Shown: piece by piece, positions 1-64,000 of the stretch
Layout of the letters: each line of letters opens with the position of its first letter
Numbering within the stretch: position 1 is the stretch's first letter
Virus record (IMG/VR): IMGVR_UViG_3300007511_001999
Coordinates: 1,464 to 65,463 of that record
DNA length: 64,000 bases
Direction: 5' to 3' (one strand)
Origin: a virus
Taxonomy: Duplodnaviria > Caudoviricetes
Program-made: the position numbers and the translations under genes
The notes under the pieces: generated by a model
The model's input: only the letters and a program-made list of their open reading frames with translations
Database searches by the model: none
Told to the model about the DNA's origin: nothing

Positions 1-91
1 AATCAATATGATCGCAGACGAGCATCTCGCCTCCATGATCTAATATTGTATAACCAGTGATACTGGTTGAAATATCCAGTCCTAAAATCAT
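1..91 (-). CDS. RuvC-like Holliday junction resolvase, N-terminal part (runs off window edge)
   Basis: Not in the ORF track. ATG at 91-89 overlaps the upstream TAA (TAATG). Translates MILGLDISTSITGYTILDHGGEMLVCDHID, the RNase H-fold/RuvC beta1 motif hLGhD-x-S-x3-G. Confidence 0.75.
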   Translation of the reverse strand, partial: MILGLDISTSITGYTILDHGGEMLVCDHID

Positions 92-1389
92 TAAATATCA
101 ATTTTGAGTTTGAACGTAAAGTCTCGCTCCGCGGTCTTTTTAACCGGTGTGGCAGGCTTAGCTATAGCAATCAAGTTTTCGTCCTTGTCAAAAATTCCAA
201 TCTTTGAAACATAGGTCGTTTTCACAAACGACCCAGTAGGATCATTATAGGACGAAGAGACAACATTTTTAATAACTCTTTTTTGATCTTGTAAATAACC
301 AGTGGATGCAGTCAAGACATGACTAGCAGTAGAAAACTGAAGATAGGTGGGATTATTCGAGTGATTTAGTTCTCCTTTGGGGAGAGTAGCAAACATTGTC
401 AGAGACTGAATTGGTTCGCTGCCGCTCATTTCTATTGTAAAGGTGCTTTTAGGAGGAGCAACGCCGGTCTCCTGGGCGCCGGCAGCAAAGTAAGTCCACG
501 CGGGGCTAATCGCTGAGCCGCCAGTGTATGTGTCTGTACAGGCATCACCGCCCGTGCCAGCATCCGGTGCGAGGTTATAGGCCCCTGTTAAAATTAACAT
601 CCCCTCGTTGTAGAGAGCAAGACCAATAACTGTGCCGGTCCGTGGGCCAGTCGTCTCATATAACAGGCCATTTTGCGCGGTGTCTTGTGCGCGCGCAATA
701 AGAGTGCCCGTAAAATAGAACTTAAGATCGACAGTTCCTTTTTTAATATTCTTTCCATAAAAGATACTAGGAACACTCACGAGGCCGAGGTTAATACTAT
801 CGAAGCTCCGCGCGGTGTTGGAATACGCAAACTCGGGGCTTATATAATTATAATAATTTATGACGTTCTTAAGCGCTCGGATGCGAGTGACCGACGCTGC
901 AGTGCTTACTGCGATGCCCGTACCGGAGGTCTTGTCAAATGTGGCGGGTGTGTAGCGCGCATCTGAGGATGCATAATAGGTCTTTTTAATCGACGCACTC
1001 AAGGGATACGAACCGTACATGATGTCGCCCGGGCTTGTACTATTAAAACTAGCCTTGGTGGTAGTACGGAAGGTCATACGAGAACCTTCCTTAGAAATCC
1101 ATGGTCGAATCAGCTTATTGTTTAAAACGCCGTTCGGGCCAAATGTGCGAGGGGTCGGGGCAGCATCGGGACCAGCAGAGCTGCTCTCATGACGATCGAC
1201 GTTCAATTCATAAAGACTTACTCCGCCCGAACTGAGAAGATTAAGCGAGCTTGTAAGTGACCCGGAAATACTGGGGGCGTCATTGTAGAATGCGCCGCCT
1301 TGAAATATCGTAAATTTTACTTCAGGATAAGTCTTGATCGTGTTGACGTAAACATCATTACTTTTGAACTTATGGAAGAATAGAGACAT
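91..1389 (-). CDS. Virion structural protein with a C-terminal tail-collar/gpH-like segment
   Basis: 432 aa. C-terminus KIGIFDKDENLIAIAKPATPVKK resembles the P2 gpH N-domain segment ELGLYDDAGTLIAVA. Paralog of 1398..2591 (shared IKKGxxxL, G-x-YxxG and NxSxNPTY motifs). Confidence 0.65.
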   Translation of the reverse strand: MSLFFHKFKSNDVYVNTIKTYPEVKFTIFQGGAFYNDAPSISGSLTSSLNLLSSGGVSLYELNVDRHESSSAGPDAAPTPRTFGPNGVLNNKLIRPWISKEGSRMTFRTTTKASFNSTSPGDIMYGSYPLSASIKKTYYASSDARYTPATFDKTSGTGIAVSTAASVTRIRALKNVINYYNYISPEFAYSNTARSFDSINLGLVSVPSIFYGKNIKKGTVDLKFYFTGTLIARAQDTAQNGLLYETTGPRTGTVIGLALYNEGMLILTGAYNLAPDAGTGGDACTDTYTGGSAISPAWTYFAAGAQETGVAPPKSTFTIEMSGSEPIQSLTMFATLPKGELNHSNNPTYLQFSTASHVLTASTGYLQDQKRVIKNVVSSSYNDPTGSFVKTTYVSKIGIFDKDENLIAIAKPATPVKKTAERDFTFKLKIDI

Positions 1390-1397
1390 TCCATGTC

Positions 1398-2591
1398 CTA
1401 ATAATCCAAGCGTACCCTAACCGTAAACTCATTTGATGGGTCCTTCTTCATTGGTTCTGAAAGCTTTGCGACAGCCAACAATTCGTTGTCGGGTGAATAC
1501 AATCCTACAGAGGTTGCATATGATACCGGAGTATCTTGAGAGTTGTTCTTCACAACCAGCTTACTTGCGCTCAAGTAGGTGGGGTTGGAAGAGTAGTTAA
1601 ACTCATTATGATTGGCCCGGCAGAAATAAATGGTAGAATTCAGCTCGGTTGTGTTGTTGAACTGAACATTATAAATACGGTGCCTTAACACATCACAGGT
1701 TCCAGAAATTGCCGAAGCACTAAGCGAACAAGTAATATCATTTGTTCCACTTACCATGGGAAGAGCTGGGCCGGCGCCATTGGGAGAGAGCATCGTGCCC
1801 ATGAGAGAACAGGACAGAAGGCCTGTACCAGTGCCGACGTAAGAGCCGCCTTTCACATTGGTCGGCGTGGCGCCGTTATATGATCCAGAAAAAATAGAAG
1901 CAGTAATAACTACAATTCCAGCCTGATAATAAATCAGGCCGGCCTTAATGTCAGTTGTGCTAGTGAGGACATCTGCTCCGCCGGTGATCAGCGCATCGTT
2001 CTTAAGATTTGCGCCGACAACATTGTTGGCATACAGAATTCCATATTCGCCGGCTGGAGAGTTTACCTTATACTGTGTGGCGCCTGACAAATCCTGTAAG
2101 ACCACACGCGCACCAAATGGGTTGGCTACCGAGGCAGTTGTCCCAAGTTCTAGACTAAAGCTTCCCTTTTTGATTTCATCCTTCTGAAGCAGTCTGGTGA
2201 AATTCAGGAAGAACGCTTCCCTAATCTTTGTGCCACCGGTAAGGTCGCCGTCTTCGTCAAACTGACGAACTGATCCTGTTTCATCGAAGCCAACAAGAAC
2301 CTGGGCAAGCTCGTTATAAATATTCTGCTTCTTGGCATTGTTGAGAAACCCAGAGCCAGAAAGCTGTGAGCCAGAAGCAAAGCCAAACGTTATATCAAAA
2401 ATATGATTTGCCGACGAACTTAAATAAGGGTAATCATAAACTGATTGGAAAATTCCATGGGAATAGTTCTTAATGTTGAGGTCATTATACGTGCCAGAGA
2501 CAATTGTTCCCGTCATAGGGATCGCTTCGTGGAGCATGGTCCTCGTTGAAACAACGTCTTTGGAGCGTAAAGTCTTAAATGTGGTAGCCAT
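1398..2591 (-). CDS. Virion structural protein, paralog of 91..1389
   Basis: 397 aa. Motifs EIKKGSF, GLIYYQAG, FNYSSNPTY, SVGLYSPDNELLAVAKLSEPMKK. SD-like AGAAGGA upstream. Confidence 0.65.
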   Translation of the reverse strand: MATTFKTLRSKDVVSTRTMLHEAIPMTGTIVSGTYNDLNIKNYSHGIFQSVYDYPYLSSSANHIFDITFGFASGSQLSGSGFLNNAKKQNIYNELAQVLVGFDETGSVRQFDEDGDLTGGTKIREAFFLNFTRLLQKDEIKKGSFSLELGTTASVANPFGARVVLQDLSGATQYKVNSPAGEYGILYANNVVGANLKNDALITGGADVLTSTTDIKAGLIYYQAGIVVITASIFSGSYNGATPTNVKGGSYVGTGTGLLSCSLMGTMLSPNGAGPALPMVSGTNDITCSLSASAISGTCDVLRHRIYNVQFNNTTELNSTIYFCRANHNEFNYSSNPTYLSASKLVVKNNSQDTPVSYATSVGLYSPDNELLAVAKLSEPMKKDPSNEFTVRVRLDY

Positions 2592-2603
2592 CTTTTATCC
2601 TTC

Positions 2604-3557
2604 TTAGGTCGATCTCACGAATCGAATGGGAATATCAATTCGATAACCAGTGTTAACACCTGTCACTCGAACGGTCGTATCAATGAAACGATAGTTACCA
2701 GATGAAAGGTTTGTACCAGCATCGTTGGACAAGGCCGACGTTGCAAGCGTACCCAGCTGTGTAAATAAATAGTCGCTGGTGCGAAGTTCGAGACTCGACA
2801 TGATTCTAAATCCGAGTTTCGTGCCGCGTGGGCCGGCAATAGAAGAGTCTTCTGTTCCTCCTAGGTTGGCCACAAAACCGTTAGTATTACGAAGTGTAAA
2901 GTAATAAGAAGCGATATTGTCGTCATCGATAAAGGAGGGGGTGGCAGCAGGGCTCTGAGTGTCTGTTTCGAGAACTGTGTTGGAGACACCGCTGGGGGGA
3001 GGGAATATGGAGCCGAAGCGATTATCAACCTCAACGATATACGCCACTTCCACAAGATCACGTGCTAGAGGCTCCTCATTGGAAAGCTCTGTCGTATCAA
3101 GCCCCTGGTGTACCTCGACGCGGGAAACATCGTCATTTGGCTTAAACCCGTTGAGAATACCAGTACCCGGCGTTACCAAGGTATCCACGGTGTTCTTATC
3201 AACGGCAACGTTAAAGGCACCATTTGCATTCTTCGCAGAGCCTTTCCCAGCTGTCGTATAAAGTTCAAGAACCGGTAGATATAAAATATCGTTGCGGTTA
3301 ATGGATATCAACTTCGACTTCATTGTCGACGTGTTGTTGGTAAATGCTTCTAAGACGGGAGTTTGAAGCAGTGTCAAATCATAATACGCGGAGCCGCTAG
3401 TGTTGTTTTTATCGTAGAGCCCGTAGTCCATCTCATCATCGCCTAAGGCGAACTTAGAAATTTTGAAACTGCCATCTCCCTTGGCTAGCCTCATCCTTCC
3501 GGTATCAGTTAAAACGGCATCAAGTATGATGTCGCCATCGTTTTGCAAGAATCCCAT
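2604..3557 (-). CDS. Virion structural protein with an N-terminal gpH-like segment
   Basis: 317 aa. N-terminus AVLTDTGRMRLAKGDGSFKISKFALGD resembles the start of tail-collar/gpH domains. SD GGAGAGG upstream. Confidence 0.6.
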   Translation of the reverse strand: MGFLQNDGDIILDAVLTDTGRMRLAKGDGSFKISKFALGDDEMDYGLYDKNNTSGSAYYDLTLLQTPVLEAFTNNTSTMKSKLISINRNDILYLPVLELYTTAGKGSAKNANGAFNVAVDKNTVDTLVTPGTGILNGFKPNDDVSRVEVHQGLDTTELSNEEPLARDLVEVAYIVEVDNRFGSIFPPPSGVSNTVLETDTQSPAATPSFIDDDNIASYYFTLRNTNGFVANLGGTEDSSIAGPRGTKLGFRIMSSLELRTSDYLFTQLGTLATSALSNDAGTNLSSGNYRFIDTTVRVTGVNTGYRIDIPIRFVRST

Positions 3558-3574
3558 ATCTTTTCCTCTCCTAT

Positions 3575-3582
3575 TAAATAGT
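3575..3582 (-). promoter_or_regulatory. Candidate phage late-promoter element ACTATTTA
   Basis: Lies in a 44-bp AT-rich intergenic gap just upstream of the SD. Similar octamers precede other structural genes. Confidence 0.35.
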
Positions 3583-3601
3583 TACGAAATACTAATTGTT
3601 C

Positions 3602-4921
3602 CTACGGATTAGTAACTCCCGTATTTTTCACTGTAATGTTCAGATCGAACTTCTTTCCAGTTTTGGCACTGGTCACTCTAATTTTAAATTTCTTCTGCCA
3701 GACGGATTCTCCGTCTTCCTCTATATATCCTAACACATTTGAAGGCGGTAAATCAGTTAATTTTATATTTTGTGGTTTTTCCTTCACTTCATTTGTCTCG
3801 TTAAAAGCGGTCCGATTGAAGACAGCTTGTTGTAGTGCTGGTGCTATATAAAGAAAGCGTCGCCCGGGCAGCTTAATCGTTTTGGGGGCGGGTTCGCTCA
3901 TGTCTACAACGCTCAGAATATAAGATATTTGACCATTATTATCAACCATCTCAATCTGAAATATCTCTGTGGGGTTAGAGATGTTACCATGAATATCAAT
4001 ACCACGTACGCAATAATAATACTTCACATTCGGACTAATTGAACTGATATATGTTGCCGGTGCCGAGGGCTTGTTGGGCGCTATCATTTCACTTACAGTG
4101 GCAATCGGATTATTCTCTGTATTAAAATCTGCATAAGAAGTTGGTTTGTTTGTGGTCCTAAAGATCTGATATGTAGTTATTGGGTCGTCGCTTTTATAAT
4201 TCAGAGTAACCGGCGTTTCTTCTAGAAATGCGCGCACAGACTGGTGTGAAACCGAGACTTTAAGTTGAGAATACAACTCCTCAATTAAAAACGTTGTGTC
4301 CGCGTCTTTAATAATAACGGGCGCCAGATCTAAATTCCCCATGTTTCCATCAAGTAATAGCAAAATTTTATTGCTTATCCCCATAAATGGTACGAACACC
4401 ACATCCGGGGCGATAGGAGGCTTATCAGTAATCATAGTGGTTTGAGACCAATATGGCAGAGTGGTTGCTCTCACACTATTATCATTACTGTAGGTGATCG
4501 TTGCGGCCGGGTACTTTGGCTCTTCGGGCTGGAACGTGGCTGATCCATGGGGTCCGGAGCGAAGAGCAATCTTAAACTTATGAAGAGCCGCCTCTTGCGG
4601 AGGGCGGATAGGATAGGTTCGCCGGAACTCAAATCTAATGGTGGCCTGCCCGGCAGTTGGTGGACTATAAGTCTCAGAGGACGGAATCAGGGTAGGTACG
4701 ACCTCGTATAAGTTTTCAGTCTGACCGTCGCCATCATCCCATGATTCCTCAAAAAGCTCATTAATTTCATCTACCAAGGCTTGGAGCGTCATATACTTGC
4801 CAGTTGTGTCTCCCTCGTCATCCCACGCACGCGCGATGGGTCCTGCGGAAAATGAATTATAGTGCCTGCCATCAAAATATTCTTCGATGTCCAGATACCA
4901 ATTAATTGATTTAATTGCCAT
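3602..4921 (-). CDS. Hypothetical structural protein with an FN3/Ig-like segment
   Basis: 439 aa. PPIAP...YQIFR...ISPNVKYYYCVRGIDIHGNIS resembles the FN3 pattern. Located in the structural module. Confidence 0.55.
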   Translation of the reverse strand: MAIKSINWYLDIEEYFDGRHYNSFSAGPIARAWDDEGDTTGKYMTLQALVDEINELFEESWDDGDGQTENLYEVVPTLIPSSETYSPPTAGQATIRFEFRRTYPIRPPQEAALHKFKIALRSGPHGSATFQPEEPKYPAATITYSNDNSVRATTLPYWSQTTMITDKPPIAPDVVFVPFMGISNKILLLLDGNMGNLDLAPVIIKDADTTFLIEELYSQLKVSVSHQSVRAFLEETPVTLNYKSDDPITTYQIFRTTNKPTSYADFNTENNPIATVSEMIAPNKPSAPATYISSISPNVKYYYCVRGIDIHGNISNPTEIFQIEMVDNNGQISYILSVVDMSEPAPKTIKLPGRRFLYIAPALQQAVFNRTAFNETNEVKEKPQNIKLTDLPPSNVLGYIEEDGESVWQKKFKIRVTSAKTGKKFDLNITVKNTGVTNP

Positions 4922-4927
4922 TTTCTA

Positions 4928-7645
4928 TTACTTCCCAAACTGCATTTTATTGCCGCGCTTGCCTTTGCCGCCGGTAAACGTAGTGGCAGTACTCGACCGC
5001 TGCTCTCGATTGGACGTTCCCAATATCTCTTTTAGAAGAGGGTTGGTTAAGTCGGTATTTTTACGCTCTGGGGCAAACGGCACCACCACCTGCATCAACT
5101 CTCTCACCTTGTTGTCGATCGTATTATAGATTTGGCGAGCCGCTAAAGATCGACTATCAGTGGCGCCGACCGAGCTTTGGCCGGAACCTTGGGCTATCGG
5201 AGTTAGTCCGTCTCGCGACTGGCGCATATGAGCCAAAGAACCATTAACGCTAGCCTGGTTGCCCTCTTCCAAAAGCCGCTCAAGTTTAGTAACGATTTCG
5301 TTAATAGTGGAGTCCAAATCTCCTTGGCCTCCGGAGCTGTCGCCTGTCATGATATTGATGGCCTGCTGGTAAAGAGTGATTGGATCTTGTTCGTTAGGGG
5401 GCGCATCGACGAAGGCTTGCGTGGAGACCCCAGAGGGATTTGTTTCAACTTCTGGTATGGTGATTGCATATGCAGTCATTCCTCCATCGCCGGCGCCGTT
5501 TGTACCATAACCCGCATGGAGTTCTACAGTCAGCCCGGAAAGGTCAATACTCTTTGCGCGGATTGATTGATAATATCTACCCAACGAAGAGTTTTTGGCG
5601 CTAGCTCGGTTGGCCGGCACTTTTCGGTCCGCGACGAGCGCATTAGAGCTTGCTGCAGGCAATTTAAATATAAAATGGCCCTGCTGAACTGAGGCAGGAA
5701 TCTGCTCTGTACCCGGCTTTAGGTACTCATATTCCTGTGTTGCGTCGAGGCCGTTAACTGTTGTCGCCAGGGTACCAACGGCTTGATCGTTGTAGAAGCC
5801 TAGGGCATTTCCGATCGCTTTCCCTTGGCCGATTTTCTTGGCGCCGAAGTCAAAACTAATACCGTCATAGGAGTAGTTGTTACCGAATATCATGCGAACC
5901 TGTTTTACGTCGTACGAATATCGAACCCCATAACGCACCTGTGTATCTAGGTATCGAATCAGATCGCCGTAGACCACGTCCTTAGATACCATAATGGTCT
6001 GAATTATCGGGCTCGGAGTTTCCCTGCCGGGGATGACCTCTCTCTTTTCTATTAGATACATTAAGGTCTCTCCGGGAGAGGGCTTGTTTTGGAAGACCTC
6101 TTTCAGACTGCGGAGGCGGTCGTCGAGGGCATCCTCAAGTTCTCGACTGTTTGCCACCTTAACTGCATCTTTAATATTTATTTTGAACAATTCTTCTTTT
6201 TCCCATTCGCGCAGAACTGTATAGTTGGAGTCCTCAGCCATTTCTTCCTTAGATTCGTTATATACATCAAGAAGATAATCCAATTCTCTATTTTTTAAGG
6301 CTTCTAGGAAATGGTCTATGTCACAAACGACCTCACTCATGCCGCTCATAGAGGCTATCTCTCGGTCGCGACGCCCAGAAGCGTCAACAGCTTTCCTTGT
6401 AAAGCTCTCGTATCCTGTATCGAAGACGTCGTCTCCTGTGCGCATATTTTCCATAATGTATAGTTGCAGAAAAACAATAAAACTGCGTACGTGATCGGCA
6501 TCTAACTTGGAAGCGAACAAAGACGTAAAGAAAGATTGGGCCCCCGGGGTAGCATCAACCCCCAACACATCGTCCCGATCAAACCCGATGATTACCTCAT
6601 TATAGAAAGGATAAAACGCAGTCGACTTGATATCATCAGAGGTATCGTTAGGGGTGCCCCGGTCGTCACGAACATTATATTTCTTTAAAATATCCAAATC
6701 AGGATAGAGGATCGCGATGTTCTTAAACCGAGCTTCGAAAGTGTCCTTAATACCTTTAAGCGCCCCATTTAGAGTCACTGTGTCTAGGATCTTTGAGAAT
6801 TGTTGGAAATATGCCTTTCCGGATTCTGGACTGGCTTGGGTCTGATCTAAGAACCATACATCCATTTGGGGGCCGTCTTCTTCAGCACCAATTTGATTTA
6901 AGGTAAGCTGATCTGTGTAGTTTACGCTGGCAGTGTTCACAATATCTGATTCTAACATATACAGGTTGGGCAATAGAAGTTCCACGCCGCGGCCAGCTTT
7001 GGATACAACCGATTCATAGGGAGGACTCGTATCAAGATAGAAATTATAAAATGAGTTAACTGCTACATTATAATTACTTTTATCTAGGGCAGCTTGATTT
7101 TTGGGCGGGCTGCGATACAAAGTAACGTGATCAGAGTATTCGACGCCCACATTCACAACGGGGGATATTTCGACTTCGTTTCCATTAAAATTCCTATAGT
7201 AGTGTTGATAATAAGAAGTTTTACCAATATTACCGGCCATGTATTGATAAAAGTTAGGATCTCCAGAAGTCGCGCCGGTCTTCGGCTTTAATAAATAACT
7301 GTGCAGTTTCTTCCTTGTTTCACCACTTCCGCGGCTGGCCCGAGACCACCCTTGGGCGTCTGCTGTCACAGTAAAAGAGGAGTTTGTGAACCGCCCTCCC
7401 AGTATCATGCTGAGCGGTCGCGGAACGGTGCGAGCCAATTTAGAAAGATTAACCATATATGGATATTGCGAATTCGCGTTTTTGGCAAAATAATACCCTT
7501 GGGCTCCTCGGAATTTATCCGCGGTTCCCCAGGAATCCCGAACAAGCGGGTGTAAATAATAGTCACCCTCTTGTTTTCCATAACGCGAGCGGATTCCTAT
7601 AGCGTTCGTATCAACCAAAAGGATATCATTTTGATATGCACTCAT
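4928..7645 (-). CDS. Hypothetical structural protein
   Basis: Long ORF. Likely start MSAYQND at 7645, 2 nt after the upstream stop. Contains FN3-like YLDTQVRYGVRYSY. Confidence 0.6.
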   Translation of the reverse strand: MSAYQNDILLVDTNAIGIRSRYGKQEGDYYLHPLVRDSWGTADKFRGAQGYYFAKNANSQYPYMVNLSKLARTVPRPLSMILGGRFTNSSFTVTADAQGWSRASRGSGETRKKLHSYLLKPKTGATSGDPNFYQYMAGNIGKTSYYQHYYRNFNGNEVEISPVVNVGVEYSDHVTLYRSPPKNQAALDKSNYNVAVNSFYNFYLDTSPPYESVVSKAGRGVELLLPNLYMLESDIVNTASVNYTDQLTLNQIGAEEDGPQMDVWFLDQTQASPESGKAYFQQFSKILDTVTLNGALKGIKDTFEARFKNIAILYPDLDILKKYNVRDDRGTPNDTSDDIKSTAFYPFYNEVIIGFDRDDVLGVDATPGAQSFFTSLFASKLDADHVRSFIVFLQLYIMENMRTGDDVFDTGYESFTRKAVDASGRRDREIASMSGMSEVVCDIDHFLEALKNRELDYLLDVYNESKEEMAEDSNYTVLREWEKEELFKINIKDAVKVANSRELEDALDDRLRSLKEVFQNKPSPGETLMYLIEKREVIPGRETPSPIIQTIMVSKDVVYGDLIRYLDTQVRYGVRYSYDVKQVRMIFGNNYSYDGISFDFGAKKIGQGKAIGNALGFYNDQAVGTLATTVNGLDATQEYEYLKPGTEQIPASVQQGHFIFKLPAASSNALVADRKVPANRASAKNSSLGRYYQSIRAKSIDLSGLTVELHAGYGTNGAGDGGMTAYAITIPEVETNPSGVSTQAFVDAPPNEQDPITLYQQAINIMTGDSSGGQGDLDSTINEIVTKLERLLEEGNQASVNGSLAHMRQSRDGLTPIAQGSGQSSVGATDSRSLAARQIYNTIDNKVRELMQVVVPFAPERKNTDLTNPLLKEILGTSNREQRSSTATTFTGGKGKRGNKMQFGK

Positions 7646-7646
7646 T

Positions 7647-10600
7647 TTATTCGTCCATCTCCGCGCCAACCTCAGAAAGTCCCGTTGGGCGCCGACCATA
7701 AAGTTTCACAAACCTTCGATCTGCTTTTGAGCGGCGCCAATTCCAGCCGCGGCCTCTCCAGGCTTTTCTCTTAGCATCCCACTCGTTTTGAGCGATTTGA
7801 ACAGCCGTAAGGGCCGGCTTGGGGGGTATAAATGTCGCGAATACCATACCCGGAGAGCTGTAGTATTCGGCGCCGTAGTCTGCCTCAGGGCGGTTGATAT
7901 TAATAACTGGGCTTTTGTCTAAGCTCTGTAGGCGCCGATGATAGGATCTCTGTCGCATGTTGAAGGTAGGCTTCACCATTTGTGGCTTTTCCAGAAAATC
8001 TTGTCCGATAGTAAACAAGTAATTAAAAGGAGGCAGCTCATAGGAATTTCCCGGGGATGTCATAGGGGGACACCTCTTCAGGCGACAAAGAATTGTGCCT
8101 CCGGACTCTTCCATTTCCTTTAGTCGTCCCTGTGAAAGGGTCGACCAATTGGGGCGGCGAATATCGTTTCTCTCGTATCCATCTAAAAATTCCACTCTCC
8201 TCAAGGAATTGTAATTTATGTCTCTCTCAAAAGAGTTAAGATTTAAGAACTCCACAGCATTCTGTACCACCCGGGCAAGCGCTAACGAGCCTTGTATAAA
8301 AGTGGTTCGGGTGGGCCTAGGCGGCCTAAAATCCTGCGAGACACCATCCAAAAGTTTTTCAGATAAAGGGCCCTCTAGGGCTCGAACGAGGCTCCTATTA
8401 AATTGTAAACTGGAGATCGGAGAGTCCGAACTAGCACTGATCCTGCTTTCGTTGGGCCCTATCTCAGCTGACGCTGAGGGTGCAAAATAATCAAGTGCGG
8501 GGGAGGTCTTTTGGTCAATGGCCGGTCGTTTTCGGGAATCAACAAAAGAACCAAGGTTTTCGCGGAGTGGCTGCATAGTAATTCCTGCCGAGCCCTGAAT
8601 CCCTTGCATCTTGGCTAACTTAACGTCCAGATCTGCGACGGCGCCATCAGAAGCAAAAAGATTAATGCCTGGATTAACATTGTTATCTAACATGACCAGA
8701 CCATCTGAGAGTTCAAGGCCAGATCTACCCACGCTTTGCACCTCATAAGGAGTATAAATATTATAGGGAGACAAAAAACCAAACTTATTGATCTCAGGAA
8801 CATTAGGGTTTCCCACTCCATATTTATTAAGTTCCCGATTAATTCTCGTAATAAATGCTTCAGAACTAATCGTTGGGAAGCCATGGGCCGGCTCGCTGGA
8901 AAGTGTTCCTGCTCCCAAATAATCAAACCCCACACTATTCTCGGTATTTTTTAGTACACGTCGAGGAATATGGGTGTATTCAATCCGTTTTATCAGGTTT
9001 TGTGTGGTGCCGAGCGTCGAGCGCGCGTTGAACTTCGCTTCGCTTCGACCAGTCGGGGATGCTGATATCAAGTAGTCTAGATCATTAACATATCCCTTGA
9101 TAACTTCTACGAACCGCTGCATGGACGACTCTGTGGCACTCATGGGATTAATCATCGTTATCAAATTTTTCTTCCACACCTCCGCCGACTGTTCCCCGAA
9201 GCCATCTTGACCAAACAAAAACCATATAGAAGATAAAAATTCATTTATTAACTTAAGCCATGAGTCATCGCTCTTAATTACTTTTGCATTCACTCTCAAA
9301 TATTCTTCAATATCAAAGTTCTTCTTTCCTAAGCCTTCGAAGTTTGACATAAACGCCTGAAATTCCGTGAGGCATGACTGGAGCCCCTGGACTACATTGC
9401 TTATCGCAACGGCCGTGTGGTCTACAAATTCAAAATTAAGAGTGTATTCATAGATGTTTATTTCATTCTCTTTCATTTTCGTGTCGTTGATGAGAAAATT
9501 TACAAAATTATCGTTAGCCGTATCAAAAGGAACAATATTGCCCTTTTGGAGATCTGCAATAGCAACCGGAGATTCAAACGTTTTAGATTGGTCTTCTGCT
9601 GTTAATTGGCTGGCGAGTTTTGATCCTTCGTCGGGGCGCGATCTTTTGTGTCTAAAGACGGTGATATTGCTCACGGAGTAACAAGACCGAAGGGATGCTT
9701 TATTCGTAAAAACATTTGCTAACCTACAGTGATCATTAATAAAAGCATCATAATCCATTGCAAGCCATAATTTAAATTCGCCAGAAGTAGTGCGCGAATA
9801 ATGAAGGCGCGAAAAATATCTTTTTCCAACAGTTTGACGGAATCTCTCGAAATTCCGCCTATTAGTCTTGTTGACGTTTTCCGCGTTAGATACAAAGTTA
9901 TTTAAATTTAAACTCTCAACAGCTTTTAGCAAGCGCAAATCACGGACCTTTTGGTTGCTGACCAACGTGCGAATCAGTTTGGGCGATCGACCACCCTCGC
10001 CGGGTCTTTGACCAGCATAGTAATCGGCGCCCTGGCGATGTACTGGGCCTGGCCAAACATCTCCCCTTTCTCCCACCTCCTCGGATGATGCGGCTAAAGT
10101 GAACAGATAGGTAGTGGAACTTGCCTTACCGCGAGTCATGATTGTCTCAATAACCGGAGAGCTCACTTGAAACCTCTTAGACCGCGGGATGGCGGCTTTG
10201 TTGAGGTCGGAGCTTTCGCTATCCAACTCATACGCTACACAATAAAGCCAGAGATCTTGCTCTTCAGTTAAGTATATGTCTACATTTATTGGCACTTCGC
10301 GGGTAACAACGCCGGCGCCAGTATCCTTGTTGGTGACGTGTTTTATTGTTCCGTCTGTAACAAAATCCTCAATCCCAATATACTTCTTAATCATACTCGA
10401 TTTCGTAGCTGGGCTGTTTTGGTTGGCGATCTCATAACGAAGCGCGGACTCTTTATCTTTGAGGTTGTTGACTACACTTTCATCATTAATGAGGGCCACA
10501 AAAAGCCCAAACGGACGACCATCTTCTTTTGCGATAGACTGAAGACTCAGATTTATCTTGAGCTGAGCCATGGTTGTGTCGTCGGCCGTTCCCAGTATTT

Positions 10601-10664
10601 CTACGCTCTTAACCAGCGGCAACGGAATGGGGGACTCGAATGCTTTGGTTGCTATATTTCCCAT
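7647..10664 (-). CDS. Hypothetical structural protein (1005 aa)
   Basis: Long ORF coupled to the upstream stop (TGATG). Basic, Trp/Arg-rich C-terminal segment. Confidence 0.6.
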   Translation of the reverse strand: MGNIATKAFESPIPLPLVKSVEILGTADDTTMAQLKINLSLQSIAKEDGRPFGLFVALINDESVVNNLKDKESALRYEIANQNSPATKSSMIKKYIGIEDFVTDGTIKHVTNKDTGAGVVTREVPINVDIYLTEEQDLWLYCVAYELDSESSDLNKAAIPRSKRFQVSSPVIETIMTRGKASSTTYLFTLAASSEEVGERGDVWPGPVHRQGADYYAGQRPGEGGRSPKLIRTLVSNQKVRDLRLLKAVESLNLNNFVSNAENVNKTNRRNFERFRQTVGKRYFSRLHYSRTTSGEFKLWLAMDYDAFINDHCRLANVFTNKASLRSCYSVSNITVFRHKRSRPDEGSKLASQLTAEDQSKTFESPVAIADLQKGNIVPFDTANDNFVNFLINDTKMKENEINIYEYTLNFEFVDHTAVAISNVVQGLQSCLTEFQAFMSNFEGLGKKNFDIEEYLRVNAKVIKSDDSWLKLINEFLSSIWFLFGQDGFGEQSAEVWKKNLITMINPMSATESSMQRFVEVIKGYVNDLDYLISASPTGRSEAKFNARSTLGTTQNLIKRIEYTHIPRRVLKNTENSVGFDYLGAGTLSSEPAHGFPTISSEAFITRINRELNKYGVGNPNVPEINKFGFLSPYNIYTPYEVQSVGRSGLELSDGLVMLDNNVNPGINLFASDGAVADLDVKLAKMQGIQGSAGITMQPLRENLGSFVDSRKRPAIDQKTSPALDYFAPSASAEIGPNESRISASSDSPISSLQFNRSLVRALEGPLSEKLLDGVSQDFRPPRPTRTTFIQGSLALARVVQNAVEFLNLNSFERDINYNSLRRVEFLDGYERNDIRRPNWSTLSQGRLKEMEESGGTILCRLKRCPPMTSPGNSYELPPFNYLFTIGQDFLEKPQMVKPTFNMRQRSYHRRLQSLDKSPVININRPEADYGAEYYSSPGMVFATFIPPKPALTAVQIAQNEWDAKRKAWRGRGWNWRRSKADRRFVKLYGRRPTGLSEVGAEMDE

Positions 10665-11713
10665 CAGTCGCAGGGCTCCTCACCTTCATCTGGAATATCC
10701 AAATCATCGCCCAAGTCGATCGCCGGTGCGTCGGGGCGCGGGCCATATATATCGCCCTCAAGTTCCGCGCGGTGAATGCTTGCAATCGTCCCCTCTGTCT
10801 TCCCGGGGGTTAGGCCTTCATTATGAGTAATGGCCCGTTCGTTGATACCATATAATATTGCAGTATCAATGGGAACATCGAAATCGCACAAGAAATTCAA
10901 AAAATATTCTACATCATCTTTTGTGGCAGCGCCGAGGAGTTGGTCCTGATACTTTAGTTGCTGAAGGCCCTCATCTGAACCGGAAACATATACCTCACAA
11001 TAAAAATTTTCCTTTTCGTAGTTAGTGTTATGTTCCTGCAAATCAATTAAGATATAATCTTCTTTGACCGCAACGTTAATTCCCTCGTTATTAGCATTTG
11101 TCATGACCGTCATCTTATTTTTGCTCTGAAAGTCTGTTGTATAAAAAAGATTGTAGTCCATGACTATCTCAATCTGGGGGATTTCTTTAATTACTCCGTT
11201 ATTCGTTGCGGCGGCGCTGCTTGTCAAATTAACTGTATAGTAATCTTGACTGGAAGAGACTTCATTGCTCAGCAAATTTACTCCCCATGCTGGTGCGTAC
11301 TGGGAAATGAGAGCGCTGGTTCCGAGAGGATCAGAGGCTATGAAGAATTTCTGGTCGAATTGGGGCACCTTGTCAAACGCATCGGCAAAATTTATCGAGT
11401 TGGCTGTCACTCCTTTTTTATTCATATTTGATTCAACAGCCTTTTGAAACTGTCGTACCCGAGTCTCGACGCCAGTAGTATTAGACTGGGGCTTAAGGTT
11501 GGGGGTTTCATAACGAATTCGACGATCGGCATCTTTAGGTGACTCTACTCTTACCCCCTCGTTGGAGGATGCAACTTTGGACACATCATAAAGAATTTCT
11601 TCATCGTAAAAAGCATAAAAGGCAGGATGGAGGCGACCTTGCGAAAGTAAGTACTTGCCGTATTCGGTCAGCTGAACATCTAAAACTTCTTCTTTTTTGT
11701 TAAAAAATTCCAT
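10664..11713 (-). CDS. Virion structural protein, N-terminal paralog of 2604..3557
   Basis: 349 aa. VLDVQLTEYGKYLLSQG...YAFYDEEILYD aligns by eye with ILDAVLTDTGRMRLAKG...FALGDDEMDYG. Confidence 0.6.
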   Translation of the reverse strand: MEFFNKKEEVLDVQLTEYGKYLLSQGRLHPAFYAFYDEEILYDVSKVASSNEGVRVESPKDADRRIRYETPNLKPQSNTTGVETRVRQFQKAVESNMNKKGVTANSINFADAFDKVPQFDQKFFIASDPLGTSALISQYAPAWGVNLLSNEVSSSQDYYTVNLTSSAAATNNGVIKEIPQIEIVMDYNLFYTTDFQSKNKMTVMTNANNEGINVAVKEDYILIDLQEHNTNYEKENFYCEVYVSGSDEGLQQLKYQDQLLGAATKDDVEYFLNFLCDFDVPIDTAILYGINERAITHNEGLTPGKTEGTIASIHRAELEGDIYGPRPDAPAIDLGDDLDIPDEGEEPCD

Positions 11714-11721
11714 TACCCTTC

Positions 11722-14700
11722 TCAGCTTTCCTGGTTATTGTTTAAATCATTTAAAACCGCTGTCGCCTCTGCCTCCGTATAGTCTCCAACGAACCGAGAT
11801 TGTCCAGTAGTATCCGAACCAGGGGATGCGCCTAGGCGCGGTGGCGGGGGAGGATCCTCCCACGGGGTTGCACCCGCACCCCTGGACACGTACTCCACGT
11901 TCTCGTCAATTTTAAGTAGTTCTACTAGAGAGAAATAATCATATGGCCAGTTGAAGCTGTAGGGAGATTCAATTGATGAAGGCACAAGAGGTATATCCTT
12001 TGTGAGACCACGCTTGGAAAGAATATCGTAATCCTTTGTGGCGCGTTGTTTCACTTTAAATACAAGCCACTGTATATCTGTTCTGCCAAAGATTTGATCT
12101 GTGAAGAAATCAGATATATTGATCGTGCTGCTTTGTCTTCGCATCTTCTGGTTGCTCTCGGGCGGCAGGTTTTGCCACATGTTTTGCAAATCCTTCGAGG
12201 AAAATGTTTCTGTAAACTCGAAGGCATCAAAAAAGATCGGACGAACTGACCTGTTAATGAGAAAGTCAAGAGTGGGAGGCAAGATGTAACGCTCCAAGAG
12301 TTCGACTTGTCGATTGTATCGGCCGAGATGCTCTTCCCAGAAATCTACCCTTTGCATTCGTTCTCGGCTGCGAGCTCTTTCCGCCAACGCAGAAGATCGT
12401 TCGAAGATGCTGGTGGGAGGCAGCTTTATAAATTCCCTTTCTCCACGAGCAATGCGGAAGGGCACCACGAGAACGGCTTCTCGCACCGTCTTGCTAGTGG
12501 ACAACTCTCCAACCCTTTTACTTTCACCACTTCCGAATCCCACAATATCTCGCAAGGATTCAACCTGAATTTCTTGACCAAGTTGATCTGAGTAGTATGT
12601 TTCGGGCAGATCTTGAACCCCCAGGAATACTCCCTTGTTTGCCTCCGGTACACGACCATACTGGTGCCACATGCCACGAATCTGGAAGGGAGCTGTGGAC
12701 GATGTGACATCAATCGGGCCCGCGGTGGCCCTGCGGTGGGCGGAAGAAGTGGGATGAGGCAAACAGGGGGTATCATAAAAATCAAACATAGGAGTTTCGA
12801 ATTTTGTTTGAATAACCCATTGAACTTTCTGTTGATTTGTTCCCTCTGGGATTGCTAAAATCTTATCAAAAATATTAACACTTGCACTTAGTTGCATCTG
12901 AACATAATCATGATCTCTCTTTAAATCAGAACCTGTGACAAACCCTATACAACTCGCGCTGGCCTGGGTGCCCGAGGGGCTTAATTGTAGATTACTTTCA
13001 ATACGTCGGCTGTAAACAACATTGGCTTTTGAAACAATATCCTGCAACGCTGGGCGATCACTATATGGCGCCTGAAATACGATATCGGCATAGGCTGCCC
13101 CGTTATAATAAGGCGGTGTCAAGTGCGAGAAAGTGATACCGGAGCCCCTACTTCCTGAAAGTGCTAGGGGAGTTCCAAATGCGCTGGCGCGACTGTACAT
13201 TCCAAATGTTGGGTTTCCGACATCATCTGCAGAGCGTTCAAGCAAAACCCGCATGCCATAATACTTGTTTTTCTTAACTGGCTTGAACGCTTCTTCTTCC
13301 TTCGACACAAAACTTGTCAGACCATCTTGGAAAAAGTTAACCGTCTCACATAAGAAGTTATCAATTGCCAAGTTGTAAATAGGATTAATTACATTCCCAT
13401 TCCAGCGAATCTTATTCTGGGATTGATTTTTGAGGGTACCGACCATCATGGTGTCGTAGAGTGAACCGGAGGCGTCGTATCCGCCGGAAGGACTGGAGAA
13501 GCCAAATAGTGACTGGGGTACACGAACAGACGCAGCAATGCTCGAACTCATCGACACTCCCGTGTCATATAGCCAGCCAGCGCCTAGGCCTCCTTCGGGC
13601 TCTGCTGCCGTGGAGGAGGCAGTATTCGCAAGAACTCCGCCTAACCAATCGGGGGCCTCCGCAACGTCAGAACCAGATGCTAATGCTCTTGCCGACAAGT
13701 AGTCCTGAGGGCGCCGAATGGCGTCGAATGGTATCTTTTGTAGATAATATCCAAATCGCGAACCTGTCGCGCTGGTCCAAAGAGTGTTATAGTCGTCGCG
13801 GGCCTGCGCGCGGTATCTGACCGGCATGAAAGCCTTGATCCCGGCGCTAGCGCTATGGCCCACATTAAGACAAGCAAAGGAAGCCGAGTTAACTGACGAC
13901 GACTGATATGACGCTGACGAATTGAAATTGAACTCCGAGTATCCTTCGAGGATTCCCCAATGTTGTTGGTTCGGCGTTTCGCCGGCGCTGGCCCAGGCGG
14001 AGGCCGACACTGATGCGGCACCAAAAGTCTCGCTGCCCGGTCGTTTGGCTGCGATACCTAGAGCGCCGAGGGCAGCAAACTCATAAGAATCACAATATTG
14101 TGCCTGTTTGAGATCGCCCGGGTTGGAGGCGGTATTACGAATAACATAGTTGCCAACCGCAATTCCCGATTTAATTGTGTTAAAAAGAATTCCGGGAGAG
14201 AATAAAGGTTCGAGCAAAATCCTAGACAGTGTTTCATTCGGCGTCGCTGCCGGGGCGACGGTTCCGCCGCGGGCGTCCGCGAAGTCGGGCGAACTTCTTG
14301 TGCCGGGCAATAACGAACCCATTGATTGGGAAAAATATGATGAAAGCTTAACAGTTCTTTCAGCAGGATAGAAGCCCTTATACGGGAGGAAAGAAGTAAA
14401 AGCAGTTGCCTGCAGGGTGGTTCCATGTCGAACAATATTATCGTCTTCTGATTTTCCGCGTGGTCCGCGGAGATCGTTGTCGACCACCCTAAACAATTCT
14501 AAGAAATCTGTGGTTGCGTAAACACTATAGAAATCTTTAGTTGAAGAATCAAGAGAAGACCCAGTTAAGTCTAGTAAGTTTCCTAGTTTTGCCAAAAAAC
14601 CATCAGTCGCGGGCTCGGTGAATTCATTGCCCAAATAAGTTTCTAGATGTTCGCTGATTCTATACTCCGGTACGATCGAACAGTCTTTTCCGGCAAGTCG

Positions 14701-17700
14701 AAGATTCTCTGCATAATCTTGATAGGGCCTATATGGGTCTAGGTCTTCTTGAAGGGGGGCAACCCAAGGATGAAATCCCATCAAAGTATAGTTAGCTGGG
14801 ACGAGTTGCGCGGTCGCCAGCGGGTAGGTTCCCTGAATTCGGGCCGGCGTTTCCGGGAGAGGTCGTATGTAACTAGCCGCTGGTCGGCAGGAGTTAGACA
14901 TAGCAGTGAAGATGGACCCCCCCGCCATAGCGCTAAAGAAATAGCTGTAGGTATTTTGAAGTTCGCCTCCGCCGGAACCAGTCCCTGCCAGAATCATGTT
15001 CTCAGTCAAAGAGCTGACATCTTTTCCGAGTTGGTTTTCTCCGGAAAAGAGAGCGAATGGTACCGATCCTGTGATAATGGCTGGAAGGGCTCCGGAAACC
15101 ACTTGTGCAATAGACGCCGTGTTTTGTCCGGGTTGACCGACGACTGGGCTGTACGTACCACTACCAAGGCCCGTCGAGGACGTTAGAAGGGTATATTTCT
15201 GTGGAGCGTCGAGAGGCCACGGGGAAGGATCCATGGCCATCACAGTAGTGGCCTTGGCACCCAAATAACTATTATAAACATACCCAAGAAGATTTTCGAA
15301 AGCGCTGAGTACCGTGCCCGTAGCGGGTGCGTTGGGCATCGAATAATCTATCATTCCCTGTGAATTGAGAAATTTTCCAGAACGAAGGACACGGCTTTTA
15401 TTCCAAACGTTTTCTGTGGAATAGTCGGCCCGGGTGCGTACGCGGGTCTGATATGCATTTACGGATCGAGGATAGACGCGTTCGCCATATGATGCATAAA
15501 CTGCTATATCTGCGTCGCCCGTTTTGTCAATATAGTCTTGTACTTCGTTAAACGCCTGATTGCTTCGAGTGTCAGGCCGGAGGCTCAGTCTGTTGTTGAG
15601 ACCATTATTAGAGAAGTAACCAATATTATTACCATAAGAGACCTGAAGCGATACATTGTTCCCTCGATCTGGGGATTCTGACCTGTCCTCGAATGCAGCA
15701 ACAAAAGGCCTATATCTAGTATCTATAGGCTGCTCAACATAATCTATAGATGTATTAGAAGACTTCGCGCGGAGGAAATTAATAGCATTTGTTCCGCCGG
15801 CCACAAATTGTGGCACCATAGGCGGGGGGTCCGCTATGGAAATTCGGTTAGCCCTTCGAAGTCTTCGAGCGACGGGATGTTCTTCTGTTCGCACCTGCTT
15901 CCAGGACGGATGCTGATAGGGTCCGTTAAGATTTAGCATGGCGTGATTGAAGGTGACAAAAGAGTCGCTTAATCTGGAGCCGGAAATGAAACGATATTCA
16001 TTCGAACCAGAACCGTACTTGGCGCCCCAAGCGCCGGTGACGGGATGGGCCCAAACTCCTAGATAGTCCGATACAATTTCGCCGGCCGGGTTAATCATAT
16101 CTGATCCTGTCAAGCCAGTATTTATGGCATGGGCGCCGCCTTTAACATCCTCAATAAACACATTTGTGGCCCGAGAGCCGGCATTGCCCATTCGATACCA
16201 ATTGGTCAGATTTGACTCAGCTGTGAAACCGCCTAGAAGGGTGCCCCGACGATTGTACAATTCTGTAACTTCTGTGGTGCTAAGAGCTTTGTTGTAAACC
16301 TGTAATTCGTTGACTAACCCATTGAATGGGTATCCAATGTGGTTGTTGCCCGCGTTACCTAACACTACAGGGCCTTGGCCTTGGGGAGCCGGAAATGTTA
16401 ATCCAGAATTGCCGCTGGAAGGGTTAAGGAGCGCTCCGGATGTAATCTGGCCGTTGTTGAGCATGGACACACCGTTAACATACATCTTTACAGCGCTATA
16501 ATCCCGATTAAAGCCGCCGGCTAGCATACAAGAGGGATCGGTGCCATCATAGCTAACTGCTAAGTGATACCAAGTATGAGGCAGGAAGGGGCCTCCGACG
16601 CCGGTTTTGAGATCCCAGCTAGAGGCGGTTATCCACATACTGGCCTTCGTAGCTGCGGCGCGGAGATCCGTGCCGGGAGCAGTTGTGCCGATGTTGCCGT
16701 TTCCGCCAGAAATAACCAACTCAGGTACCCAACTGGCGACCGAGGAAGAGCTGTTTGTACCCGGCTGAACGCGGGGCCAAAAGAGCAGCTGGGCCGGGGG
16801 GCTGAAGGAGAGACCAGTCGCGGACTCGGCTGGCCAGGACCATAAAGCCATGACCGGGGCTGATTCGCGAAGGGCGTCCAATGCTCCGCCGTGGGATTGA
16901 CTATTGCCAGGCCAGGTCTGGCCGGCCGAGGCCGTCGCATGGGAGCCGGTTTCGCCAGCGGCGTTCGCAAAGGAGCCACTATAAAGGATTTTAAACCAAG
17001 TGGATACGGTCCAAGCCGAGTTAGGGCCAACTGAGTTTCCGAGACCATTGGCGGAAGCGCTATAGGCAGTCGGAGCATTGTATTGCGCCCACTGCTTTTT
17101 TTCACCGCATACAAAGTTTGGACCCTGTCCGCGGAGTCCGCTGGGGTCCATTCCGAGGGTGGAGCCACTTATTCTCAGCGACTTTCTGTTTACTTGAAAC
17201 GCTGGGGGCTCTAAAGTATGGGTATCCAAGTTCGCATAGCGCATTGCTTGCGGACTATAAGCAAAGCCAGCAATATTGACACTTGCGCTATCGATTAGTG
17301 ATGAGTAAGGAGGCTCATAAAGCTGATTCATGGAAGTGGCAGTATCGGCTGCGGCGCCATAGGTGCCGGAGGGACGTCCCTGGAAGGGATATAGGCCGGG
17401 AACAATTGTGCCAGATGTAGATTGTAGGCCGGGTTCGACATATGCAGAAATTTCGGGAACTTTGGGTACAGTGTTTTTGTAAAAGCCATATAGAGGCAGT
17501 TCCGCCGATGGTGCCTCGCTTGAGTCTATCGGTGGTCCACTCCCCCAAATTCCGACCAGTTTTTGGCGACTAACTTCATCATAGAATGCCAGAGGGCCGT
17601 CTTCGGTCGAGATATCTTCCGGATCAGAACCGAGGGGCCACCATGCAACCAAGCGATCTGGTGCGTTGGAAGCCTTAAGGTTAAACCTAACTCCGTTATT

Positions 17701-20700
17701 ATAGATGGTGGAAGCTTCGCCGGCTGACAATGCTTTTGTCCAAACTGCAAGGTCGCACATATGGCCGCGATAATCCATAGTGTTGACCTCCGAGGCGCCG
17801 ACGCTCATGCCGTAAACACCGAAGCCGGCTGGGTCCGAGGTGGCTGCTCCGGCGCCGTTATCCAGAGCCCCGTTTATATAAATATTTGGAGGATTTCCCT
17901 CATATACTCCTTCATACGTGACCACCACATGGTACCAAGTATCTGCACTCAAACTCGTTGAACTTGCTCGATAATTACCCCCCATAACTGGGCCGTTATA
18001 TGCTCGAAGGGGAGCAGGGAGGCCCGCTCCGTATATTTCTAGATATCGCGCGAAACCGCCCCACGATACGAATTTAGGGATAGAATCAACCATAGTAGTA
18101 GGTCGTATCCACATTGAATAACTATAAGCCTTGGCTGCACCGACGGGACCACCAATCAGGGCGTTCCACTTATCACGTGCATATTCGTCGGCATCTTCGA
18201 GGCCGTAGTTGGCGCTGTTCCAGTTTGCAGATTTATTTCCAATATACCACGGTGTGTCTGTCTGTCCAGGTGCTGGGATCTTCTGATCAAACCCATAAAA
18301 CGGAACATCTGCTTCCAGAGATGCTGTAACCCACGCGTAGTTTCGATCAGCATTGGGAACACCATGTTGCTCAAAGAGGTTGTCATATAGAGAGCCGGTG
18401 ACGATGGGCCACGTCGACGGAGAAGCCGGAATCAAAGATTGATAGGTGCCGTAGCCATCAAAACCGTCGGCCGCTATGAGATCGCAACCGACGCCGGCAT
18501 TAAAGAACTTCGCCGCCTTCGGTGCCACGTTATATATGTTAAAGGAATCCCGATGATTTATCACGCCATCGTCTGGTTTTTTCCATATGCTGCTGTCGGA
18601 GAATCGCCACCAAACCGCAAGATTATCAATTTTCATTTTGCTCAAATCATACAGTTGGTGATGATTATAGATTCGTGATACTTCAGCGGCACTTAGCTCA
18701 ACATCCCATATTGCAAGATTGCTTAGGTTGCCCTGGAAGTAGCCGGACGAGGCGATCGGGTCTACACCGTTAGCAAAATATCCCAGCCATATATTGCCGG
18801 TGGTGCCGGTATATATGTCCGTGGGACCATTAAGTTGTTGTACAACAGTGGTATCTAGGGCTCCATCAAGATATATGTTCATATAGTCGTCGGTGCCAGA
18901 ACCCCCGGGATCTCCGCCGGCAAAAGTACAAACTACGTGATGCCACCTATCCTGAGTTATGGCTGAACTCTTCACGACGCCGTCCTGAGTGCCGTTTATA
19001 CCAAAGCGAATAGTATCATCGCTATTAAACAAGTATATGGCGCGCTTATTATTGCCACTACTGGTGCCGTCACCAATAATCGATTGGCCGTTGGCGACGG
19101 TGGTATCGGTGCACAGGATCCAAAAGGAAACACTAAAGGATTCAGCGTTCGAGCCGGCGCCGCCGATAAGATTGCTCCAAGCTGCACTGTTCCAGCCGCC
19201 TAGTTTGAGCTGATCGCTGTCGGCGTTGTTGAACCATAACGATCTAGTTTCCTGAGTAAATTTGAGCCTCTTTTTTGTATTCCTTTGTGTCTTGTGAAAA
19301 CTAGCAGAAGTAACAATGCCATCGCCAAGGATGCCATCGCTGTTGCCGGCCTGAGAAGCTGACAAAGATAACTCGCCAAATGCTGAGTCGGCGCCGAAGG
19401 GACCGCAATGAAGTGTCGAAAGCTGATTTAACCCACGTGGGTGGTCAATCTGATCCAAGGGAGCAACGATAGATGCTGAAGCTGGGGCGCTGGCGCTCGT
19501 GGGTATGCCATAGTCAATGACAGTCCGATTGCGATAAGGAAGAGCGTTATAAACCGAGAACTCTTCATGCGCAGGGTCCATATAACCCTGAGATGATACA
19601 TCATAGCCGCCCGGGGCACTGAATCGATTAACAATTACCGTTTGGTTTGAGTTGGAGCCTGTTCGAATTGGGAGTGCATAATCAAGGGTGCCACTTGGGT
19701 TTGTTGTTGGCCCCCAGCCGCCAACCATGGGACTATCTGTCGTTATCGCAGTTGACGCCAAGTTGGTCGCCGTACCGTCCCATGAAGAAGAGTTGGCGCT
19801 GTGAATTGTGCCGTTATATGTATCGACAGCATCCCCAAGGATTGCTTTTCCGTCGCCCAGAGGCCACCAAGAAACAAGGCCATCGCCTACCAGCTCTACT
19901 ATGTTAATACGGCGCCCTTCTCCATACAATGTGGTAACTTCTGCCGCACTTAGCGCTCGACCCCAGACGGCCGGGTCGCACATATAGTGCTCGCCATCGG
20001 CCGTGCCCAGACCGCCACCGTTTGCCGAAAGAGTAAAACCATGAGTGGAAAGAGCGGCGCCTGGGGTGGAATTCGCGGTCGAGGTTGACGCCAACGTCCC
20101 ATCCACATAAATTTGAGGCACCGCAAGGGCCCCGCCGGCGAATGTAACCACTACATGATGCCAAGTATTCAGAGCGACCACATTAGAGGTCGTCCGGGCG
20201 AAGTTGGCCGCGCCGGTAGTGCATTCCAGCTTCCCAGTGGTACCATAATATATAAGGCGCCGGAAGCCGGTACCGTAGACGCCGAAAGTCCAAATGTATT
20301 CACCATTCACAAAGGCAGTAGTTGGTTTAATCCACATTGAAACAGTAAAGGCTTTTTGGCTGGCAACGCCGCCGCCGACGATCGGTTCCCATGCGGCGAC
20401 GGTCCCAAACGTGGCATAGTCATCCGACCCATCGAAATATATACTCTTGGTAGGCGGATCCATAAGAACAGTGCGGCCGCGGGTGGCAGGAGTTTCCGGA
20501 TTGGGAGCAAACGTAAATGTCCCCTCACGGAAATAAGGATCGTTCTGCGACCTTCCCGCGGTTTGAATGACTTCGTAGTTCTTCGTGTAGTTACCAATTC
20601 GATTGTGATCGATTGTCCCGGACATAGACTGGCTCAAAGACGCCGTGGTCATGAGAATGTTCTTGATGTTTATGGGGCGCTTGGCATGTTCTCCTCGCGG

Positions 20701-23700
20701 CAGGTTTGCTTTGGGTCTGTCATAAAGGTTTGTAGTGCCGCCAGCTGTGTCCAACTCAGGATACTGCGGCGAGACCACCTGTAGATGGCCCGAGGATGCC
20801 TTCCAGGGGCTTCCGGTGTTGGAGCCCGTGAACTCGTAGCCCATTTGCACTCGGAAGCCTTCAGGGCGATTCACGCGGCTGTCAAGGCCATTGAAGTTGT
20901 TGGCCATGGTGAGCGGATCGGAAATACTGTCGGGGGATCCAGATTGGTTCAGTTCAATATGACGGTGCTGTCGGCCTCCAACAAACTTCTCAGTAAAGGG
21001 CCCCTGCATTGGAACATCTGTCTGATCTGAGGCAAGGTCAGCATGCATGTTAGTGATGATTGTACTGCCAGTAAAGTTCGACATCTCGCTTGATAGAGCA
21101 TCACTAATAGATGAGCTGTACAGACTAAAGGGTGCAACCGTGGCGCCGTCGGCGTCTCTCTCATACACTTCATAACTTGCTGACTGGACTCCCATTCCAA
21201 ATCCATAACGAACTTTCTGAGATGGGAAGTACTCATCTGATGAGCTTATCAGACTCTCTACGTCTGCAGACTTGGCGACCATGATATCGCTTGGTACCGC
21301 GCCATAGGTTCCCTGACCCACTGTGGGGCCCGCTGGCGCCGTCGCCTCATACACGACACCCTTGCGCTGGCTTGGGTGTCTAGCAACGCCTCCTAGAACC
21401 ACAGAGCCTCCTCCGCTGAATCGGTAGGGGCGCCCTAGGGTTCGGTTGTTGGAAGACTTGATGGCGTTAAGGAGGACCTCTCTGTCGGCATCAACATTGT
21501 CAGGAGTAGCAAAGGCTGGCAGATCTCTCCCAGCCCGGTTCTGCCACCAAACTGATTTACTGTTCTGGGCGGGGCCATTATAGTTGGCAATAAAGTCAGG
21601 TGAGTCAGCCTCAATATCTGACGCCGAATCAAAGTTCGTAGGAGTCCCGTCGCGACCGCCGACTTCATCGGCTAAAGCGCCGGCGCCGGTATAAGTGTCG
21701 TCCAAACCATTGCCCAGTTTCCACCACGATAAGAGATTTGATTGGCAAGTACTTGTGCTTAATTTAACTCGATCGCCGCCGCCATAAATTTCGGTTACTT
21801 CGGCAGAAGAAAGCTCTTTGTCCCACACAGCGAAGTCGCAGTAATTACCTGCGGCCTCCTGCGAGCCGGTGCGAACTCCTATGGTAGAAACGGCACTGTT
21901 GATGGCTTCGGGGGCGGATGCGGGGGTGGCATATGCTGGGTTAGTGTTGTTAACTCCATTAATATAAACTTTAATAACTCCATATTCTGTCTCGCCTGTG
22001 TCGACATCGCCATCAAATGTTACAGTAATGTGAGTCCAAACACCGACAGCAACGACAGCAGATGAGCGGACAGAACTTACGTTATTAGACGAATTTGAGG
22101 CCAATATCGATCCATCACTGGTAGTATAGAGGAAGACGCTCCTCTTCCCCGTACCGAAAGAATACAAATATGGGTTTGCTGGAGTCGACAAAGAGCCTCC
22201 GCGCTTATACCAAAAAGAAACACTATATGGTTTTGCAGCATCTCCGGCACCTCCTATGAGAGGCTCCCAGACGCTAGCGCCATTCCCAATATCCACATAT
22301 TCATCGGTGCCGTCGAAAAGCAAAGAAAGGGGAGTGGGGGTTGTAGATCCCAAGGGGGCATGGTCATATTTCCAACTATTAAGCACCGAAGTATTTGGCA
22401 TGCCAGTAACTCGTTTTGTAGGCGCCTGTGCTGATTCAATGCCAGTGCCCTGAGCGTCATTGATAATAGAGTTAACAGTAATTGGCGTGGCGACAGTTCC
22501 AATTGATCCTGTTATATCTGGATCGGACTGGGCCAAGAACGGGAACTTGTTCTGATATTTACTCCTCTCTAAAATGTGACTTTCAATCAAAGTTCGAATG
22601 TTGGGATCAAAATCCAACGAAATAGGAGCCAACTGTCCGAGGAGAACGCTGAGGGCTCCATCGATCCATTTATAATACTCAAAGAACTTTTCAAAGTCTA
22701 TCTCGCTATTGGAGACGCCTTCAAAGAAGCGTTGACGCAAGAGCTTAAGTCCCTTGTACTCGCCTCTATAACGATTAACCGGGGCGCCTATAATGGTGTT
22801 TAAGTCTGTAAGAGTTGCAAAGTAATTGATCATCTGATCAGAAATTGACTGTTGCATACTCTTCTCAAACGCCAAGAAATAGTTAAGTGGCCGTGAGTCA
22901 CGCGTGAACTCAACCTGATCCTGTTGCGACAGGACTGTGATCATGTCCGATGACTCTAGAGATTCGGGCAGATTCTGCTTGGATGCCACCACATATTCCT
23001 TGTCAACAACAGTGCTGGTACTAGCGGAAAAGTTCGAACCAGAACCTGGGTGCTGATAATAAAGTATGTTTCCAAGCCAATCGTTCCTAGTTGATGCCAT
23101 AGTTGCAGAACCAGAAGACAAATCAGCGACGCGGAAGCTGCCGGCAGCAGAGGATCCGGTATTCTGGTTGAAGTCCCAGTTCAACATTAATGTGTTGATA
23201 CGTGGAAGGTCACCGTAGCTAGCGGTGGCTTGGAATGGGAACGCATAGAGCCCTGTGTCAGCGAGACCATAATTGGTGGGGTCGAGGGCGTGAGCTTTGA
23301 TTGTCTCCTGGCTGAGCTTGTCGAGCCACAATCGGCACGAGCCAATCTTAGCATCACAGCGCTGAAGGACAGTCCCTGTCATGTTCGTGCGGTGGGCGCC
23401 AACGAATGCTCGACGAGAACCAGTTATAAAGGCTGCTCCAGGGGCGGTTGCCGTGCCTGTCACATTGAAGCTATTAACAACCACACCAGCGTCAACATTG
23501 ACTCCTTGGAATTCAATATCATAGTCAGCTATGGGCGCGGTAGGCACATATGCTGTCCAAGGATAACGAGAGGGGCTAATCTTAACAGCAAAGTTCCACT
23601 GGTTATTATCATAAACATCATAATACATCGAACTCGTAAGAGTTGGTACCTTGCCGCCGGCGCTACTCTTCAGGATAAAGGTGACATTAGGAGAGTCCTT

Positions 23701-25920
23701 TGTTTCCCTAACAGCATAAACCTGGAAGTTTGTTGCATCATCTGTGGGAAATGCTGTATCTGTCTGAGCGTTTTCTGAGCCGGCGGTGTCTGACGACTGT
23801 GCTGTCGTGGCGTGTACACCAAAGAGAGAGCACGAAATGATATTTGTGTCCTGGTAGAAGTCGTGACTTTGATCAAACTTCTCAGGAAATAGAACGTCTG
23901 CCTCCATGGTAAAGGCAAACCCGCCAGTTAAATTGGTGCTCGAAGAAATAAAACCATAAGTGTTTGTGGCATCGCCCGGGTCGCGGAACTGGAAAACGTT
24001 AGCATCCATGCTACGAATGGAATTAAAGTTGACATACTTTTTACCATATGACTGGTTTTTTCGGTTTGTCGTAAAATCAAACTCTGCATTATTAGCATAC
24101 ATGTTGATCTTGATTAGCTCATCATCAATGCCGAAACATCGAATCAAATTCCTAAATGATTTTTCAGTTCCCTTTGTCTTATAGATGTAGGATAAATTGT
24201 TGTAAATGTTCTGATAAATCTGATTCTTAATCTCTGTAATATTCTTTTCAAATACACGATCTTCGCTGCGGTCACCGAGTTTTTCGAGTACTGTCGCGTC
24301 AACAAACAGTTCCGGAGACACAAGACCCGTAGACATAAGAAGTCGTTCTGAAAAAACACTAACCTTGTCTGAGCCACTTACATAGTTGATATCCTTGAGT
24401 TTATTTAGTGACTCGATCTGTAGATGAAGAGTATCCAGATAGCTCGCCATGATCTGAGTTACGTTATGAAGTTGAGATCCACGCTCGACATCCTCTTCTG
24501 TTATCCAGGCAGGGATGGATTTATAGATAGAGGCAGCATTTGAGGCATCATGGTCAGAACCAGACTGAATAAGGCCTGCTCGAAGAGCAACCACCGCGGG
24601 ATCAAAGGAATAAATAATCGGATCTTCAAATTCTTTAATCGCAGCGCTTGAAGAAATGATGGCCGAGCCAGTGTTACGTGAGTCGCTAGTATACCCAGTC
24701 CAGGCTCCGTTTGATACACGGCCAGAATAATCCAAAACATTGTTGTCAATCGAACTCGTGCCAGTAATGCCCTCGTTAAATTTATAATAAACGCCTAAAG
24801 TAGTGTTTGCTACCTCTGTAGTGTCTTTAAATGTCTGTGGATCAGAGTTAACACCACCGCCAACTTGTGTAAACCAGAAGCGGCCAACATCTTGGCTACT
24901 TCGCTGAGTTTTCCAGTATCGGAACTCATCTAAAGACGCAGAGAGCTTGCCTGCGTATTGGGCGCCTCCGCCAAGAGTGGTTGCTAGGGCACCTAGTGTG
25001 GCCTGCATCGCACCAGTTACTTCATTAAGGGCGTCGCTGCCAAGAGTAGACTCCTGATTGAGAGCCCCATCAATATAGACTCTGCTAGTAATGCCAGCTG
25101 TGGCATTTTTAAAGGAGAACGCATAGTGGTGCCATGTTGAGTCCGCTATGGTGACCGCACTACCGATTGAACTCTCACTTACTCCGTCAGATCCCGAAAG
25201 CAGGGTCGCAGTGAAGACTGCGGCGCCTTCGTTTGAGGAATTTAGCGCCAAAGACAGTCGTCCATAGTGGGCCAATCCCTCAGTGGCGCCATTCCACATG
25301 TCGAAGATCACCTCTTTGGTGGTCAATGAAGACGCATATGCATCCTTCTTCATCCAGAATTCTACAGTAACCCCATCACCAGACAGATCATATTTAAGAT
25401 TCGATGTTCTGTTGGAGCCGGTATCATAAAAGTTAGACCCAGTAAACTGAAGGTTGAGTGGCGACATACCATCCGGATTTGGATGCGGGCCGCCCTTAAA
25501 ATAAATGTATTCTAAAGTATTGGGGAGACCATAACCATTACCAAGCGAGCCGTTTCTGGTTCCCCATCCGCCGGCAGACATCAGGCCATAGCCGGTGCGG
25601 CGCGGGTAAAGGTTATTTAGAATATAGAGATCTATCTCTGTGGATTCATTTTCCCATTTAAGTCGTTCGCGAAGGGAGCCATCATATGGATAGGTCTTGT
25701 AAATCCGATCTAGGGATTCACCATAATATTTCTCAGCTGAGCCATAGCGAGCAAAATTAGAGGCAGTTGTATAATCGACCGCAGGAATAAACCTGCGCTC
25801 TTTTATAATATCTTGTTTTTGATATTCGGCAGACTCAATTGCAGATCCAACCTCATCTGCTGATTGGTTGGAAAGTGACTTGAGTGTTTGCGCTTTTTCA
25901 AAAAGATGTTTAAAGCTCAT
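11722..25920 (-). CDS. Giant baseplate wedge/adhesin protein (gpI/gp7-like scaffold with multiple LamG/ConA-like domains)
   Basis: 4732 aa. YIYKTKGTEKSFRNLIRCFG is a gpI/gp7-type KGT motif. At least 6 LamG-like units (S-x-W...WHHxxxT...YxDG...xxW). Lies downstream of gp25 and gp6 homologs. Confidence 0.75.
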   Translation of the reverse strand: MSFKHLFEKAQTLKSLSNQSADEVGSAIESAEYQKQDIIKERRFIPAVDYTTASNFARYGSAEKYYGESLDRIYKTYPYDGSLRERLKWENESTEIDLYILNNLYPRRTGYGLMSAGGWGTRNGSLGNGYGLPNTLEYIYFKGGPHPNPDGMSPLNLQFTGSNFYDTGSNRTSNLKYDLSGDGVTVEFWMKKDAYASSLTTKEVIFDMWNGATEGLAHYGRLSLALNSSNEGAAVFTATLLSGSDGVSESSIGSAVTIADSTWHHYAFSFKNATAGITSRVYIDGALNQESTLGSDALNEVTGAMQATLGALATTLGGGAQYAGKLSASLDEFRYWKTQRSSQDVGRFWFTQVGGGVNSDPQTFKDTTEVANTTLGVYYKFNEGITGTSSIDNNVLDYSGRVSNGAWTGYTSDSRNTGSAIISSSAAIKEFEDPIIYSFDPAVVALRAGLIQSGSDHDASNAASIYKSIPAWITEEDVERGSQLHNVTQIMASYLDTLHLQIESLNKLKDINYVSGSDKVSVFSERLLMSTGLVSPELFVDATVLEKLGDRSEDRVFEKNITEIKNQIYQNIYNNLSYIYKTKGTEKSFRNLIRCFGIDDELIKINMYANNAEFDFTTNRKNQSYGKKYVNFNSIRSMDANVFQFRDPGDATNTYGFISSSTNLTGGFAFTMEADVLFPEKFDQSHDFYQDTNIISCSLFGVHATTAQSSDTAGSENAQTDTAFPTDDATNFQVYAVRETKDSPNVTFILKSSAGGKVPTLTSSMYYDVYDNNQWNFAVKISPSRYPWTAYVPTAPIADYDIEFQGVNVDAGVVVNSFNVTGTATAPGAAFITGSRRAFVGAHRTNMTGTVLQRCDAKIGSCRLWLDKLSQETIKAHALDPTNYGLADTGLYAFPFQATASYGDLPRINTLMLNWDFNQNTGSSAAGSFRVADLSSGSATMASTRNDWLGNILYYQHPGSGSNFSASTSTVVDKEYVVASKQNLPESLESSDMITVLSQQDQVEFTRDSRPLNYFLAFEKSMQQSISDQMINYFATLTDLNTIIGAPVNRYRGEYKGLKLLRQRFFEGVSNSEIDFEKFFEYYKWIDGALSVLLGQLAPISLDFDPNIRTLIESHILERSKYQNKFPFLAQSDPDITGSIGTVATPITVNSIINDAQGTGIESAQAPTKRVTGMPNTSVLNSWKYDHAPLGSTTPTPLSLLFDGTDEYVDIGNGASVWEPLIGGAGDAAKPYSVSFWYKRGGSLSTPANPYLYSFGTGKRSVFLYTTSDGSILASNSSNNVSSVRSSAVVAVGVWTHITVTFDGDVDTGETEYGVIKVYINGVNNTNPAYATPASAPEAINSAVSTIGVRTGSQEAAGNYCDFAVWDKELSSAEVTEIYGGGDRVKLSTSTCQSNLLSWWKLGNGLDDTYTGAGALADEVGGRDGTPTNFDSASDIEADSPDFIANYNGPAQNSKSVWWQNRAGRDLPAFATPDNVDADREVLLNAIKSSNNRTLGRPYRFSGGGSVVLGGVARHPSQRKGVVYEATAPAGPTVGQGTYGAVPSDIMVAKSADVESLISSSDEYFPSQKVRYGFGMGVQSASYEVYERDADGATVAPFSLYSSSISDALSSEMSNFTGSTIITNMHADLASDQTDVPMQGPFTEKFVGGRQHRHIELNQSGSPDSISDPLTMANNFNGLDSRVNRPEGFRVQMGYEFTGSNTGSPWKASSGHLQVVSPQYPELDTAGGTTNLYDRPKANLPRGEHAKRPINIKNILMTTASLSQSMSGTIDHNRIGNYTKNYEVIQTAGRSQNDPYFREGTFTFAPNPETPATRGRTVLMDPPTKSIYFDGSDDYATFGTVAAWEPIVGGGVASQKAFTVSMWIKPTTAFVNGEYIWTFGVYGTGFRRLIYYGTTGKLECTTGAANFARTTSNVVALNTWHHVVVTFAGGALAVPQIYVDGTLASTSTANSTPGAALSTHGFTLSANGGGLGTADGEHYMCDPAVWGRALSAAEVTTLYGEGRRINIVELVGDGLVSWWPLGDGKAILGDAVDTYNGTIHSANSSSWDGTATNLASTAITTDSPMVGGWGPTTNPSGTLDYALPIRTGSNSNQTVIVNRFSAPGGYDVSSQGYMDPAHEEFSVYNALPYRNRTVIDYGIPTSASAPASASIVAPLDQIDHPRGLNQLSTLHCGPFGADSAFGELSLSASQAGNSDGILGDGIVTSASFHKTQRNTKKRLKFTQETRSLWFNNADSDQLKLGGWNSAAWSNLIGGAGSNAESFSVSFWILCTDTTVANGQSIIGDGTSSGNNKRAIYLFNSDDTIRFGINGTQDGVVKSSAITQDRWHHVVCTFAGGDPGGSGTDDYMNIYLDGALDTTVVQQLNGPTDIYTGTTGNIWLGYFANGVDPIASSGYFQGNLSNLAIWDVELSAAEVSRIYNHHQLYDLSKMKIDNLAVWWRFSDSSIWKKPDDGVINHRDSFNIYNVAPKAAKFFNAGVGCDLIAADGFDGYGTYQSLIPASPSTWPIVTGSLYDNLFEQHGVPNADRNYAWVTASLEADVPFYGFDQKIPAPGQTDTPWYIGNKSANWNSANYGLEDADEYARDKWNALIGGPVGAAKAYSYSMWIRPTTMVDSIPKFVSWGGFARYLEIYGAGLPAPLRAYNGPVMGGNYRASSTSLSADTWYHVVVTYEGVYEGNPPNIYINGALDNGAGAATSDPAGFGVYGMSVGASEVNTMDYRGHMCDLAVWTKALSAGEASTIYNNGVRFNLKASNAPDRLVAWWPLGSDPEDISTEDGPLAFYDEVSRQKLVGIWGSGPPIDSSEAPSAELPLYGFYKNTVPKVPEISAYVEPGLQSTSGTIVPGLYPFQGRPSGTYGAAADTATSMNQLYEPPYSSLIDSASVNIAGFAYSPQAMRYANLDTHTLEPPAFQVNRKSLRISGSTLGMDPSGLRGQGPNFVCGEKKQWAQYNAPTAYSASANGLGNSVGPNSAWTVSTWFKILYSGSFANAAGETGSHATASAGQTWPGNSQSHGGALDALRESAPVMALWSWPAESATGLSFSPPAQLLFWPRVQPGTNSSSSVASWVPELVISGGNGNIGTTAPGTDLRAAATKASMWITASSWDLKTGVGGPFLPHTWYHLAVSYDGTDPSCMLAGGFNRDYSAVKMYVNGVSMLNNGQITSGALLNPSSGNSGLTFPAPQGQGPVVLGNAGNNHIGYPFNGLVNELQVYNKALSTTEVTELYNRRGTLLGGFTAESNLTNWYRMGNAGSRATNVFIEDVKGGAHAINTGLTGSDMINPAGEIVSDYLGVWAHPVTGAWGAKYGSGSNEYRFISGSRLSDSFVTFNHAMLNLNGPYQHPSWKQVRTEEHPVARRLRRANRISIADPPPMVPQFVAGGTNAINFLRAKSSNTSIDYVEQPIDTRYRPFVAAFEDRSESPDRGNNVSLQVSYGNNIGYFSNNGLNNRLSLRPDTRSNQAFNEVQDYIDKTGDADIAVYASYGERVYPRSVNAYQTRVRTRADYSTENVWNKSRVLRSGKFLNSQGMIDYSMPNAPATGTVLSAFENLLGYVYNSYLGAKATTVMAMDPSPWPLDAPQKYTLLTSSTGLGSGTYSPVVGQPGQNTASIAQVVSGALPAIITGSVPFALFSGENQLGKDVSSLTENMILAGTGSGGGELQNTYSYFFSAMAGGSIFTAMSNSCRPAASYIRPLPETPARIQGTYPLATAQLVPANYTLMGFHPWVAPLQEDLDPYRPYQDYAENLRLAGKDCSIVPEYRISEHLETYLGNEFTEPATDGFLAKLGNLLDLTGSSLDSSTKDFYSVYATTDFLELFRVVDNDLRGPRGKSEDDNIVRHGTTLQATAFTSFLPYKGFYPAERTVKLSSYFSQSMGSLLPGTRSSPDFADARGGTVAPAATPNETLSRILLEPLFSPGILFNTIKSGIAVGNYVIRNTASNPGDLKQAQYCDSYEFAALGALGIAAKRPGSETFGAASVSASAWASAGETPNQQHWGILEGYSEFNFNSSASYQSSSVNSASFACLNVGHSASAGIKAFMPVRYRAQARDDYNTLWTSATGSRFGYYLQKIPFDAIRRPQDYLSARALASGSDVAEAPDWLGGVLANTASSTAAEPEGGLGAGWLYDTGVSMSSSIAASVRVPQSLFGFSSPSGGYDASGSLYDTMMVGTLKNQSQNKIRWNGNVINPIYNLAIDNFLCETVNFFQDGLTSFVSKEEEAFKPVKKNKYYGMRVLLERSADDVGNPTFGMYSRASAFGTPLALSGSRGSGITFSHLTPPYYNGAAYADIVFQAPYSDRPALQDIVSKANVVYSRRIESNLQLSPSGTQASASCIGFVTGSDLKRDHDYVQMQLSASVNIFDKILAIPEGTNQQKVQWVIQTKFETPMFDFYDTPCLPHPTSSAHRRATAGPIDVTSSTAPFQIRGMWHQYGRVPEANKGVFLGVQDLPETYYSDQLGQEIQVESLRDIVGFGSGESKRVGELSTSKTVREAVLVVPFRIARGEREFIKLPPTSIFERSSALAERARSRERMQRVDFWEEHLGRYNRQVELLERYILPPTLDFLINRSVRPIFFDAFEFTETFSSKDLQNMWQNLPPESNQKMRRQSSTINISDFFTDQIFGRTDIQWLVFKVKQRATKDYDILSKRGLTKDIPLVPSSIESPYSFNWPYDYFSLVELLKIDENVEYVSRGAGATPWEDPPPPPRLGASPGSDTTGQSRFVGDYTEAEATAVLNDLNNNQES
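16060..22330 (-). repeat. Five dispersed paralogous LamG-like cassettes (~250-370 aa each) inside the giant ORF
   Basis: Units at ~21595-22330, ~19725-20445, ~18410-19243, ~17500-18245 and ~16060-17185. Shared W-x2-(L/I)(I/V)GG...(Y/F)(S/T)xSxW, LSxxEVxx(I/L)Y and LxxWWx(L/F) motifs. The fifth is more divergent. Confidence 0.75.
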
Positions 25921-25927
25921 ATCCTAA

Positions 25928-27481
25928 TTATTCGTCAACCCTAAATTTAAACGTTTCGGGTTGCTCGACCCATGTTGCTATACTACCATTATAATAAGAG
26001 AATTTAATCCCATACATGTATCCGGCCTCCAGTTCCAGCATATCTAAATCAAAATAGTTGCCGCTTACGTCGTAGGACAAGTATGTTGAATACTCACTTC
26101 CAGTACCATATGGAAGCACCTCATAATTGTCAATCATTCGCAAAATACGATAAGACGCACTTTCAATAATTTCCGTAGGATTAACGTTAGTGGCCACCGT
26201 ATAAATGGTGGGACTCCAATTCTTATCTCGTACAAATGTTCGGAAGCGCACCTTTTGGTTCCTTCGGTATGAAGGCTGAAGATTTTTGATAGAAGTAACT
26301 CTTTCAAATGTTGGGGCGCCCTCAAAGTTGCGGTAAGTTTTAGTAGTGAAGGAGCCGGTTTTATACTGAACAGAACCTGTCGGTAGCGACGACCATACAT
26401 CAAACATTTTAGAGGGCGCACCATTAGCCGATGAAGAGGTCATACAGATAGATGCCGTGTATATTCCTGTACTAACGAGGCCGCCTGTAACACAAACAGC
26501 GTTGCCGGCGCCGGCGCCAGAGAGGGCTTGAATCCCAGATGGTTTTGTGTTCCCGGCGTTTCCTGAGAAAAGAGAAACATATAGAAGGTTGCTGGTAAGG
26601 TTTGGAATATTTGTAAGTTGACCGCGAACATAGTTATACAAGTACAGAGTATTGAGGTTATCCGTGGCTGGGGCCGCAGAGCTACTGTAGTAAAATGAGC
26701 CCCTCTCATCAGTGACGCGGGAATCCCAACGTGCTTCGATCCATGGACGTTTATAAAAGTACTCACTTGAACGCGCGAAGAACTTCTTGGTATAGTATGA
26801 GGTCTCTGCTCCGCCGGTATTTTGTAAAACACCATTAGCATAGGCTGCGGCTGTATACGCCTCCTGGCTTGAAGTTAAGAAAATGCCTAGGCCATAGTTG
26901 GGAATATGTTTCGAGGTTCCGGATGTTTGCATCCATCTCTCAATAGTTGGGGTAATATTGATTTCTAGATCTTCATAGCCTTGCTCGAATGTCTGACGGT
27001 ATACGGGTGAGTCGGACGACTCGTTATCGTCCCGATAGTCCCCACCGTTGTTGGCCCAAGCCACAGTAGTAGATGCTGACATCCAGTTAGATTTTCCTGC
27101 GTCTGAATATTCATCCATGTCGAGGCCGGTGCCTTCGGCCCATGAGCGCGAAACGGCGGCTACAACCAAGGTAAAGTCCTGCGGGAGGGTCCAAGGATGC
27201 TTGGCGTTGCTCATCTTAAGGAAAAAGTTAACACTTCCGGAGGCCGGGATTCTCCCAGCGGTTCGGTCGGCCGCAACAGTGGTAATGGGGAACTGAATGA
27301 GCGCTCTCGATAGCTCTTGGGTCTGCCCGGTGGTCGAGGCAGAACTCTGACCATAGATTGAAAAGATTTCTACCGAGTCAGCATAGCCCATGTTAGAGCC
27401 AGTACCTCTATTACTTAGGTTCGCCTTGAAAGCATTTGTAATGGTAGTGTCAGCGCTAGCCGTATATCTCTTAAAGCCCAT
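25928..27481 (-). CDS. Structural protein with a DNRLRE/disaggregatase-related-like domain
   Basis: 517 aa. Pattern ADTTI...SRALIQF...VSRSWAEG...WxxxGGD...INITxxIExW...NYGL...FxxRS...RPWIE. Sits between gp6-like and gpI-like genes. Confidence 0.55.
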   Translation of the reverse strand: MGFKRYTASADTTITNAFKANLSNRGTGSNMGYADSVEIFSIYGQSSASTTGQTQELSRALIQFPITTVAADRTAGRIPASGSVNFFLKMSNAKHPWTLPQDFTLVVAAVSRSWAEGTGLDMDEYSDAGKSNWMSASTTVAWANNGGDYRDDNESSDSPVYRQTFEQGYEDLEINITPTIERWMQTSGTSKHIPNYGLGIFLTSSQEAYTAAAYANGVLQNTGGAETSYYTKKFFARSSEYFYKRPWIEARWDSRVTDERGSFYYSSSAAPATDNLNTLYLYNYVRGQLTNIPNLTSNLLYVSLFSGNAGNTKPSGIQALSGAGAGNAVCVTGGLVSTGIYTASICMTSSSANGAPSKMFDVWSSLPTGSVQYKTGSFTTKTYRNFEGAPTFERVTSIKNLQPSYRRNQKVRFRTFVRDKNWSPTIYTVATNVNPTEIIESASYRILRMIDNYEVLPYGTGSEYSTYLSYDVSGNYFDLDMLELEAGYMYGIKFSYYNGSIATWVEQPETFKFRVDE

Positions 27482-29271
27482 TATTTAATGCTCCCTCTGA
27501 TGTCCGTATTCGGGAATTTGATCTCAAAAACAACATTTTCTTCGGCCAATATACGCATGTTGTCGGCACTTGTGGCGGCCATGAAATCATAAGAATCACC
27601 CGAATAGTTCGATCCGGATTTCTCTACAATCTTAACCCTAATAACATCCAAAAGTCCCTCAACTTTATTAAGAGTTTTATAGATGTCCGACAGGTTTATC
27701 GGCTCGCCGATATCGTAGGAGTGGGAGAATTTGGCGGCGAGGGCCCGAGAAGCAGAATTGATAACATTAAATCGATTTGCGCTCATATCGATACTAACCT
27801 CATATTCAATTCCAAAATTAATAATCCTAGCGTCTAGTATATCAACCGTGTCGTTGATCATCTTATATTGTCCAAGCCAGTTTTTAAGATTATTTTTCAA
27901 AGTAGAGTTGGCAGCTACTAATTTGCCGCTGGCATTTTCCGAGACAACATACAGATTGAGGTTTCGCTTAAACGCATCGAAATCGCGAACGATGGCTGCA
28001 CGCTTCACTTTTCCAAACTTATCTGGCATGCCATAACTAATAGCTTTATAATCTTCTCCGGTTACAGCGCGATTCTGTGTTGCAAAATAGCTATATGCTC
28101 GCTGTTTAATTTCATCTGAGTTTGGCAACGCGACGCTTCCGACAAATCGTTCTTCGTTCACAACCTGCACAGAGCCAACAACATTGTTTCTTTTGTCGCT
28201 TGTTAGGAGGTTTTCTTCTTTAAAAGACACCAGCGCGCGGCTTACCTCATTAATGGAATTCACCGGTGCATTAACATCGTTTGTGGTATTATATCGGAAA
28301 GAGATTATTAAATCTGTGTTGGCCGGTGCGATGCCGAGCTTGTCTGTATCAAGCAGCTTTGTGGGATCGAAGCCGGCGTCGGTCACATAGTCGCGACCAT
28401 TCATGTTTAACATCAGGTTGGAGGGATCAATAACAGATCCATTTGTCAACTCAGCGCTGGAGCCATATCCAAACTGCAAAAAAGTGCCACCATTTTCAAA
28501 CTCAACTGTAAATCGTCGAGGAACTGGAAAGGGTTTGAGAATATTTGGAACTGTCGCTCGGGTAGTTGTTGTGTTTTTCACAGCCTTGTAGATAACATTC
28601 TGCGTTAGGTGGTCTACCTCGTAAAAGCGATGGCCATCGAGATCGTAAACACTCACAACATTGTTAATTTTTGCTATAGATAAGGGAACTCTTCGGAAAC
28701 GTTGAAAGTTTCCCACACTAACTTTGTCCCTGCCGATTCGCCCAGAAACGGCGCGTCCTTGGGCGCGAATAACGAAATGAGTGGGGGCGCCCGTAGCGCT
28801 CGCGTCACTCACAACAATCTGGTTTTGTTCTTTTGAAAAATCCACATCGTCTACTAAAGTATAATAGCCGCCGGCGTCGCTCGTAAATTCGGAGCCAGAC
28901 TTTAATACAGGAACATAATTGGTGTCGGGGCCTTGTGTAACGGTAGACGCCGGAACTTTAATATAAAGTGTCACAATTCCATAAGAAGATGGACTAGGAT
29001 TAATCTTGAGGCCCATCTGGCGTACGAGACGCACCACATTGTTATACTCAATAGCAGTATCTAGAAAACTCTCGTTGGCCTGGTAGTCTAGGTAAAAAGA
29101 GAGAATGTCTCCAACGTAAGAAACGGTATCCAACATGAGTGAACCGAAGCTGGCTTCATTGAAGTCTCGATAGGTATCTGGATAGTATCTACGGGCAAAA
29201 TTTTCTAGATCCTGCCGGATGGATGCAAAATCTCTACTAGTATAATCAATGGCCTCTAATTTCTTTGACAT
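27481..29271 (-). CDS. Baseplate wedge subunit (T4 gp6 / P2 gpJ-like)
   Basis: 596 aa. N-terminal DYTSRDFASIRQDL...DFNEAS..LD..SYVGDILSFYLD...NESFLDTA and C-terminal TQNRAVTGEDY are gp6 hallmarks. Confidence 0.9.
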   Translation of the reverse strand: MSKKLEAIDYTSRDFASIRQDLENFARRYYPDTYRDFNEASFGSLMLDTVSYVGDILSFYLDYQANESFLDTAIEYNNVVRLVRQMGLKINPSPSSYGIVTLYIKVPASTVTQGPDTNYVPVLKSGSEFTSDAGGYYTLVDDVDFSKEQNQIVVSDASATGAPTHFVIRAQGRAVSGRIGRDKVSVGNFQRFRRVPLSIAKINNVVSVYDLDGHRFYEVDHLTQNVIYKAVKNTTTTRATVPNILKPFPVPRRFTVEFENGGTFLQFGYGSSAELTNGSVIDPSNLMLNMNGRDYVTDAGFDPTKLLDTDKLGIAPANTDLIISFRYNTTNDVNAPVNSINEVSRALVSFKEENLLTSDKRNNVVGSVQVVNEERFVGSVALPNSDEIKQRAYSYFATQNRAVTGEDYKAISYGMPDKFGKVKRAAIVRDFDAFKRNLNLYVVSENASGKLVAANSTLKNNLKNWLGQYKMINDTVDILDARIINFGIEYEVSIDMSANRFNVINSASRALAAKFSHSYDIGEPINLSDIYKTLNKVEGLLDVIRVKIVEKSGSNYSGDSYDFMAATSADNMRILAEENVVFEIKFPNTDIRGSIK

Positions 29272-29286
29272 ATGTCTACCTCGGTA

Positions 29287-29294
29287 TAATTAGT
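29287..29294 (-). promoter_or_regulatory. Candidate late-promoter element ACTAATTA
   Basis: Directly upstream of the SD (GAGG) of the gp6-like gene and overlapping the gp25 stop codon. Confidence 0.3.
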
Positions 29295-29673
29295 CCAAAT
29301 TTGTATCAAGTTGCAGCATTCCTGTGATCCGAAGCGGCACAATCTTAAAAGTAACTCTTGTGCGTACGTCATTTGGGAACATGTCTGGATCGTTCTCTGG
29401 TGTTCTAAACTCCACTTTCTGAATCTCTATAAAAGGCATATACCTCGACACTTGCGATCGTATATTAGATGCGATATCTTGGTAGGTAGACTCATTATTC
29501 ATATCGAACAAATATCTCTTGAGGCCGACGCCAAAATTAATATCCATCATTCTTTCACCAGGACTAGTAAGAATAAGCATTTTTAAATTTTGTTTCGCCA
29601 ACGTAAGATAGTCGGTAATCAACTCAAACCTGCTTGATTCAATAGGTAATAAAGGTGCTAATCCAGTTGTCAT
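29290..29673 (-). CDS. Baseplate gp25/gpW-like (sheath initiator) protein
   Basis: 127 aa. QNLKMLILTSPGERMMDINFGVGLKRYLF...YMPFI is the gp25/GPW signature. Confidence 0.9.
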   Translation of the reverse strand: MTTGLAPLLPIESSRFELITDYLTLAKQNLKMLILTSPGERMMDINFGVGLKRYLFDMNNESTYQDIASNIRSQVSRYMPFIEIQKVEFRTPENDPDMFPNDVRTRVTFKIVPLRITGMLQLDTNLD

Positions 29674-29688
29674 CTCTCGCCCTCTCAG

Positions 29689-29696
29689 TAATTACT
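29689..29696 (-). promoter_or_regulatory. Candidate late-promoter element AGTAATTA
   Basis: In the AT-rich gap upstream of the gp25 SD (GAGAGGG). Confidence 0.3.
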
Positions 29697-29711
29697 TAAA
29701 AAAGATGTTTT

Positions 29712-32700
29712 TTAACAAACATTCGAACTTTGTCCGTCTGCCATATTCTGTTGGGAGCTCTCTGTGCCTTCCGAAGCAGCGCCGGCGTCGCCTTCATCTA
29801 GAAGATTCAGCAAAAGATAGATGATTCCGAATATAAACGGGGGCATGCAGAACAAGCCGACAATAGTGCCGGTAAAGTCAACGCCGGTCACGGACATCTT
29901 TGGGCCCAACGATGGAGCCTCAAGCGGCCCCGGAGGATCTGGTAGCTCTGCAGTTGCCTCAGCGTTCATAGTATTTAGGCCACAGAAAGCCAGTGCAAGT
30001 AGTTGTTCCCCTTCAAGTGTTTTGAGCATCGGTTTAAGTGGAGAGTCATCTGGTTGAGCATTAACTGCGATGTCGATCCCTGTGTCTATTATGTCGATAA
30101 CATACCCAAATACATCGCCCGTGATCTGTCTGACCAATTTCCAAATCGCGACGTGTGGATCGAGCATCTCACAGAAACCCTTAAGAATTTTAATTGGTGT
30201 TTCCCTAAGCATTTTCAAAATGAACTCCCGAGCAGAGGCGTTCATATCACTCTCTCCGTTAGAGGCCAGGCCGCTTTCTAAATTATCTGATGCCACCAGG
30301 CCCTGTACGGGGGGCGCTTGATCTGTACGATCAATCATCGCCAGAAGTCCTAGGATTTCGACTTTCGTGGTGTCAAAGCTTTTCTCTATCTCATCAAAAA
30401 ATGTATTTGTAAGTCCAAAGCTATAAAGTACAGGAATCATCATGATTATTTCTGGATTAAACGTTTGTGAGATAAAGCGAGAATATTCCGGGTCTTCTTT
30501 GATACGGGGTATGTGACTGGATGGGGATACCCGATCAAACCTTTTGATCTTTTGGAAAATTGTGTCCGCCGATTCGCCGGGTTGGGAGGATACATTCAAC
30601 TCATTGGGGTTGAAATCACCTAAAGATTTAATATTCACCGTCAGCAAATCACCCAAGATTTGGGGGCCCGGAGTGATTGTATCCAGATCTGCTTGAGCGG
30701 AATCAAGGATGGAATCAGGCCCCGTTGATCTGGCCTGGAGGCCTATTGCTTTTGTCATTAAATCCCGGACGGGCCCTGCGGGGAAAGAGTCGATAAAGTC
30801 ATTCTGGGGCGTAGTGGGGCGAGGGCCATGCGTGGCTTCATACCACGTCTCCGGGGTGGCGTAAATTCCTGTTGGCGGGATAAGGGGATTCGCAATGGCG
30901 AACGTCCAGGCGGTGGCCGTCTCCATCGATGTTGCCGCGGCGTCCCACTCCCTTTGTTCTTTTTTCAGCGTTTGATGGTGTTGATTGGACTGCGGGAAGT
31001 TAAATATTAATTTATAGCCAATCTTTAAGCCCTCAAACTCTGGGAGAGTGCCGTCTGTCAATTCAACAAGGTCAATAAAATCTATCGCAGTGCCAGTTTT
31101 GACCGGCATGGCTCCAGGTCCGGCGGAACCCAATATATCCTGCAAGGTTAAAGTGTGCCGCGGGAGGGTGCCGTCTGGGCGGCCGCCGTATGTGGCTTCA
31201 TAATATAGCTCTTGTGTTGCATAGAGGCCCAGCGGGCCGCCGGCGACGGCATGACCTAAGCCGGTTTGGGCTGATGTTGATGCCTGGTCCCAAGCGTTCT
31301 GGGCCTTCGTTAAATCGCGAGGGTTCCAGGGAACTATAATCTGCGATGAGGCCAAAGAGCTCCAGTTAGAAATACCGTCCCAATAGGCATATTTGGCAAA
31401 GAACACGCGGCCATTGTTAGATTTCTGGGGGGCTGAAGATAAACCATAAGGGGCTTTGTAGACCCCCAAAATCTCTTTAATAAAATCATCCTCATAGGTA
31501 GATCGTGCGCCGGCGGGGGACAGAATATTGTTGATAGACTGCATGGTGTCAACCATCTGTCCACAGACCTCATGAGTAAAGCCTAGGCGCTCCTCAATTA
31601 AATATTGAACTAGGACCTTAAACGGGACTCCGTCTTTACCCACGTCAGCTCCGGTTTTAAGAAGCGATACCACCGTGTCTGGACTATAAGAGTGAGCAAT
31701 TCCGCCGGCGGCCATGGCTTTATCGCGTACTAGCATCTTTTCAAATTGATCCCTCAAGAACCTTTCAATTCCACCTGCGCCGCGGCCGAGCTTCTCCTCT
31801 ATTTGGGTAATCATACTGGTTAAGAACATTTCTCGCAAGAGAGGCTTTTGGAAAATTTCTTCAAACTTAAATGCGCTTAATACAAAAACATTCTTTATTA
31901 AAAATTCTACAACATACACCTGGATAAACAAGTAAATAAGGCCCATCTTTAGGGCATTTTTTGCACAGTCTCGGGCGTCGCCTTCCTCATTACAAGCTGC
32001 TTCGCCGAACTCTTGCTTAAGCTGTTCTAATATTCCTCGTGTATCTAAGAGGTCCCCCGCTTGCGCTGGATCGCAGTTACTGTTGTCTTTAAAGAGGTTT
32101 AAGCTATTCAGTTTAGAGAGAGTGAAGATGCCTTGTTTTTCTATCTGGCTAACTGACCTTTCTATCATACCATTCAAAACAGTAGGAAAAACCTGTTTTT
32201 GCAATTTATCCTGCAAGTATCGTTTGTCTGCTGCGCCGAGTGGAGCATCAGCCAGATTCAGAAGCTGTGTTTGGAGAGGATAAGTAAAGTTAAAAATATA
32301 TGGGTTAAAGCCGCTTTCAGAACCAAAGTCTCCCAAAATGCCTTCGGGAGATGTATTGCTGTTTCCTCCATATAACGGTGTGAACGAGTCATCCTCTACA
32401 GTACCTTCCAGCCATGTAGCCTCGACTCCTGGTACTAAGCCTTCTGGTACCCTAACACGGAAAGGGGGGCGTCCGGACATTATGTCCTCATTGGAATAGA
32501 AGTCTAGATTAATCGGATTAATGCGAGGCTTCACTTTATCCAAAAAGCGGTATTGCATGCGCATGCGGCCATATTCACTGTTGGATCTGTCTTTTTTCAT
32601 GTGAGAAGAAAACGCGCGCTGGCCGCCGCGAGATTCAGTTCTCGTTAGCCAAACGCTGTTAGGCTTGTCCGTACCGTCTGTGTCGACATACTCCGGCGCA

Positions 32701-35700
32701 GACTGGCGCCCCATGGCCATGAAATTATTATAGAAATTACGATTGAACACATAGGTTACGCTGGGTGGCATGCCGTTGCTGTCGTCCATAGATTTTTTTA
32801 CTTCTTCAATCTTTACTACGCCTTCATCTAGAGCGTCTCTGGCCTCGGAGCCGGCAGCAAAAGATTCTTCCATAATTTGATTTATTATAGGAAGCATCGC
32901 TTGAAATGCGTCCATGGATCCCCCCAGCTTGTCCAAATTGACGTCAGGGCAAATCTCAGGATCAATGCTATCGGCACCAAAATTAGAAATTTCCTCAAAA
33001 ATATCAGACAATATTGAAAGGAATTTTGAATTTGGCGGCTCTGGCTCGACACAGTCGTCGCCGACTTTCCCATGAACACACAAATCCTTCAGGGCCGTAT
33101 TGAGCGCGTGATTGCTACCCTTTCCGCCAGCGACGATTTTGGGCTCCAACATCGCAGTTCTACTATTTTCTACCGAATATATAAACTGCATCTTTACATT
33201 GTCAGCCGTGCTATTAAACATAGAAGGGATAATGCGATCTACAATTGGGTTAGCTAAGAACTGGGGATGTTCGGGGCACAGAAGATTAGGAAGTAGGGAG
33301 GCTGGGTCAATGGGTATGCCATTATTCAGCATGTCTGCTAGTTTTTTGATGCTTTCTTGATCGGCCAAAGGAGCAAAATCCGCTTCATTCAAACAATAGT
33401 TTTCTACTGCTGCTCTCACATCTACATCATTCACAAGATCGTTGCAGATTGTCGTCATGTTAGCTAGTGGCGACAAAGTCGCAAAAAACGACAAAATCTG
33501 ATTTCGGCTCTGCAATCTTTGTATGGAGGGCTCTGACCAAGTTGTATTGAAAATAGCAATCTTTTCGACAGTTTCCTCCAGTACATCTGGCCGGGAGTTA
33601 TAAAGACGACAAATTTCCATAGGAGTTAGTACTGCGCTGACGGCCGATAGGTAATCAAATCCATCTTCTTGATTCATTTGAAACTGGCCGAATGCATTAT
33701 TAAGAAGAGGATCTACATCCACCTTAGGAAGACTTAAATTATCTTTCATTGCTTGGGCAGCGTCGAGATTACCGAGAAGTTCCGGCCGGTCATGTAAATT
33801 ATTGCAATTAAGCTTAATCATTTCGACAAGACCAAGGACCAAATCCATGGCCAATTCCATCAAAATTTCTAAGAGCATATCGACAATTTGTTTCCACAAC
33901 GGAGGGTCCCCGGTAATGGGATTGGGGAACTTTATCTCTGGGAATTCTGGTAATTTTATGAGGTCGTCTTTAATCTTTGGCACTTCGTAATCTTCTATCA
34001 TGCCAGCGAGTTCGAGTGCCGAGTCCATTGCAGCTCGGATACGGTCCAGGGAGAAATTTGTGCCCATGGTCAAGCAAATGAGAGCCTCTGCAATTAACTC
34101 TGGAATGCCAAAGCGGCCTAAGACATCGTCCATAATTTCTAGAGTATTTTGAACCTGTTTGACTCCGCCGCCTTCTCGACCAGAGGTTCTATCTCGTGTT
34201 AAATCTGCCTCAGCCCGGTCGAAGGCGCGTTGAGCATCTTCTATTACAAGGGGGTCACCATTTTGAATGGCAGCATTGAGCTCGCCTTCGAGGCGTTCTA
34301 CAGCGCGCTCTAGTTCCTGGCGCTCCTCTATGGCTTCGCCGATCCCCTTAGCTTCGTTAATCATTGCTATGACATCATCAATAAGTTGTTTAAGAGGGAA
34401 CTTGGCCGACAGAGCGTCGCCCGCTTGTTTCGCGAATAAGGATGCTTGAACTTCTGGATCGTTTAGAGTGTCCTCCATCGCAGCGATGGCTCCAGGATTT
34501 AAAAAGTTGCTCATGGTGGCGGCCATGGCCATGGGATTGAGAATATCTAGCGTTACTGAACTTTCGGCGGCCTGGAATACCGTATTAAACAACAAAGGAT
34601 CCACGCCAGGTGGTGGGGGCGCTTGGAATTCTATCTCTACGCCATCGCCGCTCACTTCCCCCTTAATAGGCTGGTTTTCCATAACATCTTCAATTGTTGG
34701 CTTTGATAGAAGAGAGCCATAGGTATCTTTAATAAAACCAAGAATTCCATTTAGGCCGCCCGGGCTGGTACGGAAGTCCGAAATTATTCTTTGATGATTT
34801 ACCAATGTTTGCATCATCCAAGGGTCCTTGACACTCCGATTATGTTTAACAAGAGAAATAAAGCCAACCTTCAGGGGCGAGATCTCTAGAGAGCCGTCAG
34901 CTAGTTCCAGCTCATAAGACGCTCCGAGAATGTTTTGGTCGGGCCCCAGCTGGATACGAAGCAGATCATCCCGGGTCAGGAGGGTCGATCTCTTGCCCGA
35001 CAGATTCAGATTTCGACGGACAGCATCCGTCAAAGTGGCCACCAATGTATGTATTTCCATATAGATTGTTTCTAAATCTAAAGGAATTTTAAGAGGGGCT
35101 GGGTATTGGAGAATTTGTTTATTGTACCCTCCGAGTGCCGCTTTTAATTCGCGCAAAGTTCGGGCTGATCCCCCAAGGCTGATTATTATCTCCTGGGCCG
35201 GGGCCCTGAGAGGTCGATCATAATACTGATTTATAAAAAATTCCTCAGCGTCGGCGAAGGGGGGCATACCAGAACTGAAGGTGACGACCGCTTGTTTTTG
35301 GCCCGGAAGCAAGCAGGGCTCGTCGCTCTTGACAACGGGTGTAGAGGCTGATTGGCGGGATGTGGCGGCCGGATCAAAAGTTCGAAGGCCTTCGCGAATT
35401 CGTTTAAAATTGACGGAGCCGGCTCTTGTATTATAAAGATACTTAGAGACCACTGGGGTCTCAATCTCTAAATCTGCAGGACCTTGATCTGTCTTTATAA
35501 AATCTAAATTGTCGGATATCTGTTTGCGAATAGTAGTGTAGCTATCCTTAACTCCTGGAGGGATCGGGTTTCGTTTGCGGACTACAGTACTCTGCGTACG
35601 GGATTTGCCGCGGCCTACGGCTTTCTTAGTCGACCTAGATTGAGCCTTTTTGGCTGGGCGAGTGGCGGCCGGCCTTCGCCTTACCGGCGGCCCGGAAATA

Positions 35701-35909
35701 AGAGGATAAAACTCTGGTAAATAGTACTCCATTAAGGCATCTATAGCCTTCTCTTTTAAAACCTTTGCATCTGCCTCTGCAACTACTCCTTTGGATATGT
35801 CCGGGTAAACGATTACTGCATAGGTACCCTTGTTTACATCAAACCAAGGAATAAAAGAAGGAAACTTCTTAAATACGTTTAGGCTGTTAAAGTCGATATC
35901 TGTCGTCAT
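29712..35909 (-). CDS. Large hypothetical virion-associated protein (2065 aa)
   Basis: Long ORF between the spike and gp25 genes. Helical/coiled-coil stretch, scattered Cys residues, hydrophobic C-terminal segment. Confidence 0.6.
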   Translation of the reverse strand: MTTDIDFNSLNVFKKFPSFIPWFDVNKGTYAVIVYPDISKGVVAEADAKVLKEKAIDALMEYYLPEFYPLISGPPVRRRPAATRPAKKAQSRSTKKAVGRGKSRTQSTVVRKRNPIPPGVKDSYTTIRKQISDNLDFIKTDQGPADLEIETPVVSKYLYNTRAGSVNFKRIREGLRTFDPAATSRQSASTPVVKSDEPCLLPGQKQAVVTFSSGMPPFADAEEFFINQYYDRPLRAPAQEIIISLGGSARTLRELKAALGGYNKQILQYPAPLKIPLDLETIYMEIHTLVATLTDAVRRNLNLSGKRSTLLTRDDLLRIQLGPDQNILGASYELELADGSLEISPLKVGFISLVKHNRSVKDPWMMQTLVNHQRIISDFRTSPGGLNGILGFIKDTYGSLLSKPTIEDVMENQPIKGEVSGDGVEIEFQAPPPPGVDPLLFNTVFQAAESSVTLDILNPMAMAATMSNFLNPGAIAAMEDTLNDPEVQASLFAKQAGDALSAKFPLKQLIDDVIAMINEAKGIGEAIEERQELERAVERLEGELNAAIQNGDPLVIEDAQRAFDRAEADLTRDRTSGREGGGVKQVQNTLEIMDDVLGRFGIPELIAEALICLTMGTNFSLDRIRAAMDSALELAGMIEDYEVPKIKDDLIKLPEFPEIKFPNPITGDPPLWKQIVDMLLEILMELAMDLVLGLVEMIKLNCNNLHDRPELLGNLDAAQAMKDNLSLPKVDVDPLLNNAFGQFQMNQEDGFDYLSAVSAVLTPMEICRLYNSRPDVLEETVEKIAIFNTTWSEPSIQRLQSRNQILSFFATLSPLANMTTICNDLVNDVDVRAAVENYCLNEADFAPLADQESIKKLADMLNNGIPIDPASLLPNLLCPEHPQFLANPIVDRIIPSMFNSTADNVKMQFIYSVENSRTAMLEPKIVAGGKGSNHALNTALKDLCVHGKVGDDCVEPEPPNSKFLSILSDIFEEISNFGADSIDPEICPDVNLDKLGGSMDAFQAMLPIINQIMEESFAAGSEARDALDEGVVKIEEVKKSMDDSNGMPPSVTYVFNRNFYNNFMAMGRQSAPEYVDTDGTDKPNSVWLTRTESRGGQRAFSSHMKKDRSNSEYGRMRMQYRFLDKVKPRINPINLDFYSNEDIMSGRPPFRVRVPEGLVPGVEATWLEGTVEDDSFTPLYGGNSNTSPEGILGDFGSESGFNPYIFNFTYPLQTQLLNLADAPLGAADKRYLQDKLQKQVFPTVLNGMIERSVSQIEKQGIFTLSKLNSLNLFKDNSNCDPAQAGDLLDTRGILEQLKQEFGEAACNEEGDARDCAKNALKMGLIYLFIQVYVVEFLIKNVFVLSAFKFEEIFQKPLLREMFLTSMITQIEEKLGRGAGGIERFLRDQFEKMLVRDKAMAAGGIAHSYSPDTVVSLLKTGADVGKDGVPFKVLVQYLIEERLGFTHEVCGQMVDTMQSINNILSPAGARSTYEDDFIKEILGVYKAPYGLSSAPQKSNNGRVFFAKYAYWDGISNWSSLASSQIIVPWNPRDLTKAQNAWDQASTSAQTGLGHAVAGGPLGLYATQELYYEATYGGRPDGTLPRHTLTLQDILGSAGPGAMPVKTGTAIDFIDLVELTDGTLPEFEGLKIGYKLIFNFPQSNQHHQTLKKEQREWDAAATSMETATAWTFAIANPLIPPTGIYATPETWYEATHGPRPTTPQNDFIDSFPAGPVRDLMTKAIGLQARSTGPDSILDSAQADLDTITPGPQILGDLLTVNIKSLGDFNPNELNVSSQPGESADTIFQKIKRFDRVSPSSHIPRIKEDPEYSRFISQTFNPEIIMMIPVLYSFGLTNTFFDEIEKSFDTTKVEILGLLAMIDRTDQAPPVQGLVASDNLESGLASNGESDMNASAREFILKMLRETPIKILKGFCEMLDPHVAIWKLVRQITGDVFGYVIDIIDTGIDIAVNAQPDDSPLKPMLKTLEGEQLLALAFCGLNTMNAEATAELPDPPGPLEAPSLGPKMSVTGVDFTGTIVGLFCMPPFIFGIIYLLLNLLDEGDAGAASEGTESSQQNMADGQSSNVC

Positions 35910-35911
35910 GG

Positions 35912-36913
35912 TTAATTTGTATTATTGTATTTGCTTAAAAGCCACCGAGGCCCTTTGACTCCGCCGGGACTCAGGAGGTATCTGCTTTGGATACCAATGT
36001 AACCCTTGGTTCCGTCCATCAAATCTTCTGTGTACATAGGAATCTCTACATTTAAAGCACCATGGACTACCTTTTCGATACCTTGGGCCATAAATTTAAA
36101 GTCTGGCGATGTCGACTGGGGGCCTCCGATCATAAACGGGGAAAAGTGAGTATGACTTAAAAGAGCGGTATTGATCGAGCGCTGATAGTCGGCCATCGTG
36201 CATACTCTGTCTCTCAATGAAGCTATACAATCTAAGATGTCCTTTAGGCAACGTACCAAATTGGCACCCTTAACTAAAGGCTGCATATCAGAATCATCTG
36301 CCATTCCGATAAGATCAATTCCATATTGTCCTTTCCAGGTTGTACCCTCGATTCCTCCCTGTGAATTTTTCACATCAGTGCGAGTCACAAGCTTGATATT
36401 TTCCCTGGCTATAACCCTTACAGTATCGGCTTTGAGAGCAATTGTAGAACGAGGCGCGTCCAGGGTTACGTTTCCTACCTTTCCCTTAGGAAGATCAAAA
36501 TATGTGACATCATCCACGGCTGCTCTTTGGCTGATGTAGATCCGCGCAGCATCTTTTTTGAAGTTAGGATTAGCACTGAGTTCCGTAGATCCATCGGATG
36601 TGGTCTGTTTTGCTTGATATCCCATGAGGCCGGCAATAATGTCGATTGACGAGCAGTGAGGGAATCCCTTGCCACCATAGCCAGAGGGCTTTTTATGAGT
36701 ACGGTCGTACCCCAGCACTATAAGAGAATTGCCGTTTTTGTAAACCTTTTCGTTTGCTGTGGCAATATATTTCGGTGTGTCAGTGTGCTGACGGGCGGCG
36801 ACCCCACCTAATCCCATGAAGCGCCCTTTTCGGAACTCACTTAATGCATCGAACTCTTCCTGAACTTCCGGCGACATCAAGGAACGCCATTCTTCTTCTG
36901 CTGTCTTTCCCAT
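35912..36913 (-). CDS. Putative baseplate central spike (gpV/gp5 C-terminal-like)
   Basis: 333 aa. Beta-rich ARIYISQ and IALKADTVRVIARENIKLVT segments, PLVKGxxL, and LLSHTH (HxH iron-tip motif of P2 gpV-type spikes). Confidence 0.6.
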   Translation of the reverse strand: MGKTAEEEWRSLMSPEVQEEFDALSEFRKGRFMGLGGVAARQHTDTPKYIATANEKVYKNGNSLIVLGYDRTHKKPSGYGGKGFPHCSSIDIIAGLMGYQAKQTTSDGSTELSANPNFKKDAARIYISQRAAVDDVTYFDLPKGKVGNVTLDAPRSTIALKADTVRVIARENIKLVTRTDVKNSQGGIEGTTWKGQYGIDLIGMADDSDMQPLVKGANLVRCLKDILDCIASLRDRVCTMADYQRSINTALLSHTHFSPFMIGGPQSTSPDFKFMAQGIEKVVHGALNVEIPMYTEDLMDGTKGYIGIQSRYLLSPGGVKGPRWLLSKYNNTN

Positions 36914-36925
36914 ATTGTGCCCTTT

Positions 36926-38284
36926 CTACTCGAACTTGTAGCTAGCCTTATTTGTTGAATCGATGGCCCGATCTAGGGCTCTTCCTTCTTTGTTCCAGCC
37001 GGCATTTGCTCTTGCTGCAACTTCGTTCGCTTCTGCTTGGCTTCCCACATTATTAATATCACCCGAGACAGGCGACTTCGGCTGCTTAAGACGACGAACC
37101 AAGAAATCGATGGCTGCATGAGAAGCATGCTCCGGGTCATTCAGAAGATCGGGGTTTCCCACAAAATCGACACCTATTCTATCTCCGGCATTCTTATAAG
37201 CGGTTCTGAACGTTATTTGGTTCATGCCGCGGCCGCGATAATCATAGCCATCATCAGTGTCGGGTCGGTTTCCATATTGTTTGAAGTTGGGAAAGTGGCC
37301 GCCGTAAATCCAACTAAAAAACTTTCTATCATCTTTCTTCAACTCGTTGAGTTCGGCATCACTAAACTTACTAACTCGGGCCCCGAAGATATCTTTGATG
37401 CGCGCGACGGAGGCCTTCCCATATCCTTTTTCCGCTTTTGGTTTAAGGCCCGATTCCTTGGCTATAACGCTCAGCAGCGCGATCTTCATATAACGATTTG
37501 TTACTCCAAACTTTTTCATATAGCGCTCAATAGTTTTCATATTTCTGTTTCTTTCGCCGCGTTTGTAAGCGCCCAAACCCTTGATGGGCCCTTGGTCGTT
37601 CGGGTCGACCTTCGGGTTATTGGGCGCCGGCGTATCGAAGTCTCCGGAAGATCCACGCGATCCCGGGCTCGTGCCCATGGTCGCGGGGGAACTACCCAAA
37701 GCAAAAGCCTGCTTGGTAGTGGGGGGCGCCTGCCTGGTTGGGATCTTACTAGAGATTTCTTTTGACACGGGGCCGACCGCGGTAATCTTGGGGTTGGCCA
37801 GCGACGCGGGCCACGCAGGGAACGTCACACGGACCTCGGAACCCGGAGGTGGGGCTCCCTGTACGTTGACTACGCTTAAATCAATTGGCATCCATTGTTG
37901 ACCCCAAAGAAGCTTTGTAAACTTTTCTTTACTCTTCCAGTCTTTCGGTCCAAATGAGTTATATCCGCTGCCGGGCAACGCTGGAATCCATACTTTATAG
38001 AGAAAATTGAACATTTCAAAACTGGGTCGCTTTGATGCTGCATATTGCATCTGATCTTCAATGCTCTGAACAGCTGGCTCTGTAACGGCCTTGTAGGCTA
38101 CGATATAACCCCGGCAAGGATGCGAAATTGTTGCTGATTTTTTGTAATTGAGGCCTAGGCCTAAAGCCGGCAGGAATGAGCTCATTTTCAAGCTGCGGGG
38201 ATTTAGGGGCGCGCCCGGGTTCTCTGTTATGCCGGCATGGGCTATGGAACGCTCAAGCTTTTCAATTAGTGTATCGTCTGCCAC
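36926..38284 (-). CDS. Tail-associated lysin: putative OB-fold N-domain plus GH19 (chitinase-class) peptidoglycan hydrolase
   Basis: 452 aa. GH19 motifs IAKESG, YGN...DGYDYRGRGMNQIT and NPDLL. N-terminal PPPGSEVRVTF resembles the gp5/VgrG OB fold. Pro/Ser/Gly linker between the domains. Confidence 0.8.
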   Translation of the reverse strand: MADDTLIEKLERSIAHAGITENPGAPLNPRSLKMSSFLPALGLGLNYKKSATISHPCRGYIVAYKAVTEPAVQSIEDQMQYAASKRPSFEMFNFLYKVWIPALPGSGYNSFGPKDWKSKEKFTKLLWGQQWMPIDLSVVNVQGAPPPGSEVRVTFPAWPASLANPKITAVGPVSKEISSKIPTRQAPPTTKQAFALGSSPATMGTSPGSRGSSGDFDTPAPNNPKVDPNDQGPIKGLGAYKRGERNRNMKTIERYMKKFGVTNRYMKIALLSVIAKESGLKPKAEKGYGKASVARIKDIFGARVSKFSDAELNELKKDDRKFFSWIYGGHFPNFKQYGNRPDTDDGYDYRGRGMNQITFRTAYKNAGDRIGVDFVGNPDLLNDPEHASHAAIDFLVRRLKQPKSPVSGDINNVGSQAEANEVAARANAGWNKEGRALDRAIDSTNKASYKFE

Positions 38285-38589
38285 TATTCGCCCTCCGGCT
38301 CATTAAGTAAATCAAATATTTGCTCTTTATCGTCAGCGCTAAGGCCTATTTGATCATTCTTCTGTTTCTGAAGGAGGGCAGCGAGCTTAACCATTTGCTC
38401 ATTAGAACGCTGTAAATTTTCTACGTACTTGGCAGCAATAGATCCCATTTCACGACGAGCCGAGTCTGACAATTTCATGTCATTGATAGCATCCATCAGA
38501 AGAGATTTAGCCATCGCTCTATCTTCACGGATATTGGTGGTTGTCTCCTCGATGTAATCGTCTAAATTTAAATTTCGCCGCTTTCCCAT
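38284..38589 (-). CDS. Hypothetical helical protein (101 aa)
   Basis: Complete ORF overlapping both neighbours. Coiled-coil-like sequence. Confidence 0.65.
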   Translation of the reverse strand: MGKRRNLNLDDYIEETTTNIREDRAMAKSLLMDAINDMKLSDSARREMGSIAAKYVENLQRSNEQMVKLAALLQKQKNDQIGLSADDKEQIFDLLNEPEGE

Positions 38590-39275
38590 TTGTTTTTAAA
38601 CACCTTATAACGTTTTCTCAGTTTATTTAGATTATTAACAACCTGTTTGGTGTTAAGTCCGGTGATCTCCCTCAAGTATAAGTAAATAGCTTTTTTATTA
38701 AAAATTTCTATTTGATCTGCGGAGTCTAAAAGTATTCGAACTGCCATCAAAACTTTTTTTTCATTTTCCTTGAGCATGAACGAATCCCAAGTGCCCATCT
38801 CACTATTAAACGAGGACCAGAACTCGATGTCCTGTCGTTTCGATTCATAGGTTGGCTCTCGGGAAATCAAGTCTTCATCTAGCTCATTAACAACATCTTC
38901 CAGATAAACCTCAGTTCGATTCTGTTTCTGAGTTTTTTTGACTTTGTGGATAAACCAGTTTTTTGTAACAACCGAAAAATATGAAAAGGCCTTTGACCCC
39001 TTGGTGGGATCGTACTTATTAAGGATTGTGGTGAGCCAGATTTTACACTCGTCTTTCAACGAGTCAATATTTGGGAGGCTTGTAAACCGATAGGTGTAGA
39101 TGATTTTATCCACCATCTGATCAAAAGCCGGCTGGATATATTCTATATACAGCTTTGACCGAAGTTCGCGATCATTTGTGTTGGCATATTTGACTATTGC
39201 GTCTTCATGAACCTTGGTAAAATAATGGTTCTTAGTCGACTTCTTGCGTCTCGTACGCCTCTTGCGAGTGGTCAT
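38568..39275 (-). CDS. Phage sigma-factor-like protein (late-sigma type)
   Basis: LKDECKIWLTTILNKYDPTKGSKAFSYFSVVTKNWF matches sigma region 2 (F/YDPxKGxxFxxY). Possible C-terminal HTH (LREITGLNTKQV). Likely start MTTRK at 39275. Confidence 0.75.
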   Translation of the reverse strand: MTTRKRRTRRKKSTKNHYFTKVHEDAIVKYANTNDRELRSKLYIEYIQPAFDQMVDKIIYTYRFTSLPNIDSLKDECKIWLTTILNKYDPTKGSKAFSYFSVVTKNWFIHKVKKTQKQNRTEVYLEDVVNELDEDLISREPTYESKRQDIEFWSSFNSEMGTWDSFMLKENEKKVLMAVRILLDSADQIEIFNKKAIYLYLREITGLNTKQVVNNLNKLRKRYKVFKNKWESGEI

Positions 39276-39570
39276 AAAGTTCTTCCTCTTCTTCGTCATC
39301 TAGTGTGTATTCGAACGTATCTCTAAATACTTCTATTTCATTTGTGACGCCTTTGATCCGATATATCATTTCCTGTATAAGGGGCTCGCCGCTGTAGCTA
39401 TCCATGCTATATAAGCTTTTTGCAAAGATTTCAAAATCTTTAGTTATAACAAACAGGCCAGCAAGATTTTCCGATATGAACACTAGTTTTTGAAGCAATC
39501 TTACTACGTACCAAATAAGGAAAATATTAACAAGAAACGAGATTACTGCAGCAATAATAAAATTTGTCAT
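39232..39570 (-). CDS. Small membrane protein with an acidic tail
   Basis: 112 aa. N-terminal hydrophobic helix FIIAAVISFLVNIFLIWYVV. Confidence 0.6.
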   Translation of the reverse strand: MTNFIIAAVISFLVNIFLIWYVVRLLQKLVFISENLAGLFVITKDFEIFAKSLYSMDSYSGEPLIQEMIYRIKGVTNEIEVFRDTFEYTLDDEEEEELYDHSQEAYETQEVD

Positions 39571-39818
39571 CTCTGGTCCTTTAAATCTTTTTTCTGTTGC
39601 CGCAATTCTTCCCGGGAAGTTTGAATAAACTTCTCCGTTGTGTCACCCGTTTTGTGCTTATGTACTGATGTCGGCTTGTTTGTACGAAAGGTGGTGAGTT
39701 GTTTCACCAACGAATCGGAAGCCTCACACTTGGGGCACTTGTTGGCCACCTCGTTTGAGAGATGTTGGATTGTTACGCTAGCGGTGCAGGCGCTACAGTT
39801 GTATGCATATCGGGGCAC
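39567..39818 (-). CDS. FmdB-like zinc-ribbon protein
   Basis: (M)PRYAYNCSAC...CPKC pattern. Probable GTG start at 39818 with GAGG SD. Confidence 0.75.
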   Translation of the reverse strand: MPRYAYNCSACTASVTIQHLSNEVANKCPKCEASDSLVKQLTTFRTNKPTSVHKHKTGDTTEKFIQTSREELRQQKKDLKDQR

Positions 39819-39819
39819 A

Positions 39820-40032
39820 TCAATCCTCAAGAGAGGAAATGATGTCGCCCAATTCAGTGTTTTCCAAACTCACCACCGGTGGGTTCGTTATGATGAGAGT
39901 GCTCTGCGATTGATCACTTCCGTCAACTTGAAAATTCATCTCCTTAAGGATCGGTACAATATCGCTCTGCTCCAGTAGTGATTTTTGTAAAGCCATCATG
40001 AGGGCGCCTAGGGCTTGATCTGTAAGCTTCAT
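39820..40032 (-). CDS. Hypothetical protein (70 aa)
   Basis: Complete ORF, ATGA-coupled to the upstream gene. Confidence 0.6.
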   Translation of the reverse strand: MKLTDQALGALMMALQKSLLEQSDIVPILKEMNFQVDGSDQSQSTLIITNPPVVSLENTELGDIISSLED

Positions 40033-40589
40033 TTCTGGTTTCTCTCCAGTTTTAGGATACGATCATGGATATCTCTTAGATGTCCTTCCATTTGTCGTGA
40101 ATGCTCTTGAAACGCCACGCGCAACATCTGGTCCACGACTTCACGGATATCAGCCTCTGTCATGCTCGATCCCGATTGTGTTTTCTTCTTCTTCATGTTA
40201 TTAGTTCCTTCTAATATTTCGGTGGTAGAGTAGGTCCCGATGCGATCGAAGTATCGAACTTCCTTGGCAAAACGAGAGCCTACAATTGGTTTATCCTTCC
40301 AGTCCGACCCAACCACCATATAAGTGGGGCGGAAGCGTTTAACGTATTTTCCCAATTCTTGGGGCGTATGAAATATTACCACTTCATCAACGTATATTAA
40401 AGAGTTTAACATAGCTTTACGATCTTCTTCAGTATTAAAAGGACGATCGAGGCCCTTGTCTCTCTTAACTTTTTCGTCTGAGTCTATTCCTACAATAAGC
40501 TTTTTCCCTAAGGATTTGGCATACTTTAGCATTTCTAGGTGGCCGCGGTGAAGAATGTCAAAACATCCATTTGTCCATACTGTTGTCAT
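40029..40589 (-). CDS. Cytidylyltransferase-family nucleotidyltransferase (HldE/RfaE domain II-like) with a C-terminal extension
   Basis: TNGCFDILHRGH (HxGH), IVGIDSD, KGxxRP, GSDW and YSTT motifs. Likely start MTTVWTNG at 40589 (ATGA overlap). Confidence 0.85.
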   Translation of the reverse strand: MTTVWTNGCFDILHRGHLEMLKYAKSLGKKLIVGIDSDEKVKRDKGLDRPFNTEEDRKAMLNSLIYVDEVVIFHTPQELGKYVKRFRPTYMVVGSDWKDKPIVGSRFAKEVRYFDRIGTYSTTEILEGTNNMKKKKTQSGSSMTEADIREVVDQMLRVAFQEHSRQMEGHLRDIHDRILKLERNQK

Positions 40590-41323
40590 TGGGCAGTATT
40601 CACTCCGCGGCGCTGCACAACTTGTGTGGCGCACTCATTAGCATACAGAATCGCTTCGTTGATGTCTGGATTGTGATTGTAGCTTACCGCTAGTGCCGCC
40701 ATAAATGTATCACCGGCGCCGGTGACGTCTTTTATTTCCACTTCGCTAACCGGATATGTGTGCCCCCGATGGAAGCATCCTTTGGAACCCATAGTAACGA
40801 TCAATCTATCTTCGATGTCGTTGGTGATTGTGGCCTCGGTCTTCGAAAACTCATAGTTATTTATTTTGATGTATTTGATGCCGTCACAATAGGGGCCAAG
40901 GGGGCGCTTAGTATCTAAAAATACTGTGTCGTGTTGAGACGCAATATAAGCAATACTCTCTTCGTTCAAAAAGCCTTTGCAATAATCCGAAATAACCACA
41001 AGACTATATTGTTTAAAGTCAATAGACTTAACATCACAAGCTCCTATTACATCATCGTTAACGTCGATACGGATAAACATCTGATTTGTATTCTTGTGGA
41101 TGTAACGAGTTTTAATAACATGAGCCCAGTTTTGGTTTGTTACAATATCGCACTCTGTACCGAGAGAAATAATGTTTTGTCGAACGTTCATTGCCATCCC
41201 ACAGTTTTCTACTTGATCTATGGGATTAAACACTGGTGCAGGCGCCTCAGGACAAAGACGCTCAACCTTGCCGTAGCAAAAGACATCCTTGCAAGTTTCA
41301 CCTATCACCAATATCTTTTTCAT
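40586..41323 (-). CDS. PfkB-family sugar kinase (HldE/RfaE domain I-like heptose-7-P kinase)
   Basis: ILVIGE..D...G.VERLCPEAPAPV, ISDYCKG and DVTGAGDTF motifs. Confidence 0.85.
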   Translation of the reverse strand: MKKILVIGETCKDVFCYGKVERLCPEAPAPVFNPIDQVENCGMAMNVRQNIISLGTECDIVTNQNWAHVIKTRYIHKNTNQMFIRIDVNDDVIGACDVKSIDFKQYSLVVISDYCKGFLNEESIAYIASQHDTVFLDTKRPLGPYCDGIKYIKINNYEFSKTEATITNDIEDRLIVTMGSKGCFHRGHTYPVSEVEIKDVTGAGDTFMAALAVSYNHNPDINEAILYANECATQVVQRRGVNTAQ

Positions 41324-41324
41324 A

Positions 41325-42332
41325 TTATCTCGACAAGAAGTTTCGGCCCGAGCTTACGCGCTCTCGCCAATAATCTAAGAGGTCCTGCATGGTAGTCTCG
41401 AACGTAATCTCGGGCGTCCACCCTGTATGAGCAGTAAATTTAGTAGTGTCGGGAACTTGCAGATCTGCATCAATAGGACGTAGGCGGCTTTGTTCCACCT
41501 CGACCTGAATTCCCTCCATTGTTGAAAGGCTAACCAGATGGTCCAACATATCTCCCACCGTACAGGAGAACGTTCCTCCGATATTGTAGTACTCTCCGCC
41601 GGTAGGATTAACAGTAACTAGCATATGATACGCCCGGACTGCATCTCGAACATCAGACCAAGTTCTAAGCGAGCTTAAGTTTCCTACCTTTATTACAGGG
41701 GGCAGCTGGCCAGCTTCGATCATTGCAATTTGTTTTGCAAAAGTAGACTCAGCAAAAACATCACCTCGTCGGGGCCCAGTGTGAGTAAACATTCGAGTAG
41801 TCATAACTGTGAGCCCATAGGCCTGAGCATAGTAACGACCTATGAGGTCGGTGCCCACCTTTGATATTGCATAGGGAGATGCCGGATGGAAGGGGACCTC
41901 TTCATGAATCGGGAGATATTCTTTGGGTACCCGGCCAAAGACCTCAGAAGATGCACAAACATGAATAACCGGACGGCAGTCTGACTTACGAATTGCATCA
42001 AGAAGCTTGGCGGTACCTAGGATATTGGTGTTAAGTGTATCGAGGGGCGCCTCGAAACTTGTTTGAGGGTAACTCTGTGCGGCCAAATGGAACACATAAC
42101 TTGGTTCCGTCATCTGAATGGTGTAAATCAGTGAAGACAAATCATTAAGGTCTCCATATACTAACTCCACACGCCCCTTTTTGTTGATCTCTGGAAGGAG
42201 ATGGTTCAAATTGTCTAAGTCGTCATTCCAGCGCGCGAGACCATAGATCTTCCAATCAGTATTAGCTATGAGATAGTCAGCCAAATGAGATCCGACCATC
42301 CCGGTAATACCTGTGATTAATGCTGATGTCAT
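41325..42332 (-). CDS. gmd: GDP-mannose 4,6-dehydratase-family enzyme
   Basis: ALITGITGMVGSHLA, HLAAQS, SSEVFG, PASPYAISK, HTGPRRG and VGNLSSLR motifs. Confidence 0.8.
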   Translation of the reverse strand: MTSALITGITGMVGSHLADYLIANTDWKIYGLARWNDDLDNLNHLLPEINKKGRVELVYGDLNDLSSLIYTIQMTEPSYVFHLAAQSYPQTSFEAPLDTLNTNILGTAKLLDAIRKSDCRPVIHVCASSEVFGRVPKEYLPIHEEVPFHPASPYAISKVGTDLIGRYYAQAYGLTVMTTRMFTHTGPRRGDVFAESTFAKQIAMIEAGQLPPVIKVGNLSSLRTWSDVRDAVRAYHMLVTVNPTGGEYYNIGGTFSCTVGDMLDHLVSLSTMEGIQVEVEQSRLRPIDADLQVPDTTKFTAHTGWTPEITFETTMQDLLDYWRERVSSGRNFLSR

Positions 42333-43282
42333 AAAATGTTCTCCTTATACCAGGCTAGGGTTCGTTTTATACCTTCATCGAGTGAAATTTGCGGCGCCCA
42401 TCCTAATTCTTTGGAGGCTTTCGTGCAGTCCAAAAACAAGCTTGTCTTAATCGTAGGTTTTGAAAGGTCATGCTTAATAGCAAGGGCGCGCCCGGAGGCA
42501 CTAATTATCTTCTTCACTAGATCAATCACTGGAACGGCGGAGCCTAGGCCTACATTAAATAGCCCAAAAGGCGTTTTTTGGTGAGTGAGGGCCGCATCAA
42601 CAAAATTAACCAAGTCATCAACGTGAAGGAGATCACGTTCCTCTTCGCCGGTACCCCACACATTTACAACGCCCGTTTCGTTAGTCATTACTTTGGTGAC
42701 TGTAGCTCCAAAAACATGGCTGCGCTCTAAATCATATTTATCATAGGGCCCGTACATGTTGGAGTGACGCATCACGGTGTGGGTTGTCCGTCCAAGGCCA
42801 GCATAGAACTCACACATTTTCTCAATATAAATCTTTGTGTTACCTACTCCAAAATAACGGTTAAGAAGCCTCTTGTTACCATCAAAGTCTTCCTCGGTGG
42901 TAGGATCTTCTTTGGGTTGGTACATCACCGTACAGCTGGGAAATACGAAATGGTCGACTTCGAAGTCAAACGCCGCCCTGAGAAGCAGCGAATTCATAAC
43001 AGCATTGTCGGTAACATGAACATAGGGACGGTTAACAATATCATTTGCGCCGGATGTAGTAGCCGCAAACTGCAGTATTACGTCGACCCCCTGTGTAACA
43101 CGTCGGACGTCGTCCTCGTTGTTCAGGTTCGCGTAGACCCACTCTACATCATACTCAGCAAGGGCCGGCTTCTTGTGCCACACGGCGCGAATGTTATAGC
43201 GATCGTCGTCCACATATCTCTCTAATAGGTTTCGACCGATGAACCCTGTGGCGCCACATAATAGTAATGTCTTCTTACTCAT
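42329..43282 (-). CDS. GDP-L-fucose synthase-like NAD(P)-dependent epimerase/reductase
   Basis: GATGFIG, SCTVMY, NMYGPYD and VWGTGEEERDLLHVDD motifs. The YxxxK position reads VGNTK (atypical). Confidence 0.75.
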   Translation of the reverse strand: MSKKTLLLCGATGFIGRNLLERYVDDDRYNIRAVWHKKPALAEYDVEWVYANLNNEDDVRRVTQGVDVILQFAATTSGANDIVNRPYVHVTDNAVMNSLLLRAAFDFEVDHFVFPSCTVMYQPKEDPTTEEDFDGNKRLLNRYFGVGNTKIYIEKMCEFYAGLGRTTHTVMRHSNMYGPYDKYDLERSHVFGATVTKVMTNETGVVNVWGTGEEERDLLHVDDLVNFVDAALTHQKTPFGLFNVGLGSAVPVIDLVKKIISASGRALAIKHDLSKPTIKTSLFLDCTKASKELGWAPQISLDEGIKRTLAWYKENIL

Positions 43283-44000
43283 AATAATTCCTTAAAAACA
43301 ATTCTACCACATCTCGCGAAGTCCGTTCGGGATAGTGGTAAAGATTCTCTACCTCCGTAAGATCATTTAGGTTTGTTTCATATGTATAATGTCCAAATCT
43401 TACGTTTTTATTATAGTCTTCTGCTAAGTCTAATAGTCTTACGCTCTCAGACGCCACAAAATTGTATGCACCTGTTCGCGCAAGAACCTCGTCATTAGTA
43501 ACTGCTTCTAATATATCATTTTGTAACACATAATTAAAGTTTGATTCTTGATGAAGCGTTAGCTCTTTATCTTCCATCAAGCGAATTAAAGAATTCTTTC
43601 GTATTGTAGGGCCCAGAATGACCGGTAATCTAAGAATTAAGGCGTCCGGGTTGTGCTTCTTGACGAAGTCTTCTGCACATCTCTTCATAAAACTATAGGA
43701 AGTGAACGAGCCATATACATCAACACTTGAAAAATACACGAATTTCGTACACCCTAAATGCAACAAATCTTCAGTTAAGAAAATGTTATCCTCTATATAT
43801 TGACTATAATCTTCAATATCTCTCTTTGAATTAAACGCCGCATGTAATACTGTTACATTCTCAGTAGATGCAGCTTGTTCTAATATCTCATACTTATTAT
43901 CGCGTGAAAGGCCAAGGGCCCCAGGAAGGTTTTCATAAAGAAATTTCCCGAGGCCCGAGTTGACTCCCGTAATAAGATATGTTTTATTTTCTGAAGGCAT
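43275..44000 (-). CDS. NAD-dependent epimerase/dehydratase (short extended-SDR)
   Basis: ITGVNSGLG, FSSVDVYG and YSFMK motifs. Likely start MPSEN at 44000. Confidence 0.75.
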   Translation of the reverse strand: MPSENKTYLITGVNSGLGKFLYENLPGALGLSRDNKYEILEQAASTENVTVLHAAFNSKRDIEDYSQYIEDNIFLTEDLLHLGCTKFVYFSSVDVYGSFTSYSFMKRCAEDFVKKHNPDALILRLPVILGPTIRKNSLIRLMEDKELTLHQESNFNYVLQNDILEAVTNDEVLARTGAYNFVASESVRLLDLAEDYNKNVRFGHYTYETNLNDLTEVENLYHYPERTSRDVVELFLRNYYE

Positions 44001-44952
44001 TGTGTCGATTATCAACAATCTCCTGGTTATCTTTAAACCACTGGATGGTGTCCACTATCCCCTCTTCAATGCTGACGGTTGGCTCGAAGCCATGTGACTT
44101 TGCACGAGTCATATCAAATACCCTCCGAGCATCTCCTGTGGGCTTCGTGGTATCCCAGCGTACCTCGATATCTCTTCCACAATGTTTGACTACTAGGTCG
44201 ACAATGGTCTTAATTTGTACTCCGTCGCCAGAACCCAGATTAATAGGGTCCGTTACTCCGTTCTCCACCGCGTGTAGCATACCTAGTGCCACATCGCGGG
44301 AATGAATAAAGTCTCTGATCGGTGACCCATCACCCCATACTTCAAGGTGGTCATTTTCTAGTGCCTTGCGAACCAACGATGGTACTACCATAGCATTTTC
44401 AGGGTCAAAGTTGTCGTATGGACCATACACATTTGCGGGTCGTACTATGGAAACACAGTCCCAACCGTACTGTATAGAATACGCCTGTGCCTGCAATTCT
44501 CCGATCCTCTTGGCCCAACCAGCAAAGCGGTCGTTGTCAGATGGAAAGGTACTCCACACATCATCTTCTCTAAAAACCTCAGCCGGGTGATACACCCCAA
44601 CGCTGCTGGTATAGAGATACCACTTCACTCCCTGTGCTCTTGCCGCCTCCATCATATTGGTGTTAAACTGTAGCATTGGTACCATGAAGTCTGCCGGTTG
44701 TTCTCGGCACATCTTGGGTGAGCCCTTAACCCCAACAAGGTTAAAAACATAGTCCATCCCCTCGCATATCTCCAGGCACTTATCAAAGTATCGCAAGTCT
44801 GCCTTAACAAACTGTACGCTCTCTGGGAGTCCCTGTGGAGTGTCCAGCGAAACTACGTATACCTGGGCTCCTCTCTCCACTAGCAAATCTACTAGGGGGC
44901 GACCTATCATTCCAGTGCCCCCCGTTACTAATACCTTTTGTCCCTCAAACAT
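43984..44952 (-). CDS. GDP-fucose synthase/ColC-like epimerase-reductase
   Basis: VTGGTGMIG, SSVGVY, NVYGPYDNF, VWGDGSPIRDFIH, INLGSG and WDTTKPTG motifs. The YxxxK position reads AGWAK (atypical). Confidence 0.75.
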   Translation of the reverse strand: MFEGQKVLVTGGTGMIGRPLVDLLVERGAQVYVVSLDTPQGLPESVQFVKADLRYFDKCLEICEGMDYVFNLVGVKGSPKMCREQPADFMVPMLQFNTNMMEAARAQGVKWYLYTSSVGVYHPAEVFREDDVWSTFPSDNDRFAGWAKRIGELQAQAYSIQYGWDCVSIVRPANVYGPYDNFDPENAMVVPSLVRKALENDHLEVWGDGSPIRDFIHSRDVALGMLHAVENGVTDPINLGSGDGVQIKTIVDLVVKHCGRDIEVRWDTTKPTGDARRVFDMTRAKSHGFEPTVSIEEGIVDTIQWFKDNQEIVDNRHNAFRK

Positions 44953-46126
44953 TGTTTATCCTTTCACACAAGTCAATTATCTGTTCTCTCGTTAAGTCAG
45001 TATGGTTTCCTACATACAAACTATAGTCATGGATGTGGTCTGCTGTGTCCAGACGACCCACAATCTCATACTCATATAATCCTTCTCTCAGATACGGTTG
45101 GCGGGCTTGGTTGCCCCCTCCTGCTGTTCCGATACGATACTCTACGCCAACCTCCTCTAAGACCCCGGCGATGCGGCAGAGAAGCTCCTTGTCCGTCTCC
45201 TGCAAGATTAGGGGCAGCGCAAAGCTGCTGTTGCCCTCTAGTGCATAGTCGGTGAAGAAACGATTGGAGTCCAGGTGAGAAACCCAGCATTCCAAGTTTT
45301 CAACTCGGCGCGCTATATTTGAATCAAGTCGTTGTAATTGTTCGAGTCCCAGAACCGCATTCATCTCCATGCTGCGCAAGTTATATCCAGGTACAGCAAA
45401 TGTAAATAGAGGATTGAGGTCTGGGTAATTCTTCTTGTAGCGTTCTTGAAATGCTGGTGATGCTTCGCGGGTCATGCCGTGAGAACGGAAGAGGCGCGCA
45501 TATTCATGAAGTTCCGGATTGTTTGTGCAAACAACGCCGCCCTCGATGGTGGTAATGTGGTGGCCAAAATAAAATGAGAAGTTGGACATATCACCAAAGG
45601 CGCCGATCTTCTCTCCGTTATAGGTGGCGCCATGGGACTCACAGCAATCCTCAATCAAAAGAATATTATATCGATCAGCCAGTTCTCTCAATTCTTCTGA
45701 CATAGCATTGAACCCCATCGCATGCACCAAGACAATAGCCTTGGTGTACGGAGTCACAGCCTCTTGAATATTTTCAAACGTCATTGAAAAATTACTTTTA
45801 TCAACATCAACGAAAACAGGCGTCATTCCCAAATTAACCACTGGGGCAATATCAGAAACCCAACCAATGGGGGGCACAATGACCTGGCCAACTCCTTTAA
45901 GTTCTTTAACAATTGACATCATAATATAGTTGGCAGACGCTCCTGAATTTACAAAGGTGGTGTGGTTAACTCCGAGCCACTCGGACCACTTACTTTCAAA
46001 CTCTTTCACTTTTGGGCCGTTCGTGAAACGCACATTGGGGGTTTTAATGAAATCAACCAAAGCCTGCTTATCAGATTCAGTAATATTGTCATTAATCAAA
46101 GGCCACGTAAATCTATTTGGTGCCAT
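44945..46126 (-). CDS. colD: GDP-4-keto-6-deoxymannose 3-dehydratase (ColD-like, DegT family with active-site His)
   Basis: FVNSGASAN, EDCCESHGA and SFYFGHHITTIEGG (His replaces the Schiff-base Lys, as in ColD). GYNLR present. No E1-type CxC-x-C Fe-S segment. Start MAPNR with GGAG SD. Confidence 0.7.
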   Translation of the reverse strand: MAPNRFTWPLINDNITESDKQALVDFIKTPNVRFTNGPKVKEFESKWSEWLGVNHTTFVNSGASANYIMMSIVKELKGVGQVIVPPIGWVSDIAPVVNLGMTPVFVDVDKSNFSMTFENIQEAVTPYTKAIVLVHAMGFNAMSEELRELADRYNILLIEDCCESHGATYNGEKIGAFGDMSNFSFYFGHHITTIEGGVVCTNNPELHEYARLFRSHGMTREASPAFQERYKKNYPDLNPLFTFAVPGYNLRSMEMNAVLGLEQLQRLDSNIARRVENLECWVSHLDSNRFFTDYALEGNSSFALPLILQETDKELLCRIAGVLEEVGVEYRIGTAGGGNQARQPYLREGLYEYEIVGRLDTADHIHDYSLYVGNHTDLTREQIIDLCERINNV

Positions 46127-46649
46127 AATACTCTCCGTATTCAACAATGAGGGTAGGACGTGCGTCCTCTCGTTCATAGGCCTTTTGAAAGGCTGGGAAT
46201 ATATCCTCGGGCTCCTTTAACTCAACCACATCAACATAGGTTAACATCTTCCGGAATGCCTCGGTATGGTTCTGTGTGTGTTGAGGGCCCGCATCAATGG
46301 GCGTTTTTGCCCCAATGGCGACCCGAATGATGACACGGGGTCGCATATCACCGGCAGACATTACATTAATTTTGTCCAAATGGTTCACGAGTTGGTTGCA
46401 AGCAAGAATAAAGAAATCAAAGCGAGGATACATAGTAATCGGAACGAGGCCCGCTAAGGCCATTCCTGTAGACATACCAAGCTGGGTTTCTTCAAAGACC
46501 GGAAGCTCTACACGCTTTTCCATCGGCACATTCACAAGTGTGCTAGAAATAGCATGGCCGCTCACGCGGCAAGCTTGACCCAAGAAAATGGTATCCTCCT
46601 GCTGTCCGAGCCAACTCATTGCCCGAATTAGTTCATCGCGATATTTCAT
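46113..46649 (-). CDS. ThDP enzyme E1-beta/transketolase pyrimidine-binding subunit (single domain)
   Basis: FLGQ, ELPVFEETQLGMSTGMALAG, NQLVNH and GPQH motifs. Lacks the C-terminal domain. Confidence 0.8.
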   Translation of the reverse strand: MKYRDELIRAMSWLGQQEDTIFLGQACRVSGHAISSTLVNVPMEKRVELPVFEETQLGMSTGMALAGLVPITMYPRFDFFILACNQLVNHLDKINVMSAGDMRPRVIIRVAIGAKTPIDAGPQHTQNHTEAFRKMLTYVDVVELKEPEDIFPAFQKAYEREDARPTLIVEYGEYYGTK

Positions 46650-46651
46650 AA

Positions 46652-47284
46652 CTAAAAGTTCACCCATTTTCCAGTTCCATGATGAGGGTATTCCATTTCG
46701 TATGCATAATAAATAACATCATCTGGGATGGGCTGTTTGGTACCCCAAGCCTCGTCTGTAGGCGTATGGACACTCATATTGTTATCTTCGATTACCCACT
46801 GCAAAGGAAGGTTGAAGTTCTTAGCATACTTGTGACTCTCATGAAAGACTCCGCACTCCGATGTCATATCGCCGACAAAGCACCATACGCGATTAGGAGA
46901 GTGGAGCTTCTTTAGGGCGGCTGCAGCCCCGAGTGCCATTGGAATAATTCCTCCTACAATTGAGGATGCATAAAAATTAGGATTGACGTTATTGGTCCCC
47001 ATACTGTTGCCTTTAATGATGTTGGTAAATAGTTTTTCCGCGGGCACTCCATGGAGCAGTGCATGATAGTGGTTGCGCCATGGCACAAAGACCCAATCTT
47101 TTTCGCTTATATATTGAAATATCTCAATTAGCTGTTCCTCGTTGTTCTTCGCTAGGTGGATAGGGCCGGCCACCTCGCCGGCCTCATACTTGTCTCGCAC
47201 ACGCGACTCAAAATCTATCAGTTCAGCAGCAGTATACAGAGGCTCTCGAACCTTCTCTAAGTGTGGTGGTATCTTTAGTGTCAT
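46652..47284 (-). CDS. ThDP enzyme E1-alpha-like subunit (short)
   Basis: GPIHL, WRNHYHALLHG, SIVGG and the ThDP motif GDM...EDN. Confidence 0.8.
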   Translation of the reverse strand: MTLKIPPHLEKVREPLYTAAELIDFESRVRDKYEAGEVAGPIHLAKNNEEQLIEIFQYISEKDWVFVPWRNHYHALLHGVPAEKLFTNIIKGNSMGTNNVNPNFYASSIVGGIIPMALGAAAALKKLHSPNRVWCFVGDMTSECGVFHESHKYAKNFNLPLQWVIEDNNMSVHTPTDEAWGTKQPIPDDVIYYAYEMEYPHHGTGKWVNF

Positions 47285-47760
47285 TATTTATCTCTCGTTT
47301 GTAAAATGGGATTCTCTATTGGCCAATTAATGCCCCAAGACGGATCGTTCCACTTAATTGTAAACTGATCTTGGACATCGGGATAGGTGCCAGGGTATAA
47401 CCACTTATAGTGAAATACTGCTTCATCGCTTAAAACTAAAAAGCCATTACCCACCCCAGGCGGCAATAGAACTTGTTTGCGACTTCTAGAATCCAGTATC
47501 ATCGAATCCCATTGTTTAGTGGTTGAAGAGTCGGTGCGTGGGTCCGCTACTACAAAATATAGCTCTCCATACAAGCAGGTCACTAGCTTCCAAGACTTTT
47601 GGTCCCCGTGGATCCCACGAAGAACATGGCGACGGGAAGTTGAAACCTTATCATGATTAAAGTTGAATCTATGTGAATCAGCGTTCCAGAGAGTCCAAAG
47701 GTCTCCCCTATAATCTGTATATACATCCGGTTGTGTCACCTCTACGCCGTCAATCTTCAT
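47284..47760 (-). CDS. rmlC: dTDP-4-dehydrorhamnose 3,5-epimerase-family protein (RmlC-like)
   Basis: DYRG, STSRRHVLRGIH, KLVTCLYG, GNGF, WNDP..GINWP and RDK motifs. Confidence 0.8.
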   Translation of the reverse strand: MKIDGVEVTQPDVYTDYRGDLWTLWNADSHRFNFNHDKVSTSRRHVLRGIHGDQKSWKLVTCLYGELYFVVADPRTDSSTTKQWDSMILDSRSRKQVLLPPGVGNGFLVLSDEAVFHYKWLYPGTYPDVQDQFTIKWNDPSWGINWPIENPILQTRDK

Positions 47761-48169
47761 TGTTGCTCCAGCTAATCTCCCAATCTTGGAACTCGGCCGC
47801 CAAACAATCTATTTTGTAATCCTTTCGGCCGCCGGCAAGTTCCTGAATCTTGTTCTTTGCAGTATTGCGTATTCCATTGAGGCCGTGGGTCAACTCTAAA
47901 TTGTTACCATCTCTAATCCCTTTTCGGTAGTTCGATTCATTGTGCCAGATATGTAAATTCATCTGCGATAACACAACAATTGCACGGAGGACCTCGGCAT
48001 TTATCTCTTCGGCTTCTGCTAAGCAAACATCAATATCATGACAGATATCTTTAATCTCTTGTGCGTATTCCTCTTTGTGATCTGTAATGAAGACTTCCTT
48101 TAATTGAGTGATGGACAAGCGGTCGACCAGCTCAGCTAAAGTGGGGAGGTATTTTCGTTCACTTGTCAT
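47750..48169 (-). CDS. Helical protein of DUF4254/DUF6165-like type
   Basis: LAELVDRLSITQLK...NLHIWHNE...NGIRNTAKNKI, a pattern recalled from glycan loci. Confidence 0.5.
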   Translation of the reverse strand: MTSERKYLPTLAELVDRLSITQLKEVFITDHKEEYAQEIKDICHDIDVCLAEAEEINAEVLRAIVVLSQMNLHIWHNESNYRKGIRDGNNLELTHGLNGIRNTAKNKIQELAGGRKDYKIDCLAAEFQDWEISWSNNED

Positions 48170-49022
48170 TTAAAGTCCTTTGTAGATTATCAGCAAATGT
48201 GTCGGCCATTGACATATAGTTTTTGGCAGTCTCAAAGTTTTCCCTCACTGCATCATATCTTTTATGATACTCTTCTGGTGACAGATTGTCAAGTATTTTA
48301 AATAATTCTTTTCCGTCATTGAAAGATAGGATTCCATCAGTATTGAAATATTCTCCAATATTGTCACATCCCCAAAAGATTGGAATCGTGCCATGTCTAA
48401 ACACATCCACCAAAGTTTCGGTAAAATAGTTATCCTGTTTAGAGTTCATGATAGTAATGCTGAAATGATAATCCTTGAGGGGCTCTGTCTTGCCCTCTTG
48501 CTGTGCGGCGCCGGTACCGATCTCAGGGTTGCCCCATGGCCTGTAGGCTTCGCCCCACAGATCCACTGGGTATCGGCCCTGAACCGACTTTGCAACCACG
48601 TGTCTCAGTCGATGGCCTACGGTCCAGTTTTTCTTTGAAGCTATAAGCGACATGAGTTTCGTCTTATCATGGAGGCCGGCATCGCAGTCAGCGACGCGTG
48701 ATGAGGCAATAATGCTTTTCACATATTTTGGGCCTCGATCAAGAAGTGTCTGGTCAAATGTAAAAATATGATCGAACTTGTGTTCTGCCTGCAGAATGTG
48801 ATCATAGGCAAACGGATGAACCTCTCGACACTCCAAGATCCAAGCTATTTTTTTGGTACATTTTACTGTGTCGACCGAAGGGGATAACAAATCCTTATCT
48901 GTAAATACGGCGGGCCCGTCGAAGGACGGCTGCCCATGGACCCATTCAATTTTCTCTTGTGAATGTTCTTTATAACCCTCGGGAGTGAGACTATCAAAAA
49001 GATTTGCTTTAAAGCTCGTCAT
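48159..49022 (-). CDS. GT10-like (alpha-1,3-fucosyltransferase-family) glycosyltransferase
   Basis: KxxxLKDYHFSITIMNS..DNYFTETLVDVFRHGTIPIFWG resembles the GT10 alpha-1,3 motif. Likely start MTSFK. Confidence 0.7.
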   Translation of the reverse strand: MTSFKANLFDSLTPEGYKEHSQEKIEWVHGQPSFDGPAVFTDKDLLSPSVDTVKCTKKIAWILECREVHPFAYDHILQAEHKFDHIFTFDQTLLDRGPKYVKSIIASSRVADCDAGLHDKTKLMSLIASKKNWTVGHRLRHVVAKSVQGRYPVDLWGEAYRPWGNPEIGTGAAQQEGKTEPLKDYHFSITIMNSKQDNYFTETLVDVFRHGTIPIFWGCDNIGEYFNTDGILSFNDGKELFKILDNLSPEEYHKRYDAVRENFETAKNYMSMADTFADNLQRTLNDK

Positions 49023-49314
49023 CAAAAAAATCCCTGCTGTTAATGGCCTTGTCATCGATGAAGACATCGTAGTGAGGCTTCCCTAATTTAAGTCCGTGGT
49101 GTTTGGCACCCCACTCTTCTAACTGGTTCGTCGTTAGCTCCGTCCAATCGCGGCCCGTTACGCCGCCGCGGGCAGTCCAATAAACTATCGTATGCCCATC
49201 ATCATATAATTCATTAATCTTTTTGATGTTTTCTCGTAATGGGCGAGCATCAGGATAATACCTTTCTCCATCATAAAAACAAATTGTTTCATCTATATCA
49301 ACATAATATATCAT
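49009..49314 (-). CDS. Small HAD-family phosphatase (capsule-biosynthesis type)
   Basis: YVDIDETIC (DxD), WTARG and GKP.YDVFIDDKA motifs. Confidence 0.8.
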   Translation of the reverse strand: MIYYVDIDETICFYDGERYYPDARPLRENIKKINELYDDGHTIVYWTARGGVTGRDWTELTTNQLEEWGAKHHGLKLGKPHYDVFIDDKAINSRDFFDDEL

Positions 49315-49316
49315 CC

Positions 49317-49658
49317 CTAGTCTCCCTTCTGTATCCTATGGCTGTCGCTATCGAAATGCTCGGTGGAGAACTCAAATAGTTCAGAGTCCTCTAAAGCAAT
49401 CATCTGATGACGGAGGCCGCGATACACATGAAAGTTCTCGCCGGGGTTCAGCACCAGTTCGGTTGCTTGATCCAAGTCATCGTCGTCTGAATATTTAACT
49501 ATCATCTTACCACTCTGGAGATAAAACACTTCATCTTTTAAGATATGATAGTGCCAAGAGCATCTCTTCCCTTTATCAAAGTAAAGGAGTTTTCCACAGT
49601 ACTCTGGCTTGTTAACTATCCAGCGCTCCCATCCCCATCCTTTATCTACGTGTTGCAT
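49317..49658 (-). CDS. Cupin-domain protein (sugar isomerase-like)
   Basis: VDKGWGWE, SWHYH..KDEVFY and H..RH..EFST motifs. Confidence 0.75.
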   Translation of the reverse strand: MQHVDKGWGWERWIVNKPEYCGKLLYFDKGKRCSWHYHILKDEVFYLQSGKMIVKYSDDDDLDQATELVLNPGENFHVYRGLRHQMIALEDSELFEFSTEHFDSDSHRIQKGD

Positions 49659-49659
49659 A

Positions 49660-50610
49660 TTACCACCTAAAGTTATTTTTACAGTCTTCTACGATCTTGA
49701 CTACTTCTTCATCAAAATTTTTCTTTGGTTCCCACCCTAGAGCACGAAGTTTAGAGTCATCTAAAGCATAGCGCACGTCCTGGCCCTGGCGCACAACTGA
49801 AAAATCGATATACTGTTCCCAATTCTCATCTGTTCCATGAAAAGCTTTTACAATCTGCTTAACGGTTTCGCGGTTGCTTTGTTCAAATCCGCCGGCAACG
49901 TTATAAATTTCATCAACGGAGCCTGCCTGGACGATCGTTGTCACAGCCGCGGCAGTGTCCTCCGCATGAAGCCAGTTTCTGACGGGTGTCCCCTGGTTAT
50001 GGAGGCGAATCAGACTGTTCCGCATCAGGTTTTTGACTGCAATTGGAATTAGTTTTTCTGGATATTGTCCTATCCCGTAATTATTTGTCGGCCGCAGGAT
50101 GATATAGTTGATTCCGTAGGTCCGGGCCCACGCATGAACAAGCATATCTGCCGAAGCTTTTGCCGCAGAGTATGGATTGCTGGGCTTTAGAAGATCTGTT
50201 TCGGTGTGCTGCCCGTCTGTGATGTCTCCGTAGACTTCATCTGTGCTCACATGAAAGAAAATGGGGCGATTATTGCAGTTTAGTGGCTTATGGCGCACCA
50301 AATCAAGAAGGTTTTTAACCCCCACAATGTTGCTGTTAATAAATTCGTCGCTATTAATGATACTGTTACCCACATGTGACTCTGCCGCGAAGTTAATGAT
50401 ATAGTCACAATCATAAAGATGTGTTAAATTACAGATGTCTTCTCGTAAAAACTTAAAATTATCATAAGTTTCAAACTCTTTCAGCAAAGATTCGTTGGCG
50501 ACATAAGTACACTTGTCTACGCCATAAACTTTCCAGCCTAATTCTAGGCATTTTCGCGTAGCATAGGAGCCTATAAAGCCCAAACATCCTGTAATGTAAA
50601 CGATTTTCAT
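49660..50610 (-). CDS. rmlB: dTDP-glucose 4,6-dehydratase-like (RmlB family)
   Basis: TGCLGFIGS, NFAAESHV, VSTDEVYGD, PSNPYSAAK, NNYG..QYPEKLIP and RxGQDVRY motifs. Confidence 0.85.
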   Translation of the reverse strand: MKIVYITGCLGFIGSYATRKCLELGWKVYGVDKCTYVANESLLKEFETYDNFKFLREDICNLTHLYDCDYIINFAAESHVGNSIINSDEFINSNIVGVKNLLDLVRHKPLNCNNRPIFFHVSTDEVYGDITDGQHTETDLLKPSNPYSAAKASADMLVHAWARTYGINYIILRPTNNYGIGQYPEKLIPIAVKNLMRNSLIRLHNQGTPVRNWLHAEDTAAAVTTIVQAGSVDEIYNVAGGFEQSNRETVKQIVKAFHGTDENWEQYIDFSVVRQGQDVRYALDDSKLRALGWEPKKNFDEEVVKIVEDCKNNFRW

Positions 50611-51947
50611 TGATATTTCTCCATAAACCGATTCACAGAACCCTCAATATAGTCTAATTTCTCATCCGTAATACCCGCAAAAGTGCCCAAAAAGAACGAA
50701 TTAGTGGTGATTTTATAAGCTACTGGGAACGATTCTTTAAGATTATCATACTTTGCTCCTATTTTTGAATATCCTGGGTGGAACAGTATGTTGCCGGCGA
50801 AGTAGCTGCGAGTCTGTATCTTATCCCCTTCTAGGTGTCGGACGATGTCCTCGCGAGTGAAGGGTGCATCCTCCCTGAGTGTTAATAAAAAGGCAAACCA
50901 ACACGGATCCGACTTGGGGGTGGGCTCTGGGAGATGGCAGTATTTGGCATAAGGCTCGAAAATCTCATGCAAACGTGCAAAGTTTTTACGGCGCGCTCCG
51001 TCCATCATCGGAAGCTTCTTAAGTTGCTGCAACCCCATAGCTGCTTGTAATTCTAAAGGCTTGATATTATAGCCAATTTCCTCGAAAACATAGCGATGAT
51101 CTGCGATGATCTCTCTGGCACCCGGAAGCCAATTTTTGAATCTATTGCCACAAGCTGTCCCGCTTAAGACGCACCCGGGCTTAACAGAGTTGCAATAGCA
51201 GGCGCGGCCCCAATCACGGAAGCTACTGATAATTTTTTCTAGTCGAGCGGAGTTCATCGCGACGAAGCCGCCTTCGCCCATAGTCATATGATGAGCAGGG
51301 TAAAATGAACAGGTTGAGATATCCCCAAAAGAGCCGAGCTTCTTGCCGTCATATGTCGAGCCCAAAGCATCGCAAGCGTCTTCTAAGAAAAGTAAGTCAT
51401 ATTTCTCTACTAGGGCCATTACGCGGTCCATGTCGGGAGGGTTCCCGAGTACATGCGCGAACATCAATGCGCGGATCTCTTTATTAGTATCGGCAGCTAG
51501 CAGTGCCTCGACCTGATCAAGATCCAGGTTTAAATCTGGAAGCGTGACATCGACGAAAACCGGCTCGAATCCATTCTGGATGATCGGATTAAGCGTTGTG
51601 GGGAAACATACAACGGGGGTAATGATTTTGGACCCCTCCGGGAGCTGCTTCCACCTTTGAGATTTAAGCGCCGAAACCATAAGCAGGTTTGCAGAGCTAC
51701 CTGAGTTTGTCAGGACTCCATGAGTCTTTCCCAAGTGCGTAGGAAACTCGACTTCAAATTGACGGCCCTTTTTGCCTAGTACGAGCCATCGACTAAGCAG
51801 GCTTTCCACAGCAGCAACGTATTCGTCACTATTGTATACGTTGCCTGAGTAGGCGATCCAATCCTCACCAGGAGTCCACTGCTCAGCGGATTCACACTCT
51901 TTAATATATTCGTCTACCAATGATAAAATGGTTTCTAATTTAGACAT
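50607..51947 (-). CDS. rfbH: CDP-4-keto-6-deoxyglucose 3-dehydratase E1 (DdhC/RfbH/AscC)
   Basis: NSGSSANL, FPTT.NP, AHVLGNP, EDACDALG, SFYPAHHMTMGEGG, the Fe-S segment RDWGRACYC...C and GYNIK. Confidence 0.9.
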   Translation of the reverse strand: MSKLETILSLVDEYIKECESAEQWTPGEDWIAYSGNVYNSDEYVAAVESLLSRWLVLGKKGRQFEVEFPTHLGKTHGVLTNSGSSANLLMVSALKSQRWKQLPEGSKIITPVVCFPTTLNPIIQNGFEPVFVDVTLPDLNLDLDQVEALLAADTNKEIRALMFAHVLGNPPDMDRVMALVEKYDLLFLEDACDALGSTYDGKKLGSFGDISTCSFYPAHHMTMGEGGFVAMNSARLEKIISSFRDWGRACYCNSVKPGCVLSGTACGNRFKNWLPGAREIIADHRYVFEEIGYNIKPLELQAAMGLQQLKKLPMMDGARRKNFARLHEIFEPYAKYCHLPEPTPKSDPCWFAFLLTLREDAPFTREDIVRHLEGDKIQTRSYFAGNILFHPGYSKIGAKYDNLKESFPVAYKITTNSFFLGTFAGITDEKLDYIEGSVNRFMEKYQ

Positions 51948-52764
51948 TCTCTTCACTTTCCACTACTTGCCGAATTCCGGCGTCGAGGCCAATCAAATCA
52001 AGGCCTAAGCCTTCCAAACGATCGCTAGCACCAGTATAAGTGTACGCATATCCTGGTTTTTCTACTATAACACCTGTTGGAGCTTTTGTCAAATTATTTA
52101 ATATCGATGCAACTGCCGTGAGACTGGTTTTTTCTGCGTAGCACATGTTGTAATCAACGTATTGGGTTTGTTTTTTTGTCATGAGAAACTCCACAACCTT
52201 GATAAGATCTTTAACATAAAAGAAATCCATCTTTCGATCTTGAGTAATAAAAACCGGGAGATTGTCTCGCTGGCGCGCTAAAGAGTTCTTGATGAATCTC
52301 GTACTATTCTCCATTGTACCAAAACAACCGAATAAACGCAAGTTAATAATATTTTTATTATATAAGATAATCTCGCGAGCAATTAAATTTTTGGCTAAGC
52401 CATAATAGTCAGTGGGAATACACCCATAAATAGCTTCTTCATGGGCCAACTCAACATTGGAATATCTATCGAATTCTGCTCCGGATCCGAAGGAGAACAT
52501 CCACTTATATTTATCAGCGTGGGCCTTAAGATTGTGAAACATGCTTAAGTTAGCTCGGAGGGACGCGAAACTATTATCTCCTTTAACGGCGGCATGTAAA
52601 ACAATATCAAATTTACGACCAGCAAAAAATGCGCTGACATCCTCAGCATTTGTGAGGTCTAGTACTTGCCGGGGGGCAGCTGTTATATTATGAGATGTCT
52701 TAGAAAAATGGCTTTCGAATTCTTTTCCTAAAAAGCCATTTGCTCCGGTTATTAAGATATTCAT
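51940..52764 (-). CDS. NAD-dependent sugar epimerase/reductase (extended SDR)
   Basis: ILITGANGFLG, GSGAEF, YGLAK and LRLFG motifs. Confidence 0.8.
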   Translation of the reverse strand: MNILITGANGFLGKEFESHFSKTSHNITAAPRQVLDLTNAEDVSAFFAGRKFDIVLHAAVKGDNSFASLRANLSMFHNLKAHADKYKWMFSFGSGAEFDRYSNVELAHEEAIYGCIPTDYYGLAKNLIAREIILYNKNIINLRLFGCFGTMENSTRFIKNSLARQRDNLPVFITQDRKMDFFYVKDLIKVVEFLMTKKQTQYVDYNMCYAEKTSLTAVASILNNLTKAPTGVIVEKPGYAYTYTGASDRLEGLGLDLIGLDAGIRQVVESEENV

Positions 52765-52775
52765 TTAACACTAGA

Positions 52776-53711
52776 TCATTCAACCCATTTTGTAGACTTT
52801 TTAAGTTCAACAAGCTGCTCATCCTTAATCGAATAAGAATAGGCAGCACCAGGGAAGGCGCCCGTATGCACATCAACAACATATTGTTCAATTGCCATCT
52901 TAGCTAAAACAAGAAGGCCGTCGCCGCGTTCTTTGCGACCAAGCTGTCGAAGGTCTCCCGCGGCCGAGAGATAGTCAGTAAATTTGCCAACAACCTCAGG
53001 AATATAACACTTGGCAAACCACGGCCTAAAGGACTGATAAAATCCCATTAAATCATGCATGATAACAAGCTGGCCGTCAACTCCGGCGCCGGCTCCGATT
53101 CCATAAATGGGAATTTCAAGTTGCGCAGCGATTTGGGCTGCAGGCTCGGCCGGCATAGCCTCTAGCAAGATTGCAAAGGCTCCTGCTTCCTGAAGTGCCA
53201 ACGCATCCTCAAGGGTGGCTTCGAAGCTTTTAATTGTTTTACCCTGAACACGATAGCCGCCGAAAGAAGTGGTGCTCTGAGGGGTGAGGCCGAGATGACC
53301 CACTACTGGAATTCCTGCGTCGACGATGGCGCGGACTCGCGACGCAACGCGGAGGCCACCTTCGAGCTTAATTGCATCTGATGCGCATTCCTTAACGAAT
53401 CGCAGCGCGTTTCGCACTGCCTCTTCGTCGCTGACCTCATAAGACCCTTGGGGCATATCCCCTACGATAAAGGTGTTGGGGGCGCCCCGTCGAGCGGACG
53501 AGGCCATGAACACCATTTCATCCATTGTGACCGGGTTAGTGGTGTCATATCCTAGTTGAACCATTCCGCCGGAGTCACCTACAAGAATCATGTCGACTCC
53601 CGCTTCTTCGGTGACCTGAGCAAATGGTAGATCATAGGCGGTGATCCAAGTGAGTGGTGTACCATTTTTCTTCATGGATACAAAATCTAGTATTGTTTTC
53701 TTTGTTGCCAT
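52776..53711 (-). CDS. panB: 3-methyl-2-oxobutanoate hydroxymethyltransferase family (PanB)
   Basis: TAYD, ILVGDS, VGDMP, IKLEGG, GHLGLTPQ, GIGAG and DGQ motifs all present. Confidence 0.9.
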   Translation of the reverse strand: MATKKTILDFVSMKKNGTPLTWITAYDLPFAQVTEEAGVDMILVGDSGGMVQLGYDTTNPVTMDEMVFMASSARRGAPNTFIVGDMPQGSYEVSDEEAVRNALRFVKECASDAIKLEGGLRVASRVRAIVDAGIPVVGHLGLTPQSTTSFGGYRVQGKTIKSFEATLEDALALQEAGAFAILLEAMPAEPAAQIAAQLEIPIYGIGAGAGVDGQLVIMHDLMGFYQSFRPWFAKCYIPEVVGKFTDYLSAAGDLRQLGRKERGDGLLVLAKMAIEQYVVDVHTGAFPGAAYSYSIKDEQLVELKKSTKWVE

Positions 53712-55498
53712 TATTCCTCCTTAAGTGGCGTGACTATCATATTCTCAAAAAATTCTTCTCTGTCCAGAAAAGGAAACATATCTTCCAGGGGTCTAGAAAT
53801 GAGTCTTCCGTCTGGGAGCTTCTTTGAGCCAATAGTTGGCAAGACCGCGTCCCACTTTTTACACATCACCTCACAGATCACCGGACCTTTGTATTCTAAC
53901 ACCCTTTTAACGCTTCTTTTAAGGCCTTTAAGCTTCGAAGTTCTAAAATACTTGATGCCATAAGCATTTGCTATTTTTTGAAAATTGGGAAATGACACTC
54001 CGGAGTCTTCGTCTGTGCCGATAAACCTATCCTCAAAAAATTTTCTTTGTGTTGTGCGAATAGAAAGATAGCCATTGTTATTCCAAACAAAGATCTTCAC
54101 TGGAAGTTGATTATGGACGATCGTTTGCAGTTCCTGTATATTACTCTGAAATGAGCCGTCGCCGGTGATTCCTATTACATCTTTCTTACCGCGGGCAATA
54201 CAGGCGCCAATACTTGCCGGGAGAGTAAAGCCCATGTCGGCCTGTCCCCCTGATGTAATATAGCGCTGCTGGTCTGTCACCTGAAGCGCCTGCGATGTTA
54301 CATAAAAGGCGGAGCCGGCGTCTGACACCACCACATCATCGGGGCGCATCGAGTCGGACAGCACCTTCATAAAAGCATAAAGACTAATTCCGTCTTCATC
54401 GCTTTCAAAGTGCTCCGGAAGAGAGACTGGCCATTTTGTTTTCCAGGCCAAGCATTTCTGAGCCCACGGGGTGGGGGCCGGAGGAAAGCCGGCCTTGAGC
54501 AAAAACTCTTTGGCATCTGCTACAATCAGGTGATCCACCCGAACCGTGTTTTTCTGGTGTTCAAACTTGTCGATGTCAACAACAATAAGCTTGGCTTCCC
54601 GACCAAATAACTCGTATCGATAACCAGTGACTGGAACCCCCAATCGCGTGCCTATAGCCAAAATTACATCGGCATTTTGCATAGCAAAGTTGGCAGCTCG
54701 GTTTCCTTTAATCCCTACTCGGCCAATGTTGAGGGGATCATCAGAGGATAAAAGATCTGCAGCTAAATATGTGTTAACCACCGGGATGTTATGGAGATGT
54801 ACGAACTTTGAAAAAATGTCCTTTGCGCCGGAGAGGCGGATTCCGTTCCCAGCGAGGATTACTGGGCGCTCGGCTTGTGCAAGATATCGACTAACAGCCG
54901 CAAGATCTTCTACCTCAGGAATATAAGACTCCTTTTCAGGCACAAAGCGCGGTAATTCGGACGGTTCAATCAGAGCGGCCTGGACATCCATAGGAATATC
55001 GAGCCACACCGGGCCGGGCCTTCCGCTGAAAGCTAGGTGGATTGCTTTATCAATATGAAAAGCGATCATTTCAGGGTCATTAACCAAGACTGCATATTTC
55101 GTCAACGACTGAACAATAGCAATAATATTAGCTTCTTGAACCCCAAGCTGGCGCAAGGGCAAATCAATATTGCCCGTAGCCTGTTCTTTGTTAACTTGTC
55201 CGGAAATAAAAAACGTAGGAAGGTTGTCCTGCCAGGCTTCCAAGAGCCCCGTGATAGTATTAGTGCTTCCACAGCCCGTAGTGGGCATCACAACGCCCAT
55301 TTTGCCACTGTATTTGCCGTATCCAACAGCTGCCATAGCAGAAGCCTGTTCGTGGTGACTACAAACGGCTTGAAGTTTGGGATTTTTAGCTACGCCATCG
55401 TTTAGGAACATGGCACCCCCACCTGTTAAGGTGAAAACGTGTTCAACTCCCAGCTCAACAATACGCTGTGCCACATAATCTGTAACCCGCGTTGGCAC
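53711..55498 (-). CDS. ThDP-dependent acetolactate-synthase-like enzyme (YerE-like sugar C-acyl branching enzyme)
   Basis: GGGAMFLND, HHEQASAMAA, ISGQV, RQLGVQE, GRPGPVWLDIP, MGF.LP and GDGS...NNNGY motifs. The GGGAMxLND start and sugar-gene context fit the O-antigen-associated subfamily. Confidence 0.8.
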   Translation of the reverse strand: MPTRVTDYVAQRIVELGVEHVFTLTGGGAMFLNDGVAKNPKLQAVCSHHEQASAMAAVGYGKYSGKMGVVMPTTGCGSTNTITGLLEAWQDNLPTFFISGQVNKEQATGNIDLPLRQLGVQEANIIAIVQSLTKYAVLVNDPEMIAFHIDKAIHLAFSGRPGPVWLDIPMDVQAALIEPSELPRFVPEKESYIPEVEDLAAVSRYLAQAERPVILAGNGIRLSGAKDIFSKFVHLHNIPVVNTYLAADLLSSDDPLNIGRVGIKGNRAANFAMQNADVILAIGTRLGVPVTGYRYELFGREAKLIVVDIDKFEHQKNTVRVDHLIVADAKEFLLKAGFPPAPTPWAQKCLAWKTKWPVSLPEHFESDEDGISLYAFMKVLSDSMRPDDVVVSDAGSAFYVTSQALQVTDQQRYITSGGQADMGFTLPASIGACIARGKKDVIGITGDGSFQSNIQELQTIVHNQLPVKIFVWNNNGYLSIRTTQRKFFEDRFIGTDEDSGVSFPNFQKIANAYGIKYFRTSKLKGLKRSVKRVLEYKGPVICEVMCKKWDAVLPTIGSKKLPDGRLISRPLEDMFPFLDREEFFENMIVTPLKEE

Positions 55499-56235
55499 TA
55501 CTTATCCCCATACCATTTAACACGCCAATAGCCACGGATTGTATCATCATAATTGGTTGTTTCTCTGTGCATTCCCCAGGTGGCTTGCCCCGGGTGCCAT
55601 CGGTAGTTATATCCGAGGTATCTATCCGCCGGGAAAATGAATACATTGTTGTCTGCGAGCCGAAAATATAAATGATAATCTGCAGCGCCCAAATATTGTG
55701 GATCCCATCGCAAAAGGCCGCGGTCCTTTAGTTTGCGACTATACACCATAGTAGGGGTATTCACGGGGCTGTGGTGAAACAATTGTTCTTTGAACTCTGT
55801 GAGGCTCTTATAGTTGTGAGCAACCTCTCCCCGAAAGTCTTCCTCAAGGCCCTGGACTCCGCGAATAGGGCTTTGGAATGCTAATATCTTCGAGGGAGCT
55901 TTTGATATGTATTGCATGAAATTTTCTACATACTCTGGTGTTATATAATCGTCGGCTCCTAAAATAGTAATGTAATCGCCGGTGCTGAGACTAAGTCCTT
56001 CTGTAACCGGCTCTTCCCAGGAATACCGATATAGGTTGGGGGCTGTCGACACAATAAGCGCGGGGTGCGTCTCTTGTACCTTCTTAACAATTTCTAAACT
56101 ACGATCTGTACTTTCGTTATCTACCAAAATTACTTCGGTATTTTCATAGGTTTGATTGAGAGCGGATGTGACACACTTCTCAATCCACTTTTCGGCATTG
56201 TAACAGGGGATAATAATTGTGACTTTTAAACTCAT
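55498..56235 (-). CDS. GT2 (GT-A) glycosyltransferase
   Basis: IIIPCYNAEKWI, VDNESTD and LGADD motifs. Confidence 0.85.
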   Translation of the reverse strand: MSLKVTIIIPCYNAEKWIEKCVTSALNQTYENTEVILVDNESTDRSLEIVKKVQETHPALIVSTAPNLYRYSWEEPVTEGLSLSTGDYITILGADDYITPEYVENFMQYISKAPSKILAFQSPIRGVQGLEEDFRGEVAHNYKSLTEFKEQLFHHSPVNTPTMVYSRKLKDRGLLRWDPQYLGAADYHLYFRLADNNVFIFPADRYLGYNYRWHPGQATWGMHRETTNYDDTIRGYWRVKWYGDK

Positions 56236-57065
56236 TGCATTAGTCCTATAATAAGGTTAGGGATCTCTTCTCTTTTAGATCTCATCTTTTCAACCAGGTC
56301 TACACCCTTCAGCTCAAACCAATCCTCTTGGGTGGCCCCAACTAGTTTGTTGGTAATCACCTTCATTCCCATCATGCGACTTTCCACAACAATCCGAGAA
56401 AGCGTCTCCGGAGTCTGCGGGAAAAATACCAACGTATCATTTTCTCCCAGTTGGTCTAAAAATTTATGGTAGTCATTTCCAGAGCACAGAGTGTATTCTC
56501 GGTCCGTCGCCTTGCAGTATCTCACTGCTGTTGGGGTATTTTTATGTGCGATCGGTGAATCTAGTATTGCACACTTATTTTGTTTATCACGAAGAGCTAA
56601 AGTTTCCAACATCTGCAGCGCGCTTTCGGTCCAAAGATTTCCCCCGACACTTTCAATATTGTCGAGCTTCAAGTTTCTTTTAACTATATTAGCATGAAAG
56701 GTGCTTTGACACAAGACCTTCCTTGCTTTTTGGTAAAACTCTACGTTTATCAGGTCATAGGCCGGCGCAGTAAAATTCTTATAGCGCGCAGGATCTCTGG
56801 TTTTTAGATATTTGTGATCATGCTCATAGATTACATAATTTTTAGACTTGAGGGCTTCTCGGGATTGTTGAGAAAGGCCTAAAAAGTTAGCTACAATAAA
56901 TAATTTTGCGCCGCAGGTACTAATGTATGATGCATCAACTTGTTGACTTTTCTTTGCCTCAACAGTCTGGCCCTTTGCGCGAAGAAGTTCAATCAATTCT
57001 TGATTATTAAGTTCACCGCCGCCCATAATTTCATGAGCAAAAAAGTCGGCTATAAAAACAATCAT
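56232..57065 (-). CDS. GT-B (GT4-like) glycosyltransferase, compact
   Basis: GGGE near the N-terminus, EHDHK, and PETLSRIVVESRMMG (E-x7-E). Confidence 0.65.
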   Translation of the reverse strand: MIVFIADFFAHEIMGGGELNNQELIELLRAKGQTVEAKKSQQVDASYISTCGAKLFIVANFLGLSQQSREALKSKNYVIYEHDHKYLKTRDPARYKNFTAPAYDLINVEFYQKARKVLCQSTFHANIVKRNLKLDNIESVGGNLWTESALQMLETLALRDKQNKCAILDSPIAHKNTPTAVRYCKATDREYTLCSGNDYHKFLDQLGENDTLVFFPQTPETLSRIVVESRMMGMKVITNKLVGATQEDWFELKGVDLVEKMRSKREEIPNLIIGLMQ

Positions 57066-57067
57066 AA

Positions 57068-58351
57068 TTAGTCATGTACTTCGAGATCAAACCCCTCAAG
57101 CCACACATCAACATCTAGTTCAGACTCATCAACAATAAGCGATACAAATTTAGCATATTGCCCTTCTTTACTAAAGTTTTCAAATACATACTTCTGGAGT
57201 GCTTTGGCTTGGTTTTTAAAGTGAACTGGCTTATTGACAATGTCTCGCAGCGCGCGACGGTACGAGGTTTCTTTGGCATACGTCCACATAGAGTCCGCCT
57301 GAATGACTCCCTCCCATCGGGCAGCTTCCTGTACTGGGGCAAGATCATAGTCCACCCGAGCAACTCGTGGGACTTGCTTACCTTTCTTATTGGGGCGACA
57401 AATGAAGTCCATCTGTCCTCCCCATGTAACTGTTACAATTGGAAGACCATTATACGCAGCCTCAAAAAGTGGCAAACCAAAACCTTCTCCATGAGACAGG
57501 CTAATTAGCGCCTGCATGGTGGGATGCTGGTAGAGCCACGTCATCTGTTCTTCGGAGAGTTGTCCGTGCACTAAATAAATCTTGCACTTCCGTTCTGGAA
57601 AGTCATGAATCAAAGCTTCGAGGCGACGCTTGGTGTGGACGCGGTCCAAAATACTTTCGTTTGCCGAATTCAACTTTAATACAAGACCCACATCTTCATC
57701 ATCATAAAACTCACTACAAAAAGCGCGAACTGTTTGCTCGACGTTCTTCCGGATTCCCCACTGTTTCACACATAAAAAGTTTTTAGTCGTTTCAAAAGGA
57801 ATATCGAGACCATCCGGATCTGGTGGGATATCTTTAACCGGATAACTAATAAACTCTACTGGCTTTGTTACACGCCAGCCCTTTATAACCTCACCCGTCT
57901 GGGGGTTGGGTACATCATATGTTGTTTTTTCAATGACCTTTTTAGAGTGACTCGAAATAGTAATCACCCTATCCATCGTGTTGTTGATCATCTCGATCCA
58001 CTGGGGAGCAATTTTATTTGTTTCGATGCCGGCAGTATATCCTATATTAATGGGAGCAATTCTCTCGAATTCGTTAGGAATTGTTACCTGAAACGACATA
58101 TCAAATTGGGGGGCCTGCTCCTGTTCATTACAGTGTTGCACGTACTGATTTGTTTTGAGGATTAGCGAGTCTAGCCATTGGCGCTCTTCGCTGTGTTCCG
58201 CTATCATGCCCGTGTTTCCCCAAGGAATATTAATAAGATAAATGTCAAATAGATCTTCGCGGGAACGCATTGATCGTAACGAAAAGCGAGATTGCTCTCC
58301 ATAACCAGACCGCGACAGGGCCGGTGCTTTCACCAGGATTTTTTTCTTCAT
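57068..58351 (-). CDS. GT4 glycosyltransferase
   Basis: SGYG, RKN, and SHGEGFGLPLFEAA (E-x7-E). Confidence 0.85.
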   Translation of the reverse strand: MKKKILVKAPALSRSGYGEQSRFSLRSMRSREDLFDIYLINIPWGNTGMIAEHSEERQWLDSLILKTNQYVQHCNEQEQAPQFDMSFQVTIPNEFERIAPINIGYTAGIETNKIAPQWIEMINNTMDRVITISSHSKKVIEKTTYDVPNPQTGEVIKGWRVTKPVEFISYPVKDIPPDPDGLDIPFETTKNFLCVKQWGIRKNVEQTVRAFCSEFYDDEDVGLVLKLNSANESILDRVHTKRRLEALIHDFPERKCKIYLVHGQLSEEQMTWLYQHPTMQALISLSHGEGFGLPLFEAAYNGLPIVTVTWGGQMDFICRPNKKGKQVPRVARVDYDLAPVQEAARWEGVIQADSMWTYAKETSYRRALRDIVNKPVHFKNQAKALQKYVFENFSKEGQYAKFVSLIVDESELDVDVWLEGFDLEVHD

Positions 58352-59601
58352 TATAAAACCTCAACTCCATATGATTTGTAGCCAGCTCTATTATCCCAGG
58401 AGCCCTTTTCGTCATAAATTTTAGTAAGCAACGTATCCCATCGGTCCAAGAACGTTTCAAAATTGAACTGCTTAAGAACATATTCACGGCCTAGGCGCCC
58501 GAGTTCATCCCGCTCTTCCTGGGATTTATAGAACATCTCTTTCATCGCAGCGACGACTGCTTCCTCAGAAAGTCGATCCTCATAAATATAAGGTACATTC
58601 TGTGATCCAATTACCGCTTTCGAGACGGGCTCGATGCCAATTCCAAAAGTAGTAGTACCATCCGTAATTTGATCTTGCATTCCTCCGGTAAGATTCACAA
58701 TGATGGGCTTCTCACAAGCCAAAGATTCCAAAGTAGCCAAGCCAAAGCCTTCTGCATCAGAAATATTGATAGTGCAGTCAATAGCGTTATACAACATTGC
58801 CAATCCGGGGGTGTCCATTTTCTCTCTAGAAAAAAGTACCTGGCCGCTAGTTAGTCCAAGCTCAGAAATAATCGCATTTAGATCCTGCCCGTTGGGGTCC
58901 TTAGGTTCCGTATGCATAATGAGAGATGCCTTGTCATGACCTACTTCATCGAGGAACGTTTTAAACCAAAAAATAAGGCTTCCGGATTGTTTTCGGCGCG
59001 CGTTGCGATTGTTCCAGAAAAAGTAAAACTTATTCTCATCAAAGCGCTCTTGGGTAAAGCGAGATACCACCTCTGGTTCTAGCTTCTTAAAAATATCTGT
59101 ATCTACTGCATGCGGGAGGTACGAAGACTCGACCTCAGGCGCGACGTTCTGAACAATATCATATGTAAGCTTAGAGATACAAGCTACATGATCATTTGAA
59201 TCATAGTATGGTTTGTTGAATTTAGGGTAAGGGTAGTTGTCCCAGACATGATAATAGACCATTGGAACCTGGGGCCGAATTTCATTTTCGATTCCCCAAA
59301 GCCACTCATAAAAGCGCGGATCTGTCATAAACCACAAGATATCTGGCTTCTGCTGGCCAATCATTGCGCGGACTTGATCGGCGGACCCATATCCATCAAC
59401 GGGCCAAATAATCCAATCCTCCCCCCACTTTTCTGTTTTTTGTGGGTTGTGGTCTGGATGAGAAATTGCTCCTCCAAACGACACAAATTCATACTTGCCG
59501 GTTTTAAGCATGCCCTCAATCATATATTTAGTTTGAGTGCCCACCCCGGAAGGCGAAAGAGGGTGATCGCTGATCGTAAAGATCTTAATTTTATCTGACA
59601 T
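58351..59601 (-). CDS. GT4 glycosyltransferase
   Basis: SGVG, PHAVD, NRNARRK and AEGFGLATLESLAC motifs. Confidence 0.85.
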   Translation of the reverse strand: MSDKIKIFTISDHPLSPSGVGTQTKYMIEGMLKTGKYEFVSFGGAISHPDHNPQKTEKWGEDWIIWPVDGYGSADQVRAMIGQQKPDILWFMTDPRFYEWLWGIENEIRPQVPMVYYHVWDNYPYPKFNKPYYDSNDHVACISKLTYDIVQNVAPEVESSYLPHAVDTDIFKKLEPEVVSRFTQERFDENKFYFFWNNRNARRKQSGSLIFWFKTFLDEVGHDKASLIMHTEPKDPNGQDLNAIISELGLTSGQVLFSREKMDTPGLAMLYNAIDCTINISDAEGFGLATLESLACEKPIIVNLTGGMQDQITDGTTTFGIGIEPVSKAVIGSQNVPYIYEDRLSEEAVVAAMKEMFYKSQEERDELGRLGREYVLKQFNFETFLDRWDTLLTKIYDEKGSWDNRAGYKSYGVEVL

Positions 59602-59610
59602 TTTTGTTCC

Positions 59611-60390
59611 TTATCTACAATGTTCTGTTTTGTAAAGTTTGCAACGATACGGCTTTTCGCAAGACAGACGATTTTTAATTGAGAATCGTTTAGAAATATT
59701 ATAAATGGCTTGGTATAGAAGTTTAAGGGCGTTCTCGGTTTTTTTCTCACCGCTCGTTACTCTAAATATCTCTACACGATCTTTTTTAGCCGTTCTTTTT
59801 AGTAATGCAAAGTGAGTTTCTACGTTTTCGGGGTCGATTTTGTGCTTTAAGCAAAAGAAATGTTTATATAGAGTCAATTGATAGGTGACTATTTTCTGGC
59901 TCTTGCGGCGGGAGTCCCAGCCCCATGAGCACGTCTTCCAATCAAAAAGATGATATGTGTCGCCCACCTTAACTACAGCATCTACAAAGCCCTTAAAATG
60001 AATATTAAAATCTTCAATCGGCACATAAAGCTTCTCCTCCGAAGAAAACACTTCATAGTCACCGAAATAAGCTGCAAGAGCTTCATCAATTTGCGCCAAG
60101 ATTTCAGGACCACATGATTTCATTTGCTCCACATTCTTAGGATCAACTTCGATGTTTTTTTCCATCAGCTCCTGCAGCTGCTTATCAAAGCCTATCTGGA
60201 ATAACTCCTTTTCGTCAATGTCCTCTTTTAGAAGCTTCTTCTCGCAGACTTCATGTATTGCGGTTCCAAATGCCGTATGTTCGTTCCCCTCAAAGGAGGA
60301 GACCCTCTCAATCCAAGTTTTTTTATGGTAATGGGGGCATGTTGCCCAGTCTTTTAGTTCGGAATAGGATATGTGTTCACGCGTCGTCAT
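59611..60390 (-). CDS. PD-(D/E)XK nuclease, Cas4/AddB-like with a probable Fe-S cysteine staple
   Basis: ISYS...CP, FGTAIH, E-x-L, GFVDA, DWKT, QLTLY and three C-terminal Cys. Likely start MTTRE. Confidence 0.8.
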   Translation of the reverse strand: MTTREHISYSELKDWATCPHYHKKTWIERVSSFEGNEHTAFGTAIHEVCEKKLLKEDIDEKELFQIGFDKQLQELMEKNIEVDPKNVEQMKSCGPEILAQIDEALAAYFGDYEVFSSEEKLYVPIEDFNIHFKGFVDAVVKVGDTYHLFDWKTCSWGWDSRRKSQKIVTYQLTLYKHFFCLKHKIDPENVETHFALLKRTAKKDRVEIFRVTSGEKKTENALKLLYQAIYNISKRFSIKNRLSCEKPYRCKLYKTEHCR

Positions 60391-60994
60391 TAAGTATATT
60401 ATCAATCTTTTGGTAGAGTACGGGGCTCACAGCTTTTACAAGGCCCGGGCCATCGAGAAAGAACTTCTCGAACCCGTTGGCAAAGTATTCCTGAATGGAA
60501 GTGGCGCCGTACGGTGAAGCAAAGAGGCCCATTGTCAAATTGAGCAGCATAGGATATCCTACCACACTCGATAGGAATTCGTCAAACTTTTTATTATATT
60601 CAGTCTGATCATAAAGGAGCGGATTTATCTCAAATCCTTCTGCTTCTAGGATGTCTCTCAAGCGGCGACGCTTACCAAGGAATTCTTGTAAAAGATTATC
60701 GTCGTAAATTTCCCAGCCGCGGTCTTCTTCTAAAGAGTGGGCCACCTCATGTATAAAGTTCTCTAAGATATCAAAGTTGGTGGGCTCATCCCCTGTAATA
60801 TATATAGCGCTGTTAGCGTACGCAGCATTGCGGCCATCTAACTCCTTAAACTTACCAATATATACCACCTCTACATTCCGTAAAAGATTTGGAGGAAGCA
60901 CCTCTTCAACCTCTTGACAGAAAACAGGTATATCGACTGCCGGCGAAGGCGCAGATAGTATAAAAACTGGAATATTGTAAATGTAATATTCCAT
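60377..60994 (-). CDS. Zincin-type metallopeptidase-like protein
   Basis: FIHEVAHSLE (HExxH) with downstream Y...EYFA. Confidence 0.65.
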   Translation of the reverse strand: MEYYIYNIPVFILSAPSPAVDIPVFCQEVEEVLPPNLLRNVEVVYIGKFKELDGRNAAYANSAIYITGDEPTNFDILENFIHEVAHSLEEDRGWEIYDDNLLQEFLGKRRRLRDILEAEGFEINPLLYDQTEYNKKFDEFLSSVVGYPMLLNLTMGLFASPYGATSIQEYFANGFEKFFLDGPGLVKAVSPVLYQKIDNILNDDA

Positions 60995-61242
60995 TAGTCG
61001 TCTGTATTATACGTTTCTACATCATCAAGTGCTTGAGTATATCCCCTCAAGTAATTTTCTTCGGCCACAGGCAAAAGAAACTCAGGGAAATCGGTACTAA
61101 ATACATCCACCACCATTTCTACAGTTACCTCATCATTTTCAGGTTGCAGTTTCGTACCGACATACTCGACAATTAACTCTTTAAGAGGATTGTTCTTAGA
61201 AACAGGAATTATTAAATTCGGATTTTTCTCTACTTTTATCAT
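60994..61242 (-). CDS. Hypothetical protein (82 aa)
   Basis: Complete ORF, TAATG-coupled to the downstream gene. Confidence 0.65.
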   Translation of the reverse strand: MIKVEKNPNLIIPVSKNNPLKELIVEYVGTKLQPENDEVTVEMVVDVFSTDFPEFLLPVAEENYLRGYTQALDDVETYNTDD

Positions 61243-61249
61243 TTATCTC

Positions 61250-62566
61250 TCACAAATTCTTTGCGGCAAAGGTAGCTACCTTAGAACGCTCCCCCTTATG
61301 GAGGGTCACGTGAGCGGCTAGATCGAACTTCTTGAATTTTTCTACAGCATGTGTCAGCCCATTAGACGTCGCATCGATATAAACATTATCAATCTGCTCT
61401 ACATCTCCGGTCAACACAATTTTCGTTCCTTCACCTACTCTTGTTATTATAGTCTTTAATTCGTGAGTTGTCAAGTTCTGAGCTTCATCAATTATGATAA
61501 AAGCGTTTGAGATTGAGCGACCACGAATGTAAGTCAATGCTTCTATTTCTATTGTACCCTTTTGCATATAAATGTCAAGAGTTATTTTATCATTTCCCAT
61601 CAAAAATTGGAGATTGTCCTGAATTGGCATCAACCATGGCGACATCTTCTCTTCCAGGGTTCCGGGGAGGAAGCCTATGTCCTTTCCAAGCGGCTGTACG
61701 GGCCGTGAGACGATTACGCGCGTGTATTCCTGTTTGGTCTCGTCTATGGTTTGTTCAAGTCCTGCAGCAATGGCACAGATCGTCTTACCACTACCTGCTT
61801 TACCGATAGCAGTCACAATCTGAATATTCGGATCCATGAGAGCGTCCATGAGAAATTGCTGCTCTTTGTTGCGAGGCTTAATTCCCCAAACTTTTTGTTT
61901 GCTAGTGTGTAACTGTCGCACAGGCATTACTTGACTGACATACCGACCAAGGGCCGTCTTCTTCTCATTTGCGTTGGAGACCATCATCACATATTGATTA
62001 GAATATAGATTTTTGTCATCCAGATACACGCTCTGTTTTTCGTAGAAACGATCAATTACCTGATCGTCCACCAGTACAGTAGCGTATCCTTCAAAAATAC
62101 TTTCACTGTTATCAACAACTTGATTGTTTTGAAAATCTTCAGATGTTACCCCAACCGCATCAGCAATAACACGCATATTAATATCACGGGAAACTAATAT
62201 CACTTTTCGATCTTCTTGTTTGTGGAATTTTAATGCTGTAGCAATAATAAGGTGATCAGGCACTCGGACATCCAGATCTGTAGGAAGATCTTTAGTTATT
62301 CCATGTGAGCTGACCGATTTTATAATGCCATGGCCTTTTCTCAACCTGACACCAGCGTCAATAGACCCTCTAGATCGAAGCTCGTCCCAAATGCGAATAA
62401 TCTTCCTCGCTTGGGCACCAACTGCGTCCTGGCGCTTTTTGTGTTTGTCTATCTCCTCGAAAACTTTCAGAGGAACATAGATATCGTTATTCTTAAAAGC
62501 GTAAATACATTCAGCGTTTGTAAGATAGACACTAGTGTCTAGAACATAGATTTTTTTTCGACTCAT
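61250..62566 (-). CDS. phoH: PhoH-family ATPase with an N-terminal PIN domain
   Basis: PIN motifs VLDTSV, EEID and SRDINMR. PhoH motifs GKAGSGKT, GFLPG, RGRS, DEAQN and GDxxQxD. Confidence 0.92.
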   Translation of the reverse strand: MSRKKIYVLDTSVYLTNAECIYAFKNNDIYVPLKVFEEIDKHKKRQDAVGAQARKIIRIWDELRSRGSIDAGVRLRKGHGIIKSVSSHGITKDLPTDLDVRVPDHLIIATALKFHKQEDRKVILVSRDINMRVIADAVGVTSEDFQNNQVVDNSESIFEGYATVLVDDQVIDRFYEKQSVYLDDKNLYSNQYVMMVSNANEKKTALGRYVSQVMPVRQLHTSKQKVWGIKPRNKEQQFLMDALMDPNIQIVTAIGKAGSGKTICAIAAGLEQTIDETKQEYTRVIVSRPVQPLGKDIGFLPGTLEEKMSPWLMPIQDNLQFLMGNDKITLDIYMQKGTIEIEALTYIRGRSISNAFIIIDEAQNLTTHELKTIITRVGEGTKIVLTGDVEQIDNVYIDATSNGLTHAVEKFKKFDLAAHVTLHKGERSKVATFAAKNL

Positions 62567-62571
62567 ATAGA

Positions 62572-62598
62572 CCCTATGTAGTATATAGGGGGCTCCTC
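62572..62598 (-). promoter_or_regulatory. Stem-loop between a distal SD (GAGGAG) and the phoH start codon
   Basis: mRNA sense reads GAGGAG-CC-CCCTAT-ATACTAC-ATAGGG-TCTAT-ATG, with a perfect 6-bp inverted repeat. Confidence 0.5.
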
Positions 62599-63119
62599 TA
62601 ATAGTCCCCCTTCTTTGCGACGTCGCCAGCCGTTAAAATCTCTACGCGAGAGGGCGTCACATCGACACCATCGATAGTCCGCGTGGTAGTTGTAACCATA
62701 CCGGAATCATTCACTAAAGTCGAGGAACTTTGAATCTTGCCTCCTCCCACGCTCCACAACAATTCGATACCAAGCTCGTTGCAGACGTCCATCTCTGGAG
62801 TATTGTCTGTTTTGCGATCGCCACCATTGGCAAAATAATCAGGTTTAATACGTCGGAGAGCTTCACAGACACTGTTGTCTGTATCTTTCACATATGTGGT
62901 GCGCTCAACGCACGCAAATCCTTCAAGGATTTCGCACCGCTCTCGGAAGGGCATAAATATATACCCCTTCTTTCGCATCAGCCAATCATCTGAGTTGACA
63001 ATTACGATAAGGTTTCCGTATTTAGCGGCCTCGCGCATCATGCGTAGGTGACCTATATGTACAGGATCAAAACCGCCAGAGACACAAACTGTAGTATATG
63101 GGGTGCTAGGGGTCGACAT
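62598..63119 (-). CDS. Cytidylyltransferase-family nucleotidyltransferase (TagD/RibL-like)
   Basis: SGGFDPVHIGH, VNSD, RKKG, ANGGDR and KIQSSS motifs. Confidence 0.85.
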   Translation of the reverse strand: MSTPSTPYTTVCVSGGFDPVHIGHLRMMREAAKYGNLIVIVNSDDWLMRKKGYIFMPFRERCEILEGFACVERTTYVKDTDNSVCEALRRIKPDYFANGGDRKTDNTPEMDVCNELGIELLWSVGGGKIQSSSTLVNDSGMVTTTTRTIDGVDVTPSRVEILTAGDVAKKGDY

Positions 63120-63399
63120 CTGGCTCTCCTTCAGTAAATAGCGCGCTAGAAATTGCTTCTTCTTCAGTAGTTAAGAAATGTCTTTCTAAGGCAGCTATTC
63201 CATCCTCTGCTTCTGCCAGTGCTTTTGTGGCTGTCACAATTTCGGCCACCAAATTTGGATGATCTCCAACGCCGGCCGGAACATGTAAATAGATATCAAG
63301 AGTCGCTAGCGCATTCTGCCTTTGCGAATCAAGATTAGCTAGCGCGGCTCGAAGGAGCTGAGCCGCGATCCGGCTTTGTGTTTCATTGTTGTTTAACAT
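63106..63399 (-). CDS. Hypothetical helical protein (97 aa)
   Basis: Strong SD AAGGAGG upstream. Contains GVGDHP. Confidence 0.7.
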   Translation of the reverse strand: MLNNNETQSRIAAQLLRAALANLDSQRQNALATLDIYLHVPAGVGDHPNLVAEIVTATKALAEAEDGIAALERHFLTTEEEAISSALFTEGEPDVDP

Positions 63400-63409
63400 A
63401 ATTGTTATT

Positions 63410-63449
63410 CCTCCTTTTGCAAGTATACTACACTTCCTTCTTGTTTAAA
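63410..63449 (-). promoter_or_regulatory. Sigma70-like promoter (TTTAAA-N16-TATACT) and SD AAGGAGG
   Basis: -10 TATACT at 63427-63422, weak -35 at 63449-63444, SD at 63416-63410. Confidence 0.4.
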
Positions 63450-63459
63450 AGCTTTTATT

Positions 63460-63535
63460 TGGTGCCGGCACACGGGCTCGAACCGCGGACCTGCTGTTTA
63501 CAAGACAGCTGCTCTACCAACTGAGCTATGCCGGC
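63460..63535 (-). tRNA. tRNA-Thr(UGU), CCA encoded
   Basis: GCCGGCA acceptor stem, D-arm TAGCTCAGTTGGTAGAGC, anticodon arm GCTGT-CTTGTAA-ACAGC, GGTTCGAG T-loop, 3' end ACCA, 76 nt. Confidence 0.95.
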
Positions 63536-63738
63536 AATTTGATCCACACAATACTTAGTGGTAAGAAATTCTCCGGAGACACTATTCTTACTGGAGTGAG
63601 ACCATCGAAGCTTATCCATGGCATTCGTGTCGCTTCTAAAACCAACATGGTCTCATATTTATCATCAAAGTTGGGGTAGTAAAAATTATAATGACCCTTC
63701 TTAGAACCGTAACATTTGGTTCCTTTGGGAATTATCAT
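63526..63738 (-). CDS. Hypothetical protein (70 aa)
   Basis: Co-oriented ORF with GAAGGA SD upstream. Its 3' end overlaps the tRNA. Confidence 0.5.
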   Translation of the reverse strand: MIIPKGTKCYGSKKGHYNFYYPNFDDKYETMLVLEATRMPWISFDGLTPVRIVSPENFLPLSIVWIKLPA

Positions 63739-63754
63739 AAGCTCATCCTTTCTT

Positions 63755-63964
63755 TTAATCTCCTATTTCTACATCATAGGAATAGGTTACTATCACGTAG
63801 TAGCCCTCAAACGTCCCAGGCGCGAGTTTGCGTATCTTCGAGGCCTGTTTCTTGTTGTCTGTATGAATGTAAAGAGTGGGACCCATGGTGCCATTACGAA
63901 AATCATAGTTCCACTCAGGATCTAGTTCTATGGCCGCTTTTAAGATGATCTCATTTTTTAACAA
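63755..63964 (-). CDS. Hypothetical protein (69 aa)
   Basis: Co-oriented ORF with a TTG start just after an upstream TAA. Confidence 0.45.
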   Translation of the reverse strand: MLKNEIILKAAIELDPEWNYDFRNGTMGPTLYIHTDNKKQASKIRKLAPGTFEGYYVIVTYSYDVEIGD

Positions 63965-64000
63965 GACTTACTCTTTTTCTTTTCGTTTACGCCGGACCTT

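What the first reader, a model, noticed from the sequence alone, without database searches (positions are those of the whole stretch)
91..27481. Structural proteins studded with an [ST]-[GASC]-[ST] triad: candidate acceptor site for virion glycosylation
Seen: several structural proteins are dense in TGS/SGS/SAS/TAS/SSS/TGT/SGT and even SCS/TCS. The 397-aa protein has about 17 by hand count (MTGTIVSGTY, ASGSQLSGSG, ITASIFSGSY, ITCSLSASAISGT). The 517-aa and 432-aa proteins have a dozen or more each, and the 4732-aa protein has many tens. The triad is visibly sparse in the enzymes and in the 2065-aa protein. The middle residue is nearly always small, and the triads are spread through globular regions rather than confined to linkers. 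Inference: a selected, sequon-like signal (analogous in form to N-x-S/T) for O-linked modification by the five glycosyltransferases encoded next door, giving a glycan-coated tail/baseplate.
Basis: partly seen in the sequence, partly recalled or inferred. Interest (0 to 1): 0.75.

Follow-up and report, generated by a model that had tools for sequence, protein, structure and literature searches.

The report
Serine tripeptide tag on phage surface
The outer particle proteins of this abundant uncultured ocean phage carry the ordered tripeptide Ser/Thr, Gly/Ala, Ser three to four times too often, and this goes together with a conserved pair of phage sugar-transfer enzymes, so it is probably a sugar-attachment tag, though no chemistry has been done.

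Summary
[ST]-[GASC]-[ST] occurs 17, 102, 15 and 12 times in the 397-, 4732-, 517- and 432-aa proteins against 4.1, 43.6, 6.6 and 5.7 in shuffles. The other 40 of 44 ORFs sit at expectation. The excess survives 10-residue block shuffles.

The true motif is narrower and directional: hydrophobic-[ST]-[GA]-Ser-hydrophobic (81 vs 20.7). T-[GA]-S beats its mirror S-[GA]-T 40:15 here and 240:119 across five related genomes, against 146:179 in five control phages.

In relatives the motif is confined to outward-facing parts: sheath outer domains, the capsid insertion, and baseplate and fibre proteins. It is not in the tube, hub or enzymes.

An adjacent GT4 glycosyltransferase pair is the only enzyme pair shared by all five related genomes and absent from five controls. 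It is predicted to form a heterodimer.

Best reading (about 0.55): an O-glycosylation acceptor tag for a phage-made glycan coat. A lineage-specific structural micro-motif remains possible (about 0.25). No sugar has been observed.

The scan's earlier notes report the same motif and GT pair from at least six other windows of this clade. These are not independent evidence.

The parts
1398..2591 (-). 397-aa baseplate-region protein. It is the densest motif carrier.
   Evidence: It has 17 triads vs 4.1 and [ST][GA]S 8 vs 1.37. All 41 of 41 IMG/VR homologues are enriched, with z from 2.1 to 5.4. No Pfam or PHROG family matched. The AF2 model has pLDDT 66.7. No clear fold match was found.
91..1389 (-). 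432-aa paralogue of the 397-aa protein.
   Evidence: It has 12 triads vs 5.7 and [ST][GA]S 6 vs 1.71, p 0.0065. The profile of the 397-aa family hits it at E 1.8e-14. The AF2 model has pLDDT 65.9.
11722..25920 (-). 4732-aa giant fibre or baseplate protein with Laminin_G_3 (concanavalin-like) domains.
   Evidence: Pfam PF13385 matches in 6 stretches at E 3e-81. It has 102 triads vs 43.6 and [ST][GA]S 57 vs 16.0, z 10.5. No internal repeats were found by BLASTP.
25928..27481 (-). 517-aa protein directly downstream of the gp6-like wedge gene.
   Evidence: It has 15 triads vs 6.6 and [ST][GA]S 10 vs 2.07, z 5.7. The homologues in G002 and G022 are also enriched, z 3.5 and 6.3.
58351..59601 (-). 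GT4 glycosyltransferase A (416 aa). It is the first gene of the conserved pair.
   Evidence: Pfam Glycos_transf_1 scores 35.9 bits against a cut-off of 26.4. The E-x7-E motif is invariant in 16 homologues. It is present in all 5 lineage genomes and in 0 of 5 controls. The best PDB hit is chlorovirus NY-2A B736L, 3OY2, E 6.8e-8.
57068..58351 (-). GT4 glycosyltransferase B (427 aa). It is the second gene of the conserved pair.
   Evidence: Pfam Glycos_transf_1 scores 29.6 bits against a cut-off of 26.4. E289 and E297 are invariant in 18 homologues. It lies next to its partner in 20 of 22 loci searched. The predicted heterodimer has ipSAE 0.85 against a best control of 0.00.
55498..57065 (-). GT2 glycosyltransferase (55498-56235) and a 277-aa ORF (56232-57065) that may be a short GT.
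   Evidence: PF00535 matches the GT2 at E 3e-28. The 277-aa ORF has no Pfam, NCBIfam or PDB hit. By atlas features it resembles viral clusters, one of which carries Glycos_transf_1 in 65% of members (score 0.95; a lead only). Both have homologues in G002 and G022 only.
40029..55498 (-). Variable nucleotide-sugar island. It holds HldE-like kinase and adenylyltransferase genes, SDR dehydratases and epimerases, two DegT/RfbH enzymes, an RmlC-like gene, ThDP enzymes, PanB, and a GT10-like gene at 48159-49067.
   Evidence: Most of these genes have no homologue in Mel-JY01, immuto or RM378.
27481..38284 (-). Inner baseplate and hub genes that do not carry the motif, used as contrast. They are the gp6-like 596-aa, gp25 127-aa, 2065-aa, 333-aa and lysozyme-hub 452-aa proteins.
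   Evidence: The gene assignments come from PHROG and Pfam matches. [ST][GA]S counts are 3 vs 0.99, 0 vs 0.07, 1 vs 2.39, 0 vs 0.55 and 0 vs 0.79.

Best explanation
The tripeptide hydrophobic-[Ser/Thr]-[Gly/Ala]-Ser-hydrophobic is an acceptor tag for O-glycosylation of the virion's outer surface.

Proposed mechanism:
1. Late in infection, in the host cytoplasm, a phage-encoded heterodimer of two GT4-family transferases (window 58351-59601 and 57068-58351) puts the first sugar(s) on a hydroxyl of the tag. The acceptor is most likely the near-invariant third-position Ser.
2. The tagged sites lie in loops and at strand ends of outward-facing domains.
3. The variable transferases (GT2, GT10-like, possibly the 277-aa ORF) extend the chain with rare sugars made by the neighbouring variable island.
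4. The result is a glycan coat on fibres, the baseplate rim, the sheath exterior and the capsid insertion domains.

What is shown: the motif's excess, its exact shape, its direction, its conservation under turnover, its restriction to outer parts, and its co-occurrence with the GT4 pair. The heterodimer is a prediction. All chemistry is inferred, including the acceptor residue, the sugars, and the claim that proteins are the target at all.
For: 1. Specificity. In 88 ST-rich ORFs of five lineage genomes, x-[GA]-S is enriched only for x = S (284 vs 89) and x = T (240 vs 74). [ST]-[GA]-x is enriched only for x = S (524 vs 164), with T at 1.5. Every other residue lies between 0.3 and 1.5. Middle residues N/D, P, hydrophobic and charged are at or below expectation.

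2. Direction, tested free of composition. T[GA]S vs its mirror S[GA]T is 40:15 in the four window proteins (p 0.001) and 240:119 in the lineage (p 1.6e-10). In the controls it is 146:179.

3. Same folds, different lineages. Sheath homologues carry [ST][GA]S 14/3.0, 8/2.3, 7/1.9 and 8/2.6 in four lineage genomes. T4, S-PM2, P-SSM2 and HTVC008M carry 1/1.4, 2/2.1, 5/2.4 and 2/1.7. For ST-rich ORFs overall, the lineage gives 3.21, 3.47, 3.88, 2.79 and 2.94 times expectation, and the controls give 0.73, 1.46, 1.31, 1.04 and 1.73.

4. Unrelated carriers. BLASTP and profile searches find no homology among the sheath, the capsid protein, the giant protein, the 517-aa protein and the 397/432-aa family.

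5. Topology. In G002, 14 of 15 sheath triads lie in residues 140-618, outside the conserved C-terminal sheath domains (687-976). All 9 capsid triads lie in residues 151-351, between the gp23-core matches. The tail tube has 0-1 sites in 5 of 5 genomes.

6. Selection. Middle residues interchange among G, A and S while the flanks stay hydroxyl. One example column reads T20/S11 | A16/S9/G8 | S31. The excess also holds in variable columns, 87 vs 41.

7. Phylogenetic profile. Among G002 ORFs found in all four other lineage genomes and in none of five controls, the only enzymes are the two GT4s. The same 7 phage records hold the 397-aa family and the GT4. P-SSM2 has other GT1 and GT2 genes but no excess.

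8. The GT4 pair. It is adjacent in 20 of 22 loci searched. Both members keep E-x7-E. The predicted complex has ipSAE 0.85 vs a best control of 0.00. That mark was reached by 116 of 157 solved complexes and 2 of 215 mismatched pairs. The runs agree in at least 96% of contacts and the partner's pLDDT is at least 88. The alignments were my own, so these counts hold only roughly.
Against: - No glycan, mass shift or lectin result exists for any member. Six literature searches found nothing.
- The link to the GT4 pair rests on one clade against outgroups, so it amounts to one evolutionary event.
- No relative lacking the pair was available. All 8 of 8 records of 150 kb or more keep it.
- RM378 keeps the pair, but its 397-aa homologue, sheath and capsid protein are not enriched.
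- Marine control phages show a mild excess (1.3-1.7 times). Part of the signal may therefore be a general property of ST-rich fibre proteins.
- Non-target proteins are not depleted of the motif: 27 window enzymes have 4 vs 5.8, and the G002 'other' ORFs have 55 vs 45.
- The hydrophobic flanks at -1 and +3 would also suit a packing element.
- The GT4 pair could instead act on host envelope glycans or on DNA.
- AF2 models of the two small carriers are of low confidence (pLDDT 66.7 and 65.9), and exposure could not be computed.
Confidence: 0.55

Rival explanations
1. The motif is a structural micro-motif. The outward-facing domains that this phage clade evolved favour hydrophobic-[ST]-small-Ser-hydrophobic at strand ends and loops, for packing or hydration reasons. 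The glycosyltransferases serve something else, such as host envelope glycans or superinfection exclusion.
For: - The flanks are hydrophobic: I, L, V and F are at 1.7-1.8 times at -1, and F at 2.0 times at +3. D, E and P are depleted.
- In the 397-aa model, 11 of 17 triads lie fully in coil and 3 start on the last residue of a strand.
- Several sites are position-conserved: 29-32 of 34 homologues at residues 27, 32, 58 and 230.
- [GA][ST][GA] is also mildly enriched, 57 vs 35.2.
- Control marine phages show a weak excess, 1.3-1.7 times.
- One earlier scan note preferred this reading (e1-5696469).
Against: - Homologous folds in T4 and the cyanophages lack the excess.
- The carriers share no detectable homology with one another.
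- Ala is nearly as common as Gly in the middle, and G, A and S swap within one column. This argues against a positive-phi turn.
- Ser is preferred over the better strand-former Thr at position 3, and the mirror motif is not enriched.
- N and D at position 3, or strand-formers at position 1, are not enriched, as a hairpin would predict.
- The excess persists in variable columns.
Confidence: 0.25
2. The motif is a tag for something other than sugar. It could be another Ser modification (phosphorylation, acylation, phospho-form attachment) by a host or phage enzyme. It could also be a docking motif for a decoration or chaperone protein that coats outer virion surfaces.
For: The same specificity, direction and surface restriction would be expected of any enzyme- or partner-read tag.
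Against: In the five-genome profile, the only lineage-specific enzymes are the two GT4s. No kinase or acyltransferase family was seen among the 44 window ORFs in Pfam. The profile used BLASTP at E 1e-3 and ORFs of 90 aa or more, so small or fast-evolving partners could be missed.
Confidence: 0.1
3. The excess is a composition or chance artefact of Ser/Thr/Gly/Ala-rich fibre proteins.
For: The four carriers are the most ST-rich proteins of the window, at 17.8-22.0%.
Against: - Whole-protein shuffles, 10-residue block shuffles and a Markov expectation are all exceeded.
- [ST][ST] (208 vs 208.9) and [ST]..[ST] (210 vs 208.5) are at expectation.
- The mirror-motif test needs no composition model.
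- Equally ST-rich T4 proteins show 12 vs 16.
Confidence: 0.02

Closest known systems
Virion O-glycosylation of mycobacteriophages by phage-encoded glycosyltransferases (Freeman et al. 2023). I know this only through a passage and reference in PMC12619734. The paper itself is not held.
   Same: The phage encodes its own soluble glycosyltransferases, and the proposed targets are its own virion proteins, modified in the host cytoplasm.
   Different: According to the passage read, the glycans there sit at the C-termini of the capsid and tail-tube subunits. Here the candidate sites are internal, number in the tens to hundreds per protein set, follow a defined tripeptide, and spare the tail tube. 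Here nothing has been measured.
GtfA/GtfB two-protein O-GlcNAc transferase of Gram-positive serine-rich-repeat adhesins. This is recalled; the related papers were seen only as search listings.
   Same: Both involve two adjacent GT-B-fold proteins working as a complex in the cytoplasm. Both have Ser-small-Ser type acceptor sequences.
   Different: Both phage subunits keep the catalytic E-x7-E, whereas GtfB is recalled as non-catalytic. No sequence relationship was found: the best PDB hit is a chlorovirus GT, and no GtfA entry appears among the 8 PDB hits. The acceptors here are scattered single tripeptides in folded virion proteins, not long Ser-rich repeats.
Stepwise, lipid-independent O-glycosylation of flagellins by Maf-type transferases (passages of the review PMC12645811).
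   Same: Both involve cytoplasmic glycosylation of subunits of a self-assembling surface structure, often with rare sugars from a variable island. The review says hydrophobicity patterns may guide site choice.
   Different: According to the review passage, no sequon is recognised for Mafs, whereas a sharp tripeptide is seen here. The transferases here are GT4, and no Maf family hit was seen in this window.
Chlorovirus capsid glycosylation by virus-encoded transferases. The biology is recalled.
   Same: A virus-encoded GT4-like enzyme is the closest solved relative of both phage GT4s (E 6.8e-8 and 0.049). In both cases the virus makes its own glycan independently of host secretory machinery.
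   Different: Chlorovirus capsid glycans are recalled as N-linked at atypical sites, and the host is eukaryotic. The similarity is weak.
Sugar or 'LPS' gene clusters of marine T4-like cyanophages such as P-SSM2. The clusters are recalled; the GT content was checked.
   Same: Both are large marine myoviruses with islands of nucleotide-sugar and transferase genes whose target is unproven.
   Different: P-SSM2 lacks the GT4 pair. It also lacks the directional motif excess: its ratio is 1.31 and T[GA]S:S[GA]T is 56:62.

Membership tests
Pfam Glycos_transf_1 (CAZy GT4-type GT-B transferases) | A score over the curated Pfam cut-off (26.4 bits). | tested here: met
   The 416-aa protein scores 35.9 bits and the 427-aa protein scores 29.6 bits.
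Pfam Glycos_transf_1 (CAZy GT4-type GT-B transferases) | A conserved E-x7-E motif in the C-terminal domain. The status of this motif as a family signature is recalled. | tested here: met
   E284...E292 is invariant in 16 sequences. E289...E297 is invariant in 18 sequences. The two motifs align with each other.
Phage virion O-glycosylation (mycobacteriophage type) | Glycan covalently bound to virion proteins. | not testable with these tools
   This needs mass spectrometry or glycan staining of virions.
Phage virion O-glycosylation (mycobacteriophage type) | Sites at the C-termini of the capsid and tail-tube subunits, as in the passage of PMC12619734. | tested here: not met
   The candidate sites are internal. 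The tail tube carries 0-1 motif in 5 of 5 genomes, and the capsid sites lie in residues 151-351 of 622.
GtfA/GtfB-type two-subunit protein O-glycosyltransferase | Two adjacent GT-B proteins that form a complex. | tested here: met
   The genes are adjacent in 20 of 22 loci searched. The predicted complex has ipSAE 0.85 against a best control of 0.00. This is a prediction only.
GtfA/GtfB-type two-subunit protein O-glycosyltransferase | One subunit is catalytically inactive and serves substrate binding (recalled). | tested here: not met
   Both subunits keep an invariant E-x7-E.
GtfA/GtfB-type two-subunit protein O-glycosyltransferase | Sequence kinship with GtfA. | tested here: inconclusive
   No GtfA chain appears among the 8 PDB sequence hits at E <= 0.01 or the 3 at E <= 1. 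No fold comparison was made.
Bacteroidota general O-glycosylation sequon D-[ST]-[AILVMT] (recalled) | An excess of that sequon in the target proteins. | tested here: not met
   The four carriers have 21 vs 21.9.
N-glycosylation sequon N-x-[ST] | An excess of the sequon. | tested here: not met
   The count is 58 vs 65.6.
Autotransporter heptosyltransferases (TibC/Aah; GT9-type, recalled) | A heptosyltransferase family domain in the phage. | tested here: inconclusive
   No such Pfam family was listed for any of the 44 window ORFs. An HldE-like kinase and adenylyltransferase pair is present. No dedicated search was made for the family.
DNA-glycosylating phage transferases acting on hydroxymethyl-pyrimidines | A co-encoded pyrimidine hydroxymethylase (ThyA family) or a TET/JBP dioxygenase. 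| tested here: inconclusive
   PF00303 is found in 1 of 5 lineage genomes. PF12851 is found in 0 of 5, but that search had no positive control.

The most novel reading that the evidence does not exclude
An abundant clade of aquatic T4-like phages coats the whole outside of its particle (capsid insertion domains, sheath exterior, baseplate rim and giant fibres) with self-made, fast-changing glycans. The glycans are attached by a conserved heterodimeric GT4 enzyme that reads a directional tripeptide sequon, hydrophobic-[ST]-[GA]-Ser-hydrophobic. This would be the first defined O-glycosylation sequon of a cytoplasmic, lipid-independent system, and the first for a virus of bacteria.
Probability: 0.5. 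Interest if true: 0.85.

Novelty: new variant of a known kind. Interest (0 to 1): 0.7.

Why it matters
In the literature I could reach, glycosylation of phage particles is documented only for mycobacteriophages, at subunit C-termini. Stepwise bacterial O-glycosylation systems are described as lacking a sequon (review passage).

If this tag is real, glycosites on phage particles could be predicted from sequence. It would also give the large and puzzling sugar islands of marine phages a target. The clade is abundant: more than 7,500 GT4 homologues were found in metagenome proteins, many from ocean surveys. Its particles would then carry variable glycan coats, which bears on adsorption, defence evasion, grazing and particle stickiness.

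Cultured members exist (Flavobacterium phage immuto, Microcystis phage Mel-JY01, Rhodothermus phage RM378), so the idea can be tested directly. A short portable tag with a two-protein transferase could also be useful for glyco-engineering.

Tried and rejected
- DNA similarity search of the baseplate region against the phage collection found no match.
- Fold assignment of the 397-aa protein failed. Foldseek against the PDB gave nothing at E <= 0.001. The VIA-align wide search gave a best Z of 4.9, a phi812 baseplate chain with 78 residues aligned at rmsd 3.2, not standing above the rows below it. The protein's place in the baseplate is therefore inferred from gene order only.
- The AF2 models of the 397-aa and 432-aa proteins are of low confidence. 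In the 432-aa model, by my reading of the output, 8 of 12 triads fall in segments of pLDDT below 50, which cover about a third of the chain.
- The co-variation test within the clade could not be run. The GT2 search and the GT4 search found no sufficiently complete relative without transferases. The one 'at least 90% complete' record without them is a 46-kb fragment.
- The idea that the carriers share one hidden domain was tested with BLASTP all-against-all and with profile searches using the 397-aa and 432-aa families. These found only the 397/432-aa paralogues and a short similarity between the 616-aa and 1425-aa proteins.
- A DNA-level cause was rejected because the codons are diverse.
- Internal repeats as the cause in the giant protein were rejected.
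- The paper of Freeman et al. could not be read.
- Searches for papers on Mel-JY01, immuto or RM378 together with glycosyltransferase gave only unrelated hits.
- The earlier-findings look-up for this genome was empty.


Full report
**What the window is.** The window is 64 kb of a 65.5-kb viral contig fragment with CheckV completeness 43%. All long ORFs lie on the minus strand. In reading order there is first a PIN-PhoH gene. Then comes a roughly 20-kb island of nucleotide-sugar enzymes and glycosyltransferases (40029-59601) and a late-sigma-like gene. Next are a lysozyme-bearing hub protein, a 2065-aa protein, gp25 and a gp6-like wedge protein. Last come nine proteins without family assignment, among them the 517-, 4732-, 397- and 432-aa proteins of the finding. 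It is a T4-like myovirus. Its relatives are 43 IMG/VR contigs, some of 184-210 kb. Among isolates they are Flavobacterium phage immuto, Microcystis phage Mel-JY01 and Rhodothermus phage RM378.

The remaining 40 of 44 ORFs are at expectation. The excess survives shuffling within blocks of 60, 30, 15 and 10 residues and a first-order Markov expectation (146 vs 89.7). An unbiased ranking of tripeptides with at least 8 occurrences puts TGS (25 vs 4.7), SAS (22 vs 5.9), TAS (15 vs 4.5) and SGS (19 vs 6.1) among the top eight by observed over expected (ranks 1, 2, 3 and 8). Codons are diverse. The giant protein has no internal repeats by BLASTP.

In the four proteins pooled, [ST][GA]S is 81 vs 20.7 (z 13.9) and [ST][GA]T is 28 vs 16.3. 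Middle S gives 34 vs 22.1. Middle T, N/D, P, hydrophobic and charged residues are at or below expectation. [ST][ST] and [ST]..[ST] are exactly at expectation. The Bacteroidota sequon D[ST][AILVMT] (21 vs 21.9) and N-x-[ST] (58 vs 65.6) are not enriched. Nine neighbouring structural proteins show nothing (18 vs 17.2). Over 88 ST-rich ORFs of five related genomes, the only enriched first residues before [GA]-S are S and T (3.2 times each). The only enriched third residue is S (3.2 times; T is 1.5). Positions -1 and +3 favour I, L, V and F, and D, E and P are depleted. A test that needs no composition model compares T[GA]S with its mirror S[GA]T. It gives 40:15 in the window's four proteins, 240:119 in the lineage and 146:179 in the controls. 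The motif is therefore directional.

**It is under selection, not just inherited.** All 41 of 41 IMG/VR homologues of the 397-aa protein are enriched (z 2.1-5.4), including those at about 30% identity. In an alignment of 34 homologues some sites are fixed in place. At these sites the flanks stay S/T while the middle swaps among G, A and S. Triads are also enriched in columns of under 50% identity (87 vs 41) as well as in conserved ones (119 vs 46).

**It marks the outside of the particle.** I scanned whole genomes for ORFs of 90 aa or more, calling an ORF enriched at z of 2.5 or more with at least 4 sites. This gave 11 of 172 enriched ORFs in G002 (a complete 194-kb relative), 13 of 193 in G022, 16 of 207 in Mel-JY01, 13 of 169 in immuto and 7 of 128 in RM378. 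The rest of each genome lies within about 25% of expectation. In G002 the carriers are the four homologues of the window's proteins plus several others. These are the tail sheath, the gp23-like capsid protein, a 1425-aa protein and some small ones. The tail tube, hub, tape measure, gp6, gp25, terminase and the enzymes are not carriers. In the sheath, 14 of 15 triads lie outside the conserved C-terminal domains. In the capsid protein, all 9 lie in the insertion between the gp23-core matches. That these parts face outward is inferred from what is known of T4 gp18 and gp23/gp24 (recalled). AF2 models of the 397- and 432-aa proteins are of low confidence. They place most triads in coil or at strand ends, and burial could not be computed.

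**It is not a general property of such proteins.** T4 has 0 of 191 enriched ORFs, SPO1 1 of 140, S-PM2 4 of 148, P-SSM2 2 of 226 and HTVC008M 4 of 159. Comparing only ORFs of 200 aa or more with at least 16% S+T, [ST][GA]S is 2.8-3.9 times expectation in the five lineage genomes and 0.7-1.7 times in the five controls. [ST][GA]T does not differ between the two groups. Homologous sheaths and capsid proteins show the contrast directly. The carriers share no detectable homology with one another beyond the 397/432-aa paralogues. The marine controls do show a mild excess, so part of the signal may be generic.

**What travels with it.** Of the sugar island, only the two adjacent GT4 genes (57068-58351 and 58351-59601) have homologues in all five lineage genomes, and in each of them the two homologues lie adjacent. 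Among G002 ORFs present in all four other lineage genomes and absent from the five controls, they are the only enzymes. The others are the tail tube and the 397/432-aa family. The same seven phage records hold the 397-aa family and the GT4. All 8 of 8 related records of 150 kb or more keep the gene. P-SSM2 has other GT1 and GT2 genes but no motif excess. Both GT4s keep an invariant E-x7-E. Their closest solved relative is a chlorovirus glycosyltransferase, weakly. A complex prediction supports a heterodimer, with score 0.85 against a best control of 0.00. That mark was reached by 116 of 157 solved complexes and 2 of 215 mismatched pairs. The runs agree in at least 96% of contacts and the partner's pLDDT is at least 88. 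The alignments were my own, so these counts hold only roughly, and it remains a prediction, not a measurement. In two distant relatives the GT4 lies in one long frame with a GT2 domain. A hydroxymethyl-pyrimidine route, which DNA glycosylation would need, is found in only 1 of 5 lineage genomes. The TET/JBP search found nothing but lacked a positive control.

**Reading.** An outside agent that reads a short directional peptide best explains the pattern, because unrelated folds of one clade share the motif and the same folds in other clades lack it. The only clade-specific enzymes are two glycosyltransferases. I therefore favour an O-glycosylation tag (about 0.55). A structural micro-motif of clade-specific outer domains is the main rival (about 0.25). 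It fits the hydrophobic flanks and the strand-end positions. It does not fit the Ala/Gly/Ser interchange, the Ser-over-Thr preference, the missing mirror motif or the spread over unrelated folds. Another modification or a docking partner takes about 0.1.

Several points count against my reading:
- No chemistry exists.
- The link to the GT4 pair is a single clade-level correlation.
- RM378 keeps the pair while its sheath, capsid protein and 397-aa homologue are not enriched.
- Non-target proteins are not depleted of the motif.

**Known relatives and novelty.** The closest documented system is mycobacteriophage virion glycosylation, known to me only through a citing passage (the paper is not held). 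There the sites are at the subunit C-termini, including the tail tube, which is not the pattern here. By way of working, the nearest analogues are the two-protein GtfA/GtfB transferases of serine-rich adhesins (recalled) and stepwise flagellin glycosylation, for which a review states that no sequon is known. Six literature searches found no description of this motif or of glycosylated virions in this clade. Supplements were not consulted. The scan's own earlier notes report the same motif and GT pair from at least six other windows of this clade, with one note preferring the structural reading. I reached my results before reading them and tested the shared claims myself. They are not independent evidence.

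Noticed in passing
window 52776-53711 and 53711-55498: A PanB (ketopantoate hydroxymethyltransferase, over the NCBIfam cut-off) lies inside the sugar island, next to an acetolactate-synthase-like ThDP enzyme. This is an unusual partner for sugar genes and may supply an acyl or branched substituent.
   Followed up: no
window 46113-47284 and 50607-51956: There is a split E1 alpha/beta-like (transketolase-type) pair. There is also an RfbH-type dehydrase over its cut-off (470.9 vs 423 bits). Together they suggest 3,6-dideoxy or branched-chain sugar chemistry. An earlier scan note (e1-6067222) describes a similar two-piece module elsewhere.
   Followed up: no
G042:C1:22874-25486 and G043:C1:9597-13149 (loci L166, L165): In two distant relatives the homologue of the 427-aa GT4 and a GT2 domain lie in a single open frame of 1104-1114 aa. 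This looks like a fused multi-transferase. Longer frames of 643 and 694-698 aa are also seen in G021 and G006.
   Followed up: partly
Mel-JY01 record 172489-181435 (locus L047): The 397/432-aa family is expanded to five tandem paralogues of 357, 352, 954, 718 and 591 aa in Microcystis phage Mel-JY01. Four of the five are motif-enriched.
   Followed up: partly
G002 45196-51784 (locus L052:5196-11784): There are sub-threshold Pfam hits to 'Chlorovirus glycoprotein repeat', at 22.8 and 18.6 bits against a cut-off of 27. They fall in the 707-aa and 1425-aa proteins near the capsid gene. The 1425-aa protein carries 37 [ST][GA]S vs 12.0.
   Followed up: no
window 7647-7699: The 1005-aa and 923-aa ORFs overlap by 53 nt on the minus strand. 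The start of the downstream gene may be mis-set, or the two may be coupled.
   Followed up: no
window 61250-62566; also 40029-40634 and 62598-63119: There is a PIN-PhoH fusion protein. There are also two separate cytidylyl/adenylyl-transferase-like genes, both resembling HldE domain II, one at each end of the island.
   Followed up: no
RM378 record (loci L087-L093): RM378 keeps the GT4 pair and a directional motif excess overall. Its motif-bearing ORFs differ from those of the marine members, and its sheath, capsid protein and 397-aa homologue are not enriched.
   Followed up: partly
LR756508.1 at 115350-115595 and 305435-306706: A 484-kb uncultured phage record also holds a match to the C-terminus of the 397-aa family and a GT4 homologue. 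The pairing may therefore extend to a much larger phage.
   Followed up: no

Follow-up and report, generated by a model that had tools for sequence, protein, structure and literature searches.

The window, by which we mean the whole analysed stretch of 64,000 nucleotides, carries six contiguous genes without gaps on the minus strand at positions 49660-56235, which encode a GT2 glycosyltransferase, a ThDP enzyme, a PanB, an SDR, an RfbH/E1 protein and an RmlB-like 4,6-dehydratase (Table 1). All six lie where an earlier note on this DNA had placed them. The GT2 stop and the start of the ThDP gene share the letters TAGTG. The ThDP gene in turn ends within TAATG, which also contains the first codon of PanB and is preceded by AGGAGG; this is the coupling of PanB to the ThDP enzyme that the earlier note had described.

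Table 1. Genes of the cassette and its flanks in the window
Feature	Coordinates	Strand	Family evidence or remark
Small cupin, 113 aa, possible sugar isomerase/epimerase	49317..49658	-	PF07883
RmlB-like NDP-hexose 4,6-dehydratase, 316 aa	49660..50610	-	PF16363 4e-59; TIGR01181 297 bits
RfbH/DdhC (E1)-type PMP-dependent 3-dehydratase, 449 aa	50607..51956	-	NF011936 471 bits
Short RmlD-like SDR, 274 aa, putative branch ketoreductase (YerF/ErwF role)	51940..52764	-	PF01370/PF04321 (Epimerase/RmlD_sub_bind)
PanB paralogue "type L", 311 aa	52776..53711	-	PF02548 1e-93
YerE/JanthE-like ThDP carboligase, 595 aa, putative sugar C-branching enzyme	53711..55498	-	three TPP_enzyme domains
GT2 glycosyltransferase, 245 aa	55498..56235	-	PF00535 3e-28
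277-aa protein without known family and two GT4 glycosyltransferases	56232..59601	-	likely sugar users; syntenic in many viral loci

The source contig is a fragment of a large uncultured myovirus-like phage. An ordinary T4-like cyanophage was considered as its source and is unsupported, as similarity to cultured cyanophages in the DNA is limited to the cupin gene, with a nucleotide identity of 66-77% to phages of Synechococcus and Prochlorococcus. For the baseplate wedge protein, identity to Microcystis and Flavobacterium phages was 29-31%, and comparison of 10 structural ORFs with PHROGs gave nothing beyond one baseplate wedge match. Two proteins of no known family, of 139 and 277 aa, had no matches in the PDB.

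Deoxysugar enzymes and functions not found on the contig

The 4,6-dehydratase scored 297 bits against TIGR01181, below the cut-off of 365, and 73 bits against a CDP-glucose-type model. RfbH exceeded the NF011936 cut-off (471 against 423 bits), and its best solved relative was E1 (3BCX, 340 bits), compared with 173 bits for ColD. Its SFYPAHH motif has His222 in place of the Schiff-base Lys, and C195-X57-C253-X-C255-X6-C262 forms a candidate [2Fe-2S] set, as in E1-type enzymes; the last spacing is 6 rather than the 7 of C-X57-C-X-C-X7-C, which we take to be the E1 reference motif. The SDR has GANGFLG (GxxGxxG) and YGLAK (YxxxK) motifs and weak RmlD matches in the PDB.

Neither Fer2, FNR-type NAD_binding_1 nor NTP_transferase domains were found on the 65-kb contig, in agreement with the earlier note, which had not seen a DdhD-type E3 reductase. 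Four CheckV-complete phage genomes carrying the PanB-ThDP pair likewise had no NTP_transferase nucleotidyltransferase and no E3-type reductase (Fer2 in 0/4). Because the sugar-1-phosphate nucleotidyltransferase (NTP_transferase family) and the E3-type reductase were not found, the pathway is incomplete without the host. The earlier note had also listed panC, panD, panE, ilvC, ilvD and the ALS small subunit as missing from the window; we found no panC on the contig or in the four complete relatives (0/4), and no pan or ilv family among the 39 ORFs below giant size that were scanned with Pfam. The scanned island ORFs contained no aldolase family.

The ThDP enzyme and the PanB paralogue

The ThDP enzyme comprises PF02776, PF00205 and PF02775 domains and has a GDG-X26-NN motif at residue 446. 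Its best solved relative was JanthE of Janthinobacterium sp. HH01 (8RPH, 437 bits over residues 4-588; also 8RPI and 8RPJ); it scored 269 bits to PpYerE (5AHK) and about 262 bits to plant AHAS. The best NCBIfam matches were ALS models, yet the enzyme fell under every ALS/AHAS cut-off (363 against 738 bits for the best, and 359 against 538), and no ACT-type small subunit was found among the 39 scanned ORFs. Judged by these scores, the ThDP enzyme is JanthE/YerE-like and not AHAS-like, a placement that rests on JanthE, since the PpYerE score is no better than that of AHAS. The phage enzyme and JanthE share a C-terminal extension that is absent from AHAS, while the ThDP motif is CDG in JanthE and GDG in the phage enzyme. 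JanthE is a characterised ketone-accepting YerE-like enzyme that takes several 2-oxoacids as donors (PMC12188165). The phage gene sits among deoxy-keto-sugar genes and a reductase gene, an arrangement that recurs in viral loci.

The nature of this relative bears on the idea that the product of PanB and the ThDP enzyme is a small acyloin or hydroxy acid in free form, which would later become an O- or N-acyl substituent of an amino sugar and not a C-branch. DegT-family enzymes are indeed encoded in the island, and in L004-type loci the PanB-ThDP pair is accompanied by genes for radical SAM proteins and methyltransferases, with neither RfbH nor a 4,6-dehydratase within 10 kb. However, in both of the window's DegT-family proteins His-His takes the place of the Schiff-base Lys, and 3-dehydratases are their best matches, which leaves no evident aminotransferase there. 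Acyltransferase, ligase and carrier protein genes were also lacking among the scanned island ORFs, and JanthE, the characterised enzyme closest to the ThDP enzyme, adds its donors to ketones (PMC12188165). We therefore consider an acyl substituent an unlikely explanation of the cassette.

PanB exceeded the cut-offs of PF02548 (314 against 28.7 bits), TIGR00222 (282 against 207.55) and NF001452 (305 against 272). As the earlier note had observed, its core motifs LVGDS and HLGLTPQS are intact. Residues D46, S47, D85, K115, E117, H139 and E184 align with the canonical catalytic set of E. coli PanB (1M3U), for which D45/46, D84, K112, E114, H136 and E181 are described as active-site residues (PMC13488298). 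Considering that metal-binding and other catalytic residues do not vary among the aligned clade members (21/21), a 2-oxoacid is the likely substrate. The AlphaFold2 model (pLDDT 91.6) has the PanB TIM-barrel fold and matched 1M3U in Foldseek with an E value of 4e-28 and a TM score of 0.93 by target. Thus, in fold, Pfam/TIGRFAM scores and metal-binding/catalytic residues the protein resembles the housekeeping PanBs of E. coli and M. tuberculosis (1OY0), from which it differs in its separate clade, the lack of a panC partner, an insertion and an altered pocket.

The C-terminal insertion of about 25 aa reported in the earlier note is real and spans 27 aa (residues 239-265), the string given there plus one residue. 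It has no counterpart in E. coli 1M3U or, with some variation between alignment columns, in 59-61 of 61 canonical PanBs, and was modelled as two short helices preceding the C-terminal helix; a tail of about 18 aa is also present at the C-terminus. R259, R262, D264 and G265 are conserved in the type L insertion. As a possible mark of a repurposed PanB the insertion was rejected: 23 dereplicated viral PanBs of type S are without it and all are ThDP-linked. Because these proteins are equally linked, the insertion is not the determinant.

PanB departs from the housekeeping enzyme at or beside the pocket motifs (G48, Q88, L182, Y203, V211, L215 and I217), which read IPIYGIGAG and DGQLVIMHD instead of IPVIGIGAG and DGQILVMHD. 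Both ThDP-linked types carry L182, Y203, V211, L215 and I217, where canonical enzymes have V, I, C, V and V. The E. coli KPHMT counterparts of L215 and I217 are I212 and V214, known hot spots for nucleophile scope, and the E. coli enzyme uses varied 2-oxoacids as a class II aldolase. Since PanB exceeds the PanB equivalog cut-off, the paralogue may have ordinary ketopantoate-forming activity.

Clade placement and genomic linkage of PanB

We built a PanB tree of 160 rows with FastTree and a second tree from a quick search. In the first, every ThDP-linked PanB fell inside an 88-row group (support 94), and all 7 canonical or unlinked copies fell in a separate 61-row clade (support 97). The phylogeny called for in the earlier note thus gave no nesting among housekeeping PanBs. 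Within this PanB type, ThDP-linked and unlinked members were interspersed in both trees. Five bacterial genomes (G003, G004, G007, G008 and G009) hold a canonical PanB together with one of the ThDP-linked type; in G003 and G004 panC adjoins the canonical copy, and the other type adjoins the ThDP enzyme. G001, G002 and G005 have this type alone, and panC was not found in them. The paralogue occurs in phages, candidate-phyla bacteria, Elusimicrobia, Bacteroidota and Acidobacteriota, and it is rare, with 0/300 hits among further genomes from the phylum to which G008 belongs. That count, together with the second, canonical copy in G007-G009 (fragmented in G006), led us to reject the long form as the housekeeping PanB of Acidobacteria or other phyla. 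GenBank phages held no close homologue, the best being the panB of Microcystis phage MaAM05 (40% identity), which adjoins panC. The separate clade and the lack of a panC partner suggest that the phage PanB is not orthologous to the housekeeping enzyme and does not fill a pantothenate role.

In the viral survey, 80 loci were examined out of 114 matching viral stretches. A ThDP enzyme was present in 78/80 and lay at most 300 nt away in 70, which bears out the neighbourhood conservation that the earlier note had asked about; an RfbH/ColD-like gene was present in 68/80. PanB is followed by an SDR homologue in 52 of the 80 loci, and in 16 the ThDP gene comes after a GT2 homologue with 40-79% identity. 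The two exceptions were L101, where PanB lies at the contig edge, and L112, the sole viral PanB with canonical residues among the loci examined. Both the clade placement and this conserved linkage support the proposal of the earlier note that PanB has probably been repurposed.

Among 27 bacterial loci, nine were ThDP-linked, all of them amid sugar genes. Nine others, with at least 5 kb on each side, had the same PanB type and lacked a neighbouring ThDP enzyme; the genes around PanB included MetY/MetX-like ones, AsnA and unknowns. Five genomes with such loci had no close ThDP partner elsewhere, the best match being 37% identical. Therefore, the PanB clade has at least one use outside the sugar pathway. 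An Atlas search gave no usable match for a neighbour of about 415 aa beside bacterial long-form PanBs.

Viral annotations of "panB" and "acetolactate synthase" would suggest auxiliary genes for vitamin B5 or branched-chain amino acids. Such an explanation takes the ThDP enzyme for an acetolactate synthase and PanB for a true ketopantoate hydroxymethyltransferase, which divert host pyruvate to pantothenate/CoA (or valine) during infection, and regards the sugar-gene setting as incidental. Both steps do belong to the pyruvate-to-pantoate route, PanB passes TIGR00222 with all catalytic residues kept, and ALS models lead the NCBIfam matches of the ThDP enzyme. Against this, the ThDP enzyme stays below every ALS cut-off and favours JanthE over AHAS (437 against about 262 bits), panC was not found on the contig or in the four complete relatives, and PanB lies outside the housekeeping clade, with bacteria retaining a separate panB-panC pair. 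Moreover, the one viral PanB with canonical residues (L112) lacks a ThDP neighbour, and the pair is translationally coupled between the GT2 and the SDR-RfbH genes. In the 80 viral loci, panB and the ThDP gene almost always occur together within sugar operons. Hence, we regard auxiliary vitamin or amino-acid metabolism as improbable. Considering that PanB is coupled to a putative sugar-branching ThDP enzyme within a deoxysugar operon, the most likely role of this PanB look-alike is to help make a carbon-branched sugar that has not been described, rather than vitamin B5.

A predicted route to an acyl-branched deoxysugar

We propose, with a probability of roughly 0.55, that the cassette is a phage pathway to an NDP-activated C4-acyl-branched 3,6-dideoxyhexose with a PanB-built donor, and that neighbouring glycosyltransferases install the sugar. 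This reading comes from comparative genomics: gene identities, clade placement and linkage were computed, and all chemistry is inferred, including each step, the order in which PanB and the ThDP enzyme act and the identity of the donor. The RmlB-like dehydratase would form NDP-4-keto-6-deoxyhexose, from which the E1-type RfbH would take off the 3-OH with an electron donor from the host. Using Mg-enolate chemistry, PanB would convert a free 2-oxoacid and 5,10-methylene-THF to a gamma-hydroxy-2-oxoacid. The YerE/JanthE-like enzyme would decarboxylate this acid and attach the resulting acyl anion at the C4 keto carbon, and the SDR would then reduce the branch carbonyl.

A "unifying scheme" for acyl-branched sugars has been published (Steitz et al. 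2022, PMC9306805), with clusters for erwiniose in Pectobacterium atrosepticum (ErwI/ErwJ, ErwE, ErwF), caryophyllose in Mycobacterium marinum (MMAR_2331/2332) and gastriose in Mycobacterium gastri (MygI/E/F). ErwE rejects pyruvate and accepts gamma-hydroxy-2-oxoacids including 4-hydroxy-2-oxobutanoate, and the gene of the donor-making enzyme adjoins that of ErwE (PMC9306805). The phage cassette shares the genes for a 4-keto-3,6-dideoxy acceptor, a YerE-like ThDP enzyme, an NAD(P)H reductase and a glycosyltransferase, and it also encodes a potential gamma-hydroxy-2-oxoacid-making enzyme beside the ThDP gene. Where the three clusters encode a pyruvate aldolase, the phage has a methylene-THF-dependent PanB paralogue, which would contribute a C1 unit (CH2OH). 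The cassette further differs in its phage host and in a dehydratase that is RmlB-like, not CDP type. With no aldolase family found among the scanned island ORFs and PanB in its position, we call the cassette a variant of the scheme. Accordingly, the idea of new branched-sugar chemistry in the earlier note amounts to a variant of this scheme, with PanB in the predicted donor step, and is not wholly new (PMC9306805).

The comparison with yersiniose drawn in the same note also stands in part. Yersiniose A of Yersinia pseudotuberculosis is made by DdhA-D, YerE and YerF, and YerE works with pyruvate, without an enzyme that makes a donor (PMC9306805, PMC12247030). The cassette has the same logic of an E1-type 3-dehydratase, a ThDP branching enzyme and a reductase acting on a 4-keto-3,6-dideoxyhexose, whereas E3 (DdhD) and DdhA-type genes were not found on the phage contig. 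Because the dehydratase is RmlB-like and not CDP type, "CDP-yersiniose-like" is an analogy only.

PanB might instead act after branching. The ThDP enzyme would then add a pyruvate-derived acetyl group to the 4-keto sugar, as YerE does, and PanB would hydroxymethylate the NDP-sugar at this methyl ketone, with Mg chelated through the alpha-hydroxy-ketone, so that a 3-hydroxypropanoyl branch results. A formal analogy in the chemistry speaks for this, R259, R262, D264 and G265 of the insertion could bind a nucleotide, and the ThDP gene precedes PanB in 61/78 linked viral loci. On the other hand, insertion-less type S PanBs are equally linked, and the same PanB type occurs in bacteria without nearby ThDP or sugar genes. 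The PanB residues that correspond to those binding the substrate carboxylate in E. coli KPHMT are invariant. The precedent that has been studied makes its side chain first and branches afterwards, and its ErwE rejects pyruvate (PMC9306805). We thus find hydroxymethylation after branching unlikely and retain the pathway in which PanB builds the donor. Gene order itself is no guide to reaction order.

For this PanB-built donor, our tentative first candidate is 4-hydroxy-2-oxobutanoate from pyruvate, with ketopantoate from 2-oxoisovalerate held a little more tentatively; the rest of the probability, a larger share than either, goes to other acids. A more specific and rather doubtful extension is that the ThDP-linked PanB group (types L and S) is a distinct 2-oxoacid hydroxymethyltransferase, which would use pyruvate or 2-oxobutyrate instead of 2-oxoisovalerate to make 4-hydroxy-2-oxobutanoate and feed a YerE-like enzyme in phages and candidate-phyla bacteria, leading to 4-C-(1,3-dihydroxypropyl)-3,6-dideoxyhexose, itself a sugar not yet described, on cell-surface or virion glycans. 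The bulkier pocket (V to L, I to Y, V to I) would be compatible with such an enzyme, as would, by analogy, the use of 4-hydroxy-2-oxobutanoate by ErwE.

In the literature we found no report linking ketopantoate hydroxymethyltransferase to branched sugars, YerE-like enzymes or viral auxiliary metabolism, and, among the papers listed, none that joins panB and acetolactate synthase to phage glycans, although mention in published gene-cluster lists is possible. If the proposed pathway is correct, the acyl-branched-sugar scheme gains a folate-dependent C1 donor-building step, a new branched deoxysugar accessible in vitro is predicted, and the PanB paralogue of phages and the bacterial groups named above acquires a function. 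The cassettes also offer new pairs of ThDP and PanB enzymes for tertiary alcohol synthesis. In two bacterial loci (L025 and L026) the paralogue adjoins MetY/MetX-like and GHMP-kinase genes, where a pyruvate-using PanB, if real, could open an aspartate-independent route to homoserine.

Gene assignments in the cassette and its missing steps

The six genes that the earlier note had described as contiguous were all found closely packed at their positions. The stop codon of the ThDP gene and the start codon of PanB share TAATG, which is preceded by AGGAGG, and the GT2 and ThDP genes share TAGTG at their junction. The RfbH protein scored above its equivalog cut-off, gave 340 bits against the E1 3BCX, and carries a His within an SFYPAHH motif together with the Cys set C-X57-C-X-C-X6-C. 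By its sequence, RfbH is a bona fide E1-type enzyme, that is, a PMP 3-dehydratase. The 4,6-dehydratase is nearer to the dTDP-glucose type (297 bits) than to the CDP type (73 bits), and the SDR is short.

The ThDP enzyme, encoded at 53711-55498, has three domains and fell far under the cut-off of every ALS/AHAS model. Among solved structures, JanthE of Janthinobacterium sp. HH01 was by far its closest relative (8RPH; 437 bits, residues 4-588), and the alignment takes in a C-terminal extension that AHAS does not have. Since its score against PpYerE (269 bits) is no better than that against plant AHAS (about 262), the placement of the enzyme rests on JanthE, which PMC12188165 and the review PMC12247030 present as a YerE-like enzyme coupling 2-oxoacid donors to ketones.

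The absence of panC and of an E3 reductase (Fer2 or FNR-type domain), remarked on earlier for the window, extends to the whole contig, where no NTP_transferase member was found either. In four CheckV-complete relatives carrying the PanB-ThDP pair (genomes G011-G014), panC, NTP_transferase and the Fer2 domain were each found in 0/4. The host must therefore supply sugar activation and E1 reduction, unless genes that escaped recognition do so, such as those for two PF01467 nucleotidyltransferase-like proteins. Because the contig holds no NTP_transferase member, its only candidate sugar-activating enzymes are a split HldE-like pair (PfkB kinase and PF01467 protein) and a second PF01467 protein.

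Two small proteins lie near these genes. The gene for a 277-aa protein that belongs to no known family lies between those for GT4 and GT2 and keeps its position in 19/80 viral loci (45-82% identity); the protein had no match in a PDB search. A 139-aa protein without a match in Pfam, NCBIfam or PDB has 72-97% identical copies in 12/80 viral loci, often immediately upstream of PanB where PanB precedes the ThDP gene.

PanB as a paralogue linked to a ThDP enzyme

The PanB of the window, encoded at 52776-53711, scored above the curated PanB cut-offs, retained the published conserved residues and motifs, and was confidently modelled as a PanB barrel. The C-terminal insertion suspected earlier was borne out, as residues 239-265 are unmatched in 59-61 of 61 canonical PanBs, varying by column; they are predicted to form two short helices preceding the C-terminal helix. 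In a bacterial scan with one genome per species, 26 loci encoded PanBs 64-71% identical to that of the window over the full length, insertion included (Elusimicrobia, Acidobacteriota, Bacteroidota, Cloacimonadota, Ignavibacteria, Oligoflexia, Krumholzibacteria, Saccharibacteria and Falkowbacteria).

Whole-genome searches found this long form together with a second, canonical PanB in five bacteria (G003, G004, G007, G008 and G009), with panC directly adjoining the canonical gene in G003 and G004, and together with a fragmented canonical PanB in G006. In three incomplete MAGs (G001, G002 and G005), the long form occurred alone and panC was not found. The long form was found in 0/300 other genomes sampled evenly across the phylum of G008. 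The phylogeny proposed in the earlier note placed the window's PanB outside the canonical clade in both trees. A quick IQ-TREE search separated a long clade (43 of 120 rows, support 96) from the canonical copies, and FastTree (160 rows) gave a ThDP-linked group of 88 rows (support 94) and a canonical clade of 61 rows (support 97) containing all 7 unlinked canonical copies. On sequence grounds, the PanB of the window is not a housekeeping enzyme. This placement and the lack of panC speak against a rival reading, an auxiliary pantothenate or valine role for the gene.

A profile scan of viruses yielded 114 stretches, and the counts below use the 80 loci retained from them. The ThDP enzyme was present in 78/80 and lay within 300 nt of PanB in 70/80, while an RfbH/ColD-like gene and an SDR homologue were present in 68/80 and 52/80, respectively. 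Of the two exceptions, L101 has its PanB at the contig edge, and L112 encodes a PanB with canonical residues that falls among the canonical PanBs in the tree. Among 27 bacterial loci, nine showed a ThDP enzyme inside the flank retrieved, each time among sugar genes, nine had none with at least 5 kb on each side, eight had flanks too short for a call, and one (L029) carried a canonical PanB. The conservation of the link, which the earlier note had made a point to check, is very strong in viruses and partial in bacteria. Five unlinked bacterial genomes that were searched held no close ThDP partner elsewhere (best match 37% identical), and ThDP-linked and unlinked long-form members are interspersed in the tree; therefore, the paralogue is put to at least one further use.

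Two types can be told apart among viral PanBs. Type L, as in the window, has W22, G48, Q88 and the insertion, and type S has L48 and Y88 and no insertion. Considering that both types are linked to the ThDP enzyme, the insertion is not what tracks the linkage. At six positions where V, V/I, I, C, V and V predominate in canonical PanBs, both types carry L182, M186, Y203, V211, L215 and I217. The E. coli counterparts of residues 215 and 217 are I212 and V214, at which mutations widen the nucleophile scope (PMC7610986), and 203-217 falls within two of the four pocket motifs given in PMC13488298.

Several other arrangements were seen. In a second architecture (L004; similar in L053, L055 and L060-L073 types), PanB lies ahead of a ThDP enzyme of class B, whose members share 31-38% identity with that of the window against 45-69% for class A, along with radical SAM/SPASM, B12-radical SAM and methyltransferase genes; L004 has neither RfbH nor 4,6-dehydratase within 10 kb. 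In three phyla, a ~415-aa protein without a Pfam family is encoded immediately upstream of long-form PanB, which makes it a possible second conserved partner for the paralogue; identity is 57% between the copies of L010 and L017, and ~25% between either of these and that of L016. Long-form PanB follows MetY-like (Cys_Met_Meta_PP) and alpha/beta-hydrolase genes in Acidobacteriota and Ignavibacteriota, is followed by a GHMP kinase in L025, and is preceded by two HpcH/HpaI aldolase genes in a Bacteroidota MAG.

A proposed route to a branched sugar

In longer-branched sugars, a YerE-like enzyme takes a gamma-hydroxy-2-oxoacid from an aldolase encoded next door (Steitz et al. 2022, PMC9306805). ErwE, the counterpart in the erwiniose cluster, refuses pyruvate and takes 4-hydroxy-2-oxobutanoate, 4-hydroxy-2-oxopentanoate and 4-hydroxy-2-oxohexanoate (PMC9306805). 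PanB chemistry likewise yields a gamma-hydroxy-2-oxoacid, the donor kind of that scheme, and promiscuous, class II aldolase-like catalysis has been described for E. coli KPHMT (PMC7610986). Based on these three points, we read the cassette as a variant of the Steitz 2022 scheme in which PanB would replace the aldolase, with a probability of roughly 0.55. What was observed is the identity of the genes, their placement in clades and their linkage; all of the chemistry is what we infer. The 4,6-dehydratase and E1 would produce a 4-keto-3,6-dideoxy acceptor, PanB would supply the donor, the ThDP enzyme would build the C4 branch, the SDR would reduce it, and GT2 and GT4 enzymes would use the sugar. 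A PanB substrate smaller than the usual one, such as pyruvate, is an attractive conjecture because the pocket residues are bulkier and a quaternary ketopantoate donor would be sterically demanding.

The same genes could instead serve hydroxymethylation after branching or provide a free acyl substituent; together with the auxiliary pantothenate or valine role, these rivals hold a substantial minority share of the probability. Our literature search, with supplements and two relevant papers beyond its reach, found no published precedent for the PanB-ThDP branched-sugar reading.

Genomic setting and a second deoxysugar module

The IMG/VR record comprises 65,463 bases (completeness ~43%, CheckV), of which the window covers 64 kb with all long ORFs on the minus strand. 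Structural genes, including one for a lysozyme-like protein, lie in the first 40 kb, with two giant ORFs amid the baseplate genes. By sequence comparison, relatives among cultured phages are distant only, and the DNA-level cyanophage match is limited to one small cupin gene. The sugar island spans ~40.0 to 63.1 kb and has a GC content similar to the remainder of the window.

The island contains a second deoxysugar module, similar to the alpha-KADH2 route by which C2-branched sugars are made, as outlined in section 2.2 of PMC12247030. Because of this resemblance, the phage may produce two branched sugars that differ from each other. The pair of PDH-E1 alpha-like and beta-like proteins in this module was found again in 6/80 viral loci.

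Coordinates of features in the window and in compared PanB-bearing loci (L-numbers)
Feature	Location	Strand	Remark
Six-gene cassette	49660-56235	-	
277-aa protein	56232-57065	-	
139-aa protein	47750-48169	-	
Split HldE-like pair	40029-41323	-	
Second PF01467 protein	62598-63119	-	
Second deoxysugar module	41325-47760	-	also holds two Fcl-like SDRs and a GMD-like dehydratase
RmlC-like epimerase	47284-47760	-	
Truncated PDH-E1 alpha-like protein	46652-47284	-	210 aa
Truncated PDH-E1 beta-like protein	46113-46667	-	184 aa
ColD-like 3-dehydratase	44945-46177	-	SFYFGHH; best PDB match ColD, 185 bits
Giant ORF	11722-25920	-	4732 aa
Giant ORF	29712-35909	-	2065 aa
Baseplate wedge	27481-29271	-	29-31% identical to wedges of Microcystis and Flavobacterium phages
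gp25	29290-29673	-	among baseplate genes
PIN-PhoH fusion (438 aa), PD-(D/E)XK nuclease, tRNA-Thr(TGT)	59611-62566 and 63460-63535	-	upstream end of island
Second architecture	L004 8476-15241		
~415-aa protein	L010 8595-9851		
~415-aa protein	L017 8654-9925		
~415-aa protein	L016 8716-9960		
Other bacterial long-form PanB context	L025 6655-11981		
Other bacterial long-form PanB context	L026 7438-10915		
Other bacterial long-form PanB context	L008 7793-10927
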